Assembly (NCBI GenBank): GCA_040390065.1
Contig: JAZJZE010000009.1
Location: 474,930-538,929 of the forward strand
Reading direction: 5' to 3'
Source: a bacterium
Lineage (GTDB): Archaea > Thermoplasmatota > E2 > JACPAO01 > JAHFTW01
Length of the DNA stretch: 64,000 nucleotides
In this document: positions 1 through 64,000 of the stretch, one piece after another
Layout: each line of letters opens with the position of its first letter
Position numbering within the stretch: the stretch's first letter is position 1
Notes under the pieces: model-generated
Told to the model about the DNA's origin: nothing
The model's database searches: none
Seen by the model: the letters and a program-made list of their open reading frames with translations, nothing else
Translations under genes and position numbers: made by a program

Positions 1-756
1 CTCCTGTACTACGATGGCGCCAACCTCAACGCCATCACGGGCCAGGTTCGCCCCGGCGACATGGGCTTTGACATCGTGCACATCAACCTGCACAAGACGT
101 TCGCCGTCCCGCACGGCGGCGGCGGACCCGGTGCAGGTCCCATCGGCGTGAAGAGGCGGCTCGAACCGTTCCTGCCGGTGCCGCGCATCGGCAAGACCTC
201 GGCGGGGACGTTCGACGCAGAGGGCATGGACCGGCACCCGCAATCCGTCGGCAAGATCAAGGCCTCCTACGGCCAGTCGGCCGCCCTCGTGCGGGCCTAC
301 ACCTACATGTGCCTGCTCGGTGGCGACGGCATCACTCGTGCAAGCGAGATGGCGTGCCTGAACGCGAACTACGTGAAAGGCCAACTCAAGGGCGTCCTCG
401 ACTTCCCCCACCCCGGCCGCAGCATGCATGAATTCGTCGCGTCCGCCACGGGCCTGAAGAAGCGCACCGGCATCACGGCCGGCGACATCGGCAAGCGCCT
501 CCTCGACTACGGCCAGCATGCCCCGACCGTCTACTTCCCCCTCCTCGTGCCCGAGGCCATCATGTTCGAGCCGACGGAATCGGCGAGCAAGCAGGAGCTC
601 GACCGTTTCGTGGCCAACATCAAGGCCATCGCCGCCGAGGATCCGGCACTGGTGCATGCGGCGCCGCACACGACGCCAGTCAAGCGCTTGGACGAGGCGA
701 CGGCCGCGAGGAAACTGGTGCTGCGCTGGCATACATTGGACCGGCTGGAAGGGTAG
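1..756 (+). CDS. gcvPB: Glycine dehydrogenase (decarboxylating) subunit 2, 5'-truncated by window edge
   Basis: Frame open from base 1 (LLYYDGANLNAI); PLP-lysine motif HINLHKTFAVPHGGGGPGAGP; DIGKRLLDYG; EPTES. Confidence 0.95.
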   Translation, partial: LLYYDGANLNAITGQVRPGDMGFDIVHINLHKTFAVPHGGGGPGAGPIGVKRRLEPFLPVPRIGKTSAGTFDAEGMDRHPQSVGKIKASYGQSAALVRAYTYMCLLGGDGITRASEMACLNANYVKGQLKGVLDFPHPGRSMHEFVASATGLKKRTGITAGDIGKRLLDYGQHAPTVYFPLLVPEAIMFEPTESASKQELDRFVANIKAIAAEDPALVHAAPHTTPVKRLDEATAARKLVLRWHTLDRLEG

Positions 757-876
757 CCGCCCAAGAACCACCGATGACGCGGATGCGGCCGATGGACCGT
801 CATCCCCCTCATCGTCGCTCCGACTCGGGCGCGCGGCGCAACGTCCAAGAGCATCCGCGTCTAGCACGACAGGCCG

Positions 877-2040
877 ATGGCCCAAAGCGAGCGTCTCCGC
901 GTGGGCCTCATCGTGAATCCCGTCTCCGGACTGGGGGGGCCCGGCGCCTTCAAGGGGTCCGACCTCAACTGGAAGGACGCACTGGCGGCGGGCTATGCCC
1001 CGACGGCGCCGGAGCGGGCCAAGCGCTTCGTGGGTCTCGTCGGCGACGCGGTCGAGTGGTGGACCGTGCCAGGCGTGATGGGCCACGAAGAAGCGCCCGC
1101 TGGCAAGGTCGTGCTTGCCGATGCGTCGCTGGAACTCGGAAAGACGAGCCGTACGGACACGGAGCGCGCCGCCACCGCCCTGCGCGACGCCGGCGTGCAA
1201 CTGCTGTGCTTCGTGGGCGGTGATGGCACCGCAGCCGACGTGAGCCGCGCCGTGAACGACACGGTGCCCTGCCTCGGTGTGCCCGCAGGCGTGAAGGTGA
1301 CGAGCGCAGTGTACACGCACGACGTCGAAGAGGCCGCATGGCTCGTGAAACAGCTCCGCCCCGGATTCGAGACCATCGCGCGTGACGTCACGGACCTCGA
1401 CGAAGCGGCCTACCGGACGGGTCACGTCGACATCGAATTGAAGGGCATGCTGAAGGTGCCGATGTCCCCGGCCGTGCAGGCGGGAAAGGTGGCCACCTCG
1501 TCGGACACGCCGATGGAGCCCCTCGTGGAACAGACCCTCAACGACTGGGACCAGGCCGCCCTCAACCTCGTCGGCGCGGGGTCCGTCTGCCTGGCATTGA
1601 AGAAGCAGTTCTGGGGCACGCCCACACTCCTGGGCGTGGACGCGATCCAAGGGACGCGCATCGTCGCAAACGACCTGTCGGACCGCCGCATCGGCGAACT
1701 CGTGGCAGCGCAACAGGCCAAGGGCGGCGCCGTGCGCATCTACCTGAGCACCATTGGCGGCCAAGGCATGCTTCTCGGGCGAGGCACGCAAGTGTTCCGC
1801 CCAGAGGTGCTGCGCGTCGTCGGCTGGGACAACCTGCGCGTCGTTGCGCCGCCCGAAAAACTGGTGGGGCTCAAGGGCCTGCACATCGACTCCGGCGACC
1901 CCGAACTCGACGCCACGGCGCCGAAGCACATCCGCGTCGTCACCGGCTGGAACGAGTTCCGCATGGTGCGCCTCCTGCACGGCGCCCCGACGGCGGAGAA
2001 CGGCAACGGCCACGCCGCACCTCCCACGAAGCCCGGCTGA
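877..2040 (+). CDS. ATP-NAD/AcoX kinase-family protein
   Basis: IVNPVSGLGG, GGDGT and STIGGQGMLLGRGTQ motifs. Confidence 0.75.
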   Translation: MAQSERLRVGLIVNPVSGLGGPGAFKGSDLNWKDALAAGYAPTAPERAKRFVGLVGDAVEWWTVPGVMGHEEAPAGKVVLADASLELGKTSRTDTERAATALRDAGVQLLCFVGGDGTAADVSRAVNDTVPCLGVPAGVKVTSAVYTHDVEEAAWLVKQLRPGFETIARDVTDLDEAAYRTGHVDIELKGMLKVPMSPAVQAGKVATSSDTPMEPLVEQTLNDWDQAALNLVGAGSVCLALKKQFWGTPTLLGVDAIQGTRIVANDLSDRRIGELVAAQQAKGGAVRIYLSTIGGQGMLLGRGTQVFRPEVLRVVGWDNLRVVAPPEKLVGLKGLHIDSGDPELDATAPKHIRVVTGWNEFRMVRLLHGAPTAENGNGHAAPPTKPG

Positions 2041-2083
2041 CCGGCACAGTGCCCCTCAAGAACCGGCATCCGCTCACGATGGC

Positions 2084-3010
2084 GTGGCCGACGGCGACGC
2101 ACCGACCCCTGCGCCGGCGCAGCCGAACATCGACGATGTGGAGCGCAAGTCAGGTTCCAAGATTGACGACCTTGCCAAGGCTCTCCTGAAGTACCGCGTC
2201 GTTCGCGGCCCCGCCCGCCGCCTGGCCAACAGCAAAGCCGCATGGGCGGTCGTGTCCAGGATCGACCGCGTCCGTGCCCGGCGCGCCGTGACCCGCATCC
2301 GGACGGCCGCGGTGCCGCACCACGTCGGCATCATCATGGACGGCAACCGCCGCTTTGCCAAGCAACTCGGCTTGGACGACATCCGCATGGGCCACGTAGC
2401 GGGGCAGGAACGCCTGGAGAACGTCCTCGACTGGTGCCTGGAACTCGGCATCAAGGTCCTCACGGTCTACGCCTTCTCCACCGAGAATTTCCAACGCGCC
2501 GACGCCGAGCGGGACCTTCTCATGGAATTGTTCGAGCACAATTTCCGCAAGATGGCGGTCGACCCCCGCGTCCACAAGAACAAGATCCGCGTGCGCTGCA
2601 TCGGCGACATGTCCCTCGTTCCGCACAACGTGCGGCGCGCGGCCGAAGACGTGATGGCGGCGACCCGCGCCTACGACGCGTACACGTTCAACGTCGCCAT
2701 CGCCTACGGCGGCCGCGCCGAGATCGTCGAGGCGGTGCGCACCATCGCGACGGATGTGCGGGCCGGCAAACTGGCCGTCGACGACATCACGGACCGCACG
2801 ATTAGCGAACGCCTCTATACGGGTGACTTGCCGGACCCGGACTTCATCATCCGCACCTCCGGAGAGGAGCGCATCAGCAACTTCCTGCTCTGGCAGTTGG
2901 CGTACGCGGAGTTGTACTTCGCCGACGTCTACTGGCCGGGCTTGAACCGCCTGGAATTCATGCGTGCCATCGAGGAGTACCAGAAACGCAAGCGGCGCTT
3001 CGGAAGTTGA
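2084..3010 (+). CDS. uppS: cis-prenyltransferase (polyprenyl diphosphate synthase)
   Basis: HVGIIMDGNRR, YAFSTENF, AIAYGGR, RTSGEERISNFLLWQ; GTG start at 2084 inferred. Confidence 0.93.
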   Translation: MADGDAPTPAPAQPNIDDVERKSGSKIDDLAKALLKYRVVRGPARRLANSKAAWAVVSRIDRVRARRAVTRIRTAAVPHHVGIIMDGNRRFAKQLGLDDIRMGHVAGQERLENVLDWCLELGIKVLTVYAFSTENFQRADAERDLLMELFEHNFRKMAVDPRVHKNKIRVRCIGDMSLVPHNVRRAAEDVMAATRAYDAYTFNVAIAYGGRAEIVEAVRTIATDVRAGKLAVDDITDRTISERLYTGDLPDPDFIIRTSGEERISNFLLWQLAYAELYFADVYWPGLNRLEFMRAIEEYQKRKRRFGS

Positions 3011-3012
3011 GC

Positions 3013-4368
3013 CTAGAGGTCGTTGCGTGGCGGCCGGGGCCGTGCAGGTCTGGCAACCGGTGCCTTCGGCTCGGCGAACTGCGCATGCTCGGTGGAACCC
3101 GGCAAGGCGACCGCCGACGAGTCGCCGGGGGCGATGACGCGGGCGACTTCGTCGAACCAACCGGCGCCGACCTCCTTTTGGTGGGCGAAGCCCTTGTACC
3201 CAGAGGCGGCCAGGGCCTTCTCGTCGCGCTGCAGTTTGACGTACGCCGTCATGCCATCGCGCACGTAGCCCGATGCCAGGCCGTACACCGCGGCATTCAT
3301 GGCATGGAAGCCGGCAAGGGTCACGAACTGGAATCGGTACCCGAGTTCCGCCAGGGCGGGCTGGAATTCGGCGATCTCGGCGGCGTCGAGGTGCTCCTCC
3401 CAATGGAACGACGGGCTGCAGTTGTAAGCCAGGAGCTTGCCCGGATGCTCTTGGTGGATGGCATTGGCAAAACGCTTCGCCTCCTCGATGTCCGGTTCGT
3501 TCGTCTCGAACCACAACATTTCGGCGTAGGGGGCGTAGGCCAGCCCGCGGTGGATGGCGGCATCCAGGCCCGGTCGGGTCTCGAACAGGCCTTCGCGCGT
3601 CCGCCGCCCAGTGAGAAACGCCTGGTCGCGCGTGTCCGTGTCCGATGACACGAAGTTTGCCGCGTGCGCATCGGTACGTGCGATGAGAAGCGACGGCACG
3701 CCCATGACGTCGGCCGCAAGCCGCGCCGCCCGCAGCGTTCGCACGTGCTGCAAGGTTGGCACGAGGACCTTGCCGCCGAGGTGGCCGCACTTGCGCGACG
3801 ACGACAACTGGTCCTCGTAGTGCGCCGCGGCGGCGCCCGCTTCGATTAGGTGCTGCATGAGCGTGAAGGCGTTGAGGGGGCCGCCGAAGCCGGCCTCCGC
3901 GTCGGCGACGATGGGCGCCAGCCAATCCGTGGACGGCATGCCGTGCGCCGACTCGATCTGGTCCGCGCGCAGAAGGGCCTTGTTGATGCGCTCGACGAGA
4001 GCGGGAACGCTGCTGACGGAGTACAGTCCGAGGTCAGGATACGTCTCGCCGTCGAGGTTGTTGTCGGCCGCAACCTGCCAACCCGACAGGTAGATGGCTG
4101 GGGCGCCGGCGCGCACCATCTGGACGGCTTGGCTCCCCGTGAGGGCGCCAAGAGCAGGCACGAAGGACGACGTGGTGAGGAGGTCCCAGAGCCGCGTCGC
4201 GCCGCGCCTGGCCAGCGTGTGCTCGATCTGCACGCTGCCGCGCAGGCGGACGACGTCTTGCGCCGTGTAGTCACGACGCAGGCCTTCCCAGCGGGGGTCG
4301 GAGGCCCATGACTCCTGCAAGGCTTGAGCCTCCTCGTCGGCCGGTGTGCCCGGCGTCGGCGGCGTCAT
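3013..4368 (-). CDS. aceA: Isocitrate lyase
   Basis: [51 protein letters not shown]. Confidence 0.95.
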
Positions 4369-5978
4369 GGGGCATCCTCCTTCAGCAAGCCCATGCCGGG
4401 AATGGTCAGGAACTCGACGAACGGGTCCTGCAAGGCGACGAGGTCGAAGAAGGAGCGGGCCGCGTCGAGATGCGCCCGGGCCGCCGGTGCAAGCGAATCA
4501 TCGGCGCGCAACGCCATCAATTGGTCGCGAGCGACGGCGCGCACGAGGTCAGCCGTGACGGTCCGCGCGTCCTCGAGGACGACGCCCTGATGCACCCATT
4601 GCCAGACTTGCGCTCGTGCAATCTCGGCTGTCGCCGTGTCCTCCATGAGGGAATCGATGGCGACGGCGCCCGTCCCAGCAAGCCAGGAGGCAAGATACGC
4701 GATGGCGACGCGAACGTTGGACTGCAGCCCCGCTTGCGTGACGGCGCCGCTTGGGACTTGGACGCACAGCAGGTCCGGGGCGCCGATGCGTGCGTCGCCG
4801 TGCACGTGCAACTGGTTCGTGCGCTCGGCCATGTGGGTCCGGAACGTCTCGAGCGCCACGGGGACGAGGTCGGGGTGCGCGACCCATGTGCCGTCGAATC
4901 CCTGGCCGGCTTCTCGCACCTTGTCCTCGCGCACCTTGGCCAAGGCGAGTTCGTTGCGGGCCGGGTCCTTGCGGCTCGGGACGTAGGCGGCCATGCCCCC
5001 GATGGCGTAGGCGCCGCGGCGGTGGCACGTCTGCACCAAGAGTTGCGTGTAGGCCCACATGAACGGCTGCGTCATGGTCAGGTCGGCGCGGTCGGGCAGG
5101 ACGAAGCCAGGACGCGCCCGCAGCGTCTTGAGGGCACTGAACAGGTAGTCCCAGCGCCCGGCGTTGAGGGCCGGCGAACGCTCGCGAAGCTCGTAGAGGA
5201 TCTCGTCCATCTCGAGGGCGGCCGGAAGGGTCTCGATGAGGACGGTCGTGCGCACGGCGTTGCGGGGCAAGCCAAGCGACTCCTCGGCTGCCGTCAAGAT
5301 GTCGTGCCACAGCCTGGCCTCGACGTGGCTCTCCATCTTGGGAAGGTACAGGTACGGCCCGGAGCCGTGGAAGAGGAGGGCCTGGGCGTTGTGGAAGATG
5401 AAGAGTCCCGCATCGAACAGGCTGGCCGATATGGGCCGGCCGCCCACGGCGACGCGGGGTTCATCCAAGTGCCAGCCGCGAGGGCGCACGACGAGGGTTG
5501 CATGGTGCGGCGCCAACGTGCGAGGAGCACCGCCGGACGTCGGGGCGGCAATCGTTCCGCGCACCACGTCCATGAGGTTGGCTTGGCCTTCCAGCAGATT
5601 GCGCCACGTCGGGACCGTTGCGTCCTCGAAGTCGGCCATGTAGACTTGCGCTCCCGAATTGAGCGCATGCAGCATCATGCGGCGGTCCGTTGGGCCCGTA
5701 ATCTCGACGCACCGGTCCACCAGGTCCGGCGGGGGCGGGGTGACGCGCCACGAGGCCTCGCGGATCGGACGCGTCGCCTCAAGTTGGGCAAGTGGCGCGC
5801 CGGCATCGATGGCGGCTTGGCGCTCGCGGCGCAGGCGCAGGACGGCCTGGCGGCGCGCTTCGAAGCGCTCGTGCAGGCCCACGAGGAAGCGCAGGGCCTC
5901 CGGTGACAGCAGGTGCCGCGGCAGGTCGGCGGGGACGGGCTTGACCAGGATTTCGGGAGCGACGGCGATGGACTTCAT
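4365..5978 (-). CDS. aceB: Malate synthase A
   Basis: [48 protein letters not shown]; GGAGG RBS upstream of ATG 5978; 4-nt overlap with aceA. Confidence 0.95.
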
Positions 5979-6075
5979 GGGCATGACCTCCGGTGGGGGG
6001 AAGGGTTGCTCCAGCCGCGGTTCGCCTTGGGGGCGGTCGTGGCCGTGCGGATGGGTTTTCCTCTTGGGGCGGACC

Positions 6076-6096
6076 GTATAAGTGGTTGTCGTACAA
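6076..6096 (-). promoter_or_regulatory. Putative TATA box of aceBA with adjacent TTGT-N3-ACAA palindrome
   Basis: CTTATAC on minus strand at 6076-6082; TTGTCGTACAA at 6086-6096. Confidence 0.35.
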
Positions 6097-6164
6097 GGTT
6101 CGAAGTTGCCGCGGCCGCAAAGTCGCGCCGCCTGCAACATGGACACGCATGACGAACAGGGACA

Positions 6165-7826
6165 CTACGTCCGTGTGTACGCCGCCGTCGTGCCCCAGTG
6201 GCCGACCTCGTGCCATGACGAGAGGAAGCCCGTCGGCAGGCCAGCGGCCGTCGTGTACTTGTCGACGAGGACGACCATGTGGGGATGTTGCCGTAACTCG
6301 TAGTCGCGCACGGTTGGGTCCTGGAAGAAGCCTGGATTGAATTGCGCGTCGCCCGCCGTGAAGGCACGGTAGCCGGTGCGCGCCTGCCACGATCCCGCGA
6401 GCACGTAGTCGGTGCCCCGGTCATGCAGGGCGCCCCACGCCTGCAGGTCATCGCTCTCGTAGATGCGGTACCACGGCGCCGTGGCCATGGCGGTGGGCAC
6501 GGTGAGGGCCAGAGTGAGGGCGACGACGCCGACTGCCAAGCCGGCGCGGGCGCTGCGCTTCGAGTTCGAGGCCATGGCAAAGAGTTCGGCCACGGGTAGG
6601 GCAGCCAGCATCGCAAGCGGGATGGCAAGGTACGCGACGGTGCGGTGCGGGATGTACCAGATGCCGAACCAGTCGACGAGGACGAATGGCAGCATGAACA
6701 GGGCCAAGCCAAGCGCCAGCAGGGAGAACCGGCTGCGGCGCACAATCGCCAGGGCGGCCCCGACGCCGCCAAGCAACAACGCAGGCACCGTCAGCATCGC
6801 AGGGAGGTCGACGAACACCGGAAGCGGGTTGATGGACGAAGGATGGGATGCCAACTGCGCAAGCCGCCCAAACCCGCGCCCGACGACGAGGTCGGCCATG
6901 GCGGGGACGGCGAGAGAGACCAAGCACACCGCAGCGAAGCCGCACGCGGCCAGCACCAGCCGGGTCCGCCACGCGGGCAGGCGGCGCCAGAGCACACAGA
7001 GGGTGAACACGGCCATTGGCAGCAGCAGAAGGGCAACGAGCCACGGGTGCACGACGAGGACGACGGCGCCAAGGACGCCGGCCGTGACGAGCGCGCGCCG
7101 CGAGCCGTCCGCTGCCATGAGGACGGCGAGCAGGAGCCACGGCAGGATTCCTAGGTCGACGGCCGTGGGGAAGAGGATGTCCGTGCGGCGAATCGTCTCG
7201 GGCATGACGGCAAGCAGGGCGGCCGCCGTCAAGGCGCCGGCCGGATGCACGTAGCGGCGGCACAGGACGAACGCGCCGACCACCATGGAGACGCCGAAGA
7301 GCGACGGCAGGAAACGGGCTGCGGCGTAGAACACCGACGGGCCTGCCAAGGCGAAGGGAGCGAGCATGATCTGCAGGCCGGGGGGATAGCTGAAGGAGAA
7401 CTTGCCCTGGAGCAGGTCCCAGGTACGTTCCATGTGGCGGTACGGGTCCTCGGCGCCCATCACGGGGCTGGAGGTCGCATCGACGAGACGCAGCATGAGG
7501 GCCAGCCCAGCGAGGCCCGCCAGCATGAGCCAATGGACCCAACTGGTTCCATCCCCCACCCCGGTGGCCGTCGGATGGGCGGCCATGGGAGTCGCGTGGG
7601 CCATGCTGCCATCGGACATCGGGGCTGGCTGCCTCGTGCCGGCGGTGGGGAAGCTCGCCCCATCCATCGCGGGCGTGGGGGGGTGATGCAGGCCGGACGG
7701 CGCCGGGCGCGTGGCGACGGGCATCGGGGGTGATGAGGCGGGCCTGGCCGGCGAAGCATTTGGCATCGCGGCAGAGACCATTGCAGGTGCGGACGGCTTC
7801 GGTGTGTTGGGCAGTTGGGTGGTCAT
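6165..7826 (-). CDS. Polytopic membrane glycosyltransferase, GT-C-like, with Pro/Ala/Met-rich N-terminal tail
   Basis: About 12 hydrophobic segments; EDPYRH and YPPG in the first loop; ATGA-coupled to the GT2 gene. Confidence 0.6.
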   Translation of the reverse strand: MTTQLPNTPKPSAPAMVSAAMPNASPARPASSPPMPVATRPAPSGLHHPPTPAMDGASFPTAGTRQPAPMSDGSMAHATPMAAHPTATGVGDGTSWVHWLMLAGLAGLALMLRLVDATSSPVMGAEDPYRHMERTWDLLQGKFSFSYPPGLQIMLAPFALAGPSVFYAAARFLPSLFGVSMVVGAFVLCRRYVHPAGALTAAALLAVMPETIRRTDILFPTAVDLGILPWLLLAVLMAADGSRRALVTAGVLGAVVLVVHPWLVALLLLPMAVFTLCVLWRRLPAWRTRLVLAACGFAAVCLVSLAVPAMADLVVGRGFGRLAQLASHPSSINPLPVFVDLPAMLTVPALLLGGVGAALAIVRRSRFSLLALGLALFMLPFVLVDWFGIWYIPHRTVAYLAIPLAMLAALPVAELFAMASNSKRSARAGLAVGVVALTLALTVPTAMATAPWYRIYESDDLQAWGALHDRGTDYVLAGSWQARTGYRAFTAGDAQFNPGFFQDPTVRDYELRQHPHMVVLVDKYTTAAGLPTGFLSSWHEVGHWGTTAAYTRT

Positions 7827-10240
7827 GCATGCACTTCCTGGGGCGGGCTATCTTGGACGAGGAACTCGACTTCGTCGGCGCCGACTGGCAGCGTCGGGGA
7901 CACGGCACCGGCGGCGAGGACGGGTGCGCCGTCTTGCGGGCGCGTGCTGACGAAGGACTTGTAGGCGTAGAGGGGCGCTGCGCTGAACAGGAGTGCGTAG
8001 TAGACCAGCCAGAAGCCAAGCAGCAGATGGCCGACGGCGAGGGCGGCCCCGTGCGGCTCGTTGCCTGTGGCGCTGCGCACCGCGACGGCAACGCACGTCA
8101 GCAGGAGGAGGATCGCCATGACGGATTCGAAGATGGTGATGCGGAGGGCGCGTCGGAACGCCTCGCCGCGGCGCATGGCGTAGGTGGGCGCCTTCGGTGT
8201 GCGCAGGAACGGGATGGAGAACCCAAGAAACGCCTTGAGGGCGGCGCGCGTGTTGGAGAACTTGACGGAGAACCACATGCCCAGGATGCGCAGCGTTCCG
8301 CCGAAGCCGAGGTTGATGCTGCGGCGCAGGACGAAGTGCACGCGCGTCAGCCCATCCAGCAGCAAGAACAAAGGGACGAGGCCGACCAGCATGACCTCGT
8401 CCGTGTGGTGGGTGACGATCTCGAGGCCTGCGGCGTCGGCCACGCCCATGCCCAGCACGAACAGTGAGATGGCGAAGATGAAGGCCCCCTCGAACCAGTT
8501 GAGGTTGCCCACGAGGTAATCCAGGCGCTGGCGGAAGGTGAACCGGCCGAACAGGAACCGTAGGCCGTGGCCTCGCAGGATGCGGCCGCCGCCGAATGCC
8601 CAACGGTAGTGCTGGCGCTTGTAGCCCTCGAACGTCGGCGGAATGAGGCCGCGGCCGTAGGTCTTGTTGACGTAGAGCGAACGCCAGCCTGCGTTCAGTA
8701 GCCGGACCGACAGTTCGGCGTCCTCCGTGATGTACTTCTCGCCCCAGCCGCCCACCTCCTGGACGGCCCGCTTGCGCAGCATCCCCATCGTGCCGCAGAA
8801 GATGATCGAGTTCTCCTCGTTGCGGCTCGGCAGGATCGTGCGATAGAAGTATGCATCAGCAAGATAGTATTGCTCCGTAAGGAACGACTGGTGGCGGTTG
8901 CGGTAATCCTGCGGCGTCTGCAGCCAGCCGAGCTCCGGGTCGACGAAGAAGCCCACGGTGGCACGCAGGAATTCGGGCTCGACGTGGTAGTCGGCGTCGA
9001 CGACGGCGACGAGGTTGGCATCCGGCGGCGTCTGCCGCAGCAGCATGTTGAGCGCCCCGGCCTTGTAGCCGGAACGGTCGCGGCGGTGGAGGTAGGCAAC
9101 CCCGTGGCCCTTGCAGAAGGCACGCAGGGGATTGCGGCAGGCGTCGTCCGTGGAGTCGTCGCCCACCATGATGATGAAGCGGTCCTCCGGGTAGTCGAGG
9201 TCGAGCAGGCGTTGCAGTGTCCCGATGACGAGGTCCGGTGGTTCGTTGTAGGTGGGGACGTGGATCGCGACCTTGGGGAGGTAGTACGGCGAGAACATGG
9301 CCTCCTCGGTCGTGCGCCGCCAGTGCTTGCGGGCCGCGACGTCGATGGTGTAGAAGCTGTACAGCAGGACCATGAGGAGGCTGGCAAGCTCGGCGGCAAA
9401 GAGCGAGTCGGACAGCCAAGCCTGGTCCGGCGGCACGGCCGGCAGCGTGATCGAGGTCGTGTAGAGGATGTAGCCAAGGACCACGAAGAGAAGCGACACG
9501 ATCGTGAGGATGCCGTACAGCCGCCAGGCGTAGCGCGACAAGAGCGCCCCCGCGGCCGCGGCGATGCCGACGAAAAGGAACTCGGCCGGCGAGAACGAAT
9601 AGAGCGCCGTGGCCAGGTGCTCGACACCGTCCTGCGTGTTCGGGATGGAGGGATAGAAGATGATGACGAACGCGACGCAGAAAATGGTGAGGCCTGCGAG
9701 GGCACCGACCAGGCCGCCGGCGAGCATGCGGGCCCCGCGTCGAACCAGGGAGCCACCCGCCGCGTACAGGCCGATGACCGTGCCGGCGACCGCCCCGATG
9801 AGAAGGAACAGGAGGATGGGGTCGTGCCGGTCTGCCACTGCGGCGCGGGCATGCTCGAGGCCCTGGGTCAGGGTGGCAGGTTGGTGCCGGGCCAGCCACA
9901 AGCCGATGTAGCCGCCAAGCGAGACTCCGGCCCCGCAGGCCGTCGCGAGGGCGATGACGATGGTCCGGCCGATTCCGGTCATGATGCCGACCACGAGGCG
10001 GTTGCGTACGAGCAGGCCCGCGACGAGGAAGCCTGCCAAGCCGCCGACGAGGGTGAAATTGGCGGCGGCGCCCGCGAACAAGCCACGGGTGGACAAGTCG
10101 GCGAAACCCTCGGCCAGCGACTGCCCTGGATGTGTTGCCGCCCAGAACGCTGCAAAGCCCAGCGCACCGAGGGCGACTCCGATGACACCCCCGAAGGCCG
10201 CCACGAGGAGCGCGCCTGGTGGACGCGGTGCAGAAGTCAC
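7823..10240 (-). CDS. Processive GT2 beta-glycan synthase (NdvB/CesA-like)
   Basis: DDS, KAGALN, DADY, QTPQDY, FCG, TEDAEL, YGRGL, QHYRW (QxxRW); TM bundles at both ends; GTG start overlaps upstream TGA. Confidence 0.88.
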   Translation of the reverse strand: MTSAPRPPGALLVAAFGGVIGVALGALGFAAFWAATHPGQSLAEGFADLSTRGLFAGAAANFTLVGGLAGFLVAGLLVRNRLVVGIMTGIGRTIVIALATACGAGVSLGGYIGLWLARHQPATLTQGLEHARAAVADRHDPILLFLLIGAVAGTVIGLYAAGGSLVRRGARMLAGGLVGALAGLTIFCVAFVIIFYPSIPNTQDGVEHLATALYSFSPAEFLFVGIAAAAGALLSRYAWRLYGILTIVSLLFVVLGYILYTTSITLPAVPPDQAWLSDSLFAAELASLLMVLLYSFYTIDVAARKHWRRTTEEAMFSPYYLPKVAIHVPTYNEPPDLVIGTLQRLLDLDYPEDRFIIMVGDDSTDDACRNPLRAFCKGHGVAYLHRRDRSGYKAGALNMLLRQTPPDANLVAVVDADYHVEPEFLRATVGFFVDPELGWLQTPQDYRNRHQSFLTEQYYLADAYFYRTILPSRNEENSIIFCGTMGMLRKRAVQEVGGWGEKYITEDAELSVRLLNAGWRSLYVNKTYGRGLIPPTFEGYKRQHYRWAFGGGRILRGHGLRFLFGRFTFRQRLDYLVGNLNWFEGAFIFAISLFVLGMGVADAAGLEIVTHHTDEVMLVGLVPLFLLLDGLTRVHFVLRRSINLGFGGTLRILGMWFSVKFSNTRAALKAFLGFSIPFLRTPKAPTYAMRRGEAFRRALRITIFESVMAILLLLTCVAVAVRSATGNEPHGAALAVGHLLLGFWLVYYALLFSAAPLYAYKSFVSTRPQDGAPVLAAGAVSPTLPVGADEVEFLVQDSPPQEVHA

Positions 10241-10761
10241 ACGTCCACCTCGAAGTCGCACTCGGGCGCGCCGCGGCCATGGCACGCGATCTCGCGGACG
10301 GCGACGCGGGGACCGAAGACCTCGCGGAACGCCAACTCGACGCCACTGCGCTCACGCGAGCATTCCAAACCTCGCACACCGGCGGTGCAGCTTGCGCATC
10401 CGTACAGGCGCAGGTGCGTGAAGTGGTCGACGGAGCGCAGGAGCCGCGGCTCGCCGAGGTTCATCTCGATGACCCGCGCAAGAGCAAGGTCGACGGGGGG
10501 ATGCGTCGCCGACTGCATGTGCCGGCGCTTGCCCGTCGGGCGGGCCGGTCGGCGCGGCGGCGGCGCGCCCGCGATGGGTCGAAGCTCACGGCTGCCGGGC
10601 CGGGCAGCGCGGCCGGGCCTCTGGCTGCGTTCGGGGAAGAGGTTCTGCAGGACGACGAGAAGGATGATCAGCGACAGGATGGAGAGCCCGCCCACGAGCA
10701 GCAGGATGGCGGAATCGGCGGCCACCTTCTGGATGCCCGTGGGGAGGGCCAGCACCTGCAT
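10237..10761 (-). CDS. Membrane-anchored V4R-domain protein
   Basis: One N-terminal TM; CASC...C and VREIACHGRGAPECDFEV V4R-type Cys/Glu pattern; coupled to both neighbours. Confidence 0.7.
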   Translation of the reverse strand: MQVLALPTGIQKVAADSAILLLVGGLSILSLIILLVVLQNLFPERSQRPGRAARPGSRELRPIAGAPPPRRPARPTGKRRHMQSATHPPVDLALARVIEMNLGEPRLLRSVDHFTHLRLYGCASCTAGVRGLECSRERSGVELAFREVFGPRVAVREIACHGRGAPECDFEVDV

Positions 10762-11735
10762 CAGGCGCCCTCTTGGCAGACCAGGTGCGTTGCGAAGTCG
10801 TGTGCCTGGAAGGTCCAGTGGACCGGCGGCGGAACCGGGGCGGTGGCGTTGTCCGGGGTTTCCTGGACGATGAGTTCCAGCACCACGGGGCTCGTCTCGC
10901 AGCGGCCGACATGCCCAGGCCACCAGGCCGCCATTGCGTCCCGCGAGAAACCGAGCGTCGCATGGGCGGAGGCGGTGCCGCCGGCCGGGATGCGCAATGT
11001 CGTGTCCGAGGTACCGGAGGCCACGGCGTTGCCGGCAAGGTCGAGGGCGGCATCGATGCCGCGCACCACGACGACATCGGCACCAGGGTTGCGCAGTCGC
11101 AGGTTCACGTCCAGGGATCCGTTTCGCCAGCTGGCCGTGGCCGCGTCGAGGCAGACCTCCGCATGCCCGTCGGCACAGTTGTGCGCAGCGGCCGCGACGG
11201 TGTCCGCCAGGTTTCCCGTCCAAGCGTTGGAGATGGAGAACGGCGGCGACTGGCCCGCGCCTCCATCGGCGACTTCGACGAGGCCCTTGATGGACAGGTC
11301 CGACGATTCGTCTGCGGCCACGTATGCATCCCACCAGGCGGGCACGAAGTTGGCGCCGAGAGGCACGACGAACCACAAAGAGGTCTGCTGGGCGGGGGCC
11401 AGGTCCACGCCCGTCGGCACCTTGGCGGCGGCGATGCTGCGCCCATGCGAGAAGGCTTCGTAGGTCACGGCGGTGGCGCGCCCGGGCATGGTCCCGTTGG
11501 ATTGCAAGACGAGAGTGACCACGATGTGCCGCGCGGCGGGGTCGGTCGTGTCCCAGCGCGCTTGCACGGCAGCCACGCGGAACGCCGAGGGCATCTCCTG
11601 GGACGTCGTGCTGGTCGACGGTACCGAACGCGACTCGGCAGCGGGTCCGCCGTTGCCGGTGTACACGACCACCAGGACGAGGAGGCCGAAGAGGGCCAGG
11701 AAACTGATTAGGACGGCATTCACGAATTGGGTCAA
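10761..11735 (-). CDS. Membrane-anchored protein with tandem LEA_2/WHy-like domains
   Basis: N-terminal TM; two repeats with LQSNG / LRNPG and the AWW..(Y/H)V...E pattern. Confidence 0.55.
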   Translation of the reverse strand: MTQFVNAVLISFLALFGLLVLVVVYTGNGGPAAESRSVPSTSTTSQEMPSAFRVAAVQARWDTTDPAARHIVVTLVLQSNGTMPGRATAVTYEAFSHGRSIAAAKVPTGVDLAPAQQTSLWFVVPLGANFVPAWWDAYVAADESSDLSIKGLVEVADGGAGQSPPFSISNAWTGNLADTVAAAAHNCADGHAEVCLDAATASWRNGSLDVNLRLRNPGADVVVVRGIDAALDLAGNAVASGTSDTTLRIPAGGTASAHATLGFSRDAMAAWWPGHVGRCETSPVVLELIVQETPDNATAPVPPPVHWTFQAHDFATHLVCQEGA

Positions 11736-11963
11736 GGGTCATCCCTTTGCGGCGCCTTGCCGGCGGGTCCGCGGCGCGAAGGCCGCGTGCAAGGGCACCA
11801 TCAATGCTGTCCTTTTCGATGGTCCCCCAGATTGAAAGTCTTGTCGAAGACCGCCACTCTCGATTGCCGCAAACAGCAACCCGACGCGCAAACATCCGAT
11901 GGCCGGCCCCGAAAGGGGGCTCCAATCCGCCGTTTCCGTGCGGTTGTTTGCCGTGATGCGAAC

Positions 11964-13052
11964 TCAGCAGCGTACTTGGGCCACCGGCGTGGCGCTGGAG
12001 CCGCGACCATCCGTGATGGCACGGGCACCTGCGGCGTACGCGGCAAGGGCCGCATCACTCGAATCGGCCGGCCAGTCGAGGTCGCGGTGGCTCTCGATCT
12101 CGTACTTGGCATCGTTGAACCACACGAAACCGCGGATGCGGCCGTAGCTGTGGAGTTTGGCATACATGTCGCCAATCCAGGCGGCCTTGTCGCCGCCGCG
12201 CTCGGTCGACGCGGTTTCGGCGATCAACAGCGGTTTTGTCGTCGCGGCTGTGACGGCGCAGTAGGAGTCATGGAAGATGTCGTCGAAGGATTGCCAGCCC
12301 CAGTTCGCATTGGCGCCCCAGTTGTAGCCGTCGATGGCGACGAAGTCCACGTATGCGTCACCGGGATACGCGTTCGTGAAGGTGGCCCCCTGCCCGAGGC
12401 TGAAGTGGTTGACCGCCCAGACGAAGCGGACGTCGCTCCCGCAGCGGTTCGTGAAGGCGTCGTGGACCTTGATCCAGGCGCGGCGGTAGTTGTCGATGGA
12501 GTTCGGCGTGTGGCCCTGGCCGTCCTTCCAAGTGATGCCCCAGGCGAACCAGAATCCGTTCATCTCGTGCAGCGTGCGGACGAGGATGGGTTGTTGCGCG
12601 GCATGGGCGGCCTGGCACGTCCCTTCGGCGAATTCGGCGACGTAGTCGTCCATCGCCATGCGGCGTCCGTCGCGCAGGGGAATCTGCTTGTGGCCGTCGA
12701 GGATGTCGACCGTGGTGAGTCCCTGCGGCTCCCAGGTCAGGACGGGCACGGCGCCACGCGATGCGATGTGGTGCAAGGTGTGGCTGACATTGGCAAACGG
12801 CGTGTTCCAGTCCAGGTAGACGTCCACGACGTCGAGGCGGACGCCTGCCTTGTCTTGGAATTGGTCGATGGCAGGGTTGCCGTCGGCCGGCCAGGAACCC
12901 AGCCAAGCGCCGACCACGACCTCGCCGCTGTCGAGTGCTTCCCAGCCATGGTGATCCGGGAGCCTCCAGAGGACGCAGCCGGAACTCGCGATGGCGAGCG
13001 CGACCTGGATGGCCGCGACGACGGCGATAGGCAGGCGCGCATGCGCGGTCAC
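11964..13052 (-). CDS. Exported glycoside hydrolase family 26 (beta-mannanase/lichenase-like)
   Basis: LTWEP, RTLHEMNGFWFAWG (acid/base), YPGDAYVDFVAIDGYN, KPLLIAET (nucleophile); hydrophobic N-terminus ending SSGC; start inferred. Confidence 0.88.
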   Translation of the reverse strand: MTAHARLPIAVVAAIQVALAIASSGCVLWRLPDHHGWEALDSGEVVVGAWLGSWPADGNPAIDQFQDKAGVRLDVVDVYLDWNTPFANVSHTLHHIASRGAVPVLTWEPQGLTTVDILDGHKQIPLRDGRRMAMDDYVAEFAEGTCQAAHAAQQPILVRTLHEMNGFWFAWGITWKDGQGHTPNSIDNYRRAWIKVHDAFTNRCGSDVRFVWAVNHFSLGQGATFTNAYPGDAYVDFVAIDGYNWGANANWGWQSFDDIFHDSYCAVTAATTKPLLIAETASTERGGDKAAWIGDMYAKLHSYGRIRGFVWFNDAKYEIESHRDLDWPADSSDAALAAYAAGARAITDGRGSSATPVAQVRC

Positions 13053-13198
13053 GGAGCTTGCAGAGGGCGCCAAACGTTCCTCACCCAAAGTCGAGGGCCG
13101 CCCGATTCGGCCGTTGCGTCGCAGGCAATGGACCATGCAAGGACGGCCGGATGCCGCATGGCCAAGCGTTATGCCGCACCAACGACAGAACAACGGCC

Positions 13199-13366
13199 AT
13201 GGAGCCCAATCCGCGCGAATGCCTGTTCTGCCACGACGACCTGCCCATCGTGCCCGGCGAACCCGTGAACATCGCGTTCTTGTCGCACCTGGAGCGCCGC
13301 GAGGAGTGCGGCGAAGCCTTCGAGGTCTGGAAAAGCAACATGCAATCGGACTATCTGGGCTACTAG
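13199..13366 (+). CDS. 55-aa putative zinc-binding microprotein
   Basis: CLFC...FLSHL...EC..AF..W pattern resembling haloarchaeal small Zn proteins; fills the intergenic gap. Confidence 0.65.
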   Translation: MEPNPRECLFCHDDLPIVPGEPVNIAFLSHLERREECGEAFEVWKSNMQSDYLGY

Positions 13367-13851
13367 CCAGCCATCGCCCGGATGCGTTCCGGAGCGTGCC
13401 AGTCTAGCAGGAGCGCTGCCACCGCGGGCGGCACATGTTTTCGCCAGGCGGGGTCGTCCTCCGCCATGAGGCGGCGGATCGCGGTGCCCTCCCATTCGTC
13501 GCGGCGCTCAAGGCCCGGTCGCGCGACGTCGACGTGCGCGGCCTCGAAGAGACTCTGCGAGTTGTCGTCGTTGCCGTAGACGCGGTCCACGGCGCCCGTG
13601 ATGGCCAGCAGGTGCGCCACCCAGGCTTCGCGGTCATGGATGTCCGGGACCGCGAAGACCGGCACGCCCGGGAACACAGCCTGCAGCATGGCCTTGCGTT
13701 CCTCGAACGAGAAGGGATTGCGGGCATTCGGTTTGGCGTTCGTCGACCCCACCGCGATGACGACTGTGCCGCATTGCTCGCGCGCCTGTTGGATGAGGTG
13801 GACGTGGCCGATGTGCAGCGGCTGGAAGCGTCCGACGACGAGGCCACGCAT
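13363..13851 (-). CDS. nadM: Nicotinamide-nucleotide adenylyltransferase
   Basis: VGRFQPLHIGH, AVGS, NPFSFEER, GTAIR, W..HVP. Confidence 0.85.
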   Translation of the reverse strand: MRGLVVGRFQPLHIGHVHLIQQAREQCGTVVIAVGSTNAKPNARNPFSFEERKAMLQAVFPGVPVFAVPDIHDREAWVAHLLAITGAVDRVYGNDDNSQSLFEAAHVDVARPGLERRDEWEGTAIRRLMAEDDPAWRKHVPPAVAALLLDWHAPERIRAMAG

Positions 13852-13900
13852 GGTTGCGCCTCCGGATGGAGTCGATGCGTTATGGTCCTTGCCGGCGCCG

Positions 13901-15961
13901 CTAGACCGTCGGAACGGGCTTCGGCGTCTTCACCGCAAGGGATGGGCTGCGGCCCTGCTCGGACTTGGGCGTCATCTCGTTGCGCTGCCCGCCGAGGGCC
14001 TCCAGCTTGCGCAGGAGCTCCTTCTTCTCGGGGCAATCCACCAACGCCGCCTCGAGGACGTCGTTCAAGGTGATGCAGGGGATGACCTTGATCTTGTCGC
14101 GGTACTCGTCCTCGATGAGCACGTCGATGAGGTTCGCCTCGGGGATGAGGACGGTGCGGATGCCAATCTTGGCCGCCGCTTCGATCTTGGCGGTGACCCC
14201 ACCCACCGGCAGGACGCGGCCGTGCACCGACAGCGAACCCGTCATGGCAAGGTCCTGGCGGATCTTGACGCGGCTCATGGCAGACAGCACGGCCGTCGCG
14301 ATGGAGACGCTGGCGGAGTCGCCCTCGACGCCTTCGTGGGCCAGCACGAACTGGATATGCACGTCGTGGTTGGACACGTCCTCGCCGAGGAACTTCTTGA
14401 AGATGGCCGAGATGTTCTGCACGGCCTCCTTGGCGATGTCGCCGAGCTTGCCGGTCGCGATGATCTTGCCTTCGCCGCGGGACGAGGCAGGGGTCACTTC
14501 GGACACGATGGGCATGACGATGCCGGAGTGTTCGCTCATCGAGGCGTCCGCGCTGAAGACGGCCAGCCCGTTGACCATGCCGACGGCGGCGCCTTCGACG
14601 TTGATGAGTTGGTACTTCTGCTTGTGCTCGATGTGGCGGTCGTAGATCTGCTGCTCGAGACTGCGGGCGACCGACTTGGCCTTGAGGATGTGCGCCGCCG
14701 TGGTGACGGTCGCCTGCTCCTCCTTCGCCATGTCGCCGGCCACGCGCACGAGGCCTCCGAGCTCACGAAGCCGGAGGGTGAGCTTGCCTTTCTGGCCGCT
14801 GCGGCGCTGGGCCTCGTGGATGATCTCCGCGACGCCACCCTTGTCGAAGTGGGCGATCTTGCCGTCGCGGTGGACTTCCTGGGCGACGAAGCGGACGAGT
14901 TTACGGCGGTTCTCGTCCGTGTCGTCCATCTGGTCGCGCACGTAGACCTCGTAGCCGTAGCCGCGGATGCGCGAACGCAAGGCGGGATGCATGCCCTGCA
15001 GGGCGTCGACGTTGCCGGCCGCGACCAGGATGAAGTTGCAAGGCACGGGTTCCGTCTTGACCATGGCGCCCGAGCTGCGTTCGCTCTGGCCCGTGATCTG
15101 GAACCGGCGCTCCTGGATGGCCGTGAGAAGATGTTGCTGGCTCTGCAGGCCGAGCGTGTTGATCTCGTCGATGTAGAGAACACCGCGGTTCGCCTTGTGG
15201 ATGGCGCCAGCCTCGACCCGGTCGTGCGCAGGCGTCTCGAGCCCGCCTGCCTGGAACGGGTCATGGCGCACGTCGCCAAGCAGCGCGCCCGAGTGCGCGG
15301 CGGTCGCGTCGATGAAGGGCGCCACTTCGTCCGGGTCGTGCCCGACGAGCAGCTTCGGCGTCATCTGAACGGTGCGGCCGGCGCCCATTGCGGGCGAGCG
15401 GCCGAAGAGGTAGAGCATGAGCGCGATGCCGATGGCGATGAGGGCGATGGTGGCGTTGTGCTGGATGACCGCCAGCCAGATGCCGAGCGCGATGATGCCA
15501 AGCATGAAGATGTTGAGCATGACGCTGCGTTGTTCCTGGCGCTTGCGCGCCTCGAACTTCTGCGCATCGACGATCTCCTTGCCCTTGCCGGCCGGGACGA
15601 CGCGGATGCGCGGCGTGTTCGGGTCCTCCTGGTTGGGGTAGGCGATGACGTCCTCCAGCTCTTCCTTCGGCAGGAATTCGGTCATGGCCCGCGCGAGCAT
15701 GGACTTGCCCGTGCCCGGGTCGCCGATCAGCATGACGTGGCGCTTCTGCTCGCCGGCCTTGCGCACGACGGTGACGGCGTGGTCCTGGCCGATGACCTGC
15801 TCGATGAGCTTCTGGGGGACGGCGATGTCCGCCGTGGTGGTAAATGGCTCCGCCAGGATCCATTCCGAGGGCGGCGGCAGGCTGGCAGCAGGCTCTGGGA
15901 CGGCGACCTTCGTCTGGTTTGAACCGCCCTCCTTGGGGGCAGGAACGGCCGGGTCGCTCAT
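13901..15961 (-). CDS. lonB: Archaeal membrane-anchored Lon protease
   Basis: Walker A GDPGTGKS, two TMs inserted in the AAA+ domain, [21 protein letters not shown]. Confidence 0.96.
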
Positions 15962-16249
15962 GGGGATTTCTTGATGGAGGAAGAACATTTAAGGGCGGAT
16001 GTTGGGGCCAGAAAAGGCCACCGGTGGGGCAAAGCGAAGGCCACCTCGGGGCTGCCCCTGAGCCCCTTTACCTCCTGGCGGCGGATACCCTTCTTGCCTC
16101 GGTCGAAACTCCTGCCGCGGTACAAGAATGGACGTTCGGGCACGACCATTCAACTATCTTGCCAGAAGCCTTATCCCTCCGGAAAGCGCCCACATGGTCT
16201 GGAGTCTTTGGCTCCGCAAGAAAGGACTGCCTGCAAGAGAACTGAAACC

Positions 16250-16735
16250 ATGCGAACCCGACTGCTGACCCAACTCGTTGAAGCGCCGAACCTCGACTAC
16301 GTGGAGAACTTCCAGGTCCTCTCCGCCCTGAACCTCGAGATCCGCCGCCATGGGCCTAGCGCCGAACGCATGCTTCGCAAGGCCATGCTCGAAATGGGCG
16401 TCGGCAACTACGCCGCCTGCCTGTCCGCAGCGCTCGACGCGCAAGCCATGGACCCGGCCAGCCCCGAGACGCACTACCAGGTCGGCCTGGCGAACTTCCT
16501 CATCGCACTCGCGCGCTCCGGCGCCGTCCCCGGCGGACCCGGCATGGGCCATCCAGCGGACGATGAGCCAGCGTCGCGCTTGCTGGCCAAGTCCATCGAA
16601 GCCTTCCGCGAGGCCGTGCGCGTCAACCCCGGCGACGACGAGACGGCCCAAGACGTGGCCATCCTGCAGCAGTTGCAGGTCGATTGCGACACGGAATCCA
16701 AGCTTCTCACAGCGCTGCGCCGCAGCCTGAAGTAA
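16250..16735 (+). CDS. TPR-like repeat protein
   Basis: AQAMDPASPETHYQVG and AFREAVRVNPGD TPR patterns. Confidence 0.6.
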   Translation: MRTRLLTQLVEAPNLDYVENFQVLSALNLEIRRHGPSAERMLRKAMLEMGVGNYAACLSAALDAQAMDPASPETHYQVGLANFLIALARSGAVPGGPGMGHPADDEPASRLLAKSIEAFREAVRVNPGDDETAQDVAILQQLQVDCDTESKLLTALRRSLK

Positions 16736-16809
16736 GACCCGGACGCGCAGGGCCCTTCGAAATCTCGGACAAGGCGTTCCCACGGTCTTGAGCGGCTTGC
16801 CTTTGTCCG

Positions 16810-16977
16810 AGGCAACGGCGGCCTCGGAGAACCGGAACCAACCGGAGAACGGGAAACGCGTTCCGATTCTCTCCAATTGGTTCCTGTTGGCCCAGGTTGC
16901 CCGCACTCGGCCACGCGGCCACCTCCCGCCGATTGCCGCCGTCGGAGGTTGACGTGGCCGGTCGCTGCTTGGCCTTG
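16810..16977 (-). repeat. Dispersed structured intergenic repeat, copy 1
   Basis: Reverse-complement match to 44304-44466, with shared blocks of 16/16, 25/26 and 11/11 nt. Confidence 0.85.
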
Positions 16978-17046
16978 GTCGACGAATGCCCCATGGGCTT
17001 GGCTTGACGGGCTTCTGGCGCCGCGCGAGGCATTCCAAATGCTGCG

Positions 17047-18852
17047 TTATGGCGGGGTCACGTACACCCAGTCTTGCCGTGCGTACATGGCGATGCCCGT
17101 GCCGCTCGTGTCGTCCTGGTAGGCCAAGTGGGCAAGGCCGGTCTGGTCGACCCAAGCCCCGATGAGGTCGCCGGCAAAGCGCGCCGCCGGGTCGTCGCCG
17201 TTCTGTTCACAGAACAGACCCGTACAGATATTGCCGGTGTGAACCAAGGGGACGACCGTGTCGTCGATCCACGTCGGCGCAGGCCCGTCGGCGAGCTCTG
17301 CGTGCACCACGTGCAGCGACCAGTCGCCCATGTTGGCGGTCGCGGGAGTGCCAGGCGTGTCACTGCCGTAGTAGACGATGGCGACGTACCGGCCGACACC
17401 CGGAGACCCCGGATAGGCCGTGTCGCCCTCGGTGTGGCTGCCGGCCAGGTCCTCTGGTCCATAGCCGATGTAGGAGTGCGTGATGCTGGCGACCGTCGTC
17501 GGCAGTGCGATGGGGAACTGTTGCCACGTCGCCCCCTCGTCGAAGCTGCGAGCCGCGACGAGCATGCCGGAACCGTCGGCCAAGACCGGGTTCCCTGTCG
17601 TCCACATGCGGCCCTTGTAGATGGAGACCCAGGGGAGGGCCAGCGAGTTCGGCACGCCGATCGGCGTCGGCTCGATGTCGGCAAAGCACGGGTCGACGCG
17701 CAGGAGCGATAGGCCGTAGCCGATCTGCCAGACCTTGTTGTTCACGTCGTCGTAGACGAGGTTGCCGTGCTGGGTGACGGTCTGCGAGGTGGCGCAGTTG
17801 AGGTAGGTGGCGCTGCCGTCGGTCGTCTTCGTCCACTGCGGGTCGGTGAGGCCCTCGCCGCTTTGCACGAAACCCGTGAGGCTGTCCTTGCCGACGATCC
17901 ACATGCGGTCGGTGACGCCGGCCACGGCGTTGTTGTTGCAGGTCCACGTCCACGTGGCTGCGCCGTCTTTGAGGTCGTTGGAGGTGCAGCCGATGGTGGC
18001 GTCGGGGTAGCCCCAGTAGCGGCTGTACCAGACGGAGTTGTCCGGGGCGATGGAGACGGAATCGTCGCTGCCGGATGTGGGCAGGGCGGTCGGCATCTGC
18101 GGGGAGACGTCCTCCCACGTGGCGCCGCCGTCGACGCTCCGGTAGAGAAGCGAGGTGGGTGCGTAGTAGATGATGCCGTTCTTGTCGACGGCGACGTGCG
18201 GCTCGTACCCGCCGGCGGAGACGGGGACCGGTGCACGCCATTGGCGTTCCCAGTGGCCCGGGGGCGGTGCTGGCGGGGTCGGCGGCCACGGGGGCGGTTG
18301 GGCGCCGCTTGCCTCGGGATTCGTGCGCTGCGGGTTGGAGCCGCCGTTCGAGCCCGAGCCGCCGCCCTGGCCGCCCGGCGGCTGCGTGGAATTCGTGGAA
18401 CCCGACGGTGGCGTCTTGACGTCACGAGGCAATGGCTCGAGCAGGAACGTCTCCGTCGCGTTCTCGTCCGTCTGGATCTCATGCGTCTGCGAGATGTAGC
18501 CGGGCGCGCTGGCCGTGATGTTGCCGCGCACCGGAGGCATCATGCGCTCGACAGCACCGTTGAAGGGCGCGACCTTGACGATGTCGGCGGCGCCAAACTG
18601 GTAGCGGCATGTCGCGCCCGCGAGGCCGACGTCCCCGGTCGTGGACTCGATGCGGCAGGTGACGAGGATCCCCGGCTCGATCGCGGTGCCCGTCGTTGTC
18701 GTCGAGGAGGCGGCGACGTGCGTGGACGTCGGCAACGAGTCGCGGTGGCCGCCCCAGGTGGCTAGCGCGGACGCTCCGCCCATGAAGAGAAGGAGCAAAC
18801 AGGCTACGACTAGCCACCGCCGGCGCACAAGACGGACCCAGTGCGGCCTCAT
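17047..18852 (-). CDS. Secreted Asp-box/BNR (sialidase-like) beta-propeller protein with Pro/Gly linker
   Basis: Signal peptide; RSVDGGATW and RSFDEGATW Asp-boxes; GYEP, DRMW, HTGNICTG. Confidence 0.7.
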   Translation of the reverse strand: MRPHWVRLVRRRWLVVACLLLLFMGGASALATWGGHRDSLPTSTHVAASSTTTTGTAIEPGILVTCRIESTTGDVGLAGATCRYQFGAADIVKVAPFNGAVERMMPPVRGNITASAPGYISQTHEIQTDENATETFLLEPLPRDVKTPPSGSTNSTQPPGGQGGGSGSNGGSNPQRTNPEASGAQPPPWPPTPPAPPPGHWERQWRAPVPVSAGGYEPHVAVDKNGIIYYAPTSLLYRSVDGGATWEDVSPQMPTALPTSGSDDSVSIAPDNSVWYSRYWGYPDATIGCTSNDLKDGAATWTWTCNNNAVAGVTDRMWIVGKDSLTGFVQSGEGLTDPQWTKTTDGSATYLNCATSQTVTQHGNLVYDDVNNKVWQIGYGLSLLRVDPCFADIEPTPIGVPNSLALPWVSIYKGRMWTTGNPVLADGSGMLVAARSFDEGATWQQFPIALPTTVASITHSYIGYGPEDLAGSHTEGDTAYPGSPGVGRYVAIVYYGSDTPGTPATANMGDWSLHVVHAELADGPAPTWIDDTVVPLVHTGNICTGLFCEQNGDDPAARFAGDLIGAWVDQTGLAHLAYQDDTSGTGIAMYARQDWVYVTPP

Positions 18853-18925
18853 ATGAAGATTCCGGCCTTTCCACTCCAGGCGAAGGCGGGGTTGGGGCGC
18901 GGGAGTGGGCCGGGGGGAGCCATCG

Positions 18926-19324
18926 CTATTGGGCGGGCGGCTCGTCCTCGCCCAGCTTCTTGCCGACCGTCTTCTCGACGCGACCGACCTGGACCTTCAC
19001 CCAGTCGTCGACGTTCTCGATGAGGTGCTCCCACGACTTCGGGCTCTTGGTCTTGATGAAGTCCGCCGTCGCCGCCGCCTCGTCCTTGTAGCGCGCCTTC
19101 AGGACCTTGTACTGCCGGAATGCACCCCGCATCTGGCCCTGGACCGCCTGCTCGATCTCATGCAGGTAGTCCTCGGCGTCCTTGCGGATGCGCGGCTCGC
19201 GCGGCCCCGGGTACACGATGAGGACTTCCTCGCCGGCATACTCCGAAAGACCGGAGACCTGCCCGTTTGGGCTGACCTTCTTCGTGCCGAGGATCTTGCC
19301 CTCACTGCCGATGTCGATCTTCAT
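18926..19324 (-). CDS. AbrB/DUF2080-like domain protein with helical C-terminus
   Basis: KKVSPNGQVSGLSEYAGEEVLIV swapped-hairpin-like pattern; host-like codon usage. Confidence 0.5.
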   Translation of the reverse strand: MKIDIGSEGKILGTKKVSPNGQVSGLSEYAGEEVLIVYPGPREPRIRKDAEDYLHEIEQAVQGQMRGAFRQYKVLKARYKDEAAATADFIKTKSPKSWEHLIENVDDWVKVQVGRVEKTVGKKLGEDEPPAQ

Positions 19325-19392
19325 GTGGGCACCTGTGGATGGCTGTGCGATGGGCTGGCCTGATTTATAGGACATGGGGAGGTGGCCGCTTC

Positions 19393-19863
19393 GTGGACTC
19401 TCCGCGACGCCTGCCGCGAGCCGCACTCGCAGCACCCGTCCTGGCATTGCTTCTGGACTGCGTGTTCCCCATCGGCGTGCCACATTTTCTCGACCCGCCG
19501 GGCACGTACATCGTCTGGGGCGCGCTTGCCGGTTCGCTTGCCATCGAGGCGGCCTTTGCGGGCGAAATCGCCGACCGCGTCCTTGCCGCCGAGCCCTGGG
19601 CGACCGAGCCACGTCGCCTCGTCTACTGCCTGGTCGTCGCCGCCGCGGCCACCGCCCTCAGCGCCGTCACGTGGCCGACCGTCATCCGGCTCTGGTTGAG
19701 CGGCGCAGACGCAGACGTGCCGCGGCCGTCGATCGGCGGGCCTGCGAGCCAGTTCGCCGTGGGCATCCATCTCGTCGGACTCGCCGGGTCGGCCGGCATC
19801 ATGTTCATGACCTCCCAGATCGCCGCACGGCGCCGCAAGCGCGAAGCCGCGCCGCAAACCTGA
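19393..19863 (+). CDS. Hypothetical membrane protein (about 4 TM)
   Basis: TTTATA at 19364-19369, ~25 nt before the GTG; hydrophobic segments; TGATG-coupled to next gene. Confidence 0.6.
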   Translation: MDSPRRLPRAALAAPVLALLLDCVFPIGVPHFLDPPGTYIVWGALAGSLAIEAAFAGEIADRVLAAEPWATEPRRLVYCLVVAAAATALSAVTWPTVIRLWLSGADADVPRPSIGGPASQFAVGIHLVGLAGSAGIMFMTSQIAARRRKREAAPQT

Positions 19864-20675
19864 TGGACGCACAACCCCTCGAACCGGTCGTGCCCCCGCC
19901 TGAAGCCCGCCTGCGCCTTGGGCAATGCGACGTCCTCGTCGTCGGCACCATCGCGGGCTTCGTCCCCGATGCGGCCCGCATCGACGCGGCCTTCGCCGCG
20001 CACCGACCCGACCGCGTGGCCCTCGGCATCCCGCCAGAGGACCTGGCGACCCTGGGGACGCTTGCGTCGGCCCCGCAGCCCGAAGCCCTGATCGGCGCCC
20101 ACCAAGCGCCGCCCTCCGCGGGGCGCCGGCGCATGAGCGATCCGGGGGCCGGCGCGGCCGGCATCGAAGCCCTGTCCGACCCCCGCCCGCGCACCATGCC
20201 GCGCCTGGACGCAGGCGACGACCGTCCAATCGCCGGCCTCGATGCCGCCTCGGTCCGGCTGCTCGAGCTGCTCGGTCGTTTCGGCCCCACGCGCATCCCC
20301 AGCCCAGACCTCGAGTCGGCCCATCGCCTCGCCGCTGCGGCGGCGGTGCCGCTGGTCGCAATCGACCTGGACGACGCCGCGCACGCGGAAGCCTTCACGC
20401 GGCTCGTCAAGGTGCGCCACCTCATCCGTTCCAACAGCCGCGAGAAGAAACTGCTCGCCGAGGAGTTCGCCGCGGCGCCGGACGCGTATGCGCTTGCCGC
20501 CGCATGGGACGCGCAACAGACGCGCGTCAAGCCCCTTGCAGCCATCGAGCGGCTGCGCGAACAGCACATGGCCGTCCGCCTGCGCGAACTTGCGGGCCGC
20601 TCGGCGCGGCTCTTGGCCATCCTTCCCGCCACGCGCATGGCCGGCGTCGCGCGCGACATTGGCGAAGGGATTTGA
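19863..20675 (+). CDS. Hypothetical protein, possibly TraB/PrgY-like fold
   Basis: VLVVGT, PDRVALGI, VPLVAID and REQHMA..L patterns. Confidence 0.5.
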   Translation: MDAQPLEPVVPPPEARLRLGQCDVLVVGTIAGFVPDAARIDAAFAAHRPDRVALGIPPEDLATLGTLASAPQPEALIGAHQAPPSAGRRRMSDPGAGAAGIEALSDPRPRTMPRLDAGDDRPIAGLDAASVRLLELLGRFGPTRIPSPDLESAHRLAAAAAVPLVAIDLDDAAHAEAFTRLVKVRHLIRSNSREKKLLAEEFAAAPDAYALAAAWDAQQTRVKPLAAIERLREQHMAVRLRELAGRSARLLAILPATRMAGVARDIGEGI

Positions 20676-20697
20676 CCAGGCATCGGCTTGTTGCTTC

Positions 20698-22086
20698 GTG
20701 CGCGCGGCGGCGGTCGTCCTGGGCATCGTCCTTGCGGCCGCGTCGGCCAGCGGGGCAGCCACGAAACCCGTGGACCTCCATATCCCCGTCGACTTCTCGG
20801 TGTCTGGCGGCGTCATGCTGGCCGGGCACCTCGACCTGCCGGGCGGCGCCGTCACCAACGCGACGTTCGTGGGGGCACGCGAGGTCCGCTTCGAGCCCGG
20901 CACGCTCACCGTCTGCCCCGTGACGGCAGCTCAAGACGCCCTGCCTGCCACGATTGCAACGATCCTGGGCGGACTCAACGCCACGTGCCCGCAAGGCGAG
21001 CACTTCCCGGACGGCCAACTGGCGTTGAGCCCGGGCACGATGCTCGCCAGCGTCGGCACCGCCCCCGTGGCGGCGACGTCGCGCGCGAGCCTGGCCTCGT
21101 TCGCCCAACGCGGCGGCGGACTCGTCTTGTCCGATGACGGCATCCTGCTCACCCGGCCCGGCGCGCTCTTTGGCATGGCACCCACGTCCCGCGCGGACCA
21201 GGTGTTCGTCACGACCGACAAGGGCACGCGGACGTACAACGGGACCGGCTACGCGTTCCTGCACGACGGCTCGGCGGCCCGCTTCCTCGCCGGGGGCGTG
21301 GCTGGCACTTGGGGCACGGTGCACGTCGTGGTGACACCGGCCGACCTGGATGCGCTCCGGCAGGCGTACCGGCCGTTCGACCTTCTCGCCCTCGAATCGG
21401 CGCTGCGTGGCCCCGAGGCGCGCGAACCGCAAGGCAATGTCAGCGGCCTGCTGTACGAGTATGGCCGCGTTCCCGCCTTCATCAACGGCGCCGCGTTGGG
21501 ACGGCTGCAAGGCACGGCAAACGGCGTGCCGCTCGACGGCACCGCCGTGGCGCTCGTGCGCAGCGACCACCTCGAACTGCAGGCCGATGGCGCGCATCTC
21601 GTCGGCACGGGCGAGCCGCGCCTCGTCATCGCAAGCCAGGGGATCGCCGTGGAGGGCGGCCCGCCGCTTGGGCCGCCGTGGTTCTTCGGCGCCTTGCTGT
21701 GGAGTGCCGCCATCCTCGTGCTCGCCGTGCGGCGTGAGACACCGGTCCGCCCCCGGCTTGACCGGCTTGTCTGGTGGGTCGCGACCGGACTTGCCTTCCT
21801 CGCCGTGGACCGCCTGGTGATGGCAGCGCCCCTTGGCACGAGCGCCCTCTCGGCCCTGACGGATGGCTCCACGGCCGGGACCGTGTTCTCGCTGGCGCTC
21901 TTCGAGTCCATCGCGGTCGCCCTATCGTGGCTCGTCCTGGCCCTTCCCGTCCGGCTCATGACGAGCCGCACCGTCCGCAAGCACGCCCTCGTGTGGCAGG
22001 GCGCCGTGGGATTTGCGTGGCTGGTCGTCATCGCCCTCCTGCCGGGAGCCATCTTCGCGTTGGCCCACTCGGTGGCGCGGTTGTAG
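20698..22086 (+). CDS. Exported protein with C-terminal multi-TM anchor
   Basis: Signal peptide, beta-rich ectodomain, about 4 C-terminal TMs. Confidence 0.65.
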   Translation: MRAAAVVLGIVLAAASASGAATKPVDLHIPVDFSVSGGVMLAGHLDLPGGAVTNATFVGAREVRFEPGTLTVCPVTAAQDALPATIATILGGLNATCPQGEHFPDGQLALSPGTMLASVGTAPVAATSRASLASFAQRGGGLVLSDDGILLTRPGALFGMAPTSRADQVFVTTDKGTRTYNGTGYAFLHDGSAARFLAGGVAGTWGTVHVVVTPADLDALRQAYRPFDLLALESALRGPEAREPQGNVSGLLYEYGRVPAFINGAALGRLQGTANGVPLDGTAVALVRSDHLELQADGAHLVGTGEPRLVIASQGIAVEGGPPLGPPWFFGALLWSAAILVLAVRRETPVRPRLDRLVWWVATGLAFLAVDRLVMAAPLGTSALSALTDGSTAGTVFSLALFESIAVALSWLVLALPVRLMTSRTVRKHALVWQGAVGFAWLVVIALLPGAIFALAHSVARL

Positions 22087-22089
22087 CCG

Positions 22090-23283
22090 TCAGGGGCGAG
22101 GCCGGATGGCGGTGAAGGGCAGGCGGCGGCGCAAGCGCTCCGCGGCGGACGGGCCGCGCACGACGGTCCCCCGCTGCAACGCGTAGGCAATGCGCAATCC
22201 GGCCATCTCGATGGGAAGTCGCAGGACGTAGCCGGCCAAGAGCGCCACGGCCAAGACGGTGATGGTGACGATGTAGCGGTTGGAGACCGTGACGACCGCG
22301 GCCTGCGACACCGCCGTCGTGCGGCCGTCGCCACTGGCATGGTAGGTGGCACTCCGGTGGTCGGAAGAGACGATGATCTCGTCCGTCGCGCCCTCGATCG
22401 TGAAGCCCTGCGGCACGGTCATGGTGACCGCCAGGCGCCAGCCAGGCGGCACCTGGACGTCGAGCAGTTGCTTGAGGCCCAGCAGGCGGAAGGCCGACCG
22501 GTCGGTGACAGCGTCGCTCTGCGCATGCTCGATGCGGGCTTGCAGCCGGTCGCGCTCCGTGTCTGGCCGGTCCGGGCGTTGCAGGATGCCGACCAGGCTG
22601 AAGCGGTCGAGGTACTGCAGGCGGGCGCGAGCATCGAGGACCAGCGGCGGCTCGCGCAGCGGCGGGATGGGTGGTTGGCCGACCGTGGCGTACGGGTTGT
22701 TTGGGTCGGGCACGCCGGGCAGGTGGCCGGAGCGCAGGCCGCTTGCCGGCAACGTGTTGCTCCAGGCGCCCGACAAGTCGAGGACGGTGAGCCCGGGCAG
22801 TGAGGCTTCGAGGTAGCGCTTTGCCGCGCCGAGTTCGTAGGCCTGGAAGAGGGCCAGGAGTTCGCCCGCGCCGACGAGACGCACTTCCTCCGCGGTGAGG
22901 GCCGTTCGGTTCGCGGGCACGCCGAAGGAGTTGCGCAGGCTGGCGTTGGCGTCGCCGGTGCCCGAGCGGATGGCCTCGTCGAGGCGGTCTGCGCCGACGG
23001 CGCGGAAGTCGAGGTGGAATGTGGCAACGGCGTCGGCCCCGACCTTGCCTCCGCCGAAGACGATGCCGACGACGTCGTCGTCGACGTTGCGGATGTCGAG
23101 GTCGAGGACGGCCGCGATGTCTTCGCCGTGCAGGTCCTCGCCGCTGGCCACTTCCGCTGGAGGGAGGACTTGGGCGACGACGGGGTCGAGGATGGGATGC
23201 AATGTCTTGCCGACCGTGTCGGGCGAGGGGACTTGGCCCGTCGAGACCGGCAGGCAGCAGGCCAGCACGGCAAGGATCGCCAT
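22090..23283 (-). CDS. Exported protein with C-terminal TM anchor
   Basis: Signal-like N-terminus; C-terminal TM plus Arg-rich tail; TGATG overlap with upstream gene. Confidence 0.65.
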   Translation of the reverse strand: MAILAVLACCLPVSTGQVPSPDTVGKTLHPILDPVVAQVLPPAEVASGEDLHGEDIAAVLDLDIRNVDDDVVGIVFGGGKVGADAVATFHLDFRAVGADRLDEAIRSGTGDANASLRNSFGVPANRTALTAEEVRLVGAGELLALFQAYELGAAKRYLEASLPGLTVLDLSGAWSNTLPASGLRSGHLPGVPDPNNPYATVGQPPIPPLREPPLVLDARARLQYLDRFSLVGILQRPDRPDTERDRLQARIEHAQSDAVTDRSAFRLLGLKQLLDVQVPPGWRLAVTMTVPQGFTIEGATDEIIVSSDHRSATYHASGDGRTTAVSQAAVVTVSNRYIVTITVLAVALLAGYVLRLPIEMAGLRIAYALQRGTVVRGPSAAERLRRRLPFTAIRPRP

Positions 23284-23669
23284 CAGGCGGCCCAAGGCGG
23301 CACCCCCGAGGTGAAGAAGACGAGCCATACCAGGAACAGCACGAAGGTGACCAGGGCGCCGAGGGCACCCAGCCGCCGCGCCTGGCCCGCACGGACCGTG
23401 AAGCGCGCATCGTCGTCGTCGCGATGCGCCAAGGCGAAGGAGCGGCCAGCAAGCAGCGGCCCGACGGCCAGGATCAAGATGGCGGCGACGGAGCCGACGA
23501 TGTAGCCGGGAAGGCGCAGGACGTGGACGTCGTCGGCGGAGAAGCCGACGGCGAAGGCGATGAGCGCGCCAGCCAGGCACGCCGAGCGGCGCGCCACGAC
23601 GGCGGCCTCGAAACGGTCCGGCCTGATGGACACGCGTCTCGTCTGGGCGGCGCGCAGCCAGTGGCGCAC
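23283..23669 (-). CDS. Small membrane protein (about 3 TM), start uncertain
   Basis: Hydrophobic segments; coupled to downstream gene. Confidence 0.55.
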   Translation of the reverse strand: MRHWLRAAQTRRVSIRPDRFEAAVVARRSACLAGALIAFAVGFSADDVHVLRLPGYIVGSVAAILILAVGPLLAGRSFALAHRDDDDARFTVRAGQARRLGALGALVTFVLFLVWLVFFTSGVPPWAA

Positions 23670-23821
23670 CCGCCATTGCAGCGGGGGGCGGGAATGCCGT
23701 GGCCGTGATTGTCCGACCTTATGGACAACCATCAGGATTGCATGCCCGTCCCAGTAGAAAACTACGTGCGTTGCGTGGCCTCCGGGGAGCCTTGATAACG
23801 CTTCCAGGGGTGCCGGCGACG

Positions 23822-24784
23822 ATGAAGGACATCTGGGTCGAGAAGTACCGGCCGCGCACGTTGGCCGAGGTGGTCGGCCAGGATGACACCGTGGAACGCC
23901 TCAAGGCCTACGTCAAGACCGGCAGTGTCCCGCATCTGATGTTCGCCGGGCCGCCGGGCACGGGCAAGACTACGTGCGCCATCGCCATGGCCCGCGACCT
24001 GTTCGGTTCCGACTCCTGGGCCGGCCGGTTCCTCGAGTTGAACGCGTCCGACGAGCGCGGCATCGGCATCGTGCGCGGCAAGATCAAGGAGTTCGCCCGC
24101 GTCGGCACCGCAGACAACCAGGGATTCAAGATCGTCTTCCTGGACGAGGCGGACTCCCTGACGCACGAGGCGCAAGGGGCGTTGCGGCGCACGATGGAGA
24201 AGTACACGGCCACGACGCGCTTCGTGCTGAGTTGCAACTACTCGTCCAAGATCATGGACCCGATCCAGAGCCGCTGCGCCGTCTTCCGCTTCCGCCCGCT
24301 CACCGTCGACCAGGTGAAGAAGTTCATCCGGCGCATCGCCACGGAGGAGAAGCTGGACATCAGTCCAGACGGCGTCGACGCCCTTGTCTTCATCGCGAAA
24401 GGCGACCTGCGAAAGACCGTAAACACGCTGCAGGTTGCGGCGACCCTCGGGGGCAAGATCGACGCGGACGCCATCTACAAGACGACCTCGACGGCGCGGC
24501 CGGAGGACGTCAAGAAGCTCCTCGAAACGGCTCTCGACGGCGACTTCATGGCAGCCCGCAACAACCTGGATGACCTACTGATCGAGTACGGCCTCTCGGG
24601 CGAGGACGTCATCCGCCAAATCCACCGCAGCGTCTTCGACCTCACCGTCCCCGACGCCCTCAAGGTGGCCCTCGTGGACCGCGTCGGCGAAGCCGAGTTC
24701 CGCATGGTCGAAGGCGCCAACGAGCGCATCCAGATCGAGGCCCTCCTGGCGCATTTCGTCCTCGCGGGCTCCAAGAAGAAGTAG
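23822..24784 (+). CDS. rfcS: Replication factor C small subunit
   Basis: WVEKYRP, GPPGTGKT, ELNASDERG, LDEAD, IQSRC; no intein. Confidence 0.97.
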   Translation: MKDIWVEKYRPRTLAEVVGQDDTVERLKAYVKTGSVPHLMFAGPPGTGKTTCAIAMARDLFGSDSWAGRFLELNASDERGIGIVRGKIKEFARVGTADNQGFKIVFLDEADSLTHEAQGALRRTMEKYTATTRFVLSCNYSSKIMDPIQSRCAVFRFRPLTVDQVKKFIRRIATEEKLDISPDGVDALVFIAKGDLRKTVNTLQVAATLGGKIDADAIYKTTSTARPEDVKKLLETALDGDFMAARNNLDDLLIEYGLSGEDVIRQIHRSVFDLTVPDALKVALVDRVGEAEFRMVEGANERIQIEALLAHFVLAGSKKK

Positions 24785-24851
24785 GCGCCCCCGCATCCCC
24801 CGCTGCCGGGTCGGCCAGCCTTTATCCCCCGGCGCCGGTGCGTCAGCCAAC

Positions 24852-25943
24852 ATGGTCATGGACAAGCGGGACATGCACAGGCCAGCATCGGTGAGCGCAG
24901 GCGCGTTGATGGGAGGCGCCATGGCCTTCGCCGGCATCGGGCTTGCCCTCCTCATCATCAAGGGGCTGCAAACCATCTCGCAAATCGGACAGTTCTCGCA
25001 ATTCTTCGACACGGGGAAGTTCACCACTGTGCTCGTCCTCTTCCTCATCCTTGCCCTCGTCATCACGGCTGCCGGCGTCACCATCGGCATGAACGCCTTC
25101 ACGCTCTTGCGCGGGCGCCGCCCGAACCTGCGCCCATCCGTCCTGGCCTACAGCACGTACGTCGCCGCGACGGGCCTCATCGTCTTCATCGCCATCCTCG
25201 TCTTGGACGCCAGTTCATCGGCAGGCAACGCGCAGACGGCGTCCATCATCATGATGCTGGCCGGGGGCGCTGGCATCGCCGCGGGCGTCCTATGGGGACC
25301 GGATCCCCAGAAGCGCCTGGCCAGCGGCATCACGGGCGCCGTCGGAGCGTTCCTGTTCTTCATCGCCTCCATGATTGCCACATCCGGGTCGCGGTCGGTC
25401 GGCGCGGCGTCCTTTGCCGGTGCGAACCTCAGCAGCTCCAACACACCCGCAATCCTGACGAGCATGGCACTTCTTGCCGTCGGCGCAGCCGCCATCGTCG
25501 CGGCCATCGTGCGCGGCCCCGGACGCGTGAGCTACGTCTTCGTCCTCGCGGGCGCGGCCCTGCTGGGCGGCATCAGCCACCTTCTCACCGGCCTGGACTA
25601 CCTCAAGGCGCTCGACAACGGAACCTCATCGGACGGCCTGGTGTCGACTGGACTGATCCTCATCTACATCGCCGGCTGGATTTGCATCCTCGCCTTCGCA
25701 GCCTTCCTCACGGCAGCCATCCTCGCGGCCGTCGGCTTCGGCAGCCTCGCCACCCAACAGAGCCAAGCCAACCGCCCAGCAGGCTGGCAGATGCCCGGAC
25801 AGCCCGCGCCGCCGATGGCGTTCACGCCGGCGCCGGCAGCCCCCGCAGCCGGTCGCCGATTGCAGTGCCCGCAATGCAAGAACGTGGTCAACGTCATGCC
25901 GGGCCAGAAGCCCATCTGCGGCTACTGCGGGTTCGGGGCGTAG
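24852..25943 (+). CDS. Polytopic membrane protein with C-terminal zinc ribbon
   Basis: About 8 TMs; CPQC...CGYCG. Confidence 0.75.
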   Translation: MVMDKRDMHRPASVSAGALMGGAMAFAGIGLALLIIKGLQTISQIGQFSQFFDTGKFTTVLVLFLILALVITAAGVTIGMNAFTLLRGRRPNLRPSVLAYSTYVAATGLIVFIAILVLDASSSAGNAQTASIIMMLAGGAGIAAGVLWGPDPQKRLASGITGAVGAFLFFIASMIATSGSRSVGAASFAGANLSSSNTPAILTSMALLAVGAAAIVAAIVRGPGRVSYVFVLAGAALLGGISHLLTGLDYLKALDNGTSSDGLVSTGLILIYIAGWICILAFAAFLTAAILAAVGFGSLATQQSQANRPAGWQMPGQPAPPMAFTPAPAAPAAGRRLQCPQCKNVVNVMPGQKPICGYCGFGA

Positions 25944-25948
25944 TGAGT

Positions 25949-25970
25949 TCCGGCGAACACCAACGAGTGT
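25949..25970. repeat. attL-like site
   Basis: TCCGGCGAACAC-CAACGA-GTGT. Confidence 0.7.
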
Positions 25971-26008
25971 CCGACGGCGTTCAAGTAGGGCAGGCCTTAG
26001 CCTGAGGC

Positions 26009-27433
26009 ATGCATGCACGCAGCGCACTGGCCCTTGCGGGGCTTCTCCTGTTGGCTGGATGCTCGACACCGTCCGATCCCGTCCACGTCGGGCCGACGAC
26101 TCCGCCCTCGGCGGGTCCGTGGCAGGTCACGTACGACTGCCCGCCTGGCAGCAGCACCACGAGCGAGTTTCCAGTGTGCACAATCCATGCGGGCACCACG
26201 GCGAGCGGTGGTGCAGTATGGGGCCACGCGCAGGACGCCAAGCACCCAAACGTGATTGTGCTCTCGATGTACGGCATCGAGCCGACAGACGTCGGGGCCG
26301 GGCCCGCGGGAACGGCGCGGTTCTACGAGACCTACCTCCTCGTCACGCAGGACGGAGGGTCCACATGGAAACGCGTCGACCTGCCAAAGATTCCGACGCT
26401 CGAGCCAGCCTCCGAATTGGCGGGCGTCGACGACGTCATGGTTCGCGGCCTCACCTTCGGCCCCGACGGCGTGCTTCATCTCTTTGGCGGCGCGACCCAT
26501 GAGGCCCCGTATCCCTCTTCCCCCGTCAAGGCGTTCGGGAACTCTCCCTCGGCGGGCGGAAACTACACCATCTTCCATGTCTCGACGCCAGACCTTGGCG
26601 TGACGTGGGGAAAGCCGACGACGCTCGGCTGGGGCCAATTCCAGGACTTCGCGGAAGGCATGGTCCTTGCCGACGGCACCATCGTCGCCACCTTCAACGG
26701 CGCGGGCCAGCCCGATGAAGCCCGCGTGTCCCACGATGCCGGCGCCACTTGGCAGGCAGTTGACCTCCCCCCAACATGCTACTACCGCTCGTGGCTGGCG
26801 CGAGTCGACGGGAAAGCGACCATCGGCTGCACCCTCGAGGCCGAGATTTGGCAATACAACGCGACATCGGGCGCATTCGAAGACCTGGCGCCCATCCCTG
26901 GCATGGGAGACTACCAGGACAACCCGTGGATAGGCCAGGGTCCAGACGGAAACGTGACCATGATCCTGCAGGAACATTACGGCGCCGATGGCCCTCGCGT
27001 CTTGCACAGTCACGACGGCGGTCGGACGTGGAGCAAGCCAGTGTTCATCGCGGCGAACTGCCAGGCCTGCGCCGGACTGTACGAGTATCAACCAGGGGAG
27101 GGATACGGGCTGGACGGACAGGGGAACCTGCACGTTGTCTTTGCGGGGTCGTTCCACGCAACGGTTCCAAACGAGGGCCTCTACCGGCGCGTCCACGCTG
27201 TCTATGGGCCCGACCTGACGCGCTTGCACGACGCTGTGATGTACAACATGAGCGAGACCTGGACGCCCGATGCGGGCTACGCAGCATGGCGGGTCGAGAA
27301 ACGTGCATCCTGGATTCATGCACCCAACGGGGTCGTCCAGGCACGCGCTGACGGCGTAGCAAGCGATGTCAACTGGTGCTGGCGTCAGGTCGCAGATGCC
27401 AAGTGGTATGATGGCGTTGGCCCTGGGCGCTGA
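26009..27433 (+). CDS. Asp-box/BNR lipoprotein; 3' end possibly aberrant
   Basis: LLAGC lipobox; TQDGGSTW, TPDLGVTW, SHDAGATW, SHDGGRTW. Confidence 0.7.
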   Translation: MHARSALALAGLLLLAGCSTPSDPVHVGPTTPPSAGPWQVTYDCPPGSSTTSEFPVCTIHAGTTASGGAVWGHAQDAKHPNVIVLSMYGIEPTDVGAGPAGTARFYETYLLVTQDGGSTWKRVDLPKIPTLEPASELAGVDDVMVRGLTFGPDGVLHLFGGATHEAPYPSSPVKAFGNSPSAGGNYTIFHVSTPDLGVTWGKPTTLGWGQFQDFAEGMVLADGTIVATFNGAGQPDEARVSHDAGATWQAVDLPPTCYYRSWLARVDGKATIGCTLEAEIWQYNATSGAFEDLAPIPGMGDYQDNPWIGQGPDGNVTMILQEHYGADGPRVLHSHDGGRTWSKPVFIAANCQACAGLYEYQPGEGYGLDGQGNLHVVFAGSFHATVPNEGLYRRVHAVYGPDLTRLHDAVMYNMSETWTPDAGYAAWRVEKRASWIHAPNGVVQARADGVASDVNWCWRQVADAKWYDGVGPGR

Positions 27434-27505
27434 CACGGTGACTGCTGCAACGGTGGCGAGGATGAGGAGCAAGGCTGCCAGGATGTTGGCGGGCCGTCTA
27501 TTCAT
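27281..27505 (-). other. Signal peptide plus Cys-rich peptide ORF lacking a nearby in-frame stop
   Basis: MNRR + hydrophobic stretch + ANA, then 44 aa with 7 Cys ending PCC; an out-of-frame TAG follows one base later. Confidence 0.45.
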
Positions 27506-27581
27506 GCTGCACCCGGAGCAACCGCGGGGGGCGGTGGCGCTGGTTTGAGTAGGAGGGTCAAGCGGTTCTGTGGTGGAGGAT

Positions 27582-27773
27582 TCATCGGCGTTTTCTCCGG
27601 GGTTTTTGGTTCATGAAGCCGTAGCCTGCGGCTACGATGAAGGTTAGACTGAGGAAGGTGAGGAAGGGCGTGTCGGCGATGTAGCCGAGGAACCCTGCGG
27701 CGGCTGCGGCGGCAACGCACAATGCGGAGCCGCCGTAGAGTTTCACTTCAGGTGCGAGCTGGTAGCGAGCCAT
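27582..27773 (-). CDS. 63-aa two-TM protein with basic tail
   Basis: GGAGG RBS; two hydrophobic helices; KPRRKRR. Confidence 0.65.
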   Translation of the reverse strand: MARYQLAPEVKLYGGSALCVAAAAAAGFLGYIADTPFLTFLSLTFIVAAGYGFMNQKPRRKRR

Positions 27774-27798
27774 GATTTGCCTCCGAGCAATCGCTGTC

Positions 27799-28359
27799 TC
27801 AGAACAATGCGCCCGTGGTGAGGTTGACTTCCTCGCGATGCGAGACTGGGGCGAGGTCCTTCATTTGCGGCATCCAGAACGTGGTCCAACCGCTGGAGAC
27901 GTCGTTCTGGAACGCCTCGACGTCCACGACGTAGGCGCCGAGCCCTTGCGGATCGACGGGGAAGTGGACTTCCACGTCGAAGGCGCCTGCTCCGGCCTTG
28001 TCCACGACGTAGGCGGAATAGGAGGGTTCGCTGTTGCCGCCCGGCGTCGGGTAGTACACGGTTGTTCCGACGCGGCTGCCGGCCAGGCTGGCCGCGTGTC
28101 CATCCGTGGAGTCGTCCATGCCCGCGTACGTGACTTCGGCGGCGGCGAGTCTTCCGTCCTTGAGAGCACCGCCGGTGCAACTCGTGAAGGCCGCGTGCTG
28201 GCCGCCGTCCTTTCCGTCCGTAGTGAAGTGGCAGGTGATCTCGTAGTGCTTGTCCTTCAGTTTGGAGGCGTCTGTGACCTTCGTTTCGCCGGGCTTTCCG
28301 GCGCAACCAGCCAAGGCCAGCAATGCCAGGCAGGCCAACGCGGCGATTGCGAATTGCAT
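27799..28359 (-). CDS. Hypothetical lipoprotein
   Basis: LALAGC lipobox; starts 1 nt after the upstream stop. Confidence 0.7.
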   Translation of the reverse strand: MQFAIAALACLALLALAGCAGKPGETKVTDASKLKDKHYEITCHFTTDGKDGGQHAAFTSCTGGALKDGRLAAAEVTYAGMDDSTDGHAASLAGSRVGTTVYYPTPGGNSEPSYSAYVVDKAGAGAFDVEVHFPVDPQGLGAYVVDVEAFQNDVSSGWTTFWMPQMKDLAPVSHREEVNLTTGALF

Positions 28360-28360
28360 G

Positions 28361-28561
28361 CTAACGCCCCCTTGGCGCTCGGCCTGCGCCGCCGGCTGCG
28401 GCGGCGAAGCCTTGGCGGCCCACGATGAAGAAGGCACCAATCATGACGAGCAGGAGCGGCAAGGGTAGGAAGAGGCCGCTGGCCCACCAGAACGCCAAGA
28501 CCGCGATGCCGCCTCCGACCAATGATGGTGGCCACGTGCGCCACTTCGATTGGAACGTCAT
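28361..28561 (-). CDS. 66-aa two-TM protein
   Basis: ATGA-coupled to upstream gene; hydrophobic hairpin. Confidence 0.6.
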   Translation of the reverse strand: MTFQSKWRTWPPSLVGGGIAVLAFWWASGLFLPLPLLLVMIGAFFIVGRQGFAAAAGGAGRAPRGR

Positions 28562-29109
28562 ACGAGCGGCACCTCGTAGGTTCCTCGCTCGGAGTCCTCA
28601 ATGGTCACACCGGCGGCGCTTGCATCAGTGTAGTCGACTTGCATCAAGGCGGCACTTCCGCGGCTGGCGCTCGTGGTGAAGAGCACCGTTCCGGAGGAGT
28701 CGTGGATGCTGACCTGCAAGGCGACGGCGCCGCTGCTGTACACCTTGGCGGCGTCCGTCTTGGCGGCGGGGTTCTGAATCGTGGTTCCCGTCTCGGTCCA
28801 GGCGGTGCCGTCGAAGCGGATGTACACGGTCTGGCCGGTGCCAGCGACTCCTGGGAGGCCGTTTCTGAGTTCGGCAATGCAGCCTTGCGTGTCGCCGACG
28901 ATGCGTTGCACACTGTGCAATGGGTCGGTGATGCTGCATCCCGGGTCGTGCGTGCTGGCCGCGGCCTTGGGCGGGGTGGCTTGGTGCGGCAAAAGCAACC
29001 ACACGCCGCCGACGACGAGGGCGGCGATGACGAAGTGTTTCATCGTGACTTGCTTCTTCTTGGCCCCATGGGGCGCTTGGTTGCCGAGTTGGCGGAATTT
29101 TCGTGTCAT
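28558..29109 (-). CDS. Membrane-anchored hypothetical protein
   Basis: AGGAG RBS; basic N-terminus, single TM, beta-rich ectodomain. Confidence 0.65.
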   Translation of the reverse strand: MTRKFRQLGNQAPHGAKKKQVTMKHFVIAALVVGGVWLLLPHQATPPKAAASTHDPGCSITDPLHSVQRIVGDTQGCIAELRNGLPGVAGTGQTVYIRFDGTAWTETGTTIQNPAAKTDAAKVYSSGAVALQVSIHDSSGTVLFTTSASRGSAALMQVDYTDASAAGVTIEDSERGTYEVPLV

Positions 29110-29132
29110 AGCCAGGCTCCTTTCGTGTCGAT

Positions 29133-29516
29133 TTGGACTGTCTTGATGGCGGTCATGTCGTCGATGGGGCAGGCGCGGTATCCGGGTTGCCACCATTGGT
29201 CCACGTCAGGCACCTTGCACGAACCGAGCATCTGATGATTCGCCACCACGGCCGATCCTGGGCGATTTACCCAGGCAGCCACGCCGCAGGCTTCGTGCAC
29301 GGGGCGTTGCTGCGAGAGCCTGCCCTTGCTGCACTCCTGGCGTGGCTTACCCTGCAGCCGCCGCTTAGCCAGTGGGCCATCGTGGGCCACGCTGCGCGCG
29401 AATGGGGCTGGTCAAGTTCAACGACGCGACACCGCTTGGCCCGCCTGGTACAAGCGGGCCTTTCCAGACGCGAGACCGTAAAGCACGAGCAATTCTTGCA
29501 CGCCGTCAGCAAGTGA
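29133..29516 (+). pseudogene. Degenerate double winged-helix regulator, paralog of 37760-38245
   Basis: GWSSSTTRHRLARLV matches GWPRSTTQQRLRRLV; first HTH appears eroded. Confidence 0.45.
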
Positions 29517-29594
29517 CCAGGGCATTGCAGCCAAACAACATTCAGGCGCTACAGCGCAAGACGCCAACTTTCTTCGCCCGCATCCTCTGTGCCA

Positions 29595-30749
29595 TCAGGC
29601 GCAGGCCGTCGTGGGGTAGCACTCGACGCCAGAATTGTCTCCGTTGACGAGGACGAATTCCGGTGGGCCGTCCCACGGACCGTAGTTGAGGCCCCAGGCC
29701 TTCATGTACTGATTTCTATCAATCGAGTAGGATTCAACGAACCGCCCAGACAAAGGGGGCCGCACGTGCTTCGCGGCCGTTGTGGAGTCGATGATGTTGT
29801 GACCGATTGATAGTTGCAGGTAGTGAACAGCGGGGAAGTAAGGTGTCACCGCGTCGCCTCGCACTGCCAAGACCGTCGCATAGACGTACATCGGTAACAG
29901 TTTTCCCTGACTTTGGCTGAAGTACAGGAAGCCCCAGACGGGCACTGTCCCGTCTCCAGGCGCGAGGTCCGGCGGAACCAAGGCCTGCTGTGTGGTCTCG
30001 AAGGAGTCGAACTTGATTTCCTGGAAGAGTCCCGCGTTATCCAGGCTGTTGCCTTCGGGGGCGGCCACTGCGACAAGGATTGCGTCGCTCGACCACAACT
30101 GGCCTTGCACGTCAGCCACATCCCGAGAGTACGTGAAGTTGAGGCCCGGCAGGTTGATTGCCGGGACACCGGGGGTGGGCAACGTGTTGTTGAGGCCGAA
30201 GGTTTTCCCGGTGTCCACATCGAGGAACTTGCGGATGTTCGTGGCGTTGCCCAGGAAATTGGTCGTAACGGTCCACACAGAATCCTTGTCCACAGTACTC
30301 AACCAGTAATTCACCGTCGTCCGATTCGTGATTGAGGGATGCAGGGACGACAGGGTGCTAAGGGTCGAGTTGAGCGCGCCTTGGTTGTTTGGATCAAGAA
30401 CGGGTGCCACGGGCAGCGCCACGACAGTCATGCTTGTAGATGCTAGCGCCTGGCGGACCGTCGTTCCCGCGTCCCCGACCTGGACGACTTTGGCGTAATG
30501 ATCAAGCGGCGAATAGTACGAAAAGTACTCGCTGCGTGCGTAGATGGCTCCGCTGTCATCAAACTGGTCCGTGACGCTGACCCCCACGAGAATGTAGGCG
30601 TGTGTCAGATTGCCGACTGCGTTTCCTGCTTGGCTCGTAAGTGAGTTCGCCGTGCGTGATACATCGGGGACGGGCGGAGCACCGCAGCCGGCCAGTAGAA
30701 CCGCGGCAAGGATTGACAGAGCCGTGATTTGCATGGTTGCGTGTTTCAT
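29595..30749 (-). CDS. Hypothetical lipoprotein
   Basis: VLLAGC lipobox; starts 4 nt after the stop of the 1404-aa gene. Confidence 0.75.
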   Translation of the reverse strand: MKHATMQITALSILAAVLLAGCGAPPVPDVSRTANSLTSQAGNAVGNLTHAYILVGVSVTDQFDDSGAIYARSEYFSYYSPLDHYAKVVQVGDAGTTVRQALASTSMTVVALPVAPVLDPNNQGALNSTLSTLSSLHPSITNRTTVNYWLSTVDKDSVWTVTTNFLGNATNIRKFLDVDTGKTFGLNNTLPTPGVPAINLPGLNFTYSRDVADVQGQLWSSDAILVAVAAPEGNSLDNAGLFQEIKFDSFETTQQALVPPDLAPGDGTVPVWGFLYFSQSQGKLLPMYVYATVLAVRGDAVTPYFPAVHYLQLSIGHNIIDSTTAAKHVRPPLSGRFVESYSIDRNQYMKAWGLNYGPWDGPPEFVLVNGDNSGVECYPTTACA

Positions 30750-30753
30750 TGTT

Positions 30754-33700
30754 TCAGCTCCACAAACTGTCGCCAACCGATTCATGCGGCCCCCAGGCAG
30801 GGTGGTAGCCGGAATCGTAGATGCCGGCGTTCGTCTTCATCAGGCTCATGTCGACTTGCGTCGAATAGTGGTTGAAGATGGTAAACCATGCGGAATGGTT
30901 GGGTCCCGGAGTGGTCTGCCATTGCATGGTATTGGCGCATGAAGGCGGTACGTTCGTGGCGCTGTAATCGCCTTCGGCTGAGAATTCCAGGCCGGGATCA
31001 TACGCACTGCCATCCATCAGGGTCTCGTACTGGTTCGAGTCCCCGTGCTCGTAGCAGTGGGTGTTCGCATTCGTTTTTCCGTTGTGGTCCTTGTACTCAT
31101 CCTGGAGGTAGAACGCGTAGTGGCCCCATTCATGTGCTAGGTCCTTGGCCCACCTGTTTCCAGGAGGGCCGTCGACCTGGACACCTACGTCCTTTGCCTC
31201 CGACATGGCCATAAAGACGTGACCAAGATTGGCAAACTTGAACTGGCAAGTAGATGGGACGGACTGACAGGCCGGATCAGTTGCCTTCTTGAAATCAATT
31301 CCGCCTACATTCGCCATGAACCAATGACCGACCGTATTGTCGGCCTTGTCGTGGAAAATCTGGATGTCCGCATTGACCCATTCCGGGTCAGTTGATTGAC
31401 TCCCAGTGCACGTGTGGATGGTGACCTTGCCAAACAGGAACTTGCCTGACGTGGCATCCCAGAGGTCGTCGCTGGCCGTCCTTATGGATCCTTGGAGGGA
31501 TTTCATCCATGCCGAATCCGCTGCCTCGCACCAGGGAACCGCTACGTCGACGTCGAAGCCCTTCACGTCCTTGACATGGGGGTCGAGTCCCCATCGGACC
31601 TCGTCCCAATTCGCGACGCCGTCGTGGTCGTAGTCGGAAGCGCCGTCATTGATGAACGGGTTGAGGCCGACGAAATTGGCAACAGTCGGATATGCATAGA
31701 CGCTCTGCGACAACGGGGACTCGCGATCCTTCATTTCCAGCGCGAAGGGAATCTTGTCACCGTCCTTTCCATTCGTGTACAAGTAGAACCACAATTGCCC
31801 TTCCACCCAGTCGCCCACGCCCCAGCCCTTGCAGTGACCGTACCCGTTTCCGTCGGCTGGAACGTCGTCGCCCAACCACGTGCCTGTCTGCATGCTATAG
31901 ACCAGCGTGCAGCCCGGATAGGCTTCCGGATGCGGGCCGATGTTGATTGGATGGGGTGCAATGAATCCATCGTCGTACAGGTTGAGAGTGGGGCCGACCA
32001 GCCACAACTGGTCCGGGACGTTGACCGCGAGGTCCGTCCACGCCGGTTCGGCCTCCGCTTGACCATTGGTCTCTTCCTGGCGATTGTTCACGCACGTCAC
32101 GCTCCAACACAACTCGTAATACGCGTTTCCGGCGCCTTGAATCATGGCATACCGCGTGACGTGTGCTCGAATCGACAAGTCCGCGTGCGGGTCCTGGTCG
32201 ATGCTGTCTTTGACGCCGTCGCCATCCGTGTCGGGGTCTACTGGATTCGTGCGTGTTGAGACAAGTTCAAGCCAATCCCCGATACCGTCGCCATCGGTGT
32301 CCTGCTTGAGGGGATTCGTGAAGTACGTCTTGTACACCCCGTAGACCTGAATCGTGACGCCCTTGACCTCGTTGTAGTCGCTCAAGCCGTCAAAGTCCGT
32401 GTCAACCTTGGAGTCGCTGGTCTTCCAGTAGTCTTCCTCGCAATTGTTGAGGCCGTCGCCGTCGGCGTCCATGACCCTGACGAAGTTGTTCTTGACGGTC
32501 TGCGCCTTGTCGGAGCCTACGCTAACCCAGAGTCGAATCTGGTAGCTGTTGATGACTTGGTCCGTTCCCGGCGGAAGGTTGCATGGGTAGGTATGGTCCG
32601 CGTACGGGCCACTGTACGTGTGGGGCAGGTTGTCTCCCCAATCCCATTCGTACGTGAGTTGGCCGCGGCTGTACGGGTCGTAGCTACACGACGCATCGAC
32701 GTGAACCACGGAATGGCTGGTCCCTTCCGCCGAGACGGTGAAGCAGACCTTGGGCGGGCCTAAGGCCGGCGGCGAGGGCGGATTCGACGGCGACGGGTTT
32801 GTTGCCTGGTTGGCTGTGGGCGAGGATTTCGTGATGATGATGTTGTCGACGGAGCCCTGGACGGAGCCCCACCCTCCCGACGGTGTGGCGAAGTCCGTGC
32901 TGCCGTAGGTTTGCATGCCAATCGTGCTGAACTGGAATTCGTCGCCTGCGGTCGTGCCGACTTGGCGGCTCCATGTCAGGACTTTCTTTCCGGTGCTGTC
33001 CGTGATCTCCAAGATCAGGGTCTTGGCGGCGGCCGTGTATGTCAGTTTGAACGATTGCTGGGGGTCGGTTTGGGAGCCCGGGCCGGCAGTGCCCACGTTG
33101 CAGGCCCAGCCGGGGGGCGGTCCTGATGCGGGGTTGTACGAGATGCAGTAGCCGGTCGGGTTGCCGACGTAGTCCGAGGTGTAGTCGTAGTAGAAGATGG
33201 CAAGCGTGCTGTAGCGGCCAAGGGCGCCGTTTCCGTCAGCCGGGCCCACGTAGAATGGCACGGCAAAACGCGTGCCCCCCTGCCGGCTCTCGACGTTCCA
33301 GTTCTCCGTAATCGTGAAGGTGTCCTGCATGGTCAGTGGCGCGTCGAGGGGCCGGCTGAAGTCCTCGTAGGAGGCATCGTTCATGTTGGACAAGAGCTGC
33401 ACGTTGTGGTTCCAGGCGTCCCAATGGATGTCGCTTAGGGGTTGGTCGTTTGTCCTTACGAATCCGTTTGCGTCATCGAAGGTGTAGACGGTACTGAAGT
33501 GGGGGACGTGGACGACGATGAGCCCATCGCTGGAGATTTCCGTTTCGAGGGTCAAGTTGTCCTCATTGCGGAAGGCGTAGCCGCTAAATCCCATGCCGTT
33601 GAGCCACGTCGTATTGTAGGCCACGTCCTGGCCCGACGTGTCATTGCCGCCGTCGAACGCAACGGCCAAGTGGTCCGACGGGGCCGCGACGGAAAGGTCG

Positions 33701-34968
33701 ACGGTTCCGTTGAGGCCGATGGCCGGGATGGTGCTTGCTACGGCCGTCGGGAGCGTGGCAAAGTCCACGACCATCGCGCGGTCCAGAAGTTGCACGGATG
33801 CCGGGTTGCCAATCGTGTAGAGGCTGCTTGAGCCGAGGGTGATTGCGGAGAAGTCCGTAATGGCGCCGCCGCCAGTCGTGAACTTGACGTAGGGGCCACC
33901 CAGGCCGTCCATGACGACGAAGGGCCGCGACGAACCCCAATCGTTTCCCAACAGGTTCACGATGGCCCCAGCGCGGAACACGGTTGTCGCATTCAAGGTC
34001 GGCGGCCCGGCAAAGAGTGTGGAAAGAAGGGTTGGGGTCAGCAGGCTCACGTTGAGGTCGACTTGGACACCGTTGGGCGTCGCTGGCATCTTGATGGGGG
34101 CATTCTTGAGGACGTCAAGAATTGCCGCGGCGTCGGTGATGCGGAACGTCGAATTCGATGGCCACGGCGCGCTCGGAATCACGTAGTGCGTCGCGGCGAC
34201 GTTGTCGGCATCATTCGATTCCAGAGTGACGTGGTTGGAGTTGGGGAAGACGGAAACGTCGTAGATGCCCGGCAGGGCCGATGTCCAATTGAAGACGAGT
34301 TCCTGGCTCTGGCCGGCCTTGATGATGGGCACGTACGCTACCTGCTGGAAGATGGAGTACTTGCCCTGGATGGAGACATCCAATGTCACGTTGACGACGG
34401 CCGCCGGTTGGCCGCCGAGGTTCCGGATGGTGGATTCGACGTAGAAACCGATTGGGTGGGGGATGACCTTGGGCTTTGAGGCGACCAGGTTCGCAAGGCC
34501 GGAGGTGCCCAGGATGGATTGGATGACGCCGCACGCATCCGGCAGCGCCGGCTTCACTCCGAGCCCAGGATCGGGCGCGGAGGGTAGCGAGCACGCCTTT
34601 GCGCACTTCGCAACCTTCACGCCAAGGGGTGTGGATGTAAGGTTGTTGGCGGTTCCCTGGGGGTTGGCCAAGGCGGAGTTGAGTGTCTTCGTCGTCTGGC
34701 CCGCAATGGATTGGGCGCATGCCACCGTGGCGTCGACTTGCTGCACGGGTGCCGACACGACCGAGGTCAGGTTGCCGGGGAGCTGGTTCGTCACGTTGGT
34801 AATCAATGGTTGCAGGGGCGGGATGTGCGGCAGGGGCGGAATGTTTGGCAAGGGCGGTAGGTTGGGCGTCGGTGGCACTTGGGCGTCGGCGGGTCCGCCA
34901 AGGCCGTTGAGGAGGAACGCTAGAGCGCATGCAACGGCGGGTAGCACTCGGGAAAGGTTGGGGTTCAC
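30754..34968 (-). CDS. Large secreted multidomain protein: CARDB, PKD, Ca-binding DxDGDG repeats, C-terminal CLCA-like Zn metalloprotease
   Basis: Signal peptide; TIRNLG...ESNDADN (CARDB); DASCSYDP..YEWDWGD (PKD); DTDGDG repeats; LAHEWGHYAFYLQDEY. Confidence 0.8.
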   Translation of the reverse strand: MNPNLSRVLPAVACALAFLLNGLGGPADAQVPPTPNLPPLPNIPPLPHIPPLQPLITNVTNQLPGNLTSVVSAPVQQVDATVACAQSIAGQTTKTLNSALANPQGTANNLTSTPLGVKVAKCAKACSLPSAPDPGLGVKPALPDACGVIQSILGTSGLANLVASKPKVIPHPIGFYVESTIRNLGGQPAAVVNVTLDVSIQGKYSIFQQVAYVPIIKAGQSQELVFNWTSALPGIYDVSVFPNSNHVTLESNDADNVAATHYVIPSAPWPSNSTFRITDAAAILDVLKNAPIKMPATPNGVQVDLNVSLLTPTLLSTLFAGPPTLNATTVFRAGAIVNLLGNDWGSSRPFVVMDGLGGPYVKFTTGGGAITDFSAITLGSSSLYTIGNPASVQLLDRAMVVDFATLPTAVASTIPAIGLNGTVDLSVAAPSDHLAVAFDGGNDTSGQDVAYNTTWLNGMGFSGYAFRNEDNLTLETEISSDGLIVVHVPHFSTVYTFDDANGFVRTNDQPLSDIHWDAWNHNVQLLSNMNDASYEDFSRPLDAPLTMQDTFTITENWNVESRQGGTRFAVPFYVGPADGNGALGRYSTLAIFYYDYTSDYVGNPTGYCISYNPASGPPPGWACNVGTAGPGSQTDPQQSFKLTYTAAAKTLILEITDSTGKKVLTWSRQVGTTAGDEFQFSTIGMQTYGSTDFATPSGGWGSVQGSVDNIIITKSSPTANQATNPSPSNPPSPPALGPPKVCFTVSAEGTSHSVVHVDASCSYDPYSRGQLTYEWDWGDNLPHTYSGPYADHTYPCNLPPGTDQVINSYQIRLWVSVGSDKAQTVKNNFVRVMDADGDGLNNCEEDYWKTSDSKVDTDFDGLSDYNEVKGVTIQVYGVYKTYFTNPLKQDTDGDGIGDWLELVSTRTNPVDPDTDGDGVKDSIDQDPHADLSIRAHVTRYAMIQGAGNAYYELCWSVTCVNNRQEETNGQAEAEPAWTDLAVNVPDQLWLVGPTLNLYDDGFIAPHPINIGPHPEAYPGCTLVYSMQTGTWLGDDVPADGNGYGHCKGWGVGDWVEGQLWFYLYTNGKDGDKIPFALEMKDRESPLSQSVYAYPTVANFVGLNPFINDGASDYDHDGVANWDEVRWGLDPHVKDVKGFDVDVAVPWCEAADSAWMKSLQGSIRTASDDLWDATSGKFLFGKVTIHTCTGSQSTDPEWVNADIQIFHDKADNTVGHWFMANVGGIDFKKATDPACQSVPSTCQFKFANLGHVFMAMSEAKDVGVQVDGPPGNRWAKDLAHEWGHYAFYLQDEYKDHNGKTNANTHCYEHGDSNQYETLMDGSAYDPGLEFSAEGDYSATNVPPSCANTMQWQTTPGPNHSAWFTIFNHYSTQVDMSLMKTNAGIYDSGYHPAWGPHESVGDSLWS

Positions 34969-35061
34969 GGGGTCACCTGTTCAATCGGCTTTTCTACGCG
35001 TGTGGGCCTAGCGGTGCTGCGGCTGGTGGTCGGTGCCCCACGCCCAAGGTCGATGCCAACG

Positions 35062-35080
35062 TGGCCCACAAATGGCCCAC
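35062..35080. promoter_or_regulatory. Tandem TGGCCCAC repeat, candidate RHH operator
   Basis: Copies at 35062-35069 and 35073-35080 (11-bp period) between divergent genes. Confidence 0.3.
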
Positions 35081-35117
35081 GTAGAGCCAAGACATAGAGT
35101 TTGTCCCAGGTTTGAGT

Positions 35118-35390
35118 ATGGGTCGCACGAAGATTCGAGGCAGCACTCCGGATTCCACGGATCGCATCCACGTCGCCGTCGACCGCGACTTGTTGAAGTG
35201 GATTGACGCCAACCTGGCGCCTGGTGGCCCGTTTGGCAGCATGACGCACGCCGTCGAGTTTGCCCTTCGCCACTTGCGCGACGAACAGGAAGCACTTCGT
35301 CAGGCGTGCAAAGACGGGAAAGTTCCCTTCAAGGATACCACAATGTGGCTGCTGTACCAGGAACTCCTGGACGAGTCCAGGCGCCGCTAA
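35118..35390 (+). CDS. Ribbon-helix-helix family regulator
   Basis: RIHVAVDRDLLKWID...FGSMTHAVEFALR. Confidence 0.7.
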   Translation: MGRTKIRGSTPDSTDRIHVAVDRDLLKWIDANLAPGGPFGSMTHAVEFALRHLRDEQEALRQACKDGKVPFKDTTMWLLYQELLDESRRR

Positions 35391-36754
35391 GGCTGAAGCC
35401 ACCAATCCCCGCCCTTCTGCAGCTTTGCAAGGACGGGCGCCAATGAGACATCCGTGGCCGCATCCACCGCATAGGAAGCCTGCAAGGTGACGGCTACGCG
35501 AAGCCACTCCGCAGCCTTCTCTGCATGCGGGTGCGCGTCGCGCGCGCTCGCGAGGCTCGCGCAGCAGCGCGCGGCTTCGTAGGCATTCTCGGCGCGAAGG
35601 GGAACCAAGTCGATTCCCAGGCGGATTTCCTGCTGCAACCACAAGTCGGCCTCCGTGTGCATCAGCAACGCTTGCTCGATGCGGTTCAAGCCGGAAAGGC
35701 ATAAGCCGCGAACAAAGGTTGCTTCCGCGTCTGTAGGGTCAAGATCGCGTGCCCGGTCTACTTGGCGCAGGGCCTCCGCGAATCGGCGTTGGTTGACCAA
35801 CTCATAGGCCCATTCCCGGTACTCCCCGCCCTTGGCAGCAGCGACGGGGTCATGACCGGGTTGGCGGCGGTGAATGATGATTCGGCGTTGCGTGAATCGA
35901 ACGGTGGGCCAGGCCAGGACCGCGACCAGGGCGAGTCCGGCCACAGGCCACAACAGCCACGCAACAGGGCTGGCGGAACTGCGGGATGGCACAATCGCGT
36001 GGCCGTCTACAACGGCCTCGCCGTCGCCGGACAAGGCAGCAGTGATGGGAAGGGACGTGCCGCGGCCAGCAAGACGCGCCGCCAGATTTCCTGAGACGAC
36101 TAGGTGGTTTCCCGTCAGGGCGGTGGAGGCGCCGCCTACGTCGAGACTCCCCACCGCCGACTCCAACGCAAGCCCCGTCGTGCCAAGGTTGGCGTCCCCA
36201 TCCGTGAGCAAGGTAGGCGGCACCATGCCGAGAGGCACCATGAGGCGCCCATTGGTCACGTAGAGGTAAACCTCCACGTCGCGTCCGAAGATTTGAGACA
36301 TGTCGGGCACGGCGGCAGGAAGGAGGGGGGATTGTTGAGGGCCCGTTTGGACATCCTGCGTCTGGCCATTGGCGGTCAAGGTTGCATTCCATTTCCACAA
36401 GGACAGCACGAACGAGCCGGCAATTTCCACGACGCCAATGCACCCGGACCACGCCAGCGCGGCGCCGATTGAACGCGTCATCGGGGGACGCGCAGCATTA
36501 ACGTAGGGTACGCGTTGCAGCGTCGACGCGTCGGACGCGCTGGTAGATTGGCAGGTTGCCTTTACGGACGGCGGCGGAGCGCCGTCCACGGGGAAGACGT
36601 TCCACCGGAAGCTGTTTCGCGTTGCCGTCCCTTGCAGCGTCGCATCCGCGTAGTCCTGCGGTTGGGTGGTCGGGTTGACGTCCTTCGGATTTCCGGTGGC
36701 GTGGACGGAGACATCGGCGGAATCTACCTCCATGTGCAGCCGCTCGGCCGCCAT
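35387..36754 (-). CDS. Single-pass membrane protein with beta-rich N-domain and C-terminal TPRs
   Basis: TM WLLWPVAGLALVAVLAW; ARDLDPTDAEATFVRGLCL and NAYEAARC TPR patterns; CTTAAT ~27 nt upstream. Confidence 0.65.
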   Translation of the reverse strand: MAAERLHMEVDSADVSVHATGNPKDVNPTTQPQDYADATLQGTATRNSFRWNVFPVDGAPPPSVKATCQSTSASDASTLQRVPYVNAARPPMTRSIGAALAWSGCIGVVEIAGSFVLSLWKWNATLTANGQTQDVQTGPQQSPLLPAAVPDMSQIFGRDVEVYLYVTNGRLMVPLGMVPPTLLTDGDANLGTTGLALESAVGSLDVGGASTALTGNHLVVSGNLAARLAGRGTSLPITAALSGDGEAVVDGHAIVPSRSSASPVAWLLWPVAGLALVAVLAWPTVRFTQRRIIIHRRQPGHDPVAAAKGGEYREWAYELVNQRRFAEALRQVDRARDLDPTDAEATFVRGLCLSGLNRIEQALLMHTEADLWLQQEIRLGIDLVPLRAENAYEAARCCASLASARDAHPHAEKAAEWLRVAVTLQASYAVDAATDVSLAPVLAKLQKGGDWWLQP

Positions 36755-37210
36755 CGAGAATCCGGGAATCGGTTGGGCATTAAGTGTTCGCCGCCGGGGG
36801 CCTTCGCGCCTGTAGGCGCTCCGGCAAGGCGGTCGGCGCCTGCTGGCGCCTGCGAAGAATCGGTGACGGCACATCACCGGTGAACGCACCCGCCAACGTC
36901 CTCTGGACGCGACGGGCAATCGCTGACTACGGGCCCCCGCGGGATTCACGTCGCCGCGTCTGAGGCAACCGCAGGATGCGCACCCGCTTGCGGGTGGTCG
37001 CCGTGGGATTGCGTCACGGGGCCCCGGCGCGTCGGCGCACCCGCCGCCAAGTCTGGTGGGGCCGGGCCCCAACCCGGTAAACCCCGCCCGGCAAGAGCGT
37101 GAGCGCTTCGCCCGCCACCCCAACCATGCTGGGGCCAGCATGCGCTTTGGGTGGCGTGCTTTGCCTTCACGCCCTTTGCCGCAGCGGGGCTAAAGCCGGC
37201 TCGGTGCCCC

Positions 37211-37759
37211 ATGGCCCCACCAGAATTTGCCGACGAGTGCCACCGAACTGCCTGCCCCGTGCCCCAGCCACACGGAGCCCACTGCCCCCGCATCCCGGGC
37301 GCCCGCCTCGCAGGCTGCCTTGAATGCGGCGCCACAATCCTGCTGGCCCACGACTACGCGCCGGCTACGGCGCGCTGCAAGACGTGCCGCGACGCGACGA
37401 CGACTGCCACGATGACGACGGACCGCGCGCCGACGGCGGATTGGCTACGCCGCTTCCGAAGCGAAGCAACGGACGACGAGATGCCGCTCGGCGAAGCCGT
37501 CCACACGCCCACCTCGGGCGACCGGCTCCGCGCGGCGGAAGTGACGATGCGCCTGCGAACCAGCGCCGCCGGCCGAGTCGTGACCTCGACGCCGACACGC
37601 AGCATCGGATGCGACGATGCCGGCCGCCCCGTACGCCCCGCCGCAAAGCGGCGCGAGGCAAGCGATGACCAAGACGACGTCGAGGAACCCCAGTCCGTGG
37701 CGCGCTTCGGCGGCCGACTGCCCGCCCTCGCCGGCTACCGTGCCCAGGCAGGTGCCTAA
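37211..37759 (+). CDS. Cys/His-rich putative zinc-finger protein
   Basis: CLEC...CKTC plus C/H cluster; stop abuts next ATG. Confidence 0.5.
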   Translation: MAPPEFADECHRTACPVPQPHGAHCPRIPGARLAGCLECGATILLAHDYAPATARCKTCRDATTTATMTTDRAPTADWLRRFRSEATDDEMPLGEAVHTPTSGDRLRAAEVTMRLRTSAAGRVVTSTPTRSIGCDDAGRPVRPAAKRREASDDQDDVEEPQSVARFGGRLPALAGYRAQAGA

Positions 37760-38245
37760 ATGGGCCCGAACCAGGCCACTGTTCGCCGGGCCAGCATCCT
37801 GGCTTGGGTTGAGGCCAATCCGGGCCAAGGCTTCCGCGCCCTTTCACGAGGAACCTGCATCCCGACCGGGACGCTGGCGCACCATCTTGGCATCCTGAAG
37901 CGACGTGGCCTCGTGGCGGACAGGGCGCTTGGCCCTCGCCGCTTGTTCTACCCCACCGACGCCATCGTGGACGACCCCGCCAAGGCGGCGATGAACCTTC
38001 ACCCCGGCTTGGCCGCCCTTTACGCGTTCGTGCAGGCCAACGGTCCCTGCATGCAGAACGTCGTTCTTGCCGCCTTCGAGGCGCAGGGTTGGCCGCGTTC
38101 CACGACGCAGCAGCGCCTCCGCCGCCTTGTGGCTGTCGGCGGCTTGCAGGCGGTGCGGGGCGTGCGGTCACTACGATACGCGGTCCAGGCACCCGCGGTG
38201 GCCCAGTTGCCTCTTGCCTCCCGCCTGCAGGTGGTGTTGGCATGA
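37760..38245 (+). CDS. Double winged-helix transcription regulator
   Basis: VEANPG...TGTLAHHLGILKRRGLV and a second HTH STTQQRLRRLV. Confidence 0.75.
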   Translation: MGPNQATVRRASILAWVEANPGQGFRALSRGTCIPTGTLAHHLGILKRRGLVADRALGPRRLFYPTDAIVDDPAKAAMNLHPGLAALYAFVQANGPCMQNVVLAAFEAQGWPRSTTQQRLRRLVAVGGLQAVRGVRSLRYAVQAPAVAQLPLASRLQVVLA

Positions 38246-38340
38246 CCACCAAGACAATCCAAGTCTGCTCCGTTTGCGGACGCGCCTGTCCCGGCGGCGA
38301 CTGCGCGCATCCGGCGTGTCCTTCGCAGCGGGTGTTCTAA
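38242..38340 (+). CDS. 32-aa Cys-rich microprotein
   Basis: MTTKTIQVCSVCGRACPGGDCAHPACPSQRVF; ATGA and TAATG overlaps on both sides. Confidence 0.6.
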   Translation: MTTKTIQVCSVCGRACPGGDCAHPACPSQRVF

Positions 38341-39257
38341 TGTCATCCGCGCGCCAGGCCGTGTACGCGAAGGTCACCGACGCCATCATGGGGAAGCTCC
38401 GCGAAGGCGTTGCGCCGTGGCACAAGCCCTGGAGCGATGCGGATCGGCCTCGCAACTTCGCCACCGGTCGAGCCTACTCCGGCATCAACGCATTCGCGCT
38501 CGGCTTGTTCGGGCCGACGCCGTATTGGCTGACCTTCAATCAGGCACGCCTGATGGATTGCCAGGTGCGCCAGGGGGCCAAGGGTGTGCCCATCCTGTTC
38601 TATGGTACGCAGACGCGGCAACGCTTGGTCAAAGGCAACAACGGGGCGGCCGTGGAGGATCATGAGGTTGGCTTCGTGCGGTACTTCCACGTCTTCAACG
38701 CCGTTGACGTGGACGGCATCGACGCCGCCAGACTCGGCCAATCGCCATCGCCCTTCGAGCCCATTGAGGTCGCTCAAGGGTTGCTTTCCGCCGTGCAGCC
38801 GACGCCGGAGATTAGGCATGGCGGCGACGTGGCTGCCTTCAACCCGGCCCGTGACGTGCTTCGGATGCCGCGGCCCGAGGACTTCGCTCGCAGCGTGGAC
38901 TACTACGCCATCCTCTTCCACGAACTGACCCACTGGACGGGCCACCAGTCGCGCCTCGACCGCGAGTCTTTGCGCGACGCGAAGAGCTTCGGGGACGAAT
39001 CGTACAGCCGCGAGGAACTGGTGGCCCAAATGGGCGCCGGCTTCCTATGCGCCTTGACGGGCATCCAAAACGACACCATCGAGCAGTCCGCAAGCTACCT
39101 CGACAATTGGCTCAAGCAACTCCAGAACGACCGCGGCCTACTCATCTCTGCCGCGAGCCAGGCGCAACGCGCCACCGACTACTTGACCCGCAGCTGGACC
39201 CAGCCCGCGGCAATCGGCGTGACCGACCAAGAAACGGAGGCCACAGCGGAATCGTGA
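38340..39257 (+). CDS. ardC: ArdC-family antirestriction protein (ssDNA-binding N-domain plus zincin-like domain)
   Basis: PWHKPW, YSGIN, WLTFNQA, VFN, HELTHWTGH..RL.R, YSREELVA, YLDNWL. Confidence 0.92.
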   Translation: MSSARQAVYAKVTDAIMGKLREGVAPWHKPWSDADRPRNFATGRAYSGINAFALGLFGPTPYWLTFNQARLMDCQVRQGAKGVPILFYGTQTRQRLVKGNNGAAVEDHEVGFVRYFHVFNAVDVDGIDAARLGQSPSPFEPIEVAQGLLSAVQPTPEIRHGGDVAAFNPARDVLRMPRPEDFARSVDYYAILFHELTHWTGHQSRLDRESLRDAKSFGDESYSREELVAQMGAGFLCALTGIQNDTIEQSASYLDNWLKQLQNDRGLLISAASQAQRATDYLTRSWTQPAAIGVTDQETEATAES

Positions 39258-39329
39258 AGCCTCCCCTTGAATCGTGAGCGCCATTGCGGCGACCTTTCCC
39301 CCTTCCCCAGCGAATGCCAGGTGAAACCC

Positions 39330-40706
39330 ATGAAGAAAATTGAAACTGAAGTGCCAGCCACGAGTGGCGAGAAGCTGCTCGTTCCCGTCAACCAAGTCCG
39401 CGAGTCCCCGGACAATGGCCGCATCAACTACGATGAAGCCGCCCTGAAGGACCTGATGCAATCCATCAAGTCCACGCGCCTGGAAGAAGACGTGGTAGTG
39501 CGACGCGTCGAAGCCGACGTGTACGAGGTCGTGGATGGGCACCGTCGATTCCGTGCTGTGCAGCGCCTCGGCTGGGACGCCGTGCCGGTCCTCGTCAAGC
39601 CCTTGACGGAGGAGGAGGCGCGGTTGTACCGTGTGGCGACGATCTTCCAACGCGCCAACGCAACGCCGTACGAGGAAGCACGCTACTTGGCCGCGGCTTT
39701 GAAGAATCCGGGCATGACGCGGCAACTCTTGTCGCAAACGTGCGGCATCAAGCCCGGCACCCTGCGAAACCGATTGGAACTCCTGGAGTTTCCGGAGCAG
39801 GTCGCCAAACGCGTCGGTGTCGATGGATTCGCGGCGGAGCACGCCCGCATCCTTGCCAGCCTTGCTGCCTACCCCGACGCCTTGGCAGTTGGCTTGAAGG
39901 TGGCGGAGGACAAGGACACTGAGGGTACGATGCGCTCCGCTCCCCGCTTCTTCGAGGACGTCAAGAAGGCGCTCGTCAAGGCCAACGCTGCCAGGGACCC
40001 CACGAGCAACCGCCTCTGGGAAGTGCGAAACGCCTTCCCGACTTTCGAGGGCCAAGCCGGCAAGTTGGCTTGCGTGAAACACAAGACCCAGTTCGGTGAA
40101 GCTGTCCTGGTCCTCGACGTTGCGGCCTTTGATGGACTCGTGGACAAGGCGAAGGCGACGTTGGAGCGCCGCAAGGAAAAGGACGCCAAGCCGAAGGAGG
40201 ATGCCGACGAGGCACGCCGGATTCGGCGCCGGGAGCGGCAACTCGAAGTCGAACACGCCGCCAACGAATGGAAACGGGATGCGCTGCGGGAGGCCGCCTT
40301 TTCGCGCCTCGGCAACATCAAGGAGGTTGAGGCCTCGGACTTGGCCAGCCCCCTTCTGGACGCCCTGGAAGTCGGCATCGACGAGAACGACATCGAGCCC
40401 CTGGCAGAGGCGGCGGGCGTCCCCGTGGAACGCCTGCGAGGCTTCCTTGCGTGGAACAATGAGGGCGAAGCCGCCAGCCAGGACCTCATACAGCACTCGA
40501 CGCCGATTGAGTTGCTGCGACTGGTGCTCGCCTTGAGCGTGGCTCGCAGCCTCGATGGCCAGTCCGGGACTTGGAGCACTCTGTGCGGGCACTGGACCGG
40601 CAAGACCATGGCGGCTTGGGACGACGCCGCCACGGAGGCGGCCCGCGGCATCGTCAAGGCCAAGGGCAAGCAGGGCGAAGCGGAGGAAGCCGAGGCAACC
40701 GCCTAG
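39330..40706 (+). CDS. ParB/Spo0J-like protein with extended C-terminus (mobile-element type)
   Basis: LMQSI...YEVVDGHRRFRA ParB-N motif, followed by HTH; AGGTGA RBS; no parA nearby. Confidence 0.85.
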   Translation: MKKIETEVPATSGEKLLVPVNQVRESPDNGRINYDEAALKDLMQSIKSTRLEEDVVVRRVEADVYEVVDGHRRFRAVQRLGWDAVPVLVKPLTEEEARLYRVATIFQRANATPYEEARYLAAALKNPGMTRQLLSQTCGIKPGTLRNRLELLEFPEQVAKRVGVDGFAAEHARILASLAAYPDALAVGLKVAEDKDTEGTMRSAPRFFEDVKKALVKANAARDPTSNRLWEVRNAFPTFEGQAGKLACVKHKTQFGEAVLVLDVAAFDGLVDKAKATLERRKEKDAKPKEDADEARRIRRRERQLEVEHAANEWKRDALREAAFSRLGNIKEVEASDLASPLLDALEVGIDENDIEPLAEAAGVPVERLRGFLAWNNEGEAASQDLIQHSTPIELLRLVLALSVARSLDGQSGTWSTLCGHWTGKTMAAWDDAATEAARGIVKAKGKQGEAEEAEATA

Positions 40707-40729
40707 ACGCGACTGGAGCGTGCTGACCC

Positions 40730-40945
40730 TTGACTTGGACTGACCGGCAACGCCTCGAACTCATGGGGCTGTTGGACGATGCCGCCCTGGACCACTTGCG
40801 CGGCGAGTACGCTCCGGCGTACCAGGCCGTCATGGACGCCTGCGACACGTGCCTGCACAGCTCCGACTTCACCCACGACGATGCCGTGGCTGAATTGGAT
40901 GTCGTCCTGGAGTGGCTCCTCAAGTCGCAAGGGGTCCCCGTATGA
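40730..40945 (+). CDS. Small acidic hypothetical protein
   Basis: 71-aa ORF continuing the operon. Confidence 0.5.
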   Translation: MTWTDRQRLELMGLLDDAALDHLRGEYAPAYQAVMDACDTCLHSSDFTHDDAVAELDVVLEWLLKSQGVPV

Positions 40946-41048
40946 TGATCCGGGCAGCCCTCCCCTTTTCCCCCTTTTTCCGGGGCGGTGCGCCGAATGG
41001 TTCGGCCAGGGGCTCTTGGGTTGCTAAGCCAGTTCTTCTTGTCTTTGT

Positions 41049-41210
41049 GGATGCTTCTGAAACCCGCGTCTTCACGCGTGTTTCCACATCCTTTCTCATA
41101 CTGGCCTCTACCGTATCGTACGTTCGTAGACCCCCCTTTATGGGGGGTCTCCTCCGTCCGTACGTTCGTGTACGTATGGAAAAAGCGGAACCCCCCGAAG
41201 CCCAGTTCCG
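41049..41210. other. oriT/origin-like cluster of hairpins and direct repeats
   Basis: AGACCCCCC-TTTAT-GGGGGGTCT (41128-41150) flanked by CGTACGTTCGT at 41117-41127 and 41159-41169; further stems at 41049-41091 and 41186-41210. Confidence 0.5.
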
Positions 41211-41237
41211 AACCTCCCCCACCCATAAAATAGGTTT

Positions 41238-41260
41238 AACACCAAAGAGTGTTTACCGGA
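41238..41260. repeat. attR-like site
   Basis: AACAC-CAAAGA-GTGTTTACCGGA. Confidence 0.7.
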
Positions 41261-41301
41261 GGGCCCCCGACGTCGTCGTCGGTTCCCCAGCCACCGTTGG
41301 C

Positions 41302-41321
41302 ACGGGTTCCGCAGAACCCGT
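41302..41321. terminator. Hairpin directly after the stop of the HhH gene
   Basis: ACGGGTTC-CGCA-GAACCCGT. Confidence 0.35.
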
Positions 41322-42566
41322 TCAAACGCCGTTGTCGTACTCGCCCTTGCGCGCCGTCTCAATCCAGCGCTTGGCGACGACGGGGGTGATGTCGAGGCCC
41401 TGGATGCGGACCTTGCGGCTGCGCTCCAATTCGCGGATCTTGTTGGACAGCGCCGTTGCGTCCTCGGCGGCCAACTGCTGGACGCTGCGGATGCCGGCCT
41501 TCACGAGGACTTCCGCCGATTGGGGCCCGATGCCCTTGAGGCGGATGAGTTTCGCCATCGCTTGCCACTCGGCGACGAGTTCGGGGGTCGCGTCGATGGT
41601 CTGCGCGATGTTCTCGGCGTTCACGGCGAGAAGCTGCGGGATGGTGATGACGCCCTGCGCGTTGAGGCGTGAGGCGTACACCTTGCCGATGCCTTCGATC
41701 TCCATGATGTGCTGCTTCTCCTCGCCGGGCTTGAGGACGACGGCCTGCTTCTCCGCCTTGGACTGCATGTCCATGGCGAAGTCCTCCATCTCCTTCTGCT
41801 TCACCAGCAGGAGGGATTCGCGCTTGCGCAGGTTGGCGACCTCGTTGTCGAGGGTCTGCCGGAGAGCGGCGTGCTCCATGTCGCGGCGCTCGATGGAGTC
41901 CATCGTCTCGTCGACGCGGACGTTGAGTTTCTTGTGGCCGGACTCGAGGGCGGCGACGCGCTCCTTGAGTTCCTGCAAGAGGGGCGAGTTGACCTTGTCG
42001 GCGGTGCGCAGGGCCTTCACGTCGCCAAGCAGGCTCGCGATGTCCTTCTGCATCTGCTCGATGGCACTCCGGTAGGCCGGCTCCTTCTCGAGAGCAAGGG
42101 CGCGGTTCATGGCGTCCTGGGCCATCTTCATGGCCTGGTTGGCGGCGCGGACGGCGTCCTGGATGCGCGAGTCCCACGCGTTGAACTCCTTGCGGATGTC
42201 GTCACGCATGCCGGCCAAGTCGCGGCGCAGGCCGTCGCGGAACTCGCGGGCCTCGTCGAGTTCGCGCTTGCGAGCCTCGGCCAGGCGGTCGGCTTCCAAC
42301 TTGAACATCTTGTCGACCTTCTTGTCGATGTCGAAGATGACGCCCACACGAGTGAGGAAGAGCGTGAGGATGATGGTCACGACCACGATGGCCAACAGGG
42401 CCGTGCGGGCGGCTTGCTCGAGGTTGAGCACACCTGCTCCGGGCAGGTACCCGAGACCGTAGATGAAGGCGAAGGCGACGCCGACCACCAAGATGACGCC
42501 AAGGAGGTTGAAGAAGCGGCGCTGCCGTGCCGCGAAGTCGTCAGGGGGGGCCAGGGGGTCTGCCAT
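41322..42566 (-). CDS. Membrane-anchored coiled-coil protein with tandem helix-hairpin-helix (DUF4332-like) domain
   Basis: Two TMs, long coiled coil, IEGIGKVYA..L and LKGIGPQSAEVLVKAGI. Confidence 0.8.
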   Translation of the reverse strand: MADPLAPPDDFAARQRRFFNLLGVILVVGVAFAFIYGLGYLPGAGVLNLEQAARTALLAIVVVTIILTLFLTRVGVIFDIDKKVDKMFKLEADRLAEARKRELDEAREFRDGLRRDLAGMRDDIRKEFNAWDSRIQDAVRAANQAMKMAQDAMNRALALEKEPAYRSAIEQMQKDIASLLGDVKALRTADKVNSPLLQELKERVAALESGHKKLNVRVDETMDSIERRDMEHAALRQTLDNEVANLRKRESLLLVKQKEMEDFAMDMQSKAEKQAVVLKPGEEKQHIMEIEGIGKVYASRLNAQGVITIPQLLAVNAENIAQTIDATPELVAEWQAMAKLIRLKGIGPQSAEVLVKAGIRSVQQLAAEDATALSNKIRELERSRKVRIQGLDITPVVAKRWIETARKGEYDNGV

Positions 42567-42790
42567 GGAAGGCCGGCAGGGATTCCCCTGTAAAGCGTTT
42601 TCAGGTGACGCCTGCGGGATTCCAGAGGACAGAGCCAAGCCGTCCGACGCGTGGCGGCCACTGTGGGGGCCGCGGCTTCAACAGATGGGGCGGACGCTCC
42701 CCTGCCTGTCGAACGCCAACGACCGATTCCGCCCCTCCTGCGACGACGTCGACGCCCACAAAGGAATCGAAGGATTGGACCGCAGGCCAG

Positions 42791-42830
42791 GACGGCCGCG
42801 GACGGGCCTGGACGGCCATGGACGTCCGCG
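42791..42830. repeat. Four imperfect tandem 10-bp repeats
   Basis: GACGGCCGCG, GACGGGCCTG, GACGGCCATG, GACGTCCGCG in an intergenic region. Confidence 0.55.
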
Positions 42831-42893
42831 AGGGTTCCTCCAACTTTGCCAGAGGGAAGTGAACGTGGCGCCCGCGACACCCCCGACGGCCGG

Positions 42894-44180
42894 TCAGTAG
42901 TCGCCAATCGGGGCTTTCATGAATTCGCGCAGCACGACTGTTGCGTAGGACCCCTTGCCCAGAGCGAAGGCGAAGACCGGATCGCCGTCGACCCATGAGA
43001 CGGTGAGGTCGCGCACGGGTTGCAGGATGCCGCGGCGCCGTCCCTTGCTGGCCATTTCGGGGAGTTCGCGGACGCGGAAGTCTGCCGGGTGGACGCCTTC
43101 GTCGTCGAGGACGGCCTGCTCGACGTCGCCGGGGCGGCCTTGCGCCATCTCCACGGTGAGCCCGACGAGGGGCGCGGTGAGGGTTGCGCGTCCTTTGTCG
43201 AGTTCTCGTTGCACGCGCTCCAGGCTTGCCGCTGTGACGAGGTGGGTGTGGGTGCCGTCTTCGTCCACGCCCATGACGCGGTCGCCGACGTGGGCCCGTG
43301 CAACGCCGAGTCCGGCCTCGACGCGGGCGGAGAGGATGAGGTTGAACAGGTAGGACTGGTGGGCGTGGACGAAGAGTTGCAGCAGGTTCGGCGGCAATGC
43401 GCCGAGGGCGTTGCGCCAGTCGCCGGGTTTGCGAAGCAGCCGTTCGAGGATGGCCCGTTCGCCGTCGAGGTGGCGCGGATAGACGTCCAACGCGGCGCCT
43501 GGGTCGCGGGTCGTCTCGTAGACGGCGCGGGCGGCCAGTGCTTCTTCGCGTTCGCCGGCGACCGGATTACCGCAGTACAGGCGGACGGCTTCCTCGAGGT
43601 CGCCGTCGACGATGGCGCGGCCGACTAGGTGCGTGATGGCGCGCCAGGAGCCGCCGAAGCGCTGTGGCCCGAAGAAATTCGGCACTCCGCCCTCCGCGGC
43701 GATGGCCTTGGCCGCGGCGTCGACGGCGACGGTATCACGCGTCGAGTCGCGCACGCGGATGACGAAGCGGTTGCCCTCGTGGGCCCCGGCAAAGTGGGCC
43801 TTGCGCGTCGCGTACGTCTCCAGGACCTCGACGTCCGAGAGGGTGGAGAGTTTGCCCACGTCCGCGACGGGGGCCTTGAACGTGAACCACTGTTCCGTGA
43901 CGGCGCGCTTGTCCTTCATGCCGGCAAAGGCGACGTGCTCCCGGTAGATGCCAAGGCGCTTTGCGGCCTCGCCTGCGAAGCGGTTGGTTTCCCAGTTCTT
44001 CAGCCGGATGCGCGCGGCGGCATGGGCGCCCTCGGCAAACGGCTTGGGGCCCTCTCCGGTCTCGATGACGACGAAGTCCTCAGGCTCGCCGCGCAGCTTG
44101 CCGCCGATGCCGGCCGTCGCGGTGAGGTACGAGGCGAGGCCGAGCGCGCGCTCCTCGTCGGGTGGAACGGGTCGCGTCAA
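42894..44180 (-). CDS. truD: tRNA pseudouridine(13) synthase
   Basis: PEDFVVIE, AGMKDKRAVTEQW, GNRF, PNFFGPQRFG, GSYATVVLRE; TTG start inferred. Confidence 0.95.
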   Translation of the reverse strand: MTRPVPPDEERALGLASYLTATAGIGGKLRGEPEDFVVIETGEGPKPFAEGAHAAARIRLKNWETNRFAGEAAKRLGIYREHVAFAGMKDKRAVTEQWFTFKAPVADVGKLSTLSDVEVLETYATRKAHFAGAHEGNRFVIRVRDSTRDTVAVDAAAKAIAAEGGVPNFFGPQRFGGSWRAITHLVGRAIVDGDLEEAVRLYCGNPVAGEREEALAARAVYETTRDPGAALDVYPRHLDGERAILERLLRKPGDWRNALGALPPNLLQLFVHAHQSYLFNLILSARVEAGLGVARAHVGDRVMGVDEDGTHTHLVTAASLERVQRELDKGRATLTAPLVGLTVEMAQGRPGDVEQAVLDDEGVHPADFRVRELPEMASKGRRRGILQPVRDLTVSWVDGDPVFAFALGKGSYATVVLREFMKAPIGDY

Positions 44181-44303
44181 CGAGGCGGCGAGGAGGCATC
44201 CCGTGAAAAGGTCAAGCGCGGGGGACTTGCGGGTGCGTCCAGCGGACCGGACGGCGGCATCGGTGGGCTTTCCGTCATGGCAAACGGCACCCGTCGCGCG
44301 CCT

Positions 44304-44466
44304 CAAGGCCAGGGGACGGCCACGTCATCCTCCGACGGCGGCGCGGGCAACGAGGTGGCCGCGTGGCTGGGTGTGGGAGGCCATGGAGAACAGGAATCAA
44401 GTGGAGAGAAACGGAATGCGTTCTCGTTTTCCCGTGGTCTCCGGTTCTCCCAGGCCGTCTTTGCCT
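44304..44466 (+). repeat. Dispersed structured intergenic repeat, copy 2
   Basis: Reverse-complement match to 16810-16977; long imperfect hairpin GGAGAAC...GTTCTCC. Confidence 0.85.
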
Positions 44467-44751
44467 GAAAGGCCGCGAAGTCGCCGAAGAGTGGAAAGGT
44501 CGCTTTCCGCGTTTTTCGGTGGCTTCCAGCTCTTTCAGGCCCCCGGCGGCCCCAGCCATCGCTTCGCTCCGCTTGCCATGCCCTCGCACGCCCGCGCTGC
44601 GCCGCGGGCAGCTCGCCCCGACCGGGGGCTGCGTCGCCTCCCTGCCATTCCTTCAAGGCGTCGGCGCCGTCGGAGGAACGTGGGAATGGCGCGTCGGTCT
44701 TGACCCGCAGGTTGGCCGGTCTTCCGCGGCTTCCTGGATGTCCAGGCCTAG

Positions 44752-44907
44752 AGTCTGACGCAAAAGTAGCCTGTCCGCCGGGCAATCCGCAGCGTGCCGG
44801 CTGCTAGGAAGGGGCCCGCAGGCGTACTGGAGGTACGGCCAGGGCCCCTGACGACGCAGACGGTCGGCTCCGGGCAGCCCGGCGTCAGGGGACTTTTGCG
44901 TCAGACG
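44752..44907. mobile_element. MITE, 156 bp, with 15-bp perfect terminal inverted repeats
   Basis: GTCTGACGCAAAAGT (44753-44767) and ACTTTTGCGTCAGAC (44892-44906); flanked by CTAG and TTAG. Confidence 0.75.
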
Positions 44908-45195
44908 TTAGTTGCGCTTCTTCAACTCGGCTGCAAACGCGTGCTCGAGCGCGTCGAATTCGCCGATCAGGGACTTGATGGTGCGCTTGAGGACGACGTC
45001 CGGCTTGACCTTGCCTTTCGTGCGCACGAAGATCTTCGGCGTGGAGAGGCTCGGGTGTTCGATGATGTATTCGGCGAAGTCGACGTCCTTGTCCGCGAGC
45101 AGGGCCTGCTTGATGGGGTTGAGGAGCGTCTCGTTCTCGCCCACGACCTCGATCTCCAATTCGTTGGCGGTGCTGGAGATGACGGTGAGCTTCAT
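44908..45195 (-). CDS. rpoL: DNA-directed RNA polymerase subunit L (Rpo11)
   Basis: GENETLLN, AEYIIEHP, PKIFVRT; near csl4 as in many archaea. Confidence 0.9.
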   Translation of the reverse strand: MKLTVISSTANELEIEVVGENETLLNPIKQALLADKDVDFAEYIIEHPSLSTPKIFVRTKGKVKPDVVLKRTIKSLIGEFDALEHAFAAELKKRN

Positions 45196-45274
45196 GGGCT
45201 TCGCGACAAGGAGGTGTTCTTTAAGGCTTGGGGCCGGGCCGGATGGCCGGCCGAGCCGGAGAAAGCACTCCGTA

Positions 45275-46384
45275 TCACTGGATAGCGAGGCCTTTCTTCA
45301 TGATGCGGCGGCGCATGACGAGGTAGATGCCGAAGCTCACGACCATGAGCACGACGGAGTAGGCGGCGGCAAGCTCGAGTTGGCCCGCCTCGGCGAACTC
45401 GTAGATGGCGATGGGGCTGGTCTTGAGGACGGCGGAGACGACGATGATGGTGGCGCCGAATTCGGCGACACTTCGGCTGAAGACGAGGACGCCGCCGGCC
45501 AGCAGGCCCGGCTTGATGAGGGGAAGGACGATGGTGCGGAACACCGTGAAGCGGCCGGCTCCCAGGCTGCGCGCGGCCATCTCCAGGTTGGGGGGGATCT
45601 GTTCGAGGACGGTGCTGACGGTGCGCACCATGTAGGGGAACGTCTCGAGGACGTGGGCAAAGACCACGATCCAGAGAGTCCACGTGAAGGACATGGGGCT
45701 CTTGAAGAGGAAATCCGTGAGCGCGTGGATGGGGCCGTAGGGGCCGTAGAATGACAGCAGCGCCAGGCCGACGACGACGCTCGGCAGCGCGATGGTCAGG
45801 TTGCTCATGGCGTCCATGGCCTGCGATCCGAAGATGCGGCGCCGGGCGGTGGCGTAGGCGATGAGCGTGCCAAGAAACAGTTGCACGCAGACGACCAGGG
45901 TGGCCACTTCGAAGCTGCGAAACAGCGGCTGGTACAGGGCGGGCTTGCTGAAGAGTTCCTTGTACCAGTGGCCGGTGAATCCGCCGAGGCCCTGGAAGAT
46001 GGATGGCGAGAGGCTGAATGCGGCGACCGTCAGGAGGGGGCCGAGGACGAAGAAGGCGAACAATGCCCAGATGAAGATGGTCCAGGTGAGCCGCCCGACG
46101 TTCTGGCGCACCGTCAGCCAAGGGCGCCGTGCGGGGGGAAGGCCGCGCCCGACGGGTTCCCCGGGGCCGGGAGGGCGCGGTGCTGGGCGCACGATGGCGG
46201 CCTGAGGCCGGGCGGGTTGAGGGGCTGGCGGCTGTGGGCCCGTGGGAACTGGCGGCCTCGCGGGTGCGGGCGTCGGCGCACGACTTGGGACCGGCATGCG
46301 CACGACCGTCGGCGGGCCGGTCTGTGGCGGGCGCGGCGGCGGCTGGGGCGGTGCCCGCGGCGGCGGCTTTGGCTTGGCGGTCAC
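45275..46384 (-). CDS. ABC importer permease with Pro-rich N-terminal tail
   Basis: LEMAARSLGAG EAA loop; FSRSVAEFGAT; GTG overlaps the binding-protein stop. Confidence 0.88.
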   Translation of the reverse strand: MTAKPKPPPRAPPQPPPRPPQTGPPTVVRMPVPSRAPTPAPARPPVPTGPQPPAPQPARPQAAIVRPAPRPPGPGEPVGRGLPPARRPWLTVRQNVGRLTWTIFIWALFAFFVLGPLLTVAAFSLSPSIFQGLGGFTGHWYKELFSKPALYQPLFRSFEVATLVVCVQLFLGTLIAYATARRRIFGSQAMDAMSNLTIALPSVVVGLALLSFYGPYGPIHALTDFLFKSPMSFTWTLWIVVFAHVLETFPYMVRTVSTVLEQIPPNLEMAARSLGAGRFTVFRTIVLPLIKPGLLAGGVLVFSRSVAEFGATIIVVSAVLKTSPIAIYEFAEAGQLELAAAYSVVLMVVSFGIYLVMRRRIMKKGLAIQ

Positions 46385-47355
46385 GCTTTCACCTGGTAGG
46401 CCGGCAGTGCGCTTTCCAGGTCTGCCCACATGGACCAGTCATACTCGATGATCCGCGCACCAGTGAGGTCGAGACCAGCCCCCGCATGGCCGGGCACCGT
46501 GGGGCGCAGCATGACGCTCGCCAATTGGTCCTGGACGCTGGCGGAGAAGAGGTGGTCGATGAACTGCGCCCCGCCGGGGTGGGGGTGGTTCTTGACGAGC
46601 GCAGCGGCAAACAGCACCATGGTCGTGGCATCCTCGCCGTGGATACGCGGCAGCGTGTATGCGACCTTCGCGCCTTGTTTCTGGTACAGGGACGCCACGG
46701 CCTCGTACCCGAGAGTGACGTCGAACGAGCCGTCGGCGACGCCGCCGATGTTGGCGCGTGCGTTGGTGGGTTGCACGACGGTGTGCTCGACGGCGCGCTG
46801 GCCGGCCTCCTTGTCCAGCGTCTCGAAGAACATTGCCGCGTAGACGCCATTGTTCGACAGAAGTGGGTGCGGCAGCCCGAAGCGCATTGGCGTGAGGGCG
46901 AGGTCCGGTGGGGCGGCGAGTGCGGGCGTGTAGACCTCGACCAGGGGGCTCTGGGCAAACGCGGTCCAGATCTGGCCGCCGTCAGGGGCGCGCCGTTGCG
47001 GCGTGTCGGACTGCTCCGTTCCGGGCGGCCCCGGGTGCGACTCGAAGATCCCCGCCGCAAACCCCTTTTCCAGGTAGAGCGGCGAGGCGTGCAGGAAGAC
47101 GTCGGCCTCGGGGCGGTCGCGTGACATGAGCACGCGGTAGTACTCGTCGCCAGCGGCCAGGTAGACGAGCTTGACGTGGATGCCTGTCTCCGCCTCGAAG
47201 CCGGGGACGATCGCCTTCTCGAGGACGTCCTTGAGGGCAGGGGTCGTGTAGATGACCAACGTGTTCCCTTCGACGCGTCGCAGGTCGAGGGCGGAGACGG
47301 CCGCGACGGTGAACAACGCCACGAGGAGCCAGGCGGTCGGGCTAGGTCGCCGCAA
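46381..47355 (-). CDS. ABC importer substrate-binding protein (Fe3+/thiamine/polyamine-type family; substrate unknown)
   Basis: Signal; LVIYT, FEAETGIHV, PEADVF, AQFIDHLFS..VQ. Confidence 0.8.
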   Translation of the reverse strand: MRRPSPTAWLLVALFTVAAVSALDLRRVEGNTLVIYTTPALKDVLEKAIVPGFEAETGIHVKLVYLAAGDEYYRVLMSRDRPEADVFLHASPLYLEKGFAAGIFESHPGPPGTEQSDTPQRRAPDGGQIWTAFAQSPLVEVYTPALAAPPDLALTPMRFGLPHPLLSNNGVYAAMFFETLDKEAGQRAVEHTVVQPTNARANIGGVADGSFDVTLGYEAVASLYQKQGAKVAYTLPRIHGEDATTMVLFAAALVKNHPHPGGAQFIDHLFSASVQDQLASVMLRPTVPGHAGAGLDLTGARIIEYDWSMWADLESALPAYQVKA

Positions 47356-48229
47356 TGGGCCAGACCTCCACGGATTCGCGCTCGGGGCCCTTCTTCACCA
47401 TGACGTGCACCTCGTCGCCGACGTTGACGGAGTCGATCGACACGGGGATGCGGGCGCCGCCCTGCGCGACCACGTAGCGGTTGCCGTTGCGGTCCTCCTT
47501 CACGGTGGCCCTGTGGAAGACGAGCATGCGCACGAAGTCTTGCACGAACGGGTGCGGGTTGCGCATCACCGTCTCCGGGTCGCCTTCCACCACGACCTCG
47601 CCCTTGTTGAGCACGACGACGTGTTTGGCAAAGAGGAACGCCTCCTCCTGGTCGTGCGTGACGAGGATGGTCGTGAGCCGGAGGCGCTGGATGATCTGGC
47701 GTACTTGGTGGACCAATTCGACGCGCGTCGTGGCATCGAGGGCCGTGAAGGCTTCGTCGAGAAGCAGCAGGCGCGGCTCGACGGCAAGCACGCGTGCCAG
47801 GGCGACGCGCTGCTGCTCGCCGCCGGACAAGGTCGCCGGCATGGCGTTGCCCTTGCGTTCCAGCTTCACCAATGCCAGGAGTTCGCCGACCTTCTTCTGG
47901 ATCGCCACCGGGTCCATGCGGCGGATCTTCATGCCATAGCCGATGTTCTCGGCCACCGTCATGTGCGGAAACAGCGCGTAATTCTGGTACACGATGCCGA
48001 CCTTGCGCTTCTCGACGTGTGTGAGGGTGACGTCTTGGCCGTCGAAGTAGACGCGGCCGTGGTCCGGGATGAGCTCGCCCAGGATGCAGCGCAAGACCGT
48101 CGTCTTGCCACATCCCGACGGCCCGACCAGGGACACGATGGAACCAGGCCGCACGTCGAAGCTCACACCTTTCAGGATCTTCTTCGTGCCGAGGCGCTTG
48201 TGGATGTCCTCGATGCGGACGCGGGTCAT
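47342..48229 (-). CDS. ABC importer ATP-binding protein
   Basis: GPSGCGKT, LSGGEQQRVA, LLLDEAF, VTHDQEEA. Confidence 0.93.
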   Translation of the reverse strand: MTRVRIEDIHKRLGTKKILKGVSFDVRPGSIVSLVGPSGCGKTTVLRCILGELIPDHGRVYFDGQDVTLTHVEKRKVGIVYQNYALFPHMTVAENIGYGMKIRRMDPVAIQKKVGELLALVKLERKGNAMPATLSGGEQQRVALARVLAVEPRLLLLDEAFTALDATTRVELVHQVRQIIQRLRLTTILVTHDQEEAFLFAKHVVVLNKGEVVVEGDPETVMRNPHPFVQDFVRMLVFHRATVKEDRNGNRYVVAQGGARIPVSIDSVNVGDEVHVMVKKGPERESVEVWPIAAT

Positions 48230-48379
48230 GCCCCTCCGCGCGAGCCGAGTGCCAAAGCCGTGCTCATCTGCACCGCCACACGGGTCGCGTCCAAGATAAG
48301 GCTGCCGCGGTGGGCAACAATCCTCCGTCAGGGATGAAACGCGGATGGGCCGCGGAATCCGCGGCGCAGCCGGAGACCG

Positions 48380-48958
48380 TCAGACCTGGCCGGAGCCGTA
48401 GTCGGAGGCCATCTTGCGCTGCTCCGCGCGCCCCGTCTCGGGGTCCTTGAGGCGGCGGCCGTCGAGGACGAGTTGCGCGCCTGAGGGGCCGAAGGCCTTG
48501 ACGCAGCCGAGGTCCGGCTTGTCCGTGGCCAATTGGGGGCCTCCCTTCATGCCGATGACCTTGGCGCGGATGTAGTCGCCACAGGCGTATTCCTCGCGCA
48601 CGTCCTTGATGTAGCGCGCGTCGATCTTGCTGACGTGCAGCGTGCCTTCGACCTGCTGCAGGATGGAGCGGCCTTCCTTGCCGCGCACGGCGAGGATCTT
48701 GACGGAGGCCAGCGTCTCGGGTTTGATGTAGGTCACCATGCCGATGACGACGTCTCCTTTCTCGATGGCGGCCACCGACTTGCCGGCGGGCTGCACGGAG
48801 AGGGTCATGGTCTGGGGATCCACTTGCTGGGTGCCGTAGACGGCGGCGCGGATCTGGGTGCCATCGTCGTAGGTGCCGGCGCCTGCGAGGAGCTCCTCGG
48901 AGTAAGCCAGCGGCGTGCCGGGTTCCACCAGGGTGCCGGGCTTGTCGTTCTTGTCCAT
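48380..48958 (-). CDS. csl4: Exosome RNA-binding protein Csl4
   Basis: PG..L...EE...G.GTY N-terminus, S1 domain, GDYIRAKV, terminal RKMASDYG; Zn-ribbon cysteines replaced. Confidence 0.88.
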   Translation of the reverse strand: MDKNDKPGTLVEPGTPLAYSEELLAGAGTYDDGTQIRAAVYGTQQVDPQTMTLSVQPAGKSVAAIEKGDVVIGMVTYIKPETLASVKILAVRGKEGRSILQQVEGTLHVSKIDARYIKDVREEYACGDYIRAKVIGMKGGPQLATDKPDLGCVKAFGPSGAQLVLDGRRLKDPETGRAEQRKMASDYGSGQV

Positions 48959-49080
48959 TGCGTCGCCGACGGCCAGCCGCTTTAAAACCGTCCGCTTGGG
49001 CGCCATAGGCCATGGCTGTGCCGTGGACGGGCCGGCCACCAAGACAAGGGAAAAATAGCTCGGCGCAGAAACAATGTCCC

Positions 49081-49434
49081 ATGGTGCGCAAGCGCCGCCC
49101 TGAACTCCAGACCGCCCTGCAGCGCCTTGGCGCCAAGCGCGTGGAAGCCGTGCTCGTGTCCCTTCTTGCCCAGGAAGGGGAACTGGGCACCAGGCAAATC
49201 GTCGAGACGAGCGGCCTGCGTCAACCCGAGGTCTCGGTCGGCATGCGCGACCTGCGGCGGCGCGGCTGGGTCGAGGCAGACGCCATCGCGGGCCACGGCA
49301 AGGGTCGGCCCATGCACCGCTACCACCTCGCCGTCTCGCCGGCCGTGCTGAGGCGGCACTACGAAGAGCAGGGCAAACGCACGGTGGCCGACTTCGAGCA
49401 GGCGCTGCGCCTCGTACGCAAGTCACTGTCCTGA
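49081..49434 (+). CDS. Archaeal winged-helix transcription regulator
   Basis: SGLRQPEVSVGMRDL...GKGRP...Y. Confidence 0.8.
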   Translation: MVRKRRPELQTALQRLGAKRVEAVLVSLLAQEGELGTRQIVETSGLRQPEVSVGMRDLRRRGWVEADAIAGHGKGRPMHRYHLAVSPAVLRRHYEEQGKRTVADFEQALRLVRKSLS

Positions 49435-49439
49435 TTCCT

Positions 49440-50120
49440 TCACGCCGTGAGGGTGCGCACGCCACCCGGCTCCGCGACGTAGACTGCACTGCACAAGCCA
49501 AGAAACAGGCCGCACGTGACGACACCTGGGAACGTCTCGAGCTGCACTTCGAGGCGCTCCGGGTCATCGATTCGCGGCCACTTGGCATCGAGGATCGGGT
49601 TGCCGTTGTCGGTCAGGATCGTCTGGCCGGTGGCGTCGCGCCGCAGACGGACGGCCGCGCCCAGTTCCTCCAGGTGCATCTGGACAGGGCGCTTGCCGAA
49701 GTCCAGGACCTCCACCGGCAGCGCGAACGTGGAGCCGAGATGCTCGACGCGTTTCGAAGGGTCGGCGACGACGACCATCTTGCGGCTGACGCGGGCCACG
49801 ACCTTCTCGCGGCTGAGCGCACCGCCGCCGCCCTTGATCAGCCGCAGCCGCGGGTCGAACTCGTCCGCGCCGTCGATGGTCAGGTCGACGCGTGGCGTCT
49901 CGTCGAGCGTCGTGAGGCGGATGCCAAGCGAACGAGCCAGGGCCTCGGATTGGCGGCTCGTCGGGATGCCCACGAAATCGAGGCCCTGCTTGGCGCGGCG
50001 GCCGAGCGCCTCGATGGTGAACTTGACCGTCGAGCCCGTCCCGAGGCCGACCACCATTCCGGGGCGCACGAGATCCGCTGCGGCCTCGCCGGCTTGGCGT
50101 TTGAGGGCGTCCTTGTCCAC
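49440..50120 (-). CDS. rpiA: Ribose-5-phosphate isomerase A
   Basis: GLGTGST, DGADE, IKGGGGAL.REK, TDNGN.ILD, GLF. Confidence 0.96.
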   Translation of the reverse strand: MDKDALKRQAGEAAADLVRPGMVVGLGTGSTVKFTIEALGRRAKQGLDFVGIPTSRQSEALARSLGIRLTTLDETPRVDLTIDGADEFDPRLRLIKGGGGALSREKVVARVSRKMVVVADPSKRVEHLGSTFALPVEVLDFGKRPVQMHLEELGAAVRLRRDATGQTILTDNGNPILDAKWPRIDDPERLEVQLETFPGVVTCGLFLGLCSAVYVAEPGGVRTLTA

Positions 50121-50187
50121 GCCGTTGCATGCCCGCGCCGCGTTTGGGGTTGCCGCTTGACCGGCGGACGCAACCTTCAAGCGCCGC

Positions 50188-51642
50188 ATGCCCGGTCGCG
50201 GCGTCGTGCGCCTCCACTGGCCCGTCGTTGCGATGGCTGGACTCATCCTTGCCGGTTGCTCCGCGCCCGCGACGACAACCATGTCGGATGGGCCGGATTC
50301 CATGGTCGTTCGCCACGCGTTCGCCAACGCGACGACACCCAACGCCGCCCCAGACGGCTTCGGCTCCGAGCCGTCCATCCTCGTCGCCAAGGACGGCGCC
50401 ATCTACTTCACCACGGTCCTCGGGTCGGCGCCGCCGTACGACCAGCCGACGCAGGTCGCCAACAAGCGCGGCGACGGCCTCTTCGTGACGCGTGACAACG
50501 GCACGACGTGGACGTACCTGGGCAAGGCCGATTATCCGTTTGGCGGCGGCGATTCCGACCTCGACGAACTGGGTGACGGGACTCTCCTTCTCACCGGGCA
50601 ATGGCGGCCGAGCGCCATTCCGTCCCTGCCCGCCGTTGGCGCGCCCTACGTGACTGGAGGCGAATCCGTGTCGCGCTCGGCGGATGGCGGCAAGACGTGG
50701 ACGGCGTTCCCCACCGCGGGGTACCTGCCCGACGCCGACCGCAACTGGCTCGCGGTGCGCGACCCCAGCACGGTCTTCCTCGTCTACAACGACGGCGTTG
50801 GCGGACTCGAGGTCGGAAAATCCACGGACGGCGGCAAGACGTGGCTGCCGCCCGTCGAGGTGGCGGGCACATCCGGCGGCCCGGCCAACGGCCCGAACGG
50901 CATCGCGGGGGACGCGGTCGTCGACGCCAATGGAACCTTGTACATCCCCTATGGGCCCGGCCCGGGTGGCGGCACCGTGCAACGCGTCTACACCTCCTCG
51001 GACGGCGCGGGGAGTTTCCAGGAACACATCGTGCACGCGACGCCGTCGGGCGAGACATCGGGCGCCATCTTCTCGACGATTGCCGTCGACACGGGTGGCG
51101 AACTGTACTACGCCTGGGCGGAGACCCAGGGCGGCGCCATGCGCATCTTCGTCAGCCACTCCGAGGACAAGGCCGAGACGTGGGGAAATCCCATCGTCGT
51201 CTCGCCGCCGGGAATGAGCGCGGCCTTCCCATGGGTCGTGGCCGGGTCGCCGGACCACTTGGCCGTGGCCTACGACGCGGCGCAGGGGACGTTCAAGCCC
51301 GACGACGCGCCCGCCAACACGACGTGGAAACCGATGGTGTCCTTCGTGGACGACGTCCACACGGGCGCAGCCGACACCGTGGCCGTGACCGCCACGCCGA
51401 ACCACGTCGGGCCCATCTGCACCGGCGGCACGGGCTGCACGTCGGGCCGCAACCTCGGCGACTTCTTCGAAATGGGCCGCGACAAGTGGGGCCACGTCGT
51501 CGTCGTGTGGGCGGATGACACGGGGGAGGCTCGCACGAACCACGCTGCGGTCCAAGCCATCGGCAGCCTGACGCAGGACATCGAGTGCCCCGCGGCCCAG
51601 CACGACGACCGCTGCCGGCCCGCACGAGCGGCAAGCGGGTAG
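50188..51642 (+). CDS. Asp-box/BNR (sialidase-like) lipoprotein
   Basis: LAGC lipobox; TRDNGTTW, SADGGKTW, STDGGKTW; GSEP, DRNW, HVGPICTGG..C...LGDFF. Confidence 0.75.
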   Translation: MPGRGVVRLHWPVVAMAGLILAGCSAPATTTMSDGPDSMVVRHAFANATTPNAAPDGFGSEPSILVAKDGAIYFTTVLGSAPPYDQPTQVANKRGDGLFVTRDNGTTWTYLGKADYPFGGGDSDLDELGDGTLLLTGQWRPSAIPSLPAVGAPYVTGGESVSRSADGGKTWTAFPTAGYLPDADRNWLAVRDPSTVFLVYNDGVGGLEVGKSTDGGKTWLPPVEVAGTSGGPANGPNGIAGDAVVDANGTLYIPYGPGPGGGTVQRVYTSSDGAGSFQEHIVHATPSGETSGAIFSTIAVDTGGELYYAWAETQGGAMRIFVSHSEDKAETWGNPIVVSPPGMSAAFPWVVAGSPDHLAVAYDAAQGTFKPDDAPANTTWKPMVSFVDDVHTGAADTVAVTATPNHVGPICTGGTGCTSGRNLGDFFEMGRDKWGHVVVVWADDTGEARTNHAAVQAIGSLTQDIECPAAQHDDRCRPARAASG

Positions 51643-51705
51643 CGTGCACCTTGGATGCGTCCCACGGAACCGACGTACTCCAGCGGGTGTTCAGCGGGAA
51701 TGGCA

Positions 51706-53133
51706 TCACAACGTGACCGCCGGGCGGCCACATGGGGCGCAGTCGAACCGTGAGCGGCCTGGAAGAGGCGATGGTGGGCAACGATCGCTTGGACAGCCGG
51801 TCGCATACAGCAGGAACCCCGTATGAGCCTCCATGATGCGAAGGGACAGAGCCGATGTGCCGGTCCTCAAGGCGCATGAAAGAAGCGATTCAGGAACCTG
51901 GAGAACGCCGCCGACCGTGATGCGCGGGACGTCGATGGCCGCGCCGTCAAAATCCAATTCCAGCCTTTCCGAATTGGCCATCTCCGCGCAGGGCGCATAA
52001 AAGACCGACAGGGTCACCATGCCCAATCCCTTGCCGGCCAGTTGGGGTGGGGGGCCGGCGTCGCCGCGAGTGAGGAAATACGGCTGGGCAGCATCGGCGG
52101 GGGCCGTAGGCCTTGGCACTTGAACGAGGAAACGGATGGATGACATGTCGGAATCCATGACCTGGATTTCCCAATTGTATTGGAACTCATGCCTGAGGGA
52201 CCCCTGGCCCACGGTCACTTGGTCTCCGTAGGCACGTGCCCGCACGACGGTCGAGTGAGGATGCTGCTCGAAGAAGGCCGGAATTGTGCCGTCGCAGCCG
52301 AAATCGATGGCATGGCAATGATGGGCGAACCGCAGGGCATCTTCTATTGACACGGGCATCGCGTTGGGTTGTCCGCCAGGCGGGTGGTCTGCATACGTCT
52401 CGAGAGGGCCCGCGCCGGGGGCATCCCAGAGCGATGCGATGGATGGGTCGGCCTGGATTCCTGAATCCGCGTTCCTCGCAACCGAGACCAATGCCCAAAT
52501 GTAACGTTCTTCAGGGTGCCCGCCCCGTTCCTGCTCCCTGACAAGGGACAGGGGGACCACGAATCCAGGCGCAAACGAGTAGAGGTACGAGACGTTGAGC
52601 AAGGAGCCTTCCTTCTCGAAGGTGACCAGGAGCCGCCAGTGGAGGGCATCCAGCACCTCCACCGAGACATCGTAACCCACCCAGGTCGTTGCGTAGAGTT
52701 GACCAGGGACAAGATCGACTTCACTGAAGCGCATTGGCAGAAACGGCAGAAAGGCTTCTACGCTTGGCCACTGGGTTGGCGGATAGAAATTCCCCGGCGT
52801 ACCGTTGATCGCATAGGCCAGGATTTCCATTGAATGTTGGGCGAAGTAGTAGGACACGACGTCTGGACCCCTTGTCGCGTCCACTTCCACGGCCGTCGCG
52901 TTATGGCCGTGTACGTCCATCACGGTTTTCTGGACACCGACAAACCGCCATTCCGCGTCTATTGCAGGAGAGGTCAAGAGACTCAGCGGGCCGCTTGCAT
53001 GGGCAGCGCTTGTGACAGAAAACCTAGGCAATCCGGCCACAAACACATCGGTACCGGACTTGCCTCCCGAGCAGCCGGAGAAACCAGCGAGAAGGAGGAG
53101 CAGGAAGAAAAGGAAGACAACGCGCCTAGGCAT
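51706..53133 (-). CDS. Hypothetical lipoprotein (atypical composition)
   Basis: MPRR + hydrophobic stretch + FSGC lipobox. Confidence 0.65.
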   Translation of the reverse strand: MPRRVVFLFFLLLLLAGFSGCSGGKSGTDVFVAGLPRFSVTSAAHASGPLSLLTSPAIDAEWRFVGVQKTVMDVHGHNATAVEVDATRGPDVVSYYFAQHSMEILAYAINGTPGNFYPPTQWPSVEAFLPFLPMRFSEVDLVPGQLYATTWVGYDVSVEVLDALHWRLLVTFEKEGSLLNVSYLYSFAPGFVVPLSLVREQERGGHPEERYIWALVSVARNADSGIQADPSIASLWDAPGAGPLETYADHPPGGQPNAMPVSIEDALRFAHHCHAIDFGCDGTIPAFFEQHPHSTVVRARAYGDQVTVGQGSLRHEFQYNWEIQVMDSDMSSIRFLVQVPRPTAPADAAQPYFLTRGDAGPPPQLAGKGLGMVTLSVFYAPCAEMANSERLELDFDGAAIDVPRITVGGVLQVPESLLSCALRTGTSALSLRIMEAHTGFLLYATGCPSDRCPPSPLPGRSRFDCAPCGRPAVTL

Positions 53134-53147
53134 GGATGCCCGCACCC

Positions 53148-54326
53148 CTAGACGGGGGAAAAGAGCACGCTCGATCCTTGCGCGAGGACGACCGCGTCGA
53201 ACGGGGGCTGCGAGTGTGCCGTCCATACGACATCGTCAAATGACCACGCATACGGCCCGACAACCGGCCCTTGCCGTGCCGTCTGGATGTGGATCATTCC
53301 GGTTCCTGTCCCGGGCAAGTCGACAATCCAGTGATTCGTGCCGTCCCTGAGCAGGCTCAGGTCGCCGTCGACCGGCAGGGTGCGGGTGGCACTGTCTTGC
53401 TCTTGGGCCGCAGCCCACGTGTTGTAGTCCGTCATGCCGGAGGAGACGTCGCTGGCAAGGCCCGCATCACACTTGATTGATCCCGCTCCTCCCGAGTTGT
53501 CGAACCAATCATTGTAGCGAATGGGCCCATACGTGCGGTGGGGAACATGGAACGTGATGCTGGAACGCTCCAGAAAACCAAAGGAACCCCCGCGGTAGGT
53601 GACGTTCTGCGTATGGGCGCTGATGGTGAAATCGTACCAATAGATGTCTCGGGATGGATCGTACTTGCAGTCCGCCGACGGCTGGGAGTCCAATTCCACA
53701 ACTGGACTGGCGGATCCTGTGTCAAACGAAGCCAGGGCAGCAGGCGTGCCCTTTTTCCAGCACGGGTTGTTGAACACCAGGGCAATCTCGAACTCGGCGT
53801 TTCCGTTCAGGCCCGGCCCGAGGTTCGTGCTGTCCGCATTCCCGGCTTGCTGGTCTGGGTCGCATAGGGGTCCAAGTCCGGGCGGAAAGCAAAAGGCGGG
53901 AATGGCCGTCGCATGGGTGACAGCAAGTCCCGGCTGCCAAGATTGCGTAACGGTATCGAAGTACTGTATCTGGCTGACGGCCTGGCAACCCGTCCAAGGC
54001 CCGCAGTAGGGGGAGACGGGATGCGCGGTCGTGCTCCCCCCCGCCGGCGCCGCGAACGTTTCCTGGCGGACGTCACGACCACTCGATGTGGACGAAGTCC
54101 AATCAATCGTCGTGGTGACTTTCCAATCGGTCGACGACGTGTCGGTGCCGGAGGCCGTCGCAGTCCAAGACATGCCGGTGTCGGTGGCCGAATCACAGCC
54201 TCCCACCGTAGGACGAGCGGCCGCCGTCCCCATTGGCTGGACCAATGCCTGAGTGCCGGGCAGGATGGGGGATGTGGACATCACAACGAGAACTAGTCCA
54301 ATCAATGCGAGCAGGTGTCGGGCCAC
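53148..54326 (-). CDS. Secreted Cys/Thr-rich hypothetical protein (atypical composition)
   Basis: Signal peptide ending TQA; scattered Cys; beta-rich. Confidence 0.65.
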   Translation of the reverse strand: MARHLLALIGLVLVVMSTSPILPGTQALVQPMGTAAARPTVGGCDSATDTGMSWTATASGTDTSSTDWKVTTTIDWTSSTSSGRDVRQETFAAPAGGSTTAHPVSPYCGPWTGCQAVSQIQYFDTVTQSWQPGLAVTHATAIPAFCFPPGLGPLCDPDQQAGNADSTNLGPGLNGNAEFEIALVFNNPCWKKGTPAALASFDTGSASPVVELDSQPSADCKYDPSRDIYWYDFTISAHTQNVTYRGGSFGFLERSSITFHVPHRTYGPIRYNDWFDNSGGAGSIKCDAGLASDVSSGMTDYNTWAAAQEQDSATRTLPVDGDLSLLRDGTNHWIVDLPGTGTGMIHIQTARQGPVVGPYAWSFDDVVWTAHSQPPFDAVVLAQGSSVLFSPV

Positions 54327-54388
54327 AAATCCAATCTCCACGGTGCTTCGAAGCACCCGTTGCTCGGGGCGGATCGGGTTATTTGGAT

Positions 54389-54398
54389 TAGGTACCTA
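54389..54398. promoter_or_regulatory. Perfect palindrome TAGGTACCTA, candidate RHH operator
   Basis: In an AT-rich divergent spacer that has further CCTA copies. Confidence 0.35.
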
Positions 54399-54452
54399 TG
54401 ACTCATTTGTTCCTAACCCTCCTTTTTCCTAGGCCTCCCGGTGCAACGCTTC

Positions 54453-54650
54453 ATGCCATCCCGGCGCTACACAACCCTGGCCCTCCCCAACGCGCTTGTA
54501 CAGCGCGTGGACGCATTCGTCCAGGCGAATGACTGGGGGTACCGAAGCCGTGCCGAAGTTTTCGCAGCGGCTGTCCGGGATTTCTTGAAGGCACACGAAG
54601 TAAACCGACCGTCCGGGACGCCGGAAAGGCCTCCCGCTCCGCGGCGGTAG
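54453..54650 (+). CDS. CopG/ribbon-helix-helix regulator
   Basis: YTTLALP..L...VD.....GYRSRAEVFAAAVRDFL. Confidence 0.8.
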   Translation: MPSRRYTTLALPNALVQRVDAFVQANDWGYRSRAEVFAAAVRDFLKAHEVNRPSGTPERPPAPRR

Positions 54651-54714
54651 TCCGATTGAATCCTTCCGGAGAAAGGGAGGACGGATTCCGGGCGGGCTGC
54701 GCCTCCTCCGGCCT

Positions 54715-55338
54715 CTACGGAACGCCAGGAGCGTGCGTCGCGCGTTCATCCACCGGCACGACGAACTTCAGCGCGGTGTGCGAGGCAGAGATGCGCGCCA
54801 CCTTGATGTCCTTGAGGCCGGCCGCCCGGCCGGCAGCCAGCACGTCCGATTCCCGGATGTCGCGCTTTCCCTTGGGGTAGATGACCCACACTCCGCCGGT
54901 GTCGCCGATGCGGCTGCGCGCTGCGGCAAGGCCATCGAGGGCCGCGACGTCGCGCACACCGAAGAACAGGAGGTCGACGGTGCCGCCCGTCCGTGGGATG
55001 GTGGCGGTCTTGCCGAGTTCGTTCTCCAGGGCGCGCGGGACGGCGCCGGTGGTCGCAACGCGCACGCCCTCCTTCACGCCGAGCTTGTCCATGAGGCTTG
55101 GCGGCTTGCGGATCTTGTTGGCGAGCCGGTCGACCTTCTGGCCGAGCGGGAACTCCATGATGAGTCCGTCCACGCGCAACCGCAGGATGCCTTTGGCCGT
55201 GGAGACGACATCGATGAGCTTGTAGGCGACCTCGCCGCGCCGGCCGCCGCTGAAGGTGACGTGGTCGCTTGCGAAGTCGCCCTTGACGTTGACCTTCTGG
55301 CCGCCGACGGTGACCGTGCCGGCGACTTCGTCTCCCAT
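54715..55338 (-). CDS. DUF3052-like protein with N-terminal beta domain
   Basis: LMDKLGVK, VDLLFF, GGVWVIYPKG, AGLKDIKV. Confidence 0.65.
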   Translation of the reverse strand: MGDEVAGTVTVGGQKVNVKGDFASDHVTFSGGRRGEVAYKLIDVVSTAKGILRLRVDGLIMEFPLGQKVDRLANKIRKPPSLMDKLGVKEGVRVATTGAVPRALENELGKTATIPRTGGTVDLLFFGVRDVAALDGLAAARSRIGDTGGVWVIYPKGKRDIRESDVLAAGRAAGLKDIKVARISASHTALKFVVPVDERATHAPGVP

Positions 55339-55378
55339 GGCTGTTGCCAGGGCGGACGGCTACTTGGAGTGAACGCCG

Positions 55379-55861
55379 CTAACGGCGCATGGGGCGCTTG
55401 GCCGGCGTGCCGTGTTCCGGGGAGGCGTGCGGCGGTTTCCCCAGCCAGCCGATGTCGGCGCCGAGGAAGTCCAGGATGTCGACGGCGAGTTGGCGGTACC
55501 CGCCCGGCGCCGATGGCTTGCTGAAGAATGCCGTGGCGTCCGCCATCATGGACTCGGCCCGGTCGTCGGGGTCCGTCGACGCGGTCAGGATGATGATGGG
55601 CCAGCGCGCCAGATTGCCCTCGTGGCGGATGCGGTCGACGAGGTCGATGCCCGACATGCCCGGCAGTCCGATGTCGACGACGGCAAAACGCGGCCACAAC
55701 GATCGCGGTGAACGCAGCATGGCGTCCACGCTGGCCCACGCACCGGCGGCGTCGCCCTGGATGTCGAAGCGGTCGGTGTACCCCGATTGGCGGAATGCCT
55801 CCGTGAGAAGGCGCTGGTGCACCTTGCTGTCCTCGACGATGAGGATCAGGGGCTCTTCCAT
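55379..55861 (-). CDS. Single-domain response regulator (REC)
   Basis: IVEDS, VVDIGLPGMSG, ILTAS, FSKP; CTTAAG ~26 nt upstream. Confidence 0.88.
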   Translation of the reverse strand: MEEPLILIVEDSKVHQRLLTEAFRQSGYTDRFDIQGDAAGAWASVDAMLRSPRSLWPRFAVVDIGLPGMSGIDLVDRIRHEGNLARWPIIILTASTDPDDRAESMMADATAFFSKPSAPGGYRQLAVDILDFLGADIGWLGKPPHASPEHGTPAKRPMRR

Positions 55862-55909
55862 GGCAACGGTGAGAACGGCCGGGGCCCTTAAGCGGTTGCC
55901 GGCCGCCAC

Positions 55910-56548
55910 TTATGAGGACGCGACGGGGACGGGGGGCCGCGGCACGAGTTTCAGGGCGGCGTGCCGGCTCGAGACCTGGAGTTCCAGTTCGCCATCGAGG
56001 TCGAAGTAGAGACCCGCCTTGGCGACGGCCTCCGTGCCGATCTCGCGGTGCCCACGCGGGTACACGACCCAGAGCGTGCCGCCGGATTTCAGCGTCGCGA
56101 GGCAGGCACCGATGGACGCCAGGCTGCGTTCGTCCGAGACCCCGACCACGAGCATGTCGACGCCGGCCGGGGCGCGCACGGCTTCCTGCAGGCGCCGCCG
56201 CCGCAACAGCCGATACACCCACGCATCAGGCAAGCCAACGACCGCGACGGCGTCACCCTGGCGCGCGCCAAGGACTTCCAGCGGGGACGGGGCGTCTTCC
56301 ATCTTGCGGGCAAAGCGGCGGGCGCGGCGCTGCTCCTGCATGTCCATCTTGGCTTCGCCGTCGGGGAAGCGGATGTGGATGTACGACCCGTACTGCCAGA
56401 CTTCCGTGACGTCCGTGTATGGTAGGCGGCCTTCAGCGCCGGGGGAGAACGTGATGGCGTAGCGGCCGAGCGTGGCGTGCACCGACTCCGTCGTCCCGCC
56501 ATGGGTCCACTCGGTGCGTGCCCGGAAGGCCACGGCCTCGGACTCCAC
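55910..56548 (-). CDS. DUF3052-like paralog
   Basis: LEVLG, VDMLVV, GGTLWVVYPRG, HAALKLV; colinear with 54715-55338. Confidence 0.6.
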   Translation of the reverse strand: MESEAVAFRARTEWTHGGTTESVHATLGRYAITFSPGAEGRLPYTDVTEVWQYGSYIHIRFPDGEAKMDMQEQRRARRFARKMEDAPSPLEVLGARQGDAVAVVGLPDAWVYRLLRRRRLQEAVRAPAGVDMLVVGVSDERSLASIGACLATLKSGGTLWVVYPRGHREIGTEAVAKAGLYFDLDGELELQVSSRHAALKLVPRPPVPVASS

Positions 56549-56603
56549 CTCCAGGTATATGGGCTTCGCGGAGACGGACGGCCGACGCCGAAACGTGCCG
56601 CGG

Positions 56604-57230
56604 TCAATCCTTTGCATTGCGCGCATCAGAGGAAACGGGGGCCTGCCGGCGGTCCATCCACCATTGGGCGACGGCGATGGCGTGGTTGCCGTGGTACCAG
56701 TGCGGGCCCAGGCTGACGCGCTGCGCCCCGGCCGCCTCGATGGCGCGATATTCGGCCGCGCTGAACGGCACGTGGTCGGAAAGAAGCAGGATAGGGTCTG
56801 CCGGCGGCATCCAGGAATCGATGGCGGCCCCGGCGGGGTCGAGCAGCACGAACGTCCCCTTTCCCTTGAGGTCGACAAGGAGCTCCTCCAGGCCGAAGGC
56901 CGCGACGGACAGGCCGCGCTGCACCTCCTTCCAATCGGGCACGGACCATGACGCCTTGAGGGCCTGCTGCAGGCGCGCCGCCGTGGAGCGCTCGTCCGGG
57001 TTGAGCATCTGGATCTTGGCGCCCTCGATGCGCACGGTCTTCTGGCGCACTGGGCTGCGGGCAAAAACGGCGTAGGATTCGACGTCCTCGCGCAGGCCGT
57101 GGCTCAGGAAGAACGCCGCTTGCATGTTGCGGCACAGCACGTCGACGCGGCCCGCCGCGGCCGATAGTTCGTTCAGGCTCCAGTCGCCCGACGATTCACC
57201 GGTGTGCGAGACCGTGACGAAGCGCCGCAT
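56604..57230 (-). CDS. trmY: tRNA (pseudouridine54-N1)-methyltransferase
   Basis: MRRF, GRVDVLCR, FFLSHGLR, PDERS, LSDH, SLGP.W.H. Confidence 0.9.
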   Translation of the reverse strand: MRRFVTVSHTGESSGDWSLNELSAAAGRVDVLCRNMQAAFFLSHGLREDVESYAVFARSPVRQKTVRIEGAKIQMLNPDERSTAARLQQALKASWSVPDWKEVQRGLSVAAFGLEELLVDLKGKGTFVLLDPAGAAIDSWMPPADPILLLSDHVPFSAAEYRAIEAAGAQRVSLGPHWYHGNHAIAVAQWWMDRRQAPVSSDARNAKD

Positions 57231-57868
57231 CAGCCCACCGGACGCGCCCAGGCGCCGAGGTCCGAGAGGCGAACCAGCAGGCCATCGGCGTTGGGGCTCG
57301 TCGGGGCGGGCGGCCCGTCCTGCTCGTCGACAAGGAACGTCTCGGCGCCGGATACCCAGAGGTGCCGCGTGGTGAAGACCCGGTCGCAGCAGTCGGCCGT
57401 CTGGCGGGTGGCGGGGACCGTGGCTGGCGCCATGGCCTGAAGGTCGTCGCGGATGGCGGACAAAGCATCTGGGCCCATCATGGCCATGCGGGCGTCGGCC
57501 ACGAGGTCGCGCCCGCAATCGATGGTGCCGTTGCGGCCGAGCGAACGAGCAGCCACCTCGAGTGCTTGCTGCACCTCGGCCGCGCACCAGCCCGTGCGGC
57601 CCGCGACGCCCCAGGGTTGGCCTTGCAGCCGCAGGACCGTGCCGTCCGAGAAGACGAGCACGCCGCTTGCGCCCGAGCTCCAGCCCGCGATGCCGCCCGC
57701 AGTCCGGTTGACGACGGCGGCGATGATGGCGCCCTGCGGGACGCCAGATGGGACGGCGGCGGCGTCGGGGATGAGGGAGCCGTCGGCGAGGCGGCGAACG
57801 CCGGTCGGTTCGGACGTACAACCGGCCAGGATGGGGACGAGGAGGACGGCGACGACGACGAGGCGCAC
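57230..57868 (-). CDS. Hypothetical lipoprotein
   Basis: ILAGC lipobox; TGATG-coupled to trmY. Confidence 0.65.
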   Translation of the reverse strand: MRLVVVAVLLVPILAGCTSEPTGVRRLADGSLIPDAAAVPSGVPQGAIIAAVVNRTAGGIAGWSSGASGVLVFSDGTVLRLQGQPWGVAGRTGWCAAEVQQALEVAARSLGRNGTIDCGRDLVADARMAMMGPDALSAIRDDLQAMAPATVPATRQTADCCDRVFTTRHLWVSGAETFLVDEQDGPPAPTSPNADGLLVRLSDLGAWARPVG

Positions 57869-57968
57869 AGGCCGCCCAGCGCTGGGGTCCTCATGGCCTT
57901 GGCGATGGCGGGGTGCGACGCCGAACGCTTCCGGCAACCCTTTGTCCAGGCAGGTGGCTCCAGGAGAC

Positions 57969-58394
57969 ATGGGCGACGCGGACACGCTCTCCCGGTTGCA
58001 CTTTCCCCGCGGCCTCGAACTCGGCTTGGCCGGCGGCGTCCTTCTGCGCTTCTCCGAGGTGGAGATCGAGACGAAAGGCAAGCTGCACGAGCCGCGGCCG
58101 GACTTTGCCATCCGTCTCGGAGCCAAACTGGGCGACGTGCGTCTGCTCGAGATCATGATGCCGGAACTGGGCATCCTTCTGGCGCAAGTGGCGGCCTCCG
58201 CTGACCACGAGGATGCAACGCTGGAATTGACGGCGGGGCCGCGCCAATTGAAGCGCATCGCCGAGGCCGCGCAGGCCGTGGGGGCCGCGCCGGAGCCGCA
58301 GCAGCTTGCCGCCAGTGCCGACTGGATGACTGCCGTGTTCGACCTTCCCGCCTACGACCCCGGCTACTTGTCCGTCATCCCGGCCGTGGCTTGA
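57969..58394 (+). CDS. Hypothetical protein
   Basis: AGGAG RBS; host-like codon usage. Confidence 0.55.
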   Translation: MGDADTLSRLHFPRGLELGLAGGVLLRFSEVEIETKGKLHEPRPDFAIRLGAKLGDVRLLEIMMPELGILLAQVAASADHEDATLELTAGPRQLKRIAEAAQAVGAAPEPQQLAASADWMTAVFDLPAYDPGYLSVIPAVA

Positions 58395-58992
58395 TCCAGT
58401 CGCGCAGCAGGTCCATCTGCTGGATGACGGACATCCACCCGTCGTCGCCTTGACCGCAATTGAGCCGCGCCATGCGGTCCCCGGCACGGACGATGACCTC
58501 GCCGCAGTCGGCGATGCCGACGGGCTTTGGGTCCTGCGCGCGGGCAAGGGCGGCGTCGATGGCGCGCCATGCGGCATCGCGGTCGCTGGCCGAAAGGGTG
58601 GCCGTGCGCACCTCGACGATGCGGACCCCATCCGGGCCTCCGGCCGCCCCGTAGATGGTGCCGTCCGAGAACAGGGGCTCGACGATGGGTCGCCACTGTG
58701 ACAGGTTCTGCGGGATGATGACGGCCGACTCCGACGCGCCGTTCCCGTTCATGCGGATCTGGTAGCCGACGTACAGCACGTGGCCGTCGCGGTCCAGGCC
58801 GACGTACGGCAGCGTCGGGCCGTAGCCGTCCGGGCCGACGGGGATGAACCCATACGTCCGGCCCTCCTCGACGGCGGGGCCGCCCCACGCCGACCAGGCA
58901 CCCGCTGCGGCGCCGGGCGTGACGGGCGTGGTCGAGCCGCAGCCGGCAAGAAGCGTCCCGATTGCGACAATGGTGAGGAGCGAAATGCGCAT
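58375..58992 (-). CDS. Hypothetical lipoprotein
   Basis: LLAGC lipobox. Confidence 0.65.
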   Translation of the reverse strand: MRISLLTIVAIGTLLAGCGSTTPVTPGAAAGAWSAWGGPAVEEGRTYGFIPVGPDGYGPTLPYVGLDRDGHVLYVGYQIRMNGNGASESAVIIPQNLSQWRPIVEPLFSDGTIYGAAGGPDGVRIVEVRTATLSASDRDAAWRAIDAALARAQDPKPVGIADCGEVIVRAGDRMARLNCGQGDDGWMSVIQQMDLLRDWIKPRPG

Positions 58993-59050
58993 CGACTGGG
59001 ATGGATGCGCCGGGGCCATGAACGTCGCGGTTTTGTTGGGGACGTGCCGA

Positions 59051-59392
59051 CTACGCGAGGCGGCTGACGAGTTCCTTGCGGGCCGCCTCGAAGAGGCGTT
59101 CCGCCTGGCCGGCTTGGTCCGCCGTCGGCATTGCCCCGCCCTTGGCTCCCTGCTCCATGGCCTTGCAGAGGGCGGCAAGCTCCAAAGCACCAAATGTCGC
59201 GGCCGTCGACTTGAGGGTGTGGTAGCTGCGCTGCGCCGTCACGATGTCCTTCATGCCGATGGCGGCGCGACCCTCCGCCAACTGCTTCGGGCCCTCTTCA
59301 AGGAACGCCTGGATCAGCTCCTTGACGACTTCGCGGTCACCACCCATGTCGTCCATGAGCACTCGGATCGCGCCCTCGTCAATTGCCGCCAC
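59051..59392 (-). CDS. Stand-alone Hpt phosphotransfer protein
   Basis: ELIQAFL, YHTLKSTAATFGA..L...C..ME. Confidence 0.88.
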   Translation of the reverse strand: MAAIDEGAIRVLMDDMGGDREVVKELIQAFLEEGPKQLAEGRAAIGMKDIVTAQRSYHTLKSTAATFGALELAALCKAMEQGAKGGAMPTADQAGQAERLFEAARKELVSRLA

Positions 59393-59463
59393 GCCCGGTG
59401 CAAGGGCCTTCCCCCTCAAACCGTTTCCCCAACGCACAAGTCCCCGCGCCGGCTGGCCTTGGT

Positions 59464-59877
59464 GTGACCGGTCCCCTGAACCTGCGCCGGCACCCGAAGG
59501 CAAGCCCCGTTGCAGAGCCGTGGCGTGATGCGCGCCTCGACGAGGGCTTGCGGCTGTTCAACGAGGGCCATCATTGGCACGCCCATGAAGCGCTTGAACC
59601 GCTTTGGATGGGACTGGAAGGCGAGGAGAAGCTGTTCGTGCAGGGCATCATCATGGCGGCCGCGATGCTCGTGCAGTATGACAAGCGCGTGGAGCGCGGT
59701 GTCGCCAACCACTGGGCCAACGTGCGGCAACGCCTCGCCGCGAGTGCACCGACGAAATGGGGAATCGACGTCGCCGGCCTCCTGGCGCAACTCGAGACCT
59801 ACGCCAACGCGGCCAAGGACGGGGCGTGGGGATTGCCCGCCGGGGCTGTCCGCATCACGCGCAAGCCCTTCAGTTGA
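59464..59877 (+). CDS. DUF309-family protein
   Basis: GLRLFNEG.HWHAHEALEPLW, QGII..AA. Confidence 0.8.
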   Translation: MTGPLNLRRHPKASPVAEPWRDARLDEGLRLFNEGHHWHAHEALEPLWMGLEGEEKLFVQGIIMAAAMLVQYDKRVERGVANHWANVRQRLAASAPTKWGIDVAGLLAQLETYANAAKDGAWGLPAGAVRITRKPFS

Positions 59878-60319
59878 GGCTGCCGGGCTCGTTGCCCGTG
59901 GCGACGGGGTAGCCTTCCTCGCGCCAACCCTCGATGCCGTTGAGCATCTCCTTGACCTTGAAGCCGAGGCCTGCCAGGCGCAGGGCCCCCTTGGTCGAGG
60001 CGTTGCAGCCGACGCCGGCGCAGTAGCACACGTACGTGGCGTTGCGGTCCAAACGGGCCGTGGACTCGGCCGTGATGTGGCGGTAGGGGAGGTTGACGGC
60101 GCCCGGGACGTGACCCTTGGCGTAGGATTCCGGGCGGCGGGTGTCGACCACGACGAGTCCGGCGATGCCCTTCTGGACATCCGCGTGCACGTCGCTGGGG
60201 TCCGTCTCGAAGGCCAGGCGGGCGGCGAAGTGGCCGACGGCGAGGGCGGGTTCGGCAGCAGGCGTCTCCAGGACGGCCGAGAAGCGGGCGACGTTGACTG
60301 CGGTGGGCACCGTGGTCAT
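59870..60319 (-). CDS. Rhodanese-like domain protein
   Basis: VVDTR, GHVPGA, YCAGVGCN, GIEGW. Confidence 0.88.
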   Translation of the reverse strand: MTTVPTAVNVARFSAVLETPAAEPALAVGHFAARLAFETDPSDVHADVQKGIAGLVVVDTRRPESYAKGHVPGAVNLPYRHITAESTARLDRNATYVCYCAGVGCNASTKGALRLAGLGFKVKEMLNGIEGWREEGYPVATGNEPGSLN

Positions 60320-60383
60320 GGGGATGGCCAGGCACGGCCGGCTCTTGAGGATGACGACCCGCGCGTTCGCACGACCGTGAACC

Positions 60384-60416
60384 TGTTCAATGCTTAACCT
60401 CCGACATGATTAAACA
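60384..60416. promoter_or_regulatory. AT-rich imperfect palindrome, candidate MarR operator/TATA
   Basis: TGCTTAA-N12-TTAAACA between the divergent rhodanese and marR genes. Confidence 0.4.
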
Positions 60417-60443
60417 TGGACACGGCTCACAGGGGTCCAACCC

Positions 60444-60893
60444 ATGGCCGCAAACCCCTCCGCCGACACGCTTGCCGGGCAGCTCGTCGATACCACGTTG
60501 CAGATCCTCTGCGCCATCCGCACCGAGATGCGCACCAGCACGGACCTCACGATGGCGCAGTTTCGCACCCTCATGCACCTGCACCGCTCCGCCGGCACCA
60601 GCCTCTCCGAACTGGCCGACGACGTCGGCGTGAGCCCGCCCGCCATGAGCAAGCTCATCGACGGCCTGGTGGAGCGCAACCTGGTGGCGCGTACACCGCA
60701 AGCCGAGGACCGCCGCCGCGTCGAACTGGTCGTCAGCCCCGAAGGTCGCCGCGTCCTCGACCGCGTCCGCCAGGCGGTGCGCGCCCGCCTCGCCGAACGG
60801 CTGGCGACACTGTCCGCCGGCGACCGCGGCGCCATCGCCGCCGCCCTCACGCACTTGGACAACGCACTCGACGCCCCAGAGGTACTCGCATGA
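60444..60893 (+). CDS. MarR-family regulator
   Basis: LTMAQF..L, LSELA, L...LV.R....DRR.V....EGR. Confidence 0.9.
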   Translation: MAANPSADTLAGQLVDTTLQILCAIRTEMRTSTDLTMAQFRTLMHLHRSAGTSLSELADDVGVSPPAMSKLIDGLVERNLVARTPQAEDRRRVELVVSPEGRRVLDRVRQAVRARLAERLATLSAGDRGAIAAALTHLDNALDAPEVLA

Positions 60894-62896
60894 GCGACGC
60901 CCGCTCAACGACGCCGGCCCCCACGCCGGCAGGCGGCCCAGCCGCCGACCCTGGTGCGACGCACAGCAAGCTCAGCCACCGCCAGATCCTCATCATCTTC
61001 TCGGGCCTGATGCTCGGCATGTTCCTGTCCGCGCTGGACAACACCATCGTCACGACGGCCCTGACGAGCATCGTCGGCGACCTCGGTGGCCAGAGCCAGG
61101 CGACGTGGGTCGTCACCTCGTACCTCCTCACGAGCACCATCACGATCCTGATGTGGGGCCGCCTGTCGGACATCTATGGCCGCAAGCTGCTGTTCCAGAT
61201 CTCCATCGGCGCATTCCTTGGCGCCTCCGCGCTCGTGGGCCTTGCCAACAGCATGACGTTCCTCGTCCTGGCCCGTGGCCTGCAGGGCATCGGCGCAGGC
61301 GGCATCATGAGCCTCGCCTTCGCCATCATCGGCGACATCCTATCCCCTCGCGAGAGAGGGAAGTACATGGGCCTCATGGGCTCCGTGTTCCTCTTTGCCA
61401 TGATCATCGGCCCGCTGCTTGGCGGCCTCATCGTGGAGCACATGCACATCGGCAACATCGCGCCGTGGCGCTGGGTGTTCTACATCAACATCCCGATCGG
61501 CATCCCGGCCTTGTTCATCACGGGCATCGTCCTGCGCCTACCCTTCCACAAGCAGCCCGGCAAGATCGACTTCCTTGGCTTCGGCCTCATGGCCCTCGGC
61601 ACCTGCTCCTTGATCCTGGGCTTGCTGTGGGCCGGCCAGCCCGCCAGCTGGGACCAATCATACAACCTGCGCTGGTTCCCCGGCGTCGGCGACGCGGCAC
61701 CCATCGGCGGCGTCGCCCCAAGCGCCGGCGTCGCCACGTTCCTCGGCGACTGGGTCGTCACGATCCTGCTTGCCGTCGGCGTCGTCGTGACGACGCTGTT
61801 CGTCTATAGCCAGGCAAAGGTCAAGCAGCCGCTCCTGCCGCTCAGCCTCTTCCGCCACCGCACGTACGCCCTCGGCTCCTTCGTGAGCTTCGTGGTGGGC
61901 GCCGCCATGTTCGGCGGCTTCGTCTTCCTGCCCACGTACCTGCAGATGAGCACCGGCGTGTCCGAGACCCTGTCGGGCCTCCTCATGTTGCCCCTCATGG
62001 CCGGCATGTTCCCCGCCATGACGATTTCGGGCATCCTTGTCAGCAAGACCGGCCGCTACAAGATCTGGCCACTCATCGGCTTGCCCGTCGGCGCCGGCGG
62101 GCTCCTATGGCTCTCGACCATCGGGGCATCGACGCCTTTGTGGTACACTGGCTTCGGCATGTTCCTCCTGGGCGCCGGCATTGGCTTCACCATGCAGGTC
62201 ATCGTCGTGGCCGTGCAGAACGTCCTCGAGCCGCGCCAACTCGGCATCGGCACGAGCGCCAACACGTTCATGCGCCAGATCGGCGGCGTCGTCGGCATCG
62301 GCTTGTTCGGCGCCTACTATGCAAGCCGCATCATCGCGCTCATCCCGAAGGCACTCGCCGCCGCAGCTGGGGACCCGACCGTCGACCTCACACCCATCAA
62401 GTCAGGCTTCCGCGTCGGCCCCGAGGCCGTGCACCAGTACCACGAGCCCCTGCACAGCATTGTGACCGGCGGCTTTGCGGACACCATCGCGCACATCTTC
62501 CTGTTCGCAGCACCCGTGATGCTGCTCGGCTGGGTCGCCGTCTTCTTCCTCAAGGAGATCCCCCTGCGCCAGACCCGCAGCGTCGGCGGCGCCGCAGCGA
62601 TGGAAGGCGGCCACGCACCCGATGCGCCATCAGCGCCGGCTTCGACGCCATCGCCCACGCCCGCCGCCCCGGTCCTTGCCGCGAGCGTTACGGCACGGAA
62701 TCCAAACAGTGGCAACGGCCACACGAATGGGGGCGGCACACCAGCGCGGCCCAGCCACGCCATTGCGCCGACCCCGCACCCGTCCGTCACGCTCCGTGAG
62801 CGCCCGGCGCAGTCCGCGTACACCATCGACGAACTGCACCGCCGCGTCGACGCCATCCCGCATCCGACGCAGCGCCCGATGCGCCGCCGGCGCTAG
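60890..62896 (+). CDS. MFS DHA2 (EmrB/QacA-type) efflux transporter
   Basis: LDNTIV, WVVTSYLL, GRLSDIYGRK, WRWVFYINIPIG; ATGA-coupled to marR. Confidence 0.93.
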   Translation: MSDARSTTPAPTPAGGPAADPGATHSKLSHRQILIIFSGLMLGMFLSALDNTIVTTALTSIVGDLGGQSQATWVVTSYLLTSTITILMWGRLSDIYGRKLLFQISIGAFLGASALVGLANSMTFLVLARGLQGIGAGGIMSLAFAIIGDILSPRERGKYMGLMGSVFLFAMIIGPLLGGLIVEHMHIGNIAPWRWVFYINIPIGIPALFITGIVLRLPFHKQPGKIDFLGFGLMALGTCSLILGLLWAGQPASWDQSYNLRWFPGVGDAAPIGGVAPSAGVATFLGDWVVTILLAVGVVVTTLFVYSQAKVKQPLLPLSLFRHRTYALGSFVSFVVGAAMFGGFVFLPTYLQMSTGVSETLSGLLMLPLMAGMFPAMTISGILVSKTGRYKIWPLIGLPVGAGGLLWLSTIGASTPLWYTGFGMFLLGAGIGFTMQVIVVAVQNVLEPRQLGIGTSANTFMRQIGGVVGIGLFGAYYASRIIALIPKALAAAAGDPTVDLTPIKSGFRVGPEAVHQYHEPLHSIVTGGFADTIAHIFLFAAPVMLLGWVAVFFLKEIPLRQTRSVGGAAAMEGGHAPDAPSAPASTPSPTPAAPVLAASVTARNPNSGNGHTNGGGTPARPSHAIAPTPHPSVTLRERPAQSAYTIDELHRRVDAIPHPTQRPMRRRR

Positions 62897-63384
62897 TAAC
62901 GGTCGCGGATACGCCTGGCCGGCACGCCCGCCCAGAACTCGCCGGCCGGCACGTCGCGGTTGACCAAGCTCATGGCTCCGATCACGGCGCCGTCGCCGAT
63001 TGTGACGCCGGCGAGGATGGTGCAGTTCGCGCCAATCGACACCGCCTTGCCGATGTGCACGTCCCCGAGCTGGTACGTCCCATGCGTGTACCCGTGCGAG
63101 AGGATCGTGGTGTTGTAGCCGATGACGCAGTCGTCGCCGATGTGGATGCGACCGGGGAAGAGCACGTCGATCTGCGCGTCGAGCCCAAGGCTCACGTCCC
63201 GGCCGATGTGGGCCCCGGCCACGCGCGCAAACCCTCGCCGCGCGGCGTACCACGGCATGCGGTTGGCGGCGCGCAGCCACACCCAGTTCCAGCCGACGCG
63301 CCAGCGGCTGACGTCGCGAAACGAGTACAGGAGGCTGTTGCGAGGCCCGCGGCTGGGGCGGACCTCGACGCCGGGATGGGGCAC
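62893..63384 (-). CDS. Hexapeptide-repeat acyltransferase
   Basis: IGDDCVIG, IGANCTILAGVTIGDGAVIGA, GVPAR. Confidence 0.85.
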   Translation of the reverse strand: MPHPGVEVRPSRGPRNSLLYSFRDVSRWRVGWNWVWLRAANRMPWYAARRGFARVAGAHIGRDVSLGLDAQIDVLFPGRIHIGDDCVIGYNTTILSHGYTHGTYQLGDVHIGKAVSIGANCTILAGVTIGDGAVIGAMSLVNRDVPAGEFWAGVPARRIRDRY

Positions 63385-63479
63385 GCTCGGCCATGGGCAG
63401 CGCGCTATATGGCGATGGAGGCGCTTCGTTCCAAGCGGTCCACCAGCGCATATGTATAGGCCCAGGGCCGGTGGGTTGC

Positions 63480-64000
63480 GTGGCCGAGGGTTCTCTTCTG
63501 GAGTTGCAGGGCTTGACGCGGCACTACGGCGCCGTGCGTGGCGTCGGGCCCATCGACCTCGAACTGGCTCCGGGAATCCACGGCCTCTTGGGACCCAACG
63601 GCTCCGGCAAGACGACGCTCATCAAGACCATCCTCGCGTTCCTGCCGCCGACGTCCGGCCGCTGCCGCGTCCTCGGGTTCGACATCGCGACCCAGGCGAT
63701 GCAAGTCCGTCGCCTCGTCGGCTACATGGCCGAGAACGACGTCGTCGTGCCCGGCCTGAACCCGGCGCAGACCGTCCGCCTCGCCGCCGAATTGTGCGGC
63801 ATGTCGCCGGCCCGCGCCCACGAAGCCGCCGCCGAGGCACTCCAGGCCGTCGGGATGGGCGAGGAGCGCCTGCATGCCCCCAATCGCTTGTCGACCGGGC
63901 AGCGCCAGCAGGTCAAACTCGCAGCCGCACTGGTCCACGCCCCGCGGCTCCTCATCCTCGACGAGCCCACCAACGGCCTCGACGCGCGCGCCCGTCGTAC
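63480..64000 (+). CDS. ABC exporter ATP-binding protein, 3'-truncated by window edge
   Basis: Hand-translated from GTG 63480: GPNGSGKTT, LSTGQRQ, LILDEPTNGLD. Confidence 0.9.
   Translation, partial: MAEGSLLELQGLTRHYGAVRGVGPIDLELAPGIHGLLGPNGSGKTTLIKTILAFLPPTSGRCRVLGFDIATQAMQVRRLVGYMAENDVVVPGLNPAQTVRLAAELCGMSPARAHEAAAEALQAVGMGEERLHAPNRLSTGQRQQVKLAAALVHAPRLLILDEPTNGLDARARR

Follow-up and report, generated by a model that had tools for sequence, protein, structure and literature searches.

The 16.5-kb island described here, E1, is inserted, mobile-element-derived DNA, and it is probably a defective, one-ended copy of a family of integrative elements recognised by the terminal repeat CACCAAAGAG, without the integrase/Rep module that complete members carry. 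It joins host DNA at an exact right junction and has the architecture of the family at that end, while the end that would carry the integrase is missing; E1 itself is probably immobile. On sequence comparison, the family is confined to one Thermoplasmata genus. The island lies on contig C9 of an 89%-complete metagenome-assembled genome of 50 contigs, and all positions are those of the window, the whole stretch of 64,000 nucleotides that was analysed.

Insertion and boundaries

The genes that flank E1, encoding RFC (23699-24784) and a DUF4332 protein (41322-42638), are only 200-720 nt apart in three of the eight congener loci that were fetched (G004, G008 and G012), RFC lying outside the 20 kb fetched at the remaining five. 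Compared with this interval in the three congeners, the DNA at 24785-41255 is extra. In the alignment to the closest congener, G004, homology stops at 24782 and restarts exactly at 41256, which fixes the right junction to the base. The restart falls on the core CCGGAGG (41256-41262, + strand), which is present on both flanks of a related element in G002 and stands alone, without a palindrome, at the unoccupied site of G004. On the left, the extra DNA begins directly after the RFC stop, about 1.2 kb before the position (25956) at which the sequence-only reading had placed the first of two att-like ends, and synteny resolves this edge to 24785-26009, the intergenic DNA of the congeners not being alignable. 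This stretch encodes a multi-pass membrane protein of 363 aa (24852-25943, + strand), whose C-terminal part bears a CxxC...CxxC ribbon; the protein has no ortholog in 12 congeners, where just weak C-terminal matches were found, and its belonging to the element is uncertain.

Terminal block, repeat and hairpin of the right end

The right end of E1 fits the pattern of the family, with a terminal block, the 12-nt repeat, 2-4 nt and the target core in succession (41184-41262). Comparison across family copies defines the conserved block, GGAACCCCCCGAAGCCCAGTTCCGAACCTCCCCCACCC with an A/T-rich box (41184-41239, + strand), and repeat scans of genomes define the terminal repeat CACCAAAGAGTG (41240-41251, + strand). 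Together these approximately 70 nt and the 12-nt repeat recur in 7 of the 12 congeners; this genome has three copies, and the 19 genomes of other genera of the taxonomic family have none. The non-coding block in which they lie (40994-41259, + strand) is 86% identical to C8:40732-40998, one of the two other copies in this genome (the second being on contig C48), and 78% identical over 208 nt to contig C2 of G004.

Inspection of 41117-41169 (+ strand) reveals two copies of CGTACGTTCGT on either side of a hairpin (41128-41150) with a 9-bp stem, AGACCCCCC/GGGGGGTCT, located 36 nt from the terminal block. In 10 of 11 family copies a hairpin lies 31-41 nt from the block, with a stem of 6-12 bp that is perfectly paired but differs in sequence between copies (the control being mononucleotide shuffles), a pattern that points to its being kept by covariation. 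The structure just inside the right end noticed earlier thus holds up as a conserved cis element, probably a replication or recombination site.

Complete members of the family

Complete members are bounded on either side by the 12-nt inverted repeat (CACCAAAGAG[A/T]G or CACCAGAGAGAG), with a 7-12-nt direct target repeat just outside. A tyrosine integrase adjoins one repeat and the approximately 70-nt block, preceded by a stem-loop, lies at the other, with a winged-helix (wHTH) protein and a Cys-rich protein reading toward it, a family trait that is present in E1. They enter tRNA genes, at the 5' end of tRNA-His or in the anticodon arm of tRNA-Pro, as well as non-tRNA sites. Among the complete or near-complete relatives, that of 3.7 kb in G008 (C14) has a 12/12 inverted repeat, a 12-nt direct repeat ATGGCCCGGGTA into tRNA-His and a 365-aa integrase (PF00589, 3.9e-16). 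Those in G004 (C12, about 35.9 kb, direct repeat CCGTCGG) and G007 (C10, 9.9 kb, direct repeat TGGGACC) also have 12/12 inverted repeats and an integrase, and the 12-kb element in G002 (C14) has a 10/12 inverted repeat, the direct repeat CCGGAGG and a 171-aa N-terminal remnant of the integrase (E 1.3e-7). The 12-mers may be core-type binding sites of the integrase and the 7-nt repeat its putative overlap region. Two traits of family membership are absent from E1, namely the second inverted repeat with its core and the adjoining tyrosine integrase.

The sequence-only reading had itself named larger relatives, marking this copy as a deletion derivative, as what would refute it, and such a relative is present in the same genome (G000). 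The sibling element E2 has a 13/13 inverted repeat and host flanks (a 539-aa gene and purN) that are adjacent in four of five congeners; it shares the backbone of E1, beyond which it encodes a Zot-like ATPase, a putative HUH-like Rep and an integrase (1.9e-12). The Rep assignment concerns a 365-aa protein with N- and C-terminal Cys clusters, homologues of which occur in 7 of 31 other genomes of the taxonomic family, with an 'HPH' motif and a Tyr invariant across seven homologues. Atlas features pointed to Rep_1 clusters (score 0.97) and its structure to Y2_Tnp (TM 0.69), and in VIA HUH nucleases made up 16 of the best 19 rows (Z 5.0-7.5). The AF2 model has a pLDDT of 77.8. Foldseek gave nothing at E <= 0.001, and the Pfam Rep_1 model gave no match, but was also silent on its control. 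With structure scores that are middling, the protein looks like an HUH-like rolling-circle Rep.

Genes of the island

The left part of E1 encodes secreted and membrane cargo, as had been proposed, and the translations show lipobox or signal sequences. It comprises a 474-aa BNR/sialidase-like lipoprotein with a lipobox (26009-27433, + strand; BNR_2 1.3e-6, 28.4 bits, under the Pfam cut-off of 31.4), a lipoprotein of approximately 190-213 aa (27799-28440, - strand) and a 212-aa membrane-anchored protein (28558-29196, - strand), both without a Pfam family, and a 396-aa lipoprotein (29595-30785, - strand) with a 34% paralogue on contig C6. The 1404-aa secreted protein that follows (30754-34968, - strand), in which Pfam recognises CARDB and thrombospondin-type repeats (TSP3), occupies the same position as giant secreted proteins in sibling elements.

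The backbone held in common with E2 starts with a small conserved protein of about 90 aa (35112-35390, + strand; 72% identical to the E2 copy), which has no family match and is ribbon-helix-helix-like by eye only. It continues with a membrane protein with a C-terminal TPR (35387-36754, - strand; 67%), whose ORF is open to 37141 with conservation and a plausible start from 36754, a 202-aa Cys-rich protein without a family match or usable model (37151-37759, + strand; 73%) and a 161-aa winged-helix regulator (37760-38245, + strand; HTH_HVO_0163_N 2.5e-8; 74%). ArdC (38067-39257, + strand, likely start near 38340) is 61% identical to its E2 counterpart over the 133 N-terminal residues present on the contig, and both of its domains exceed their cut-offs (ArdcN 1.1e-26, 93.9 bits; the zincin MPTase-PolyVal 1.4e-36, 125.8 bits). 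It is followed by a ParB-like protein with ParB_N and HTH_ParB (39267-40706, + strand, likely start near 39330; ParB_N 2.1e-17; TIGR00180 100.4 bits against a cut-off of 58.45) and an acidic ORF of at most 71 aa (40730-40945, + strand), the C-terminus of which recurs in conserved form where contigs C8 and C48 end. The wHTH, ArdC, ParB and 71-aa ORFs are all on the + strand and directed at the 41117-41169 structure, in agreement with the earlier description of an ArdC/ParB operon aimed at it. The ArdC-ParB operon is accessory, since in family members of G004 the terminal block leads directly to the wHTH gene without ArdC or ParB. None of the backbone ORFs of E1 is disrupted, so decay has not gone far.

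The left repeat

The left att-like end proposed for the island was the 15-mer AACACCAACGAGTGT (25956-25970, + strand), which is identical at 14 of 15 positions to AACACCAAAGAGTGT at the right end (41238-41252). These are the sole two matches in the window at <=1 mismatch, and such matches arose in 0 of 100 shuffles; the left 15-mer is thus a non-chance direct repeat of the right end, and this counts against the truncated-copy reading that we favour. The sequence that follows it is T and CCGACGG, compared with TTTA and CCGGAGG after the right repeat. It is not a family-type end, and its polarity is opposite to that expected of a second end in the CACCAAAGAG-repeat family. The left 15-20-mer is also found at three further loci of this genome, upstream of unrelated genes (the 15-mer five times in total), and at a non-end position inside the G004:C12 element. 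Lying inside inserted DNA, with the wrong polarity and recurring upstream of other genes, it finds no support as an element end; of the two att-like boundaries first proposed, the right one is confirmed and the left one is not.

These repeats could alternatively belong to a working satellite, in which the integrase and Rep of a sibling excise, replicate and move E1 and the left 15-mer serves as the second site. The non-chance repeat speaks for this reading, as do the intact backbone ORFs, the 86% identity of the 266-nt end of E1 to that of the third element, on C8, whose 9-bp hairpin stem is the same, and the existence of other terminal-block copies without an intact integrase (G004:C2:47065, with none nearby, and G002:C14, where it is cut down). 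We consider it unlikely, because every complete relative has its 12-mers inverted rather than direct, each followed by the same 7-nt core, because the flanks after the two repeats of E1 differ, because the left motif occurs at non-end positions and because the extra DNA starts 1.2 kb to its left.

The sequence-only reading had instead suggested an IMEX-like element, which host XerA integrates and excises at dif-like sites. A dif site consists of two inverted arms of about 11 nt around a 6-nt spacer and is unique on the chromosome. E1 resembles an IMEX in being without its own recombinase and in having short, partly palindromic direct repeats near its edges (AACAC-N6-GTGTT at the right end), but the arms of this palindrome are just 4-5 nt, the empty site in G004 has the CCGGAGG core and no palindrome, and the 15-mer occurs at three more loci where a dif should be unique. 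Moreover, the right repeat serves as terminal inverted repeat in a family whose complete members have a tyrosine integrase of their own beside the other, inverted copy, and borrowing of Xer is therefore highly improbable, the least credible of the readings considered here.

Missing functions

The earlier statement that the island has no recognisable recombinase withstood every search made. Pfam named none on the main ORFs of E1, a six-frame search with PF00589 gave no match on contig C9 and PF00239 none within the window range, and in tblastn with two family integrases the best E value was 0.097. A tblastn search of the genome with proteins of E2, including the Rep-like one, gave no such match here either, and an inverted copy of the 12-nt repeat (CACTCTTTGGTG) with CCGGAGG was absent from the window. 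No relaxase or replication initiator was found among the E1 ORFs scanned either, so E1 is non-autonomous, as had been supposed. An IME has an integrase or excision module of its own and an oriT, with or without a relaxase, and E1 gave no integrase or relaxase family match.

Conjugative transfer by way of a helper, which had also been proposed, fared less well. Pfam matches on sibling E2 ORFs named no conjugation genes, and no AAA_10/VirB4-like match was found in the 89%-complete genome. The same results bear on whether E1 is a decayed ICE, with ArdC and ParB as remnants of a conjugative leading region. Bacterial conjugative plasmids and ICEs typically encode both proteins, and 71 of the best 80 ArdC loci are bacterial by record title; as in bacterial leading-region modules, E1 has both ArdC domains and a ParB with ParB_N and HTH_ParB, encoded by adjacent, co-oriented genes. 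It differs from them in its archaeal host, in that no conjugation genes were found and in that the module is accessory in the family, G004 members having neither gene. Searches for ICE remnants with the Pfam, PHROGs and NCBIfam libraries, which covered small ORFs in part, gave no match to VirB4-like, coupling-protein or relaxase families in E1 or the larger E2, and the maintenance genes of the sibling look like a rolling-circle Rep and a Zot-like ATPase. A decayed ICE is accordingly improbable.

An assembly artefact, with C9 mis-joined within the shared backbone and the missing integrase end on another contig, is equally improbable. Two sibling elements do break contigs (C2, C8 and C48), and in run X1 the Logan contigs are interrupted at 37.1-37.3, 38.7-39.6 and 41.1-41.2 kb, positions at which paralogous variants raise the depth. 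Against this, DNA identity between E1 and E2 is just 70-78%, too low for a collapse, one Logan contig covers 23800-37103 without a difference and another crosses the right junction (41196-42800), and genome-wide repeat scans found no orphan integrase end with a CCGGAGG core.

Comparison with known systems

The pTN3-like elements of Thermococcales have non-suicidal tyrosine integrases and an attB in the 5' half of a tRNA gene. A review calls the use of the tRNA 5' half by these integrases 'unique in archaea' and describes expression of the tRNA from the integrase promoter thereafter (PMC8371274). Complete relatives of E1 likewise enter a tRNA 5' end (tRNA-His in G008), the likeness being one of site, and since the family integrase adjoins the tRNA, the latter gains new upstream DNA from the element. 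Unlike these elements, the family duplicates only 7-12 nt and has several members at non-tRNA sites or in the anticodon arm, and E1 has neither integrase nor tRNA.

SNJ2-type temperate pleolipovirus proviruses combine an integrase, a rolling-circle Rep and a hairpin origin next to att, and their Rep (Rep-Arvir) resembles Rep_trans and has a wHTH fused to it (PMC13107129). Family members are alike in combining a tyrosine integrase and a putative rolling-circle-type initiator with a conserved hairpin near one att end, and in that circularisation puts the hairpin and promoter region beside the integrase; the sibling Rep differs in looking HUH-like, with Cys clusters at both termini. No capsid or spike genes were recognised, and E1 is without a Rep. 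Overall, the family resembles an integrative plasmid of the rolling-circle type, or a provirus, more than an ICE.

Proposed history of E1

As a defective copy, E1 would have entered at the CCGGAGG core beside the DUF4332 gene and retained the terminal block, the stem-loop, the wHTH/Cys-rich backbone, the accessory ArdC-ParB-71aa operon and the secreted cargo, while its other end, with the integrase/Rep module, the inverted repeat and the second copy of the core, would have been lost. With these gone, it would be unable to excise by the mechanism of the family and would persist as a fixed genomic island. We infer loss by deletion rather than original absence of the module from siblings with 61-74% protein identity, no near relative within the E1 lineage itself having turned up with its integrase end intact. 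In E2 a putative HUH-like Rep and a Zot-like ATPase are encoded beside the integrase, which makes a Rep origin or an arm-type recombination site the most likely role of the stem-loop.

The family of integrase/RCR elements to which E1 belongs is apparently undescribed so far. There is a slim chance, marginally below that of the working satellite, that E1 is alive as an integrase-less, Rep-less hitch-hiker, which a co-resident sibling with the matching 266-nt end and hairpin stem excises or replicates in trans; it would then keep the origin hairpin, the promoter-like terminal block and one core, and the 15-mer at 25956 would be an unconventional second site. If this were true, E1 would be the first satellite of an integrative rolling-circle element from an archaeon.

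Insertion and boundaries of E1

The source genome (G000) is an 89% complete MAG of 2.68 Mb in 50 contigs, in which the window corresponds to G000:C9:474930-538929. The island studied here, E1, lies between the genes for RFC and a DUF4332 protein, and the genes around it are archaeal (RFC small subunit, TruD and an HVO_0163-type HTH protein). GC content across the window is 57-73%, falling to 57-63% at about 27-36 kb; a second low-GC stretch (60-61%, 52001-54000) lies outside E1. The flanking genes, the GC content and the best ArdC relative, from a Thermoplasmata MAG, together assign the source to a high-GC archaeon of the Thermoplasmata. Rfam families and tRNA genes predicted by ARAGORN each numbered zero in the window.

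Eight congener loci around TruD were compared to assess insertion. The gap between the RFC and DUF4332 genes is 200-720 nt in three of the eight (genomes G004, G008 and G012), and RFC is absent from the fetched 20 kb in the remaining five. DNA homology to G004 stops at the RFC stop (24782) and restarts at 41256, four bases past the right-hand 12-mer; as the restart falls exactly there, the right end of E1 is confirmed to the base, the left edge being approximate only. Synteny with the congeners thereby bears out the insertion proposed in the sequence-only reading, but not its extent of 25956-41252, the extra DNA being 24785-41255 (16.5 kb). The 363-aa gene between 24785 and a 15-mer near the left edge has no ortholog in 12 congeners.

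A family of elements with a conserved terminal block

The right end of E1 is not unique: its final 266 nt have an 86% match at C8:40732-40998, and its final ~75 nt reappear where C48 starts. A terminal block of ~70 nt was found, among 31 other genomes of the taxonomic family, in 7 of the 12 congeners, several with two or three copies, and in none of the 19 genomes of other genera. Every copy terminates in CACCA[A/G]AGAG[A/T]G or a close variant of it, from which 2-4 nt separate the copy-specific sequence beyond. Each also has, 7-13 nt before this 12-mer, an A/T-rich box that looks like an outward-facing archaeal TATA box.

Several relatives are complete. The element on G008:C14 is 3.7 kb in length and encodes a 365-aa integrase (PF00589, 3.9e-16). 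Read on the + strand, one of its ends is ATGGCCCGGGTA / CTCTCTTTGGTG / terminal block, with the integrase further inside, and the other, after the integrase, is CACCAAAGAGAG / cccct / ATGGCCCGGGTAgtg, the last words being the start of tRNA-His; a perfect 12-nt inverted repeat is thus contained within a 12-nt direct repeat of the tRNA-His 5' end. The element on G004:C12 (about 35.9 kb) has a 12/12 repeat, CACCAGAGAGAG, a direct repeat CCGTCGG and an integrase at the far end, and that on G007:C10 (9.9 kb) has a 12/12 repeat and a direct repeat, TGGGACC, that falls within a tRNA-Pro anticodon arm. The latter (L135, a fetched locus, G007:C10:18100-38000, element at about 8830-18790) splits the host tRNA-Pro(TGG) at the anticodon arm, so that the 5' half flanks it on the left and the 3' half on the right. 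Directly following its integrase is the element's own complete tRNA-Pro(TGG), which apparently compensates for the disrupted gene. The 12-kb element on G002:C14 has a 10/12 repeat and a direct repeat CCGGAGG; what adjoins the repeat is a gene remnant of 171 aa, whose match to the G008 integrase is confined to the N-terminal 137 residues of the latter.

Tyrosine recombinases act on inverted core-type sites around an overlap region, and by analogy the 12-nt inverted sites and 7-nt repeat of these elements would represent such sites and such a region. The family ranges from 3.7 to about 36 kb within one Thermoplasmata genus, with target duplications of 7-12 nt; some members have a putative HUH-like Rep, giant adhesin-like proteins occur as cargo, and a bacterial-type ArdC-ParB operon is found in one lineage.

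E1 is one-ended

No recombinase had been recognised in the island from its sequence, and the searches agree: Pfam found none in the main E1 ORFs, a six-frame PF00589 search of G000 gave six matches with none on C9, PF00239 had no match within the window's range, and tblastn with two family integrases gave a best E of 0.097. Likewise, no Rep or ATPase homologue was found in E1, no conjugation gene in E1 or in its sibling E2, and no AAA_10 match in the 89%-complete G000.

E1 and the G002:C14 element have the same CCGGAGG core adjoining the terminal block, and by analogy an integrase should follow a run of CCGGAGG, about 7 nt and CACTCTTTGGTG at the other end of E1. Inverted 12-mers in the window all have two mismatches or more, and the sole one of this quality inside E1 lies within the BNR gene, without an adjacent core. 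Having neither an inverted 12-mer with a core nor an integrase, E1 is therefore one-ended.

The left end had previously been assigned to a 15-mer at 25956-25970 (AACACCAACGAGTGT), paired with one at 41238-41252 (AACACCAAAGAGTGT). The pair is real and not a product of chance, being the sole matches at <=1 mismatch in the window, with no match in any of 100 shuffles, and is missed by an exact-seed repeat search because its exact seed is too short; the left copy, however, behaves unlike an end. In complete relatives both ends, read outward, run from 12-mer to spacer to core, whereas the 12-mer at 25956 faces into the island, so that family rules would put the 'body' on the side of the 363-aa gene. 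The sequence after the two 15-mers also differs (T+CCGACGG on the left versus TTTA+CCGGAGG on the right). The left 15-mer recurs in G000 at C1:95989, C11:82903 and C21:2132, often extended to AACACCAACGAGTGTCCGAC, and occurs once in each of 3 of the 12 congeners, the G004 copy being inside the C12 element. Most copies are 24-105 nt upstream of a same-strand ATG, and several of these genes encode signal-peptide proteins; the left 15-mer may serve some regulator as an operator, or may be left over from former ends. A role for the 12-mer as a general promoter element was rejected for tRNA genes (1/52), but copies of the left 15-mer class may have such a role.

One DNA run, probably of the source sample, and no RNA run were listed for the region. 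Contigs of the DNA run contained neither a join of 41255 to the left edge nor a bridge across an empty site and, being blind to rare forms, weigh neither way; the contig joints listed for that run have 20-30-nt sides and other coordinates. E1 is probably a mobile element without the end needed to move, now a fixed island of surface-protein genes, and from comparison with siblings 61-74% identical in protein we infer that this end was lost by deletion. The small gene at 34986-35390 has an in-frame stop that was considered as a sign of decay, but the conserved part begins after the stop, which is therefore no evidence of decay.

Gene content of E1 and its sibling E2

The genes of E1 are as the sequence-only reading described them, namely secreted and membrane cargo with an ArdC/ParB operon aimed at the right-end structure. 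The cargo comprises lipoproteins and secreted proteins, including a BNR-like protein and a 1404-aa CARDB/TSP3 protein, and the backbone a TPR membrane protein, a Cys-rich 202-aa protein (AF2 model unusable, pLDDT 42.2) and a wHTH protein. ArdC, ParB and a 71-aa ORF lie at the end of the island, the last four genes all pointing towards the right end. Both ArdC and ParB score above family cut-offs. The best 80 ArdC loci are, by record title, 71 bacterial and 9 archaeal; the closest, from a Thermoplasmata MAG (51%), has only wHTH and ArdC in common with E1 and no family repeat. ParB homologues are rare and distant (3 of 31 genomes of the taxonomic family, 26-34% identity), and a metagenome scan with ParB found no relative. 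In the G004 family members the terminal block is followed directly by wHTH, without ArdC or ParB, which makes the operon accessory, a module of the E1/E2 lineage.

Two sibling elements break contigs in the G000 MAG. One is E2, divided between C2, which begins inside its ArdC gene, and C48. After ArdC the order in E2 is wHTH (74% identical to E1), Cys-rich protein (73%), an inserted GmrSD gene, TPR (67%), small protein (72%), a 2869-aa secreted protein, a 448-aa protein, a 365-aa protein and a tyrosine integrase (C2:19725-20963). Immediately outside the start of the integrase is the 13-mer CCACCAAAGAGAG, whose inverted partner closes the terminal block on C48. The host flanks, a 539-aa gene (C2) and purN (C48), are adjacent in 4 of 5 congeners and 35 kb apart in G007. 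Relative to E1, E2 has a 3-kb insertion (G000:C2:1747-4781, locus L024) with a restriction gene of the GmrSD/DUF262 type (GmrSD_N, 8.4e-30) and, in addition, a 160-aa ORF. This ORF has a 62%-identical copy adjoining a TPR paralogue (33%) in an island at G000:C4:99664-108951. The island, which may be a different mobile element, also has a tyrosine integrase (C4:106228), and serine recombinases are matched at two places in it, C4:106906 and C4:108637. A further low-GC (58-64%) island, G000:C11:70900-83900, encodes a 2824-aa secreted protein 45% identical to the giant protein of E2 and ends about 900 nt before a 15-mer copy (GACACCAACGAGTGT at 82901).

The 365-aa protein of E2 looks like an HUH-type initiator. 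Its Atlas features lead to Rep_1 clusters (0.97) and its Atlas model to IS91-type Y2 transposases (TM 0.69). With an AF2 model (pLDDT 77.8, seven homologues), 16 of the top 19 VIA rows are HUH nucleases, all at Z < 8, among them SIRV1 ORF119 (Z 7.5), parvovirus NS1, Helitron, AAV Rep, geminivirus Rep and relaxases. Among the seven homologues, HPH and a Tyr do not vary. Foldseek against the PDB gave nothing at E <= 0.001, and a six-frame search with Pfam Rep_1 gave no match, its controls being equally silent. Homologues occur in 7 of 31 other family genomes; for the one on G010:C62, the distance to a terminal block is about 400 nt. The only leads for the 448-aa protein come from Atlas and are to Zot/AAA ATPases.

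The terminal hairpin

A hairpin with a 9-bp stem, flanked on each side by an 11-nt direct repeat, is located at 41117-41169 and had been read as an ori/oriT-like structure. Of 11 family copies, 10 have a perfect 6-12-bp stem-loop positioned 31-41 nt inside the GGAACCCC block; stem sequences differ between copies, with E1 and the C8 copy having the same stem, and in 7 of the 11 the observed stem length was reached by at most 3 of 300 mononucleotide shuffles. Covariation of the stem at a fixed position establishes the hairpin as a real cis element. A rolling-circle origin would be the most economical reading, because the family has an HUH-like Rep. No Rep homologue was found in G008, though its 3.7-kb element has the hairpin, and an arm-type recombination site or a transcript structure is therefore possible.

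Possible further copies at tRNA genes

The ends of contigs C8 and C19 have 9 nt, AGCCCCGTA, in common and may bound a third element at tRNA-Gln(CTG), which alone among the 52 tRNA genes predicted in G000 has the family 12-mer just upstream; against this, the genes flanking the two ends are neighbours in none of five congeners. C13 (1-80) starts 3 nt before tRNA-His and C19 (1-200) 196 nt before tRNA-Gln(CTG), and both breaks look like unassembled family elements at tRNA 5' ends. An attP-like arrangement, CACCAAAGAGTG atactt AGCCCCGTA TTCCTCTTAGTG and then a terminal block, is present at about G004:C2:152930 (locus L127, 1432-1475), and has no integrase match on its left side. The arrangement is either a junction formed in tandem with a decayed neighbour or a promoter surviving as a relic upstream of tRNA-Gln. 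Separately, a GC-rich repeat of ~60-100 nt with GGCG/CGCC runs and small palindromes sits in intergenic DNA of G000 (window 44571-44627; C2:21110-21220) and G004 (locus L016, about 3900-4200), and looks like a REP-like intergenic repeat.

Relation to known systems

The proposal that E1 is an IMEX-like satellite using host Xer is not supported, as its sites do not resemble dif, occur more than once and come from a family that encodes an integrase. E1 differs from an IME in that no integrase or relaxase was found, and from an ICE in that conjugation genes were found in neither E1 nor E2; it resembles a decayed integrated plasmid or provirus. Its family is like pTN3-like elements in targeting tRNA 5' ends, integration at which is, according to a review, otherwise reported only for pTN3-like elements (PMC8371274). 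Like SNJ2-type proviruses, it also unites an RCR initiator and a hairpin with an integrase, SNJ2 being a precedent for such an initiator and integrase with a hairpin origin beside att (PMC13107129). The family differs from both in its short duplication, 12-nt inverted ends, conserved terminal block and probable HUH Rep. Full-text searches found no published description of it, though the supplementary tables of these two papers possibly list Thermoplasmatota relatives.

E1 itself is an ordinary outcome, and the wider result is its family. To our knowledge there are no genetic tools for this archaeal group, and the family supplies both cis elements and an att architecture, now defined, which are testable and possibly usable in these archaea.

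What the first reader, a model, noticed from the sequence alone, without database searches (positions are those of the whole stretch)
30754..31600. CLCA-type zinc metalloprotease as the C-terminal tip of a 1404-aa secreted archaeal protein
Seen, in order: ASDDLWDAT..FLFGKVTI, ADIQI, LAHEWGHYAFYLQDEY (HEWGH at 31120-31134), TLM, EF, SAWFTI. Known: animal CLCA N-domains show the same series (AS.YLF.AT, F..V.I, ADV, HEWAH...DEY, SIM, EF, S.W.VI), normally N-terminal and followed by vWA. Here it is C-terminal, after CARDB, PKD and Ca-binding repeats, with no vWA seen. Inference: a displayed or released protease effector acting on glycoproteins or S-layers.
Basis: partly seen in the sequence, partly recalled or inferred. 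Interest (0 to 1): 0.7.

Follow-up and report, generated by a model that had tools for sequence, protein, structure and literature searches.

The report
Archaeal secreted protein with CLCA-like protease tip
A 1404-residue secreted protein of a high-GC archaeon ends in an intact zinc protease domain from a large, mostly bacterial family that is the nearest prokaryotic relative of the animal CLCA proteases; it is a real but fairly ordinary new member of that family.

Summary
ORF 30754-34968 (minus strand, 1404 aa) carries all the listed motifs in order, with HEWGH at 31134-31120.

The C-terminal about 240 residues are an intact metzincin-type zinc protease. H1279, E1280, H1283, Y1292 and M1318 are each conserved in 225 of 225 relatives, and D1290 in 215 of 225.

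The nearest described family is CLCA_N (PF08434), but only below threshold: 12-14 bits against a cut-off of 25.6. At E<=1, 22 of 52 family members hit CLCA and 1 hits M64.

CLCA-specific features are missing: the motif glycine, the large insert with a second zinc site, and vWA. Igalysin's structural zinc cysteines are missing too.

The domain belongs to a large prokaryotic family. There are 186 representative clusters and 289 confirmed genome loci. Of the 78 loci kept, 75 are Chloroflexota. The protease sits at any position in these proteins.

The whole architecture recurs in one distant protein, P0053, which NCBI names as from a Thermoplasmata archaeon.

A model (pLDDT 72.9) matches only metzincins, and weakly.

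Substrate and role are inferred, not shown. Verdict: new member of a known kind.

The parts
30754..34968 (-). Whole gene, 1404 aa, GTG start. Collinear with P0053 over almost its full length.
34882..34968 (-). Signal-peptide-like N-terminus (residues 1-29: MNPNLSR, then a hydrophobic core, then ADA-QV).
   Evidence: Read from the sequence. It is the top hydrophobic window, residues 5-27. No signal-peptide predictor was run.
34804..34881 (-). Proline-rich linker (PPLPNIPPLPHIPPLQ). It is encoded partly by an 18-nt tandem repeat at 34812-34857.
34192..34440 (-). CARDB domain (residues 177-259).
   Evidence: Pfam PF07705, E 9.5e-6, 26.2 bits against cut-off 22.7
32764..34185 (-). Region of unknown fold (residues 262-735), ending in a Pro/Ser linker. 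It is conserved only with P0053.
   Evidence: No Pfam hit at E<=1. BLASTP to P0053 gives 25% identity and E 6e-36 over residues 160-713.
32479..32751 (-). PKD-like domain (residues 740-830).
   Evidence: Pfam PKD E 0.041, below cut-off. It aligns with the PKD/PKD_4 region of P0053.
32194..32469 (-). Four thrombospondin-type-3 calcium-binding repeats (DxDxDG at residues 834, 856, 890, 913).
31636..32193 (-). Beta-rich domain of unknown family lying before the protease (residues 926-1111).
   Evidence: No Pfam hit. Collinear with P0053. The model is of low confidence, pLDDT mostly under 50. Atlas leads point to archaeal TSP3-bearing clusters.
31600..31635 (-). Fifth DxDxDG motif (DYDHDG, residue 1112).
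30844..31560 (-). Metzincin-type catalytic domain (residues 1137-1375).
   Evidence: Family HMM 149.8 bits. Model pLDDT 72.9 and pTM 0.79, with strand-helix-strands-helix order. PDB fold hits are all metzincins.
31093..31134 (-). Zinc-binding motif HEWGHYAFYLQDEY (H1279, E1280, H1283, D1290, E1291, Y1292).
   Evidence: The motif lies in and just after model helix 142-157.
31015..31023 (-). Candidate Met-turn TLM (M1318).
   Evidence: M is conserved in 225 of 225 relatives.
30937..31056 (-). Span bounded by the conserved cysteine pair C1305 and C1344. This is either a disulfide or a structural metal site; which one is undecided.
   Evidence: C1305 in 219 of 225 and C1344 in 214 of 225. The geometry could not be measured.
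30757..30840 (-). C-terminal tail (residues 1377-1404). It is unstructured in the model but conserved with P0003, and a P..GP motif is shared across the family.
29595..30749 (-). Downstream gene for a lipobox protein (LLAGC). Its ATG lies 4 nt after the protease stop codon, with GGAG upstream, so it is probably co-transcribed.
   Evidence: No family hit.

Best explanation
The gene encodes a Sec-exported, calcium-stabilised, multidomain extracellular protein. Its last 240 or so residues are a catalytically competent zinc endopeptidase of the metzincin clan.

The domain belongs to a large, uncharacterised prokaryotic family that is mostly from Chloroflexota, with a small Thermoplasmata branch. 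Its nearest described relatives are the animal CLCA N-terminal proteases, followed by the bacterial igalysins (M64).

Proposed mechanism:
- Zinc is held by H1279, H1283 and D1290.
- E1280 activates the water.
- Y1292 acts as the nearby tyrosine that stabilises the intermediate.
- M1318 forms the Met-turn under the metal.
- C1305 and C1344 brace the lower subdomain.
- The CARDB, PKD, TSP3 and two unknown beta-rich modules hold the enzyme on a polymeric substrate or surface, where it cuts proteins, possibly glycosylated ones.

Shown here: the motifs, their conservation, family membership and a metzincin-like fold. Inferred: the metal ligands, activity, export, substrate, and any role for the co-transcribed lipoprotein.
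For: Reality of the gene:
- The whole protein is collinear with P0053: 29% identity, E 1e-47 over residues 764-1351, and 25%, E 6e-36 over residues 160-713. So the reading frame is a real gene.

Family:
- 186 hits at E<=1e-3 among 1.84 billion representatives.
- 149 of 149 stored hits keep HExxH.
- Among 225 domain sequences, H, E, H, Y and M are each 225 of 225, and D is 215 with 10 E.
- An HMM built without the query scores it 149.8 bits, against 8.4 for the best of 1000 shuffles.

Nearest described family:
- PF08434 CLCA is the only Pfam hit for the domain: E 0.14 on the 332-aa fragment, 0.24 on the 482-aa fragment, and 0.036 on the 275-aa fragment.
- 10 of the 54 relatives scanned hit CLCA at E<=0.01, and no other zincin family appears.
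- At E<=1, 22 of 52 hit CLCA, against 1 for M64, 1 for M43 and 2 for SprT-like.
- Atlas scores for CLCA clusters are 0.94 and 0.93.
- The spacing HExxH + 6 residues + DEY is the same as in CLCA1 and igalysins (passages).

Fold:
- The model has pLDDT 72.9 and pTM 0.79, and HExxH lies on helix 142-157.
- All 35 PDB rows listed are metzincins: ADAMTS-1/4/5, ADAM8/10/17, snake-venom metalloproteinases, MMPs, karilysin and snapalysin. The CLCA1 paper also reports M12 proteases as its best structural matches.

Export: a signal-like N-terminus and no other strongly hydrophobic segment.
Against: - The CLCA match is below Pfam's cut-off (12-14 bits against 25.6). Only 1 of the 54 relatives scanned passes it (P0017, 25.8 bits).
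- Fold matches are weak: the best E is 2.1e-4 and TM-scores are 0.18-0.39. No CLCA1 or igalysin chain is among the rows shown.
- Sequence and profile searches of the PDB gave only a motif-level hit to IgA protease, E 0.058.
- The metzincin glycine after the active-site helix is absent (Y1287; in the family F 151, Y 62, G 2 of 225). The turn geometry could therefore differ from known metzincins.
- No prodomain or latency mechanism was identified.
- There is no evidence on substrate, expression or secretion.
- No conserved neighbour genes were found near the relatives.
Confidence: 0.65

Rival explanations
1. It is an igalysin (MEROPS M64) rather than a CLCA relative: a bacterial-type IgA-protease-like metzincin acquired by an archaeon.
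For: - It has the same HExxH + 6 residues + DEY spacing.
- The only PDB profile hit is IgA protease 9ekk/9qdh, E 0.058, on the motif.
- An Atlas M64-containing cluster scores 0.89.
- Both papers call igalysins the family closest to CLCA.
- The D-to-Met spacing here is short (28 residues), against 58 in IgAse and 71 in CLCA1.
Against: - PF09471 gives no hit for the query at E<=10 and matches only 1 of 52 members, at 0.07.
- The igalysin structural-zinc ligands are missing. The Met-turn is TLM (family S/T-A-M), not C-x-M. There is no Cys in the C-terminal helix SAWFTIFNHY. The Glu of DEY is N in 117 of 225 relatives.
- The motif glycine is absent.
Confidence: 0.12
2. It is a distinct metzincin family of its own. 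Its resemblance to CLCA and M64 is limited to the shared Asp/Tyr zinc motif, through convergence or very deep common descent, and the family is structurally nearer to adamalysins.
For: - The best fold hits are ADAMTS-4 and ADAMTS-1 and other M12B enzymes.
- All CLCA Pfam matches stop at the motif, profile position about 149 of 266.
- The family signature HExxH-Y-x-[LF]-[FY]-L-x-D-x-Y, without Gly, is unlike either family.
- No Pfam, NCBIfam or PDB entry captures it.
Against: - CLCA matches span about 130 profile positions upstream of and including the motif, not the motif alone.
- They recur in 22 of 52 members, while Reprolysin and M10 never appear.
- The third ligand is Asp, not the His of adamalysins.
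- CLCA1 itself gives M12 enzymes as its best structural matches, so the fold hits do not separate the two ideas.
Confidence: 0.18
3. The domain is a non-catalytic relic, and the protein is a surface adhesin or structural 'large repetitive protein'.
For: - NCBI names the homologue P0053 a 'large repetitive protein'.
- About 80% of the protein is binding-type modules.
- Lenart et al. describe many substituted, inactive CLCA sites (abstract).
Against: Every catalytic and metal-binding position is intact here and nearly invariant in 225 relatives. That is the pattern of purifying selection on an active site.
Confidence: 0.05

Closest known systems
Animal CLCA N-terminal metallohydrolase ('CLCAsins'; Pfam PF08434; CLCA1 cryo-EM, bioRxiv 10.1101/2025.10.18.683246; abstract, passages and sections 13 and 31 read)
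   Same: - The upper subdomain gives the only Pfam match.
- HExxH is followed by six residues and then DEY.
- Asp is the third zinc ligand, with a nearby Tyr and a Met-turn.
- It is secreted.
- Structural neighbours are M12-type metzincins in both cases.
   Different: - The Pfam score is below the family cut-off.
- The glycine of HExxHxxxG is missing.
- There are 28 rather than 71 residues from Asp to Met, so the large beta-rich insert and its Cys/Cys/His second zinc site are absent.
- There are no vWA, BSR, inhibitory or FnIII modules.
- The domain is at the C-terminus, not the N-terminus.
- Autocleavage is unknown.
Prokaryotic CLCA_N proteins of Chloroflexi and Thermococcus (Lenart et al. 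2013, PMC3650047; passages and section 8 read)
   Same: A CLCA-like protease domain set in species-specific, non-CLCA architectures in Chloroflexi and in an archaeon. Of the 78 genome loci kept here, 75 are Chloroflexota and 1 is Thermoplasmatota.
   Different: - I could not check whether the strains named in that paper carry this same subfamily.
- That paper counted only a handful of strains and argued for transfer from animals.
- The Thermoplasmata architecture (CARDB, unknown region, PKD, TSP3, unknown domain, protease) is not described there, as far as the passages read show. Its supplementary files were not consulted.
Igalysins (MEROPS M64; Thomasclavelia ramosa IgAse, PMC12237041, passages read; PDB 3P1V, 9EKK)
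   Same: - Metzincins with Asp as the third ligand, an extra residue before the turn, DEY, a tyrosine near the zinc, and no prodomain.
- The catalytic domain is embedded among lectin-like and beta-sandwich domains.
- There is a weak PDB profile hit on the motif.
   Different: - Pfam M64 is not matched.
- The structural zinc site is absent (Glu, plus the Cys of C-x-M, plus two helix Cys).
- There is no Gly in the motif.
- The connecting segment is shorter (28 against 58 residues).
CLCA_X family of phages and plasmids (Lenart et al. 2013, section 8 read)
   Same: Prokaryotic proteins that are distant relatives of CLCA_N and often very long, with no known partner domains.
   Different: - The CLCA_X motif is HExxHxxxD, whereas here it is HExxHx6DxY.
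- CLCA_X proteins are mostly on mobile elements. tblastn of this domain found nothing in 72,556 plasmid or 50,697 phage records at E<=0.01.

Membership tests
CLCA_N / CLCAsin (PF08434) | Pfam model matched at or above the gathering score | tested here: not met
   12.0, 11.3 and 14.0 bits against a cut-off of 25.6. It is nevertheless the only Pfam family hit, and it is hit by 22 of 52 relatives at E<=1.
CLCA_N / CLCAsin (PF08434) | Zinc motif HExxHxxxGxxDEY with Asp as third ligand and a neighbouring Tyr | tested here: inconclusive
   HEWGHYAFYLQDEY has the same length and the same H, E, H, D, E and Y positions. The Gly position is Y here, and F 151 / Y 62 / G 2 of 225 in the family. The nearest relative P0003 does have the Gly.
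CLCA_N / CLCAsin (PF08434) | Met-turn methionine below the zinc site | tested here: met
   M1318 is conserved in 225 of 225. This is sequence-level evidence only, because the geometry in the model could not be inspected.
CLCA_N / CLCAsin (PF08434) | Unusually large lower subdomain (118 residues between the active-site helix and the C-terminal helix) with a second zinc site (Cys187, Cys250, His255) | tested here: not met
   D1290 to M1318 is 28 residues, against 71 in CLCA1. The Pfam match ends at profile position 149 of 266. The Glu of DEY is not conserved in the family (N in 117 of 225).
CLCA_N / CLCAsin (PF08434) | Followed by vWA, beta-sheet-rich, inhibitory and FnIII-like domains; autocatalytic cleavage | tested here: not met
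   No vWA or FnIII hit in the 1404-aa protein, nor in the 54 relatives scanned. The domain is at the C-terminus. Autocleavage cannot be tested with these tools.
Igalysin (MEROPS M64, PF09471) | Pfam Peptidase_M64 match | tested here: not met
   No hit for the query at E<=10. 1 of 52 relatives hits, at E 0.07.
Igalysin (MEROPS M64, PF09471) | Structural zinc bound by the Glu after the third ligand, the Cys of a C-x-M Met-turn and two Cys of the C-terminal helix | tested here: not met
   The Met-turn is T-L-M. The helix SAWFTIFNHY has no Cys. Only two conserved Cys (1305 and 1344) exist, and they are at other positions.
Metzincin clan | HExxH on an active-site helix, a third ligand H or D about ten residues on, and a conserved Met downstream | tested here: met
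   Model helix 142-157 carries H150, E151 and H154. D161 and M189 follow.
Metzincin clan | Fold similarity to solved metzincins | tested here: met
   All 35 PDB rows shown are metzincins. The best is ADAMTS-4 2rjp_D, E 2.1e-4, probability 1.00. The similarity is weak: TM-scores are only 0.18-0.39. Viral-library hits are MMP-like, none at E<=0.001.
Prokaryotic CLCA_N-like family defined here (Chloroflexota-dominated) | Significant match to a family profile built without the query, with all invariant residues present | tested here: met
   149.8 bits, E 5.7e-45, against 8.4 bits for the best of 1000 shuffles. The invariant W1146, G1175, W1197, GG1222-1223, H, E, H, Y and M are all present.

The most novel reading that the evidence does not exclude
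The animal CLCA protease domain is not an animal invention that leaked into a few microbes, as was argued in 2013 from its patchy distribution. It is instead an offshoot of a large, old prokaryotic metzincin family, which is abundant and multi-copy in Chloroflexota and has a divergent Thermoplasmata branch. The compact, Gly-less form seen here would then be a separate, still unnamed metzincin family alongside CLCAsins and igalysins, with its own turn geometry after the active-site helix.
Probability: 0.3. Interest if true: 0.55.

Novelty: new member of a known kind. Interest (0 to 1): 0.33.

Why it matters
CLCA1 has only just been recognised as a metzincin, and its substrates are still unclear. 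A large, sequence-diverse prokaryotic sister family gives comparative material for working out which features are core and which are animal additions: Asp/Tyr zinc site and Met-turn on one side, and large insert, second zinc, vWA-linked autoinhibition on the other.

The family's size also bears on the direction of the proposed transfer between animals and prokaryotes. There are 186 clusters at 50% identity and 289 genome loci.

For archaeal biology, this adds a candidate extracellular protease to Thermoplasmatota. That phylum is already discussed as a protein degrader in sediments. This context comes from search listings and abstracts of PMC9123169 and PMC9239135 and one passage of the latter.

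For this single gene the gain is modest. It annotates one hypothetical protein and one homologue.

Tried and rejected
- **PDB by sequence.** The query domain gave nothing at E<=10. P0017, P0003 and P0043 gave nothing relevant. The A1 profile gave only a motif-level IgA protease hit.
- **Word-index homologue searches.**
  - The protease region found only the query itself.
  - The N-terminal part found only TSP3-repeat proteins.
  - P0053 found only proteins that share its Big_9 domain.
- **Mobile-element origin of the domain.**
  - tblastn against plasmids and phages found no match.
  - No flanking direct repeats were convincing.
  - There are no tRNA genes and no Rfam hits.
  - GC3 is only mildly lower than in housekeeping genes (0.78 against 0.83-0.87), and most of the GC dip comes from codon positions 1 and 2. 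Recent transfer is therefore not shown.
- **Conserved neighbours.** None of five neighbouring proteins has a homologue in the 78 related loci.
- **Second model.** Residues 926-1404 were modelled to look for a prodomain-like contact. The upstream domain came out below pLDDT 50 and is unusable.
- **Trees.** The query groups with P0003 (0.83 in FastTree, 91 SH-aLRT). P0053 joins them with 0.91 and 72. The branches are long and the deeper order is unresolved. I draw no conclusion about donor or direction.
- **Small upstream ORF.** 35112-35390 (+) looked like a ribbon-helix-helix protein by eye but has no Pfam or PDB support.
- **Could not be done.**
  - No bona fide CLCA or M64 sequences were available for a profile-profile comparison.
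- **Correction.** A recount gives 10 of 54.
Full report
**1. What is in the sequence**

The finding lies on the minus strand. ORF 30754..34968 (-) encodes 1404 residues from a GTG start that has AGGTGA 5 nt upstream.

- ASDDLWDAT at residue 1165, followed by FLFGKVTI
- ADIQI at 1200
- LAHEWGHYAFYLQDEY, with HEWGH at 1279-1283, which is window 31134-31120
- TLM at 1316-1318
- LEF at 1327
- SAWFTI at 1359

An identical 1404-aa protein is on record from a contig of 608,712 bases.

**2. Context**

The window is archaeal. It carries:
- an RFC small subunit (484 bits against a cut-off of 303);
- exosome Csl4 (132 bits against 90);
- TrmY at 180.4 bits, just under its cut-off of 183;
- a TruD that passes the broad TIGR00094 model (241 bits against 172) (Pfam).

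GC is 0.66-0.70 over most of the window. It drops to 0.56-0.63 between about 26.8 and 36 kb, and the minimum of 0.56 falls on the protease domain itself. Most of that dip comes from codon positions 1 and 2. GC3 of the gene is 0.78, and 0.68 over residues 1201-1350, against 0.83-0.87 in housekeeping genes. This is only a weak hint of foreign origin.

The protease gene sits in a run of minus-strand genes for exported or lipobox proteins. The next gene starts 4 nt after the protease stop codon, with GGAG upstream. None of these neighbours has a family assignment, and none has a homologue near the relatives' loci.

**3. Architecture**

The domains, in order, are:
- a signal-like N-terminus, which is the only strongly hydrophobic stretch (residues 5-27);
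- a proline-rich linker partly encoded by an 18-nt tandem repeat;
- CARDB at 177-259, above Pfam's cut-off;
- about 470 residues with no family;
- a PKD-like domain, below cut-off here but aligned with the PKD of a homologue;
- four thrombospondin-type-3 DxDxDG repeats, with a fifth at residue 1112;
- a beta-rich domain of unknown family at 926-1111;
- the protease;
- a 28-residue tail.

There is no vWA domain. No second transmembrane segment or C-terminal anchor is visible.

**4. The protease domain belongs to a real, large family**

- phmmer of residues 1130-1404 against 1.84 billion representatives found 186 proteins at E<=1e-3. The best non-self hit is P0003 at 3.5e-22.
- All 149 stored hits keep HExxH.
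- A profile built without the query scores it 149.8 bits, against 8.4 for the best of 1000 shuffles.
- The 225 domain sequences comprise 147 proteins, counting the query, and 78 loci. Conservation among them:
  - H1279, E1280, H1283, Y1292 and M1318: each 225 of 225
  - D1290: 215, with 10 E
  - C1305: 219
  - C1344: 214
  - the Glu of DEY: N in 117, E in 48
  - the position where CLCA and igalysins have Gly: F 151, Y 62, G 2

The family signature is therefore HExxH-Y-x-[LF]-[FY]-L-x-D-x-Y, then Cys, then Met, then Cys.

**5. Which known family is nearest**

- Pfam gives only PF08434 (CLCA N-terminal) for the domain, at 11.3-14 bits against a cut-off of 25.6. The match covers profile positions 21-149 of 266.
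- I scanned 54 of the 150 listed relatives. These were most of those up to about 1000 aa plus a dozen or so longer ones. Of these, 10 hit CLCA at E<=0.01, one (P0017) just above the cut-off, and no other zincin family appeared.
- Of the 52 members of alignment A1, 22 hit CLCA at E<=1. M64 was hit by 1, M43 by 1 and SprT-like by 2.
- The language-model atlas ranks two CLCA clusters at 0.94 and 0.93, behind an unnamed bacterial cluster at 0.96. An M64-containing cluster scores 0.89.
- Sequence and profile searches of the PDB give only a motif-level hit to IgA protease (M64), E 0.058.

**6. Fold**

AlphaFold2 with the 52-sequence alignment gave pLDDT 72.9 and pTM 0.79. The order of elements is strand, long helix, four or five strands, then a helix at 142-157 that carries HExxH, and a C-terminal helix at 231-239. 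The last 28 residues are unstructured.

Foldseek against the PDB returned only metzincins in the 35 rows shown: ADAMTS-4/-1/-5, ADAM8/10/17, snake-venom metalloproteinases, karilysin, MMP-1/8/11 and snapalysin. These matches are weak. The best E is 2.1e-4 and TM-scores run from 0.18 to 0.39. The viral library gave MMP-like hits, none at E<=0.001.

The CLCA1 cryo-EM preprint likewise reports M12 enzymes as the best structural matches of CLCA1 (passage). Its entry 9R2T did not appear in my results.

**7. Comparison with CLCA1 and igalysins**

This comparison draws on passages read.

Shared with both families:
- HExxH, then six residues, then D-E-Y;
- Asp as the third ligand;
- a tyrosine next to the metal;
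- a Met-turn.

Different from CLCA1:
- no Gly in the motif;
- 28 instead of 71 residues from Asp to Met, so the large insert and its Cys/Cys/His zinc site are absent;
- no vWA or later domains.

Different from igalysins:
- no C-x-M;
- no cysteines in the C-terminal helix;
- the Glu is not conserved in the family.

The domain is therefore CLCA-like in its upper subdomain and zinc motif, but it is not a CLCAsin or an igalysin by their defining features.

**8. Distribution and architecture of relatives**

A scan of one genome per species with the pattern HE[WLM][GAS]HY[AL][LF][FY] matched 402 stretches. Of these, 289 were confirmed and the best 80 were kept, as 78 loci. The 78 loci break down as:
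- 75 Chloroflexota
- 1 Thermoplasmatota (L023)
- 1 Candidatus Altimarinota
- 1 unplaced bacterium

By my count of the contig lengths listed, 21 of the 78 lie on contigs of 100 kb or more, including complete chromosomes. Several genomes hold two or three copies. The window's own genome was not in that collection.

Partner domains vary. They include FG-GAP, Laminin_G_3, cohesin/dockerin, LysM, the proprotein-convertase P domain, TSP3 and CARDB/PKD. L023 carries six PPC domains plus Big_3_5. The protease is N-terminal in 26, central in 97 and C-terminal in 26 of 149 relatives (some of these may be fragments). A C-terminal position is therefore not unusual for the family.

**9. The whole architecture recurs once**

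P0053 (1526 aa) is collinear with the query. It shows 25% identity over residues 160-713 and 29% over 764-1351. It has its own signal peptide, and its protease is also at the C-terminal end. NCBI names it 'MAG: large repetitive protein [Thermoplasmata archaeon]', on a 666,170-base contig.

P0003 is a 296-aa fragment and the closest domain relative. It ends at the same point as the query and shares the tail.

In both trees the query groups with P0003 (0.83 in FastTree, 91 SH-aLRT). P0053 joins them with 0.91 and 72. The branches are long and the deeper order is unresolved, so I infer no donor.

The window's organism is probably also a member of Thermoplasmatota. That is an inference from this one homologue and was not tested.

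**10. Function**

I commit to an exported, calcium-stabilised, substrate-tethered zinc endopeptidase (confidence about 0.65 for this identity). Within that, I lean to extracellular degradation or remodelling of polymeric, possibly glycosylated, proteins. This rests on three analogies:
- the binding-type partner domains;
- the glycoprotein-directed activities reported for CLCA1 and igalysins;
- the peptidase-based lifestyle discussed for Thermoplasmatota (listing and abstracts; one passage).

None of this is shown here. Latency is unexplained. No prodomain is recognised, and the model of the preceding domain was unusable. The conserved but unstructured tail is a candidate regulatory element only by position.

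**11. Novelty**

Lenart et al. (2013) already reported CLCA_N domains in Chloroflexi and one archaeal genus in species-specific architectures. So this is a new member of a known kind.

What is new is the scale of the prokaryotic family. Most of it lies under Pfam's threshold, with a compact Gly-less form and a Thermoplasmata branch that carries a conserved 1400-1500-residue architecture. That scale weakens the 2013 'patchy distribution' argument for transfer from animals. Direction was not tested.

I found no paper describing this family beyond those cited.

**12. Limits**

- No CLCA or M64 sequences were available for profile-profile comparison.
- Model coordinates could not be inspected.
- Supplementary files of the papers were not consulted.

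Noticed in passing
window 38067-39257 (+) and 39267-40706 (+): An ArdC-type anti-restriction gene sits next to a ParB-like gene, inside an archaeal chromosome. ArdC shows ArdcN plus a zincin-like MPTase-PolyVal domain, and phrog_7245 at 1.5e-67. ParB matches TIGR00180 at 1e-28. ArdC relatives occur in 3034 plasmid records, 1709 of them conjugative; the best match is 44% identity to Hymenobacter plasmids. This suggests a remnant of an integrated bacterial-type mobile element. No integrase, tRNA or flanking repeats were found.
   Followed up: partly
window about 26800-36000: GC falls to 0.56-0.63 against 0.66-0.70 elsewhere, with the minimum exactly over the protease domain (31000-31599). GC3 is only mildly lower, so amino-acid composition explains most of the dip.
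   Followed up: partly
window 29595-30749 (-), 28558-29196 (-), 27799-28440 (-): Three downstream same-strand genes encode proteins with signal or lipobox-like N-termini (LLAGC, LALAGC) and no family assignment. The first is translationally coupled to the protease gene. None is conserved near relatives.
   Followed up: partly
window 35112-35390 (+): A 92-aa ORF is transcribed divergently from the protease gene. By eye it resembles a ribbon-helix-helix regulator, but it has no Pfam or PDB support.
   Followed up: partly
window 6165-13193 (-), 17047-18852 (-), 26009-27433 (+): A cluster of glycan-related genes: a PMT_2-like glycosyltransferase, a GT2 or cellulose-synthase-like protein of 820 aa, GH26, and two BNR/Asp-box proteins. 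The region may be devoted to surface or extracellular polymers.
   Followed up: no
L023 3592-7554 (+) (Thermoplasmata archaeon, GC about 0.45): A second archaeal carrier of the protease family, with a quite different architecture: six PPC domains, Big_3_5, the protease in the middle, then TSP3 repeats. It does not group with the query's trio in the trees.
   Followed up: partly
L006/L061/L066; L007/L008/L054; L009/L015; L022/L076: Single Chloroflexota genomes hold two or three loci of the family, so it has expanded by paralogy there.
   Followed up: no
P0003 (motif region), P0043, P0053: The zinc motif varies among the query's closest relatives. P0003 has the full CLCA/igalysin form with Gly (HEMMHYALGLEDEY). 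P0043 has Asn at that place and a C-I-M Met-turn like igalysins. P0053 has E-E-Y and S-I-M.
   Followed up: partly
window 30757-30840 (-), residues 1377-1404: The C-terminal tail is unstructured in the model, yet it is conserved with P0003 and carries a P..GP motif shared across the family. Its role is unknown.
   Followed up: no
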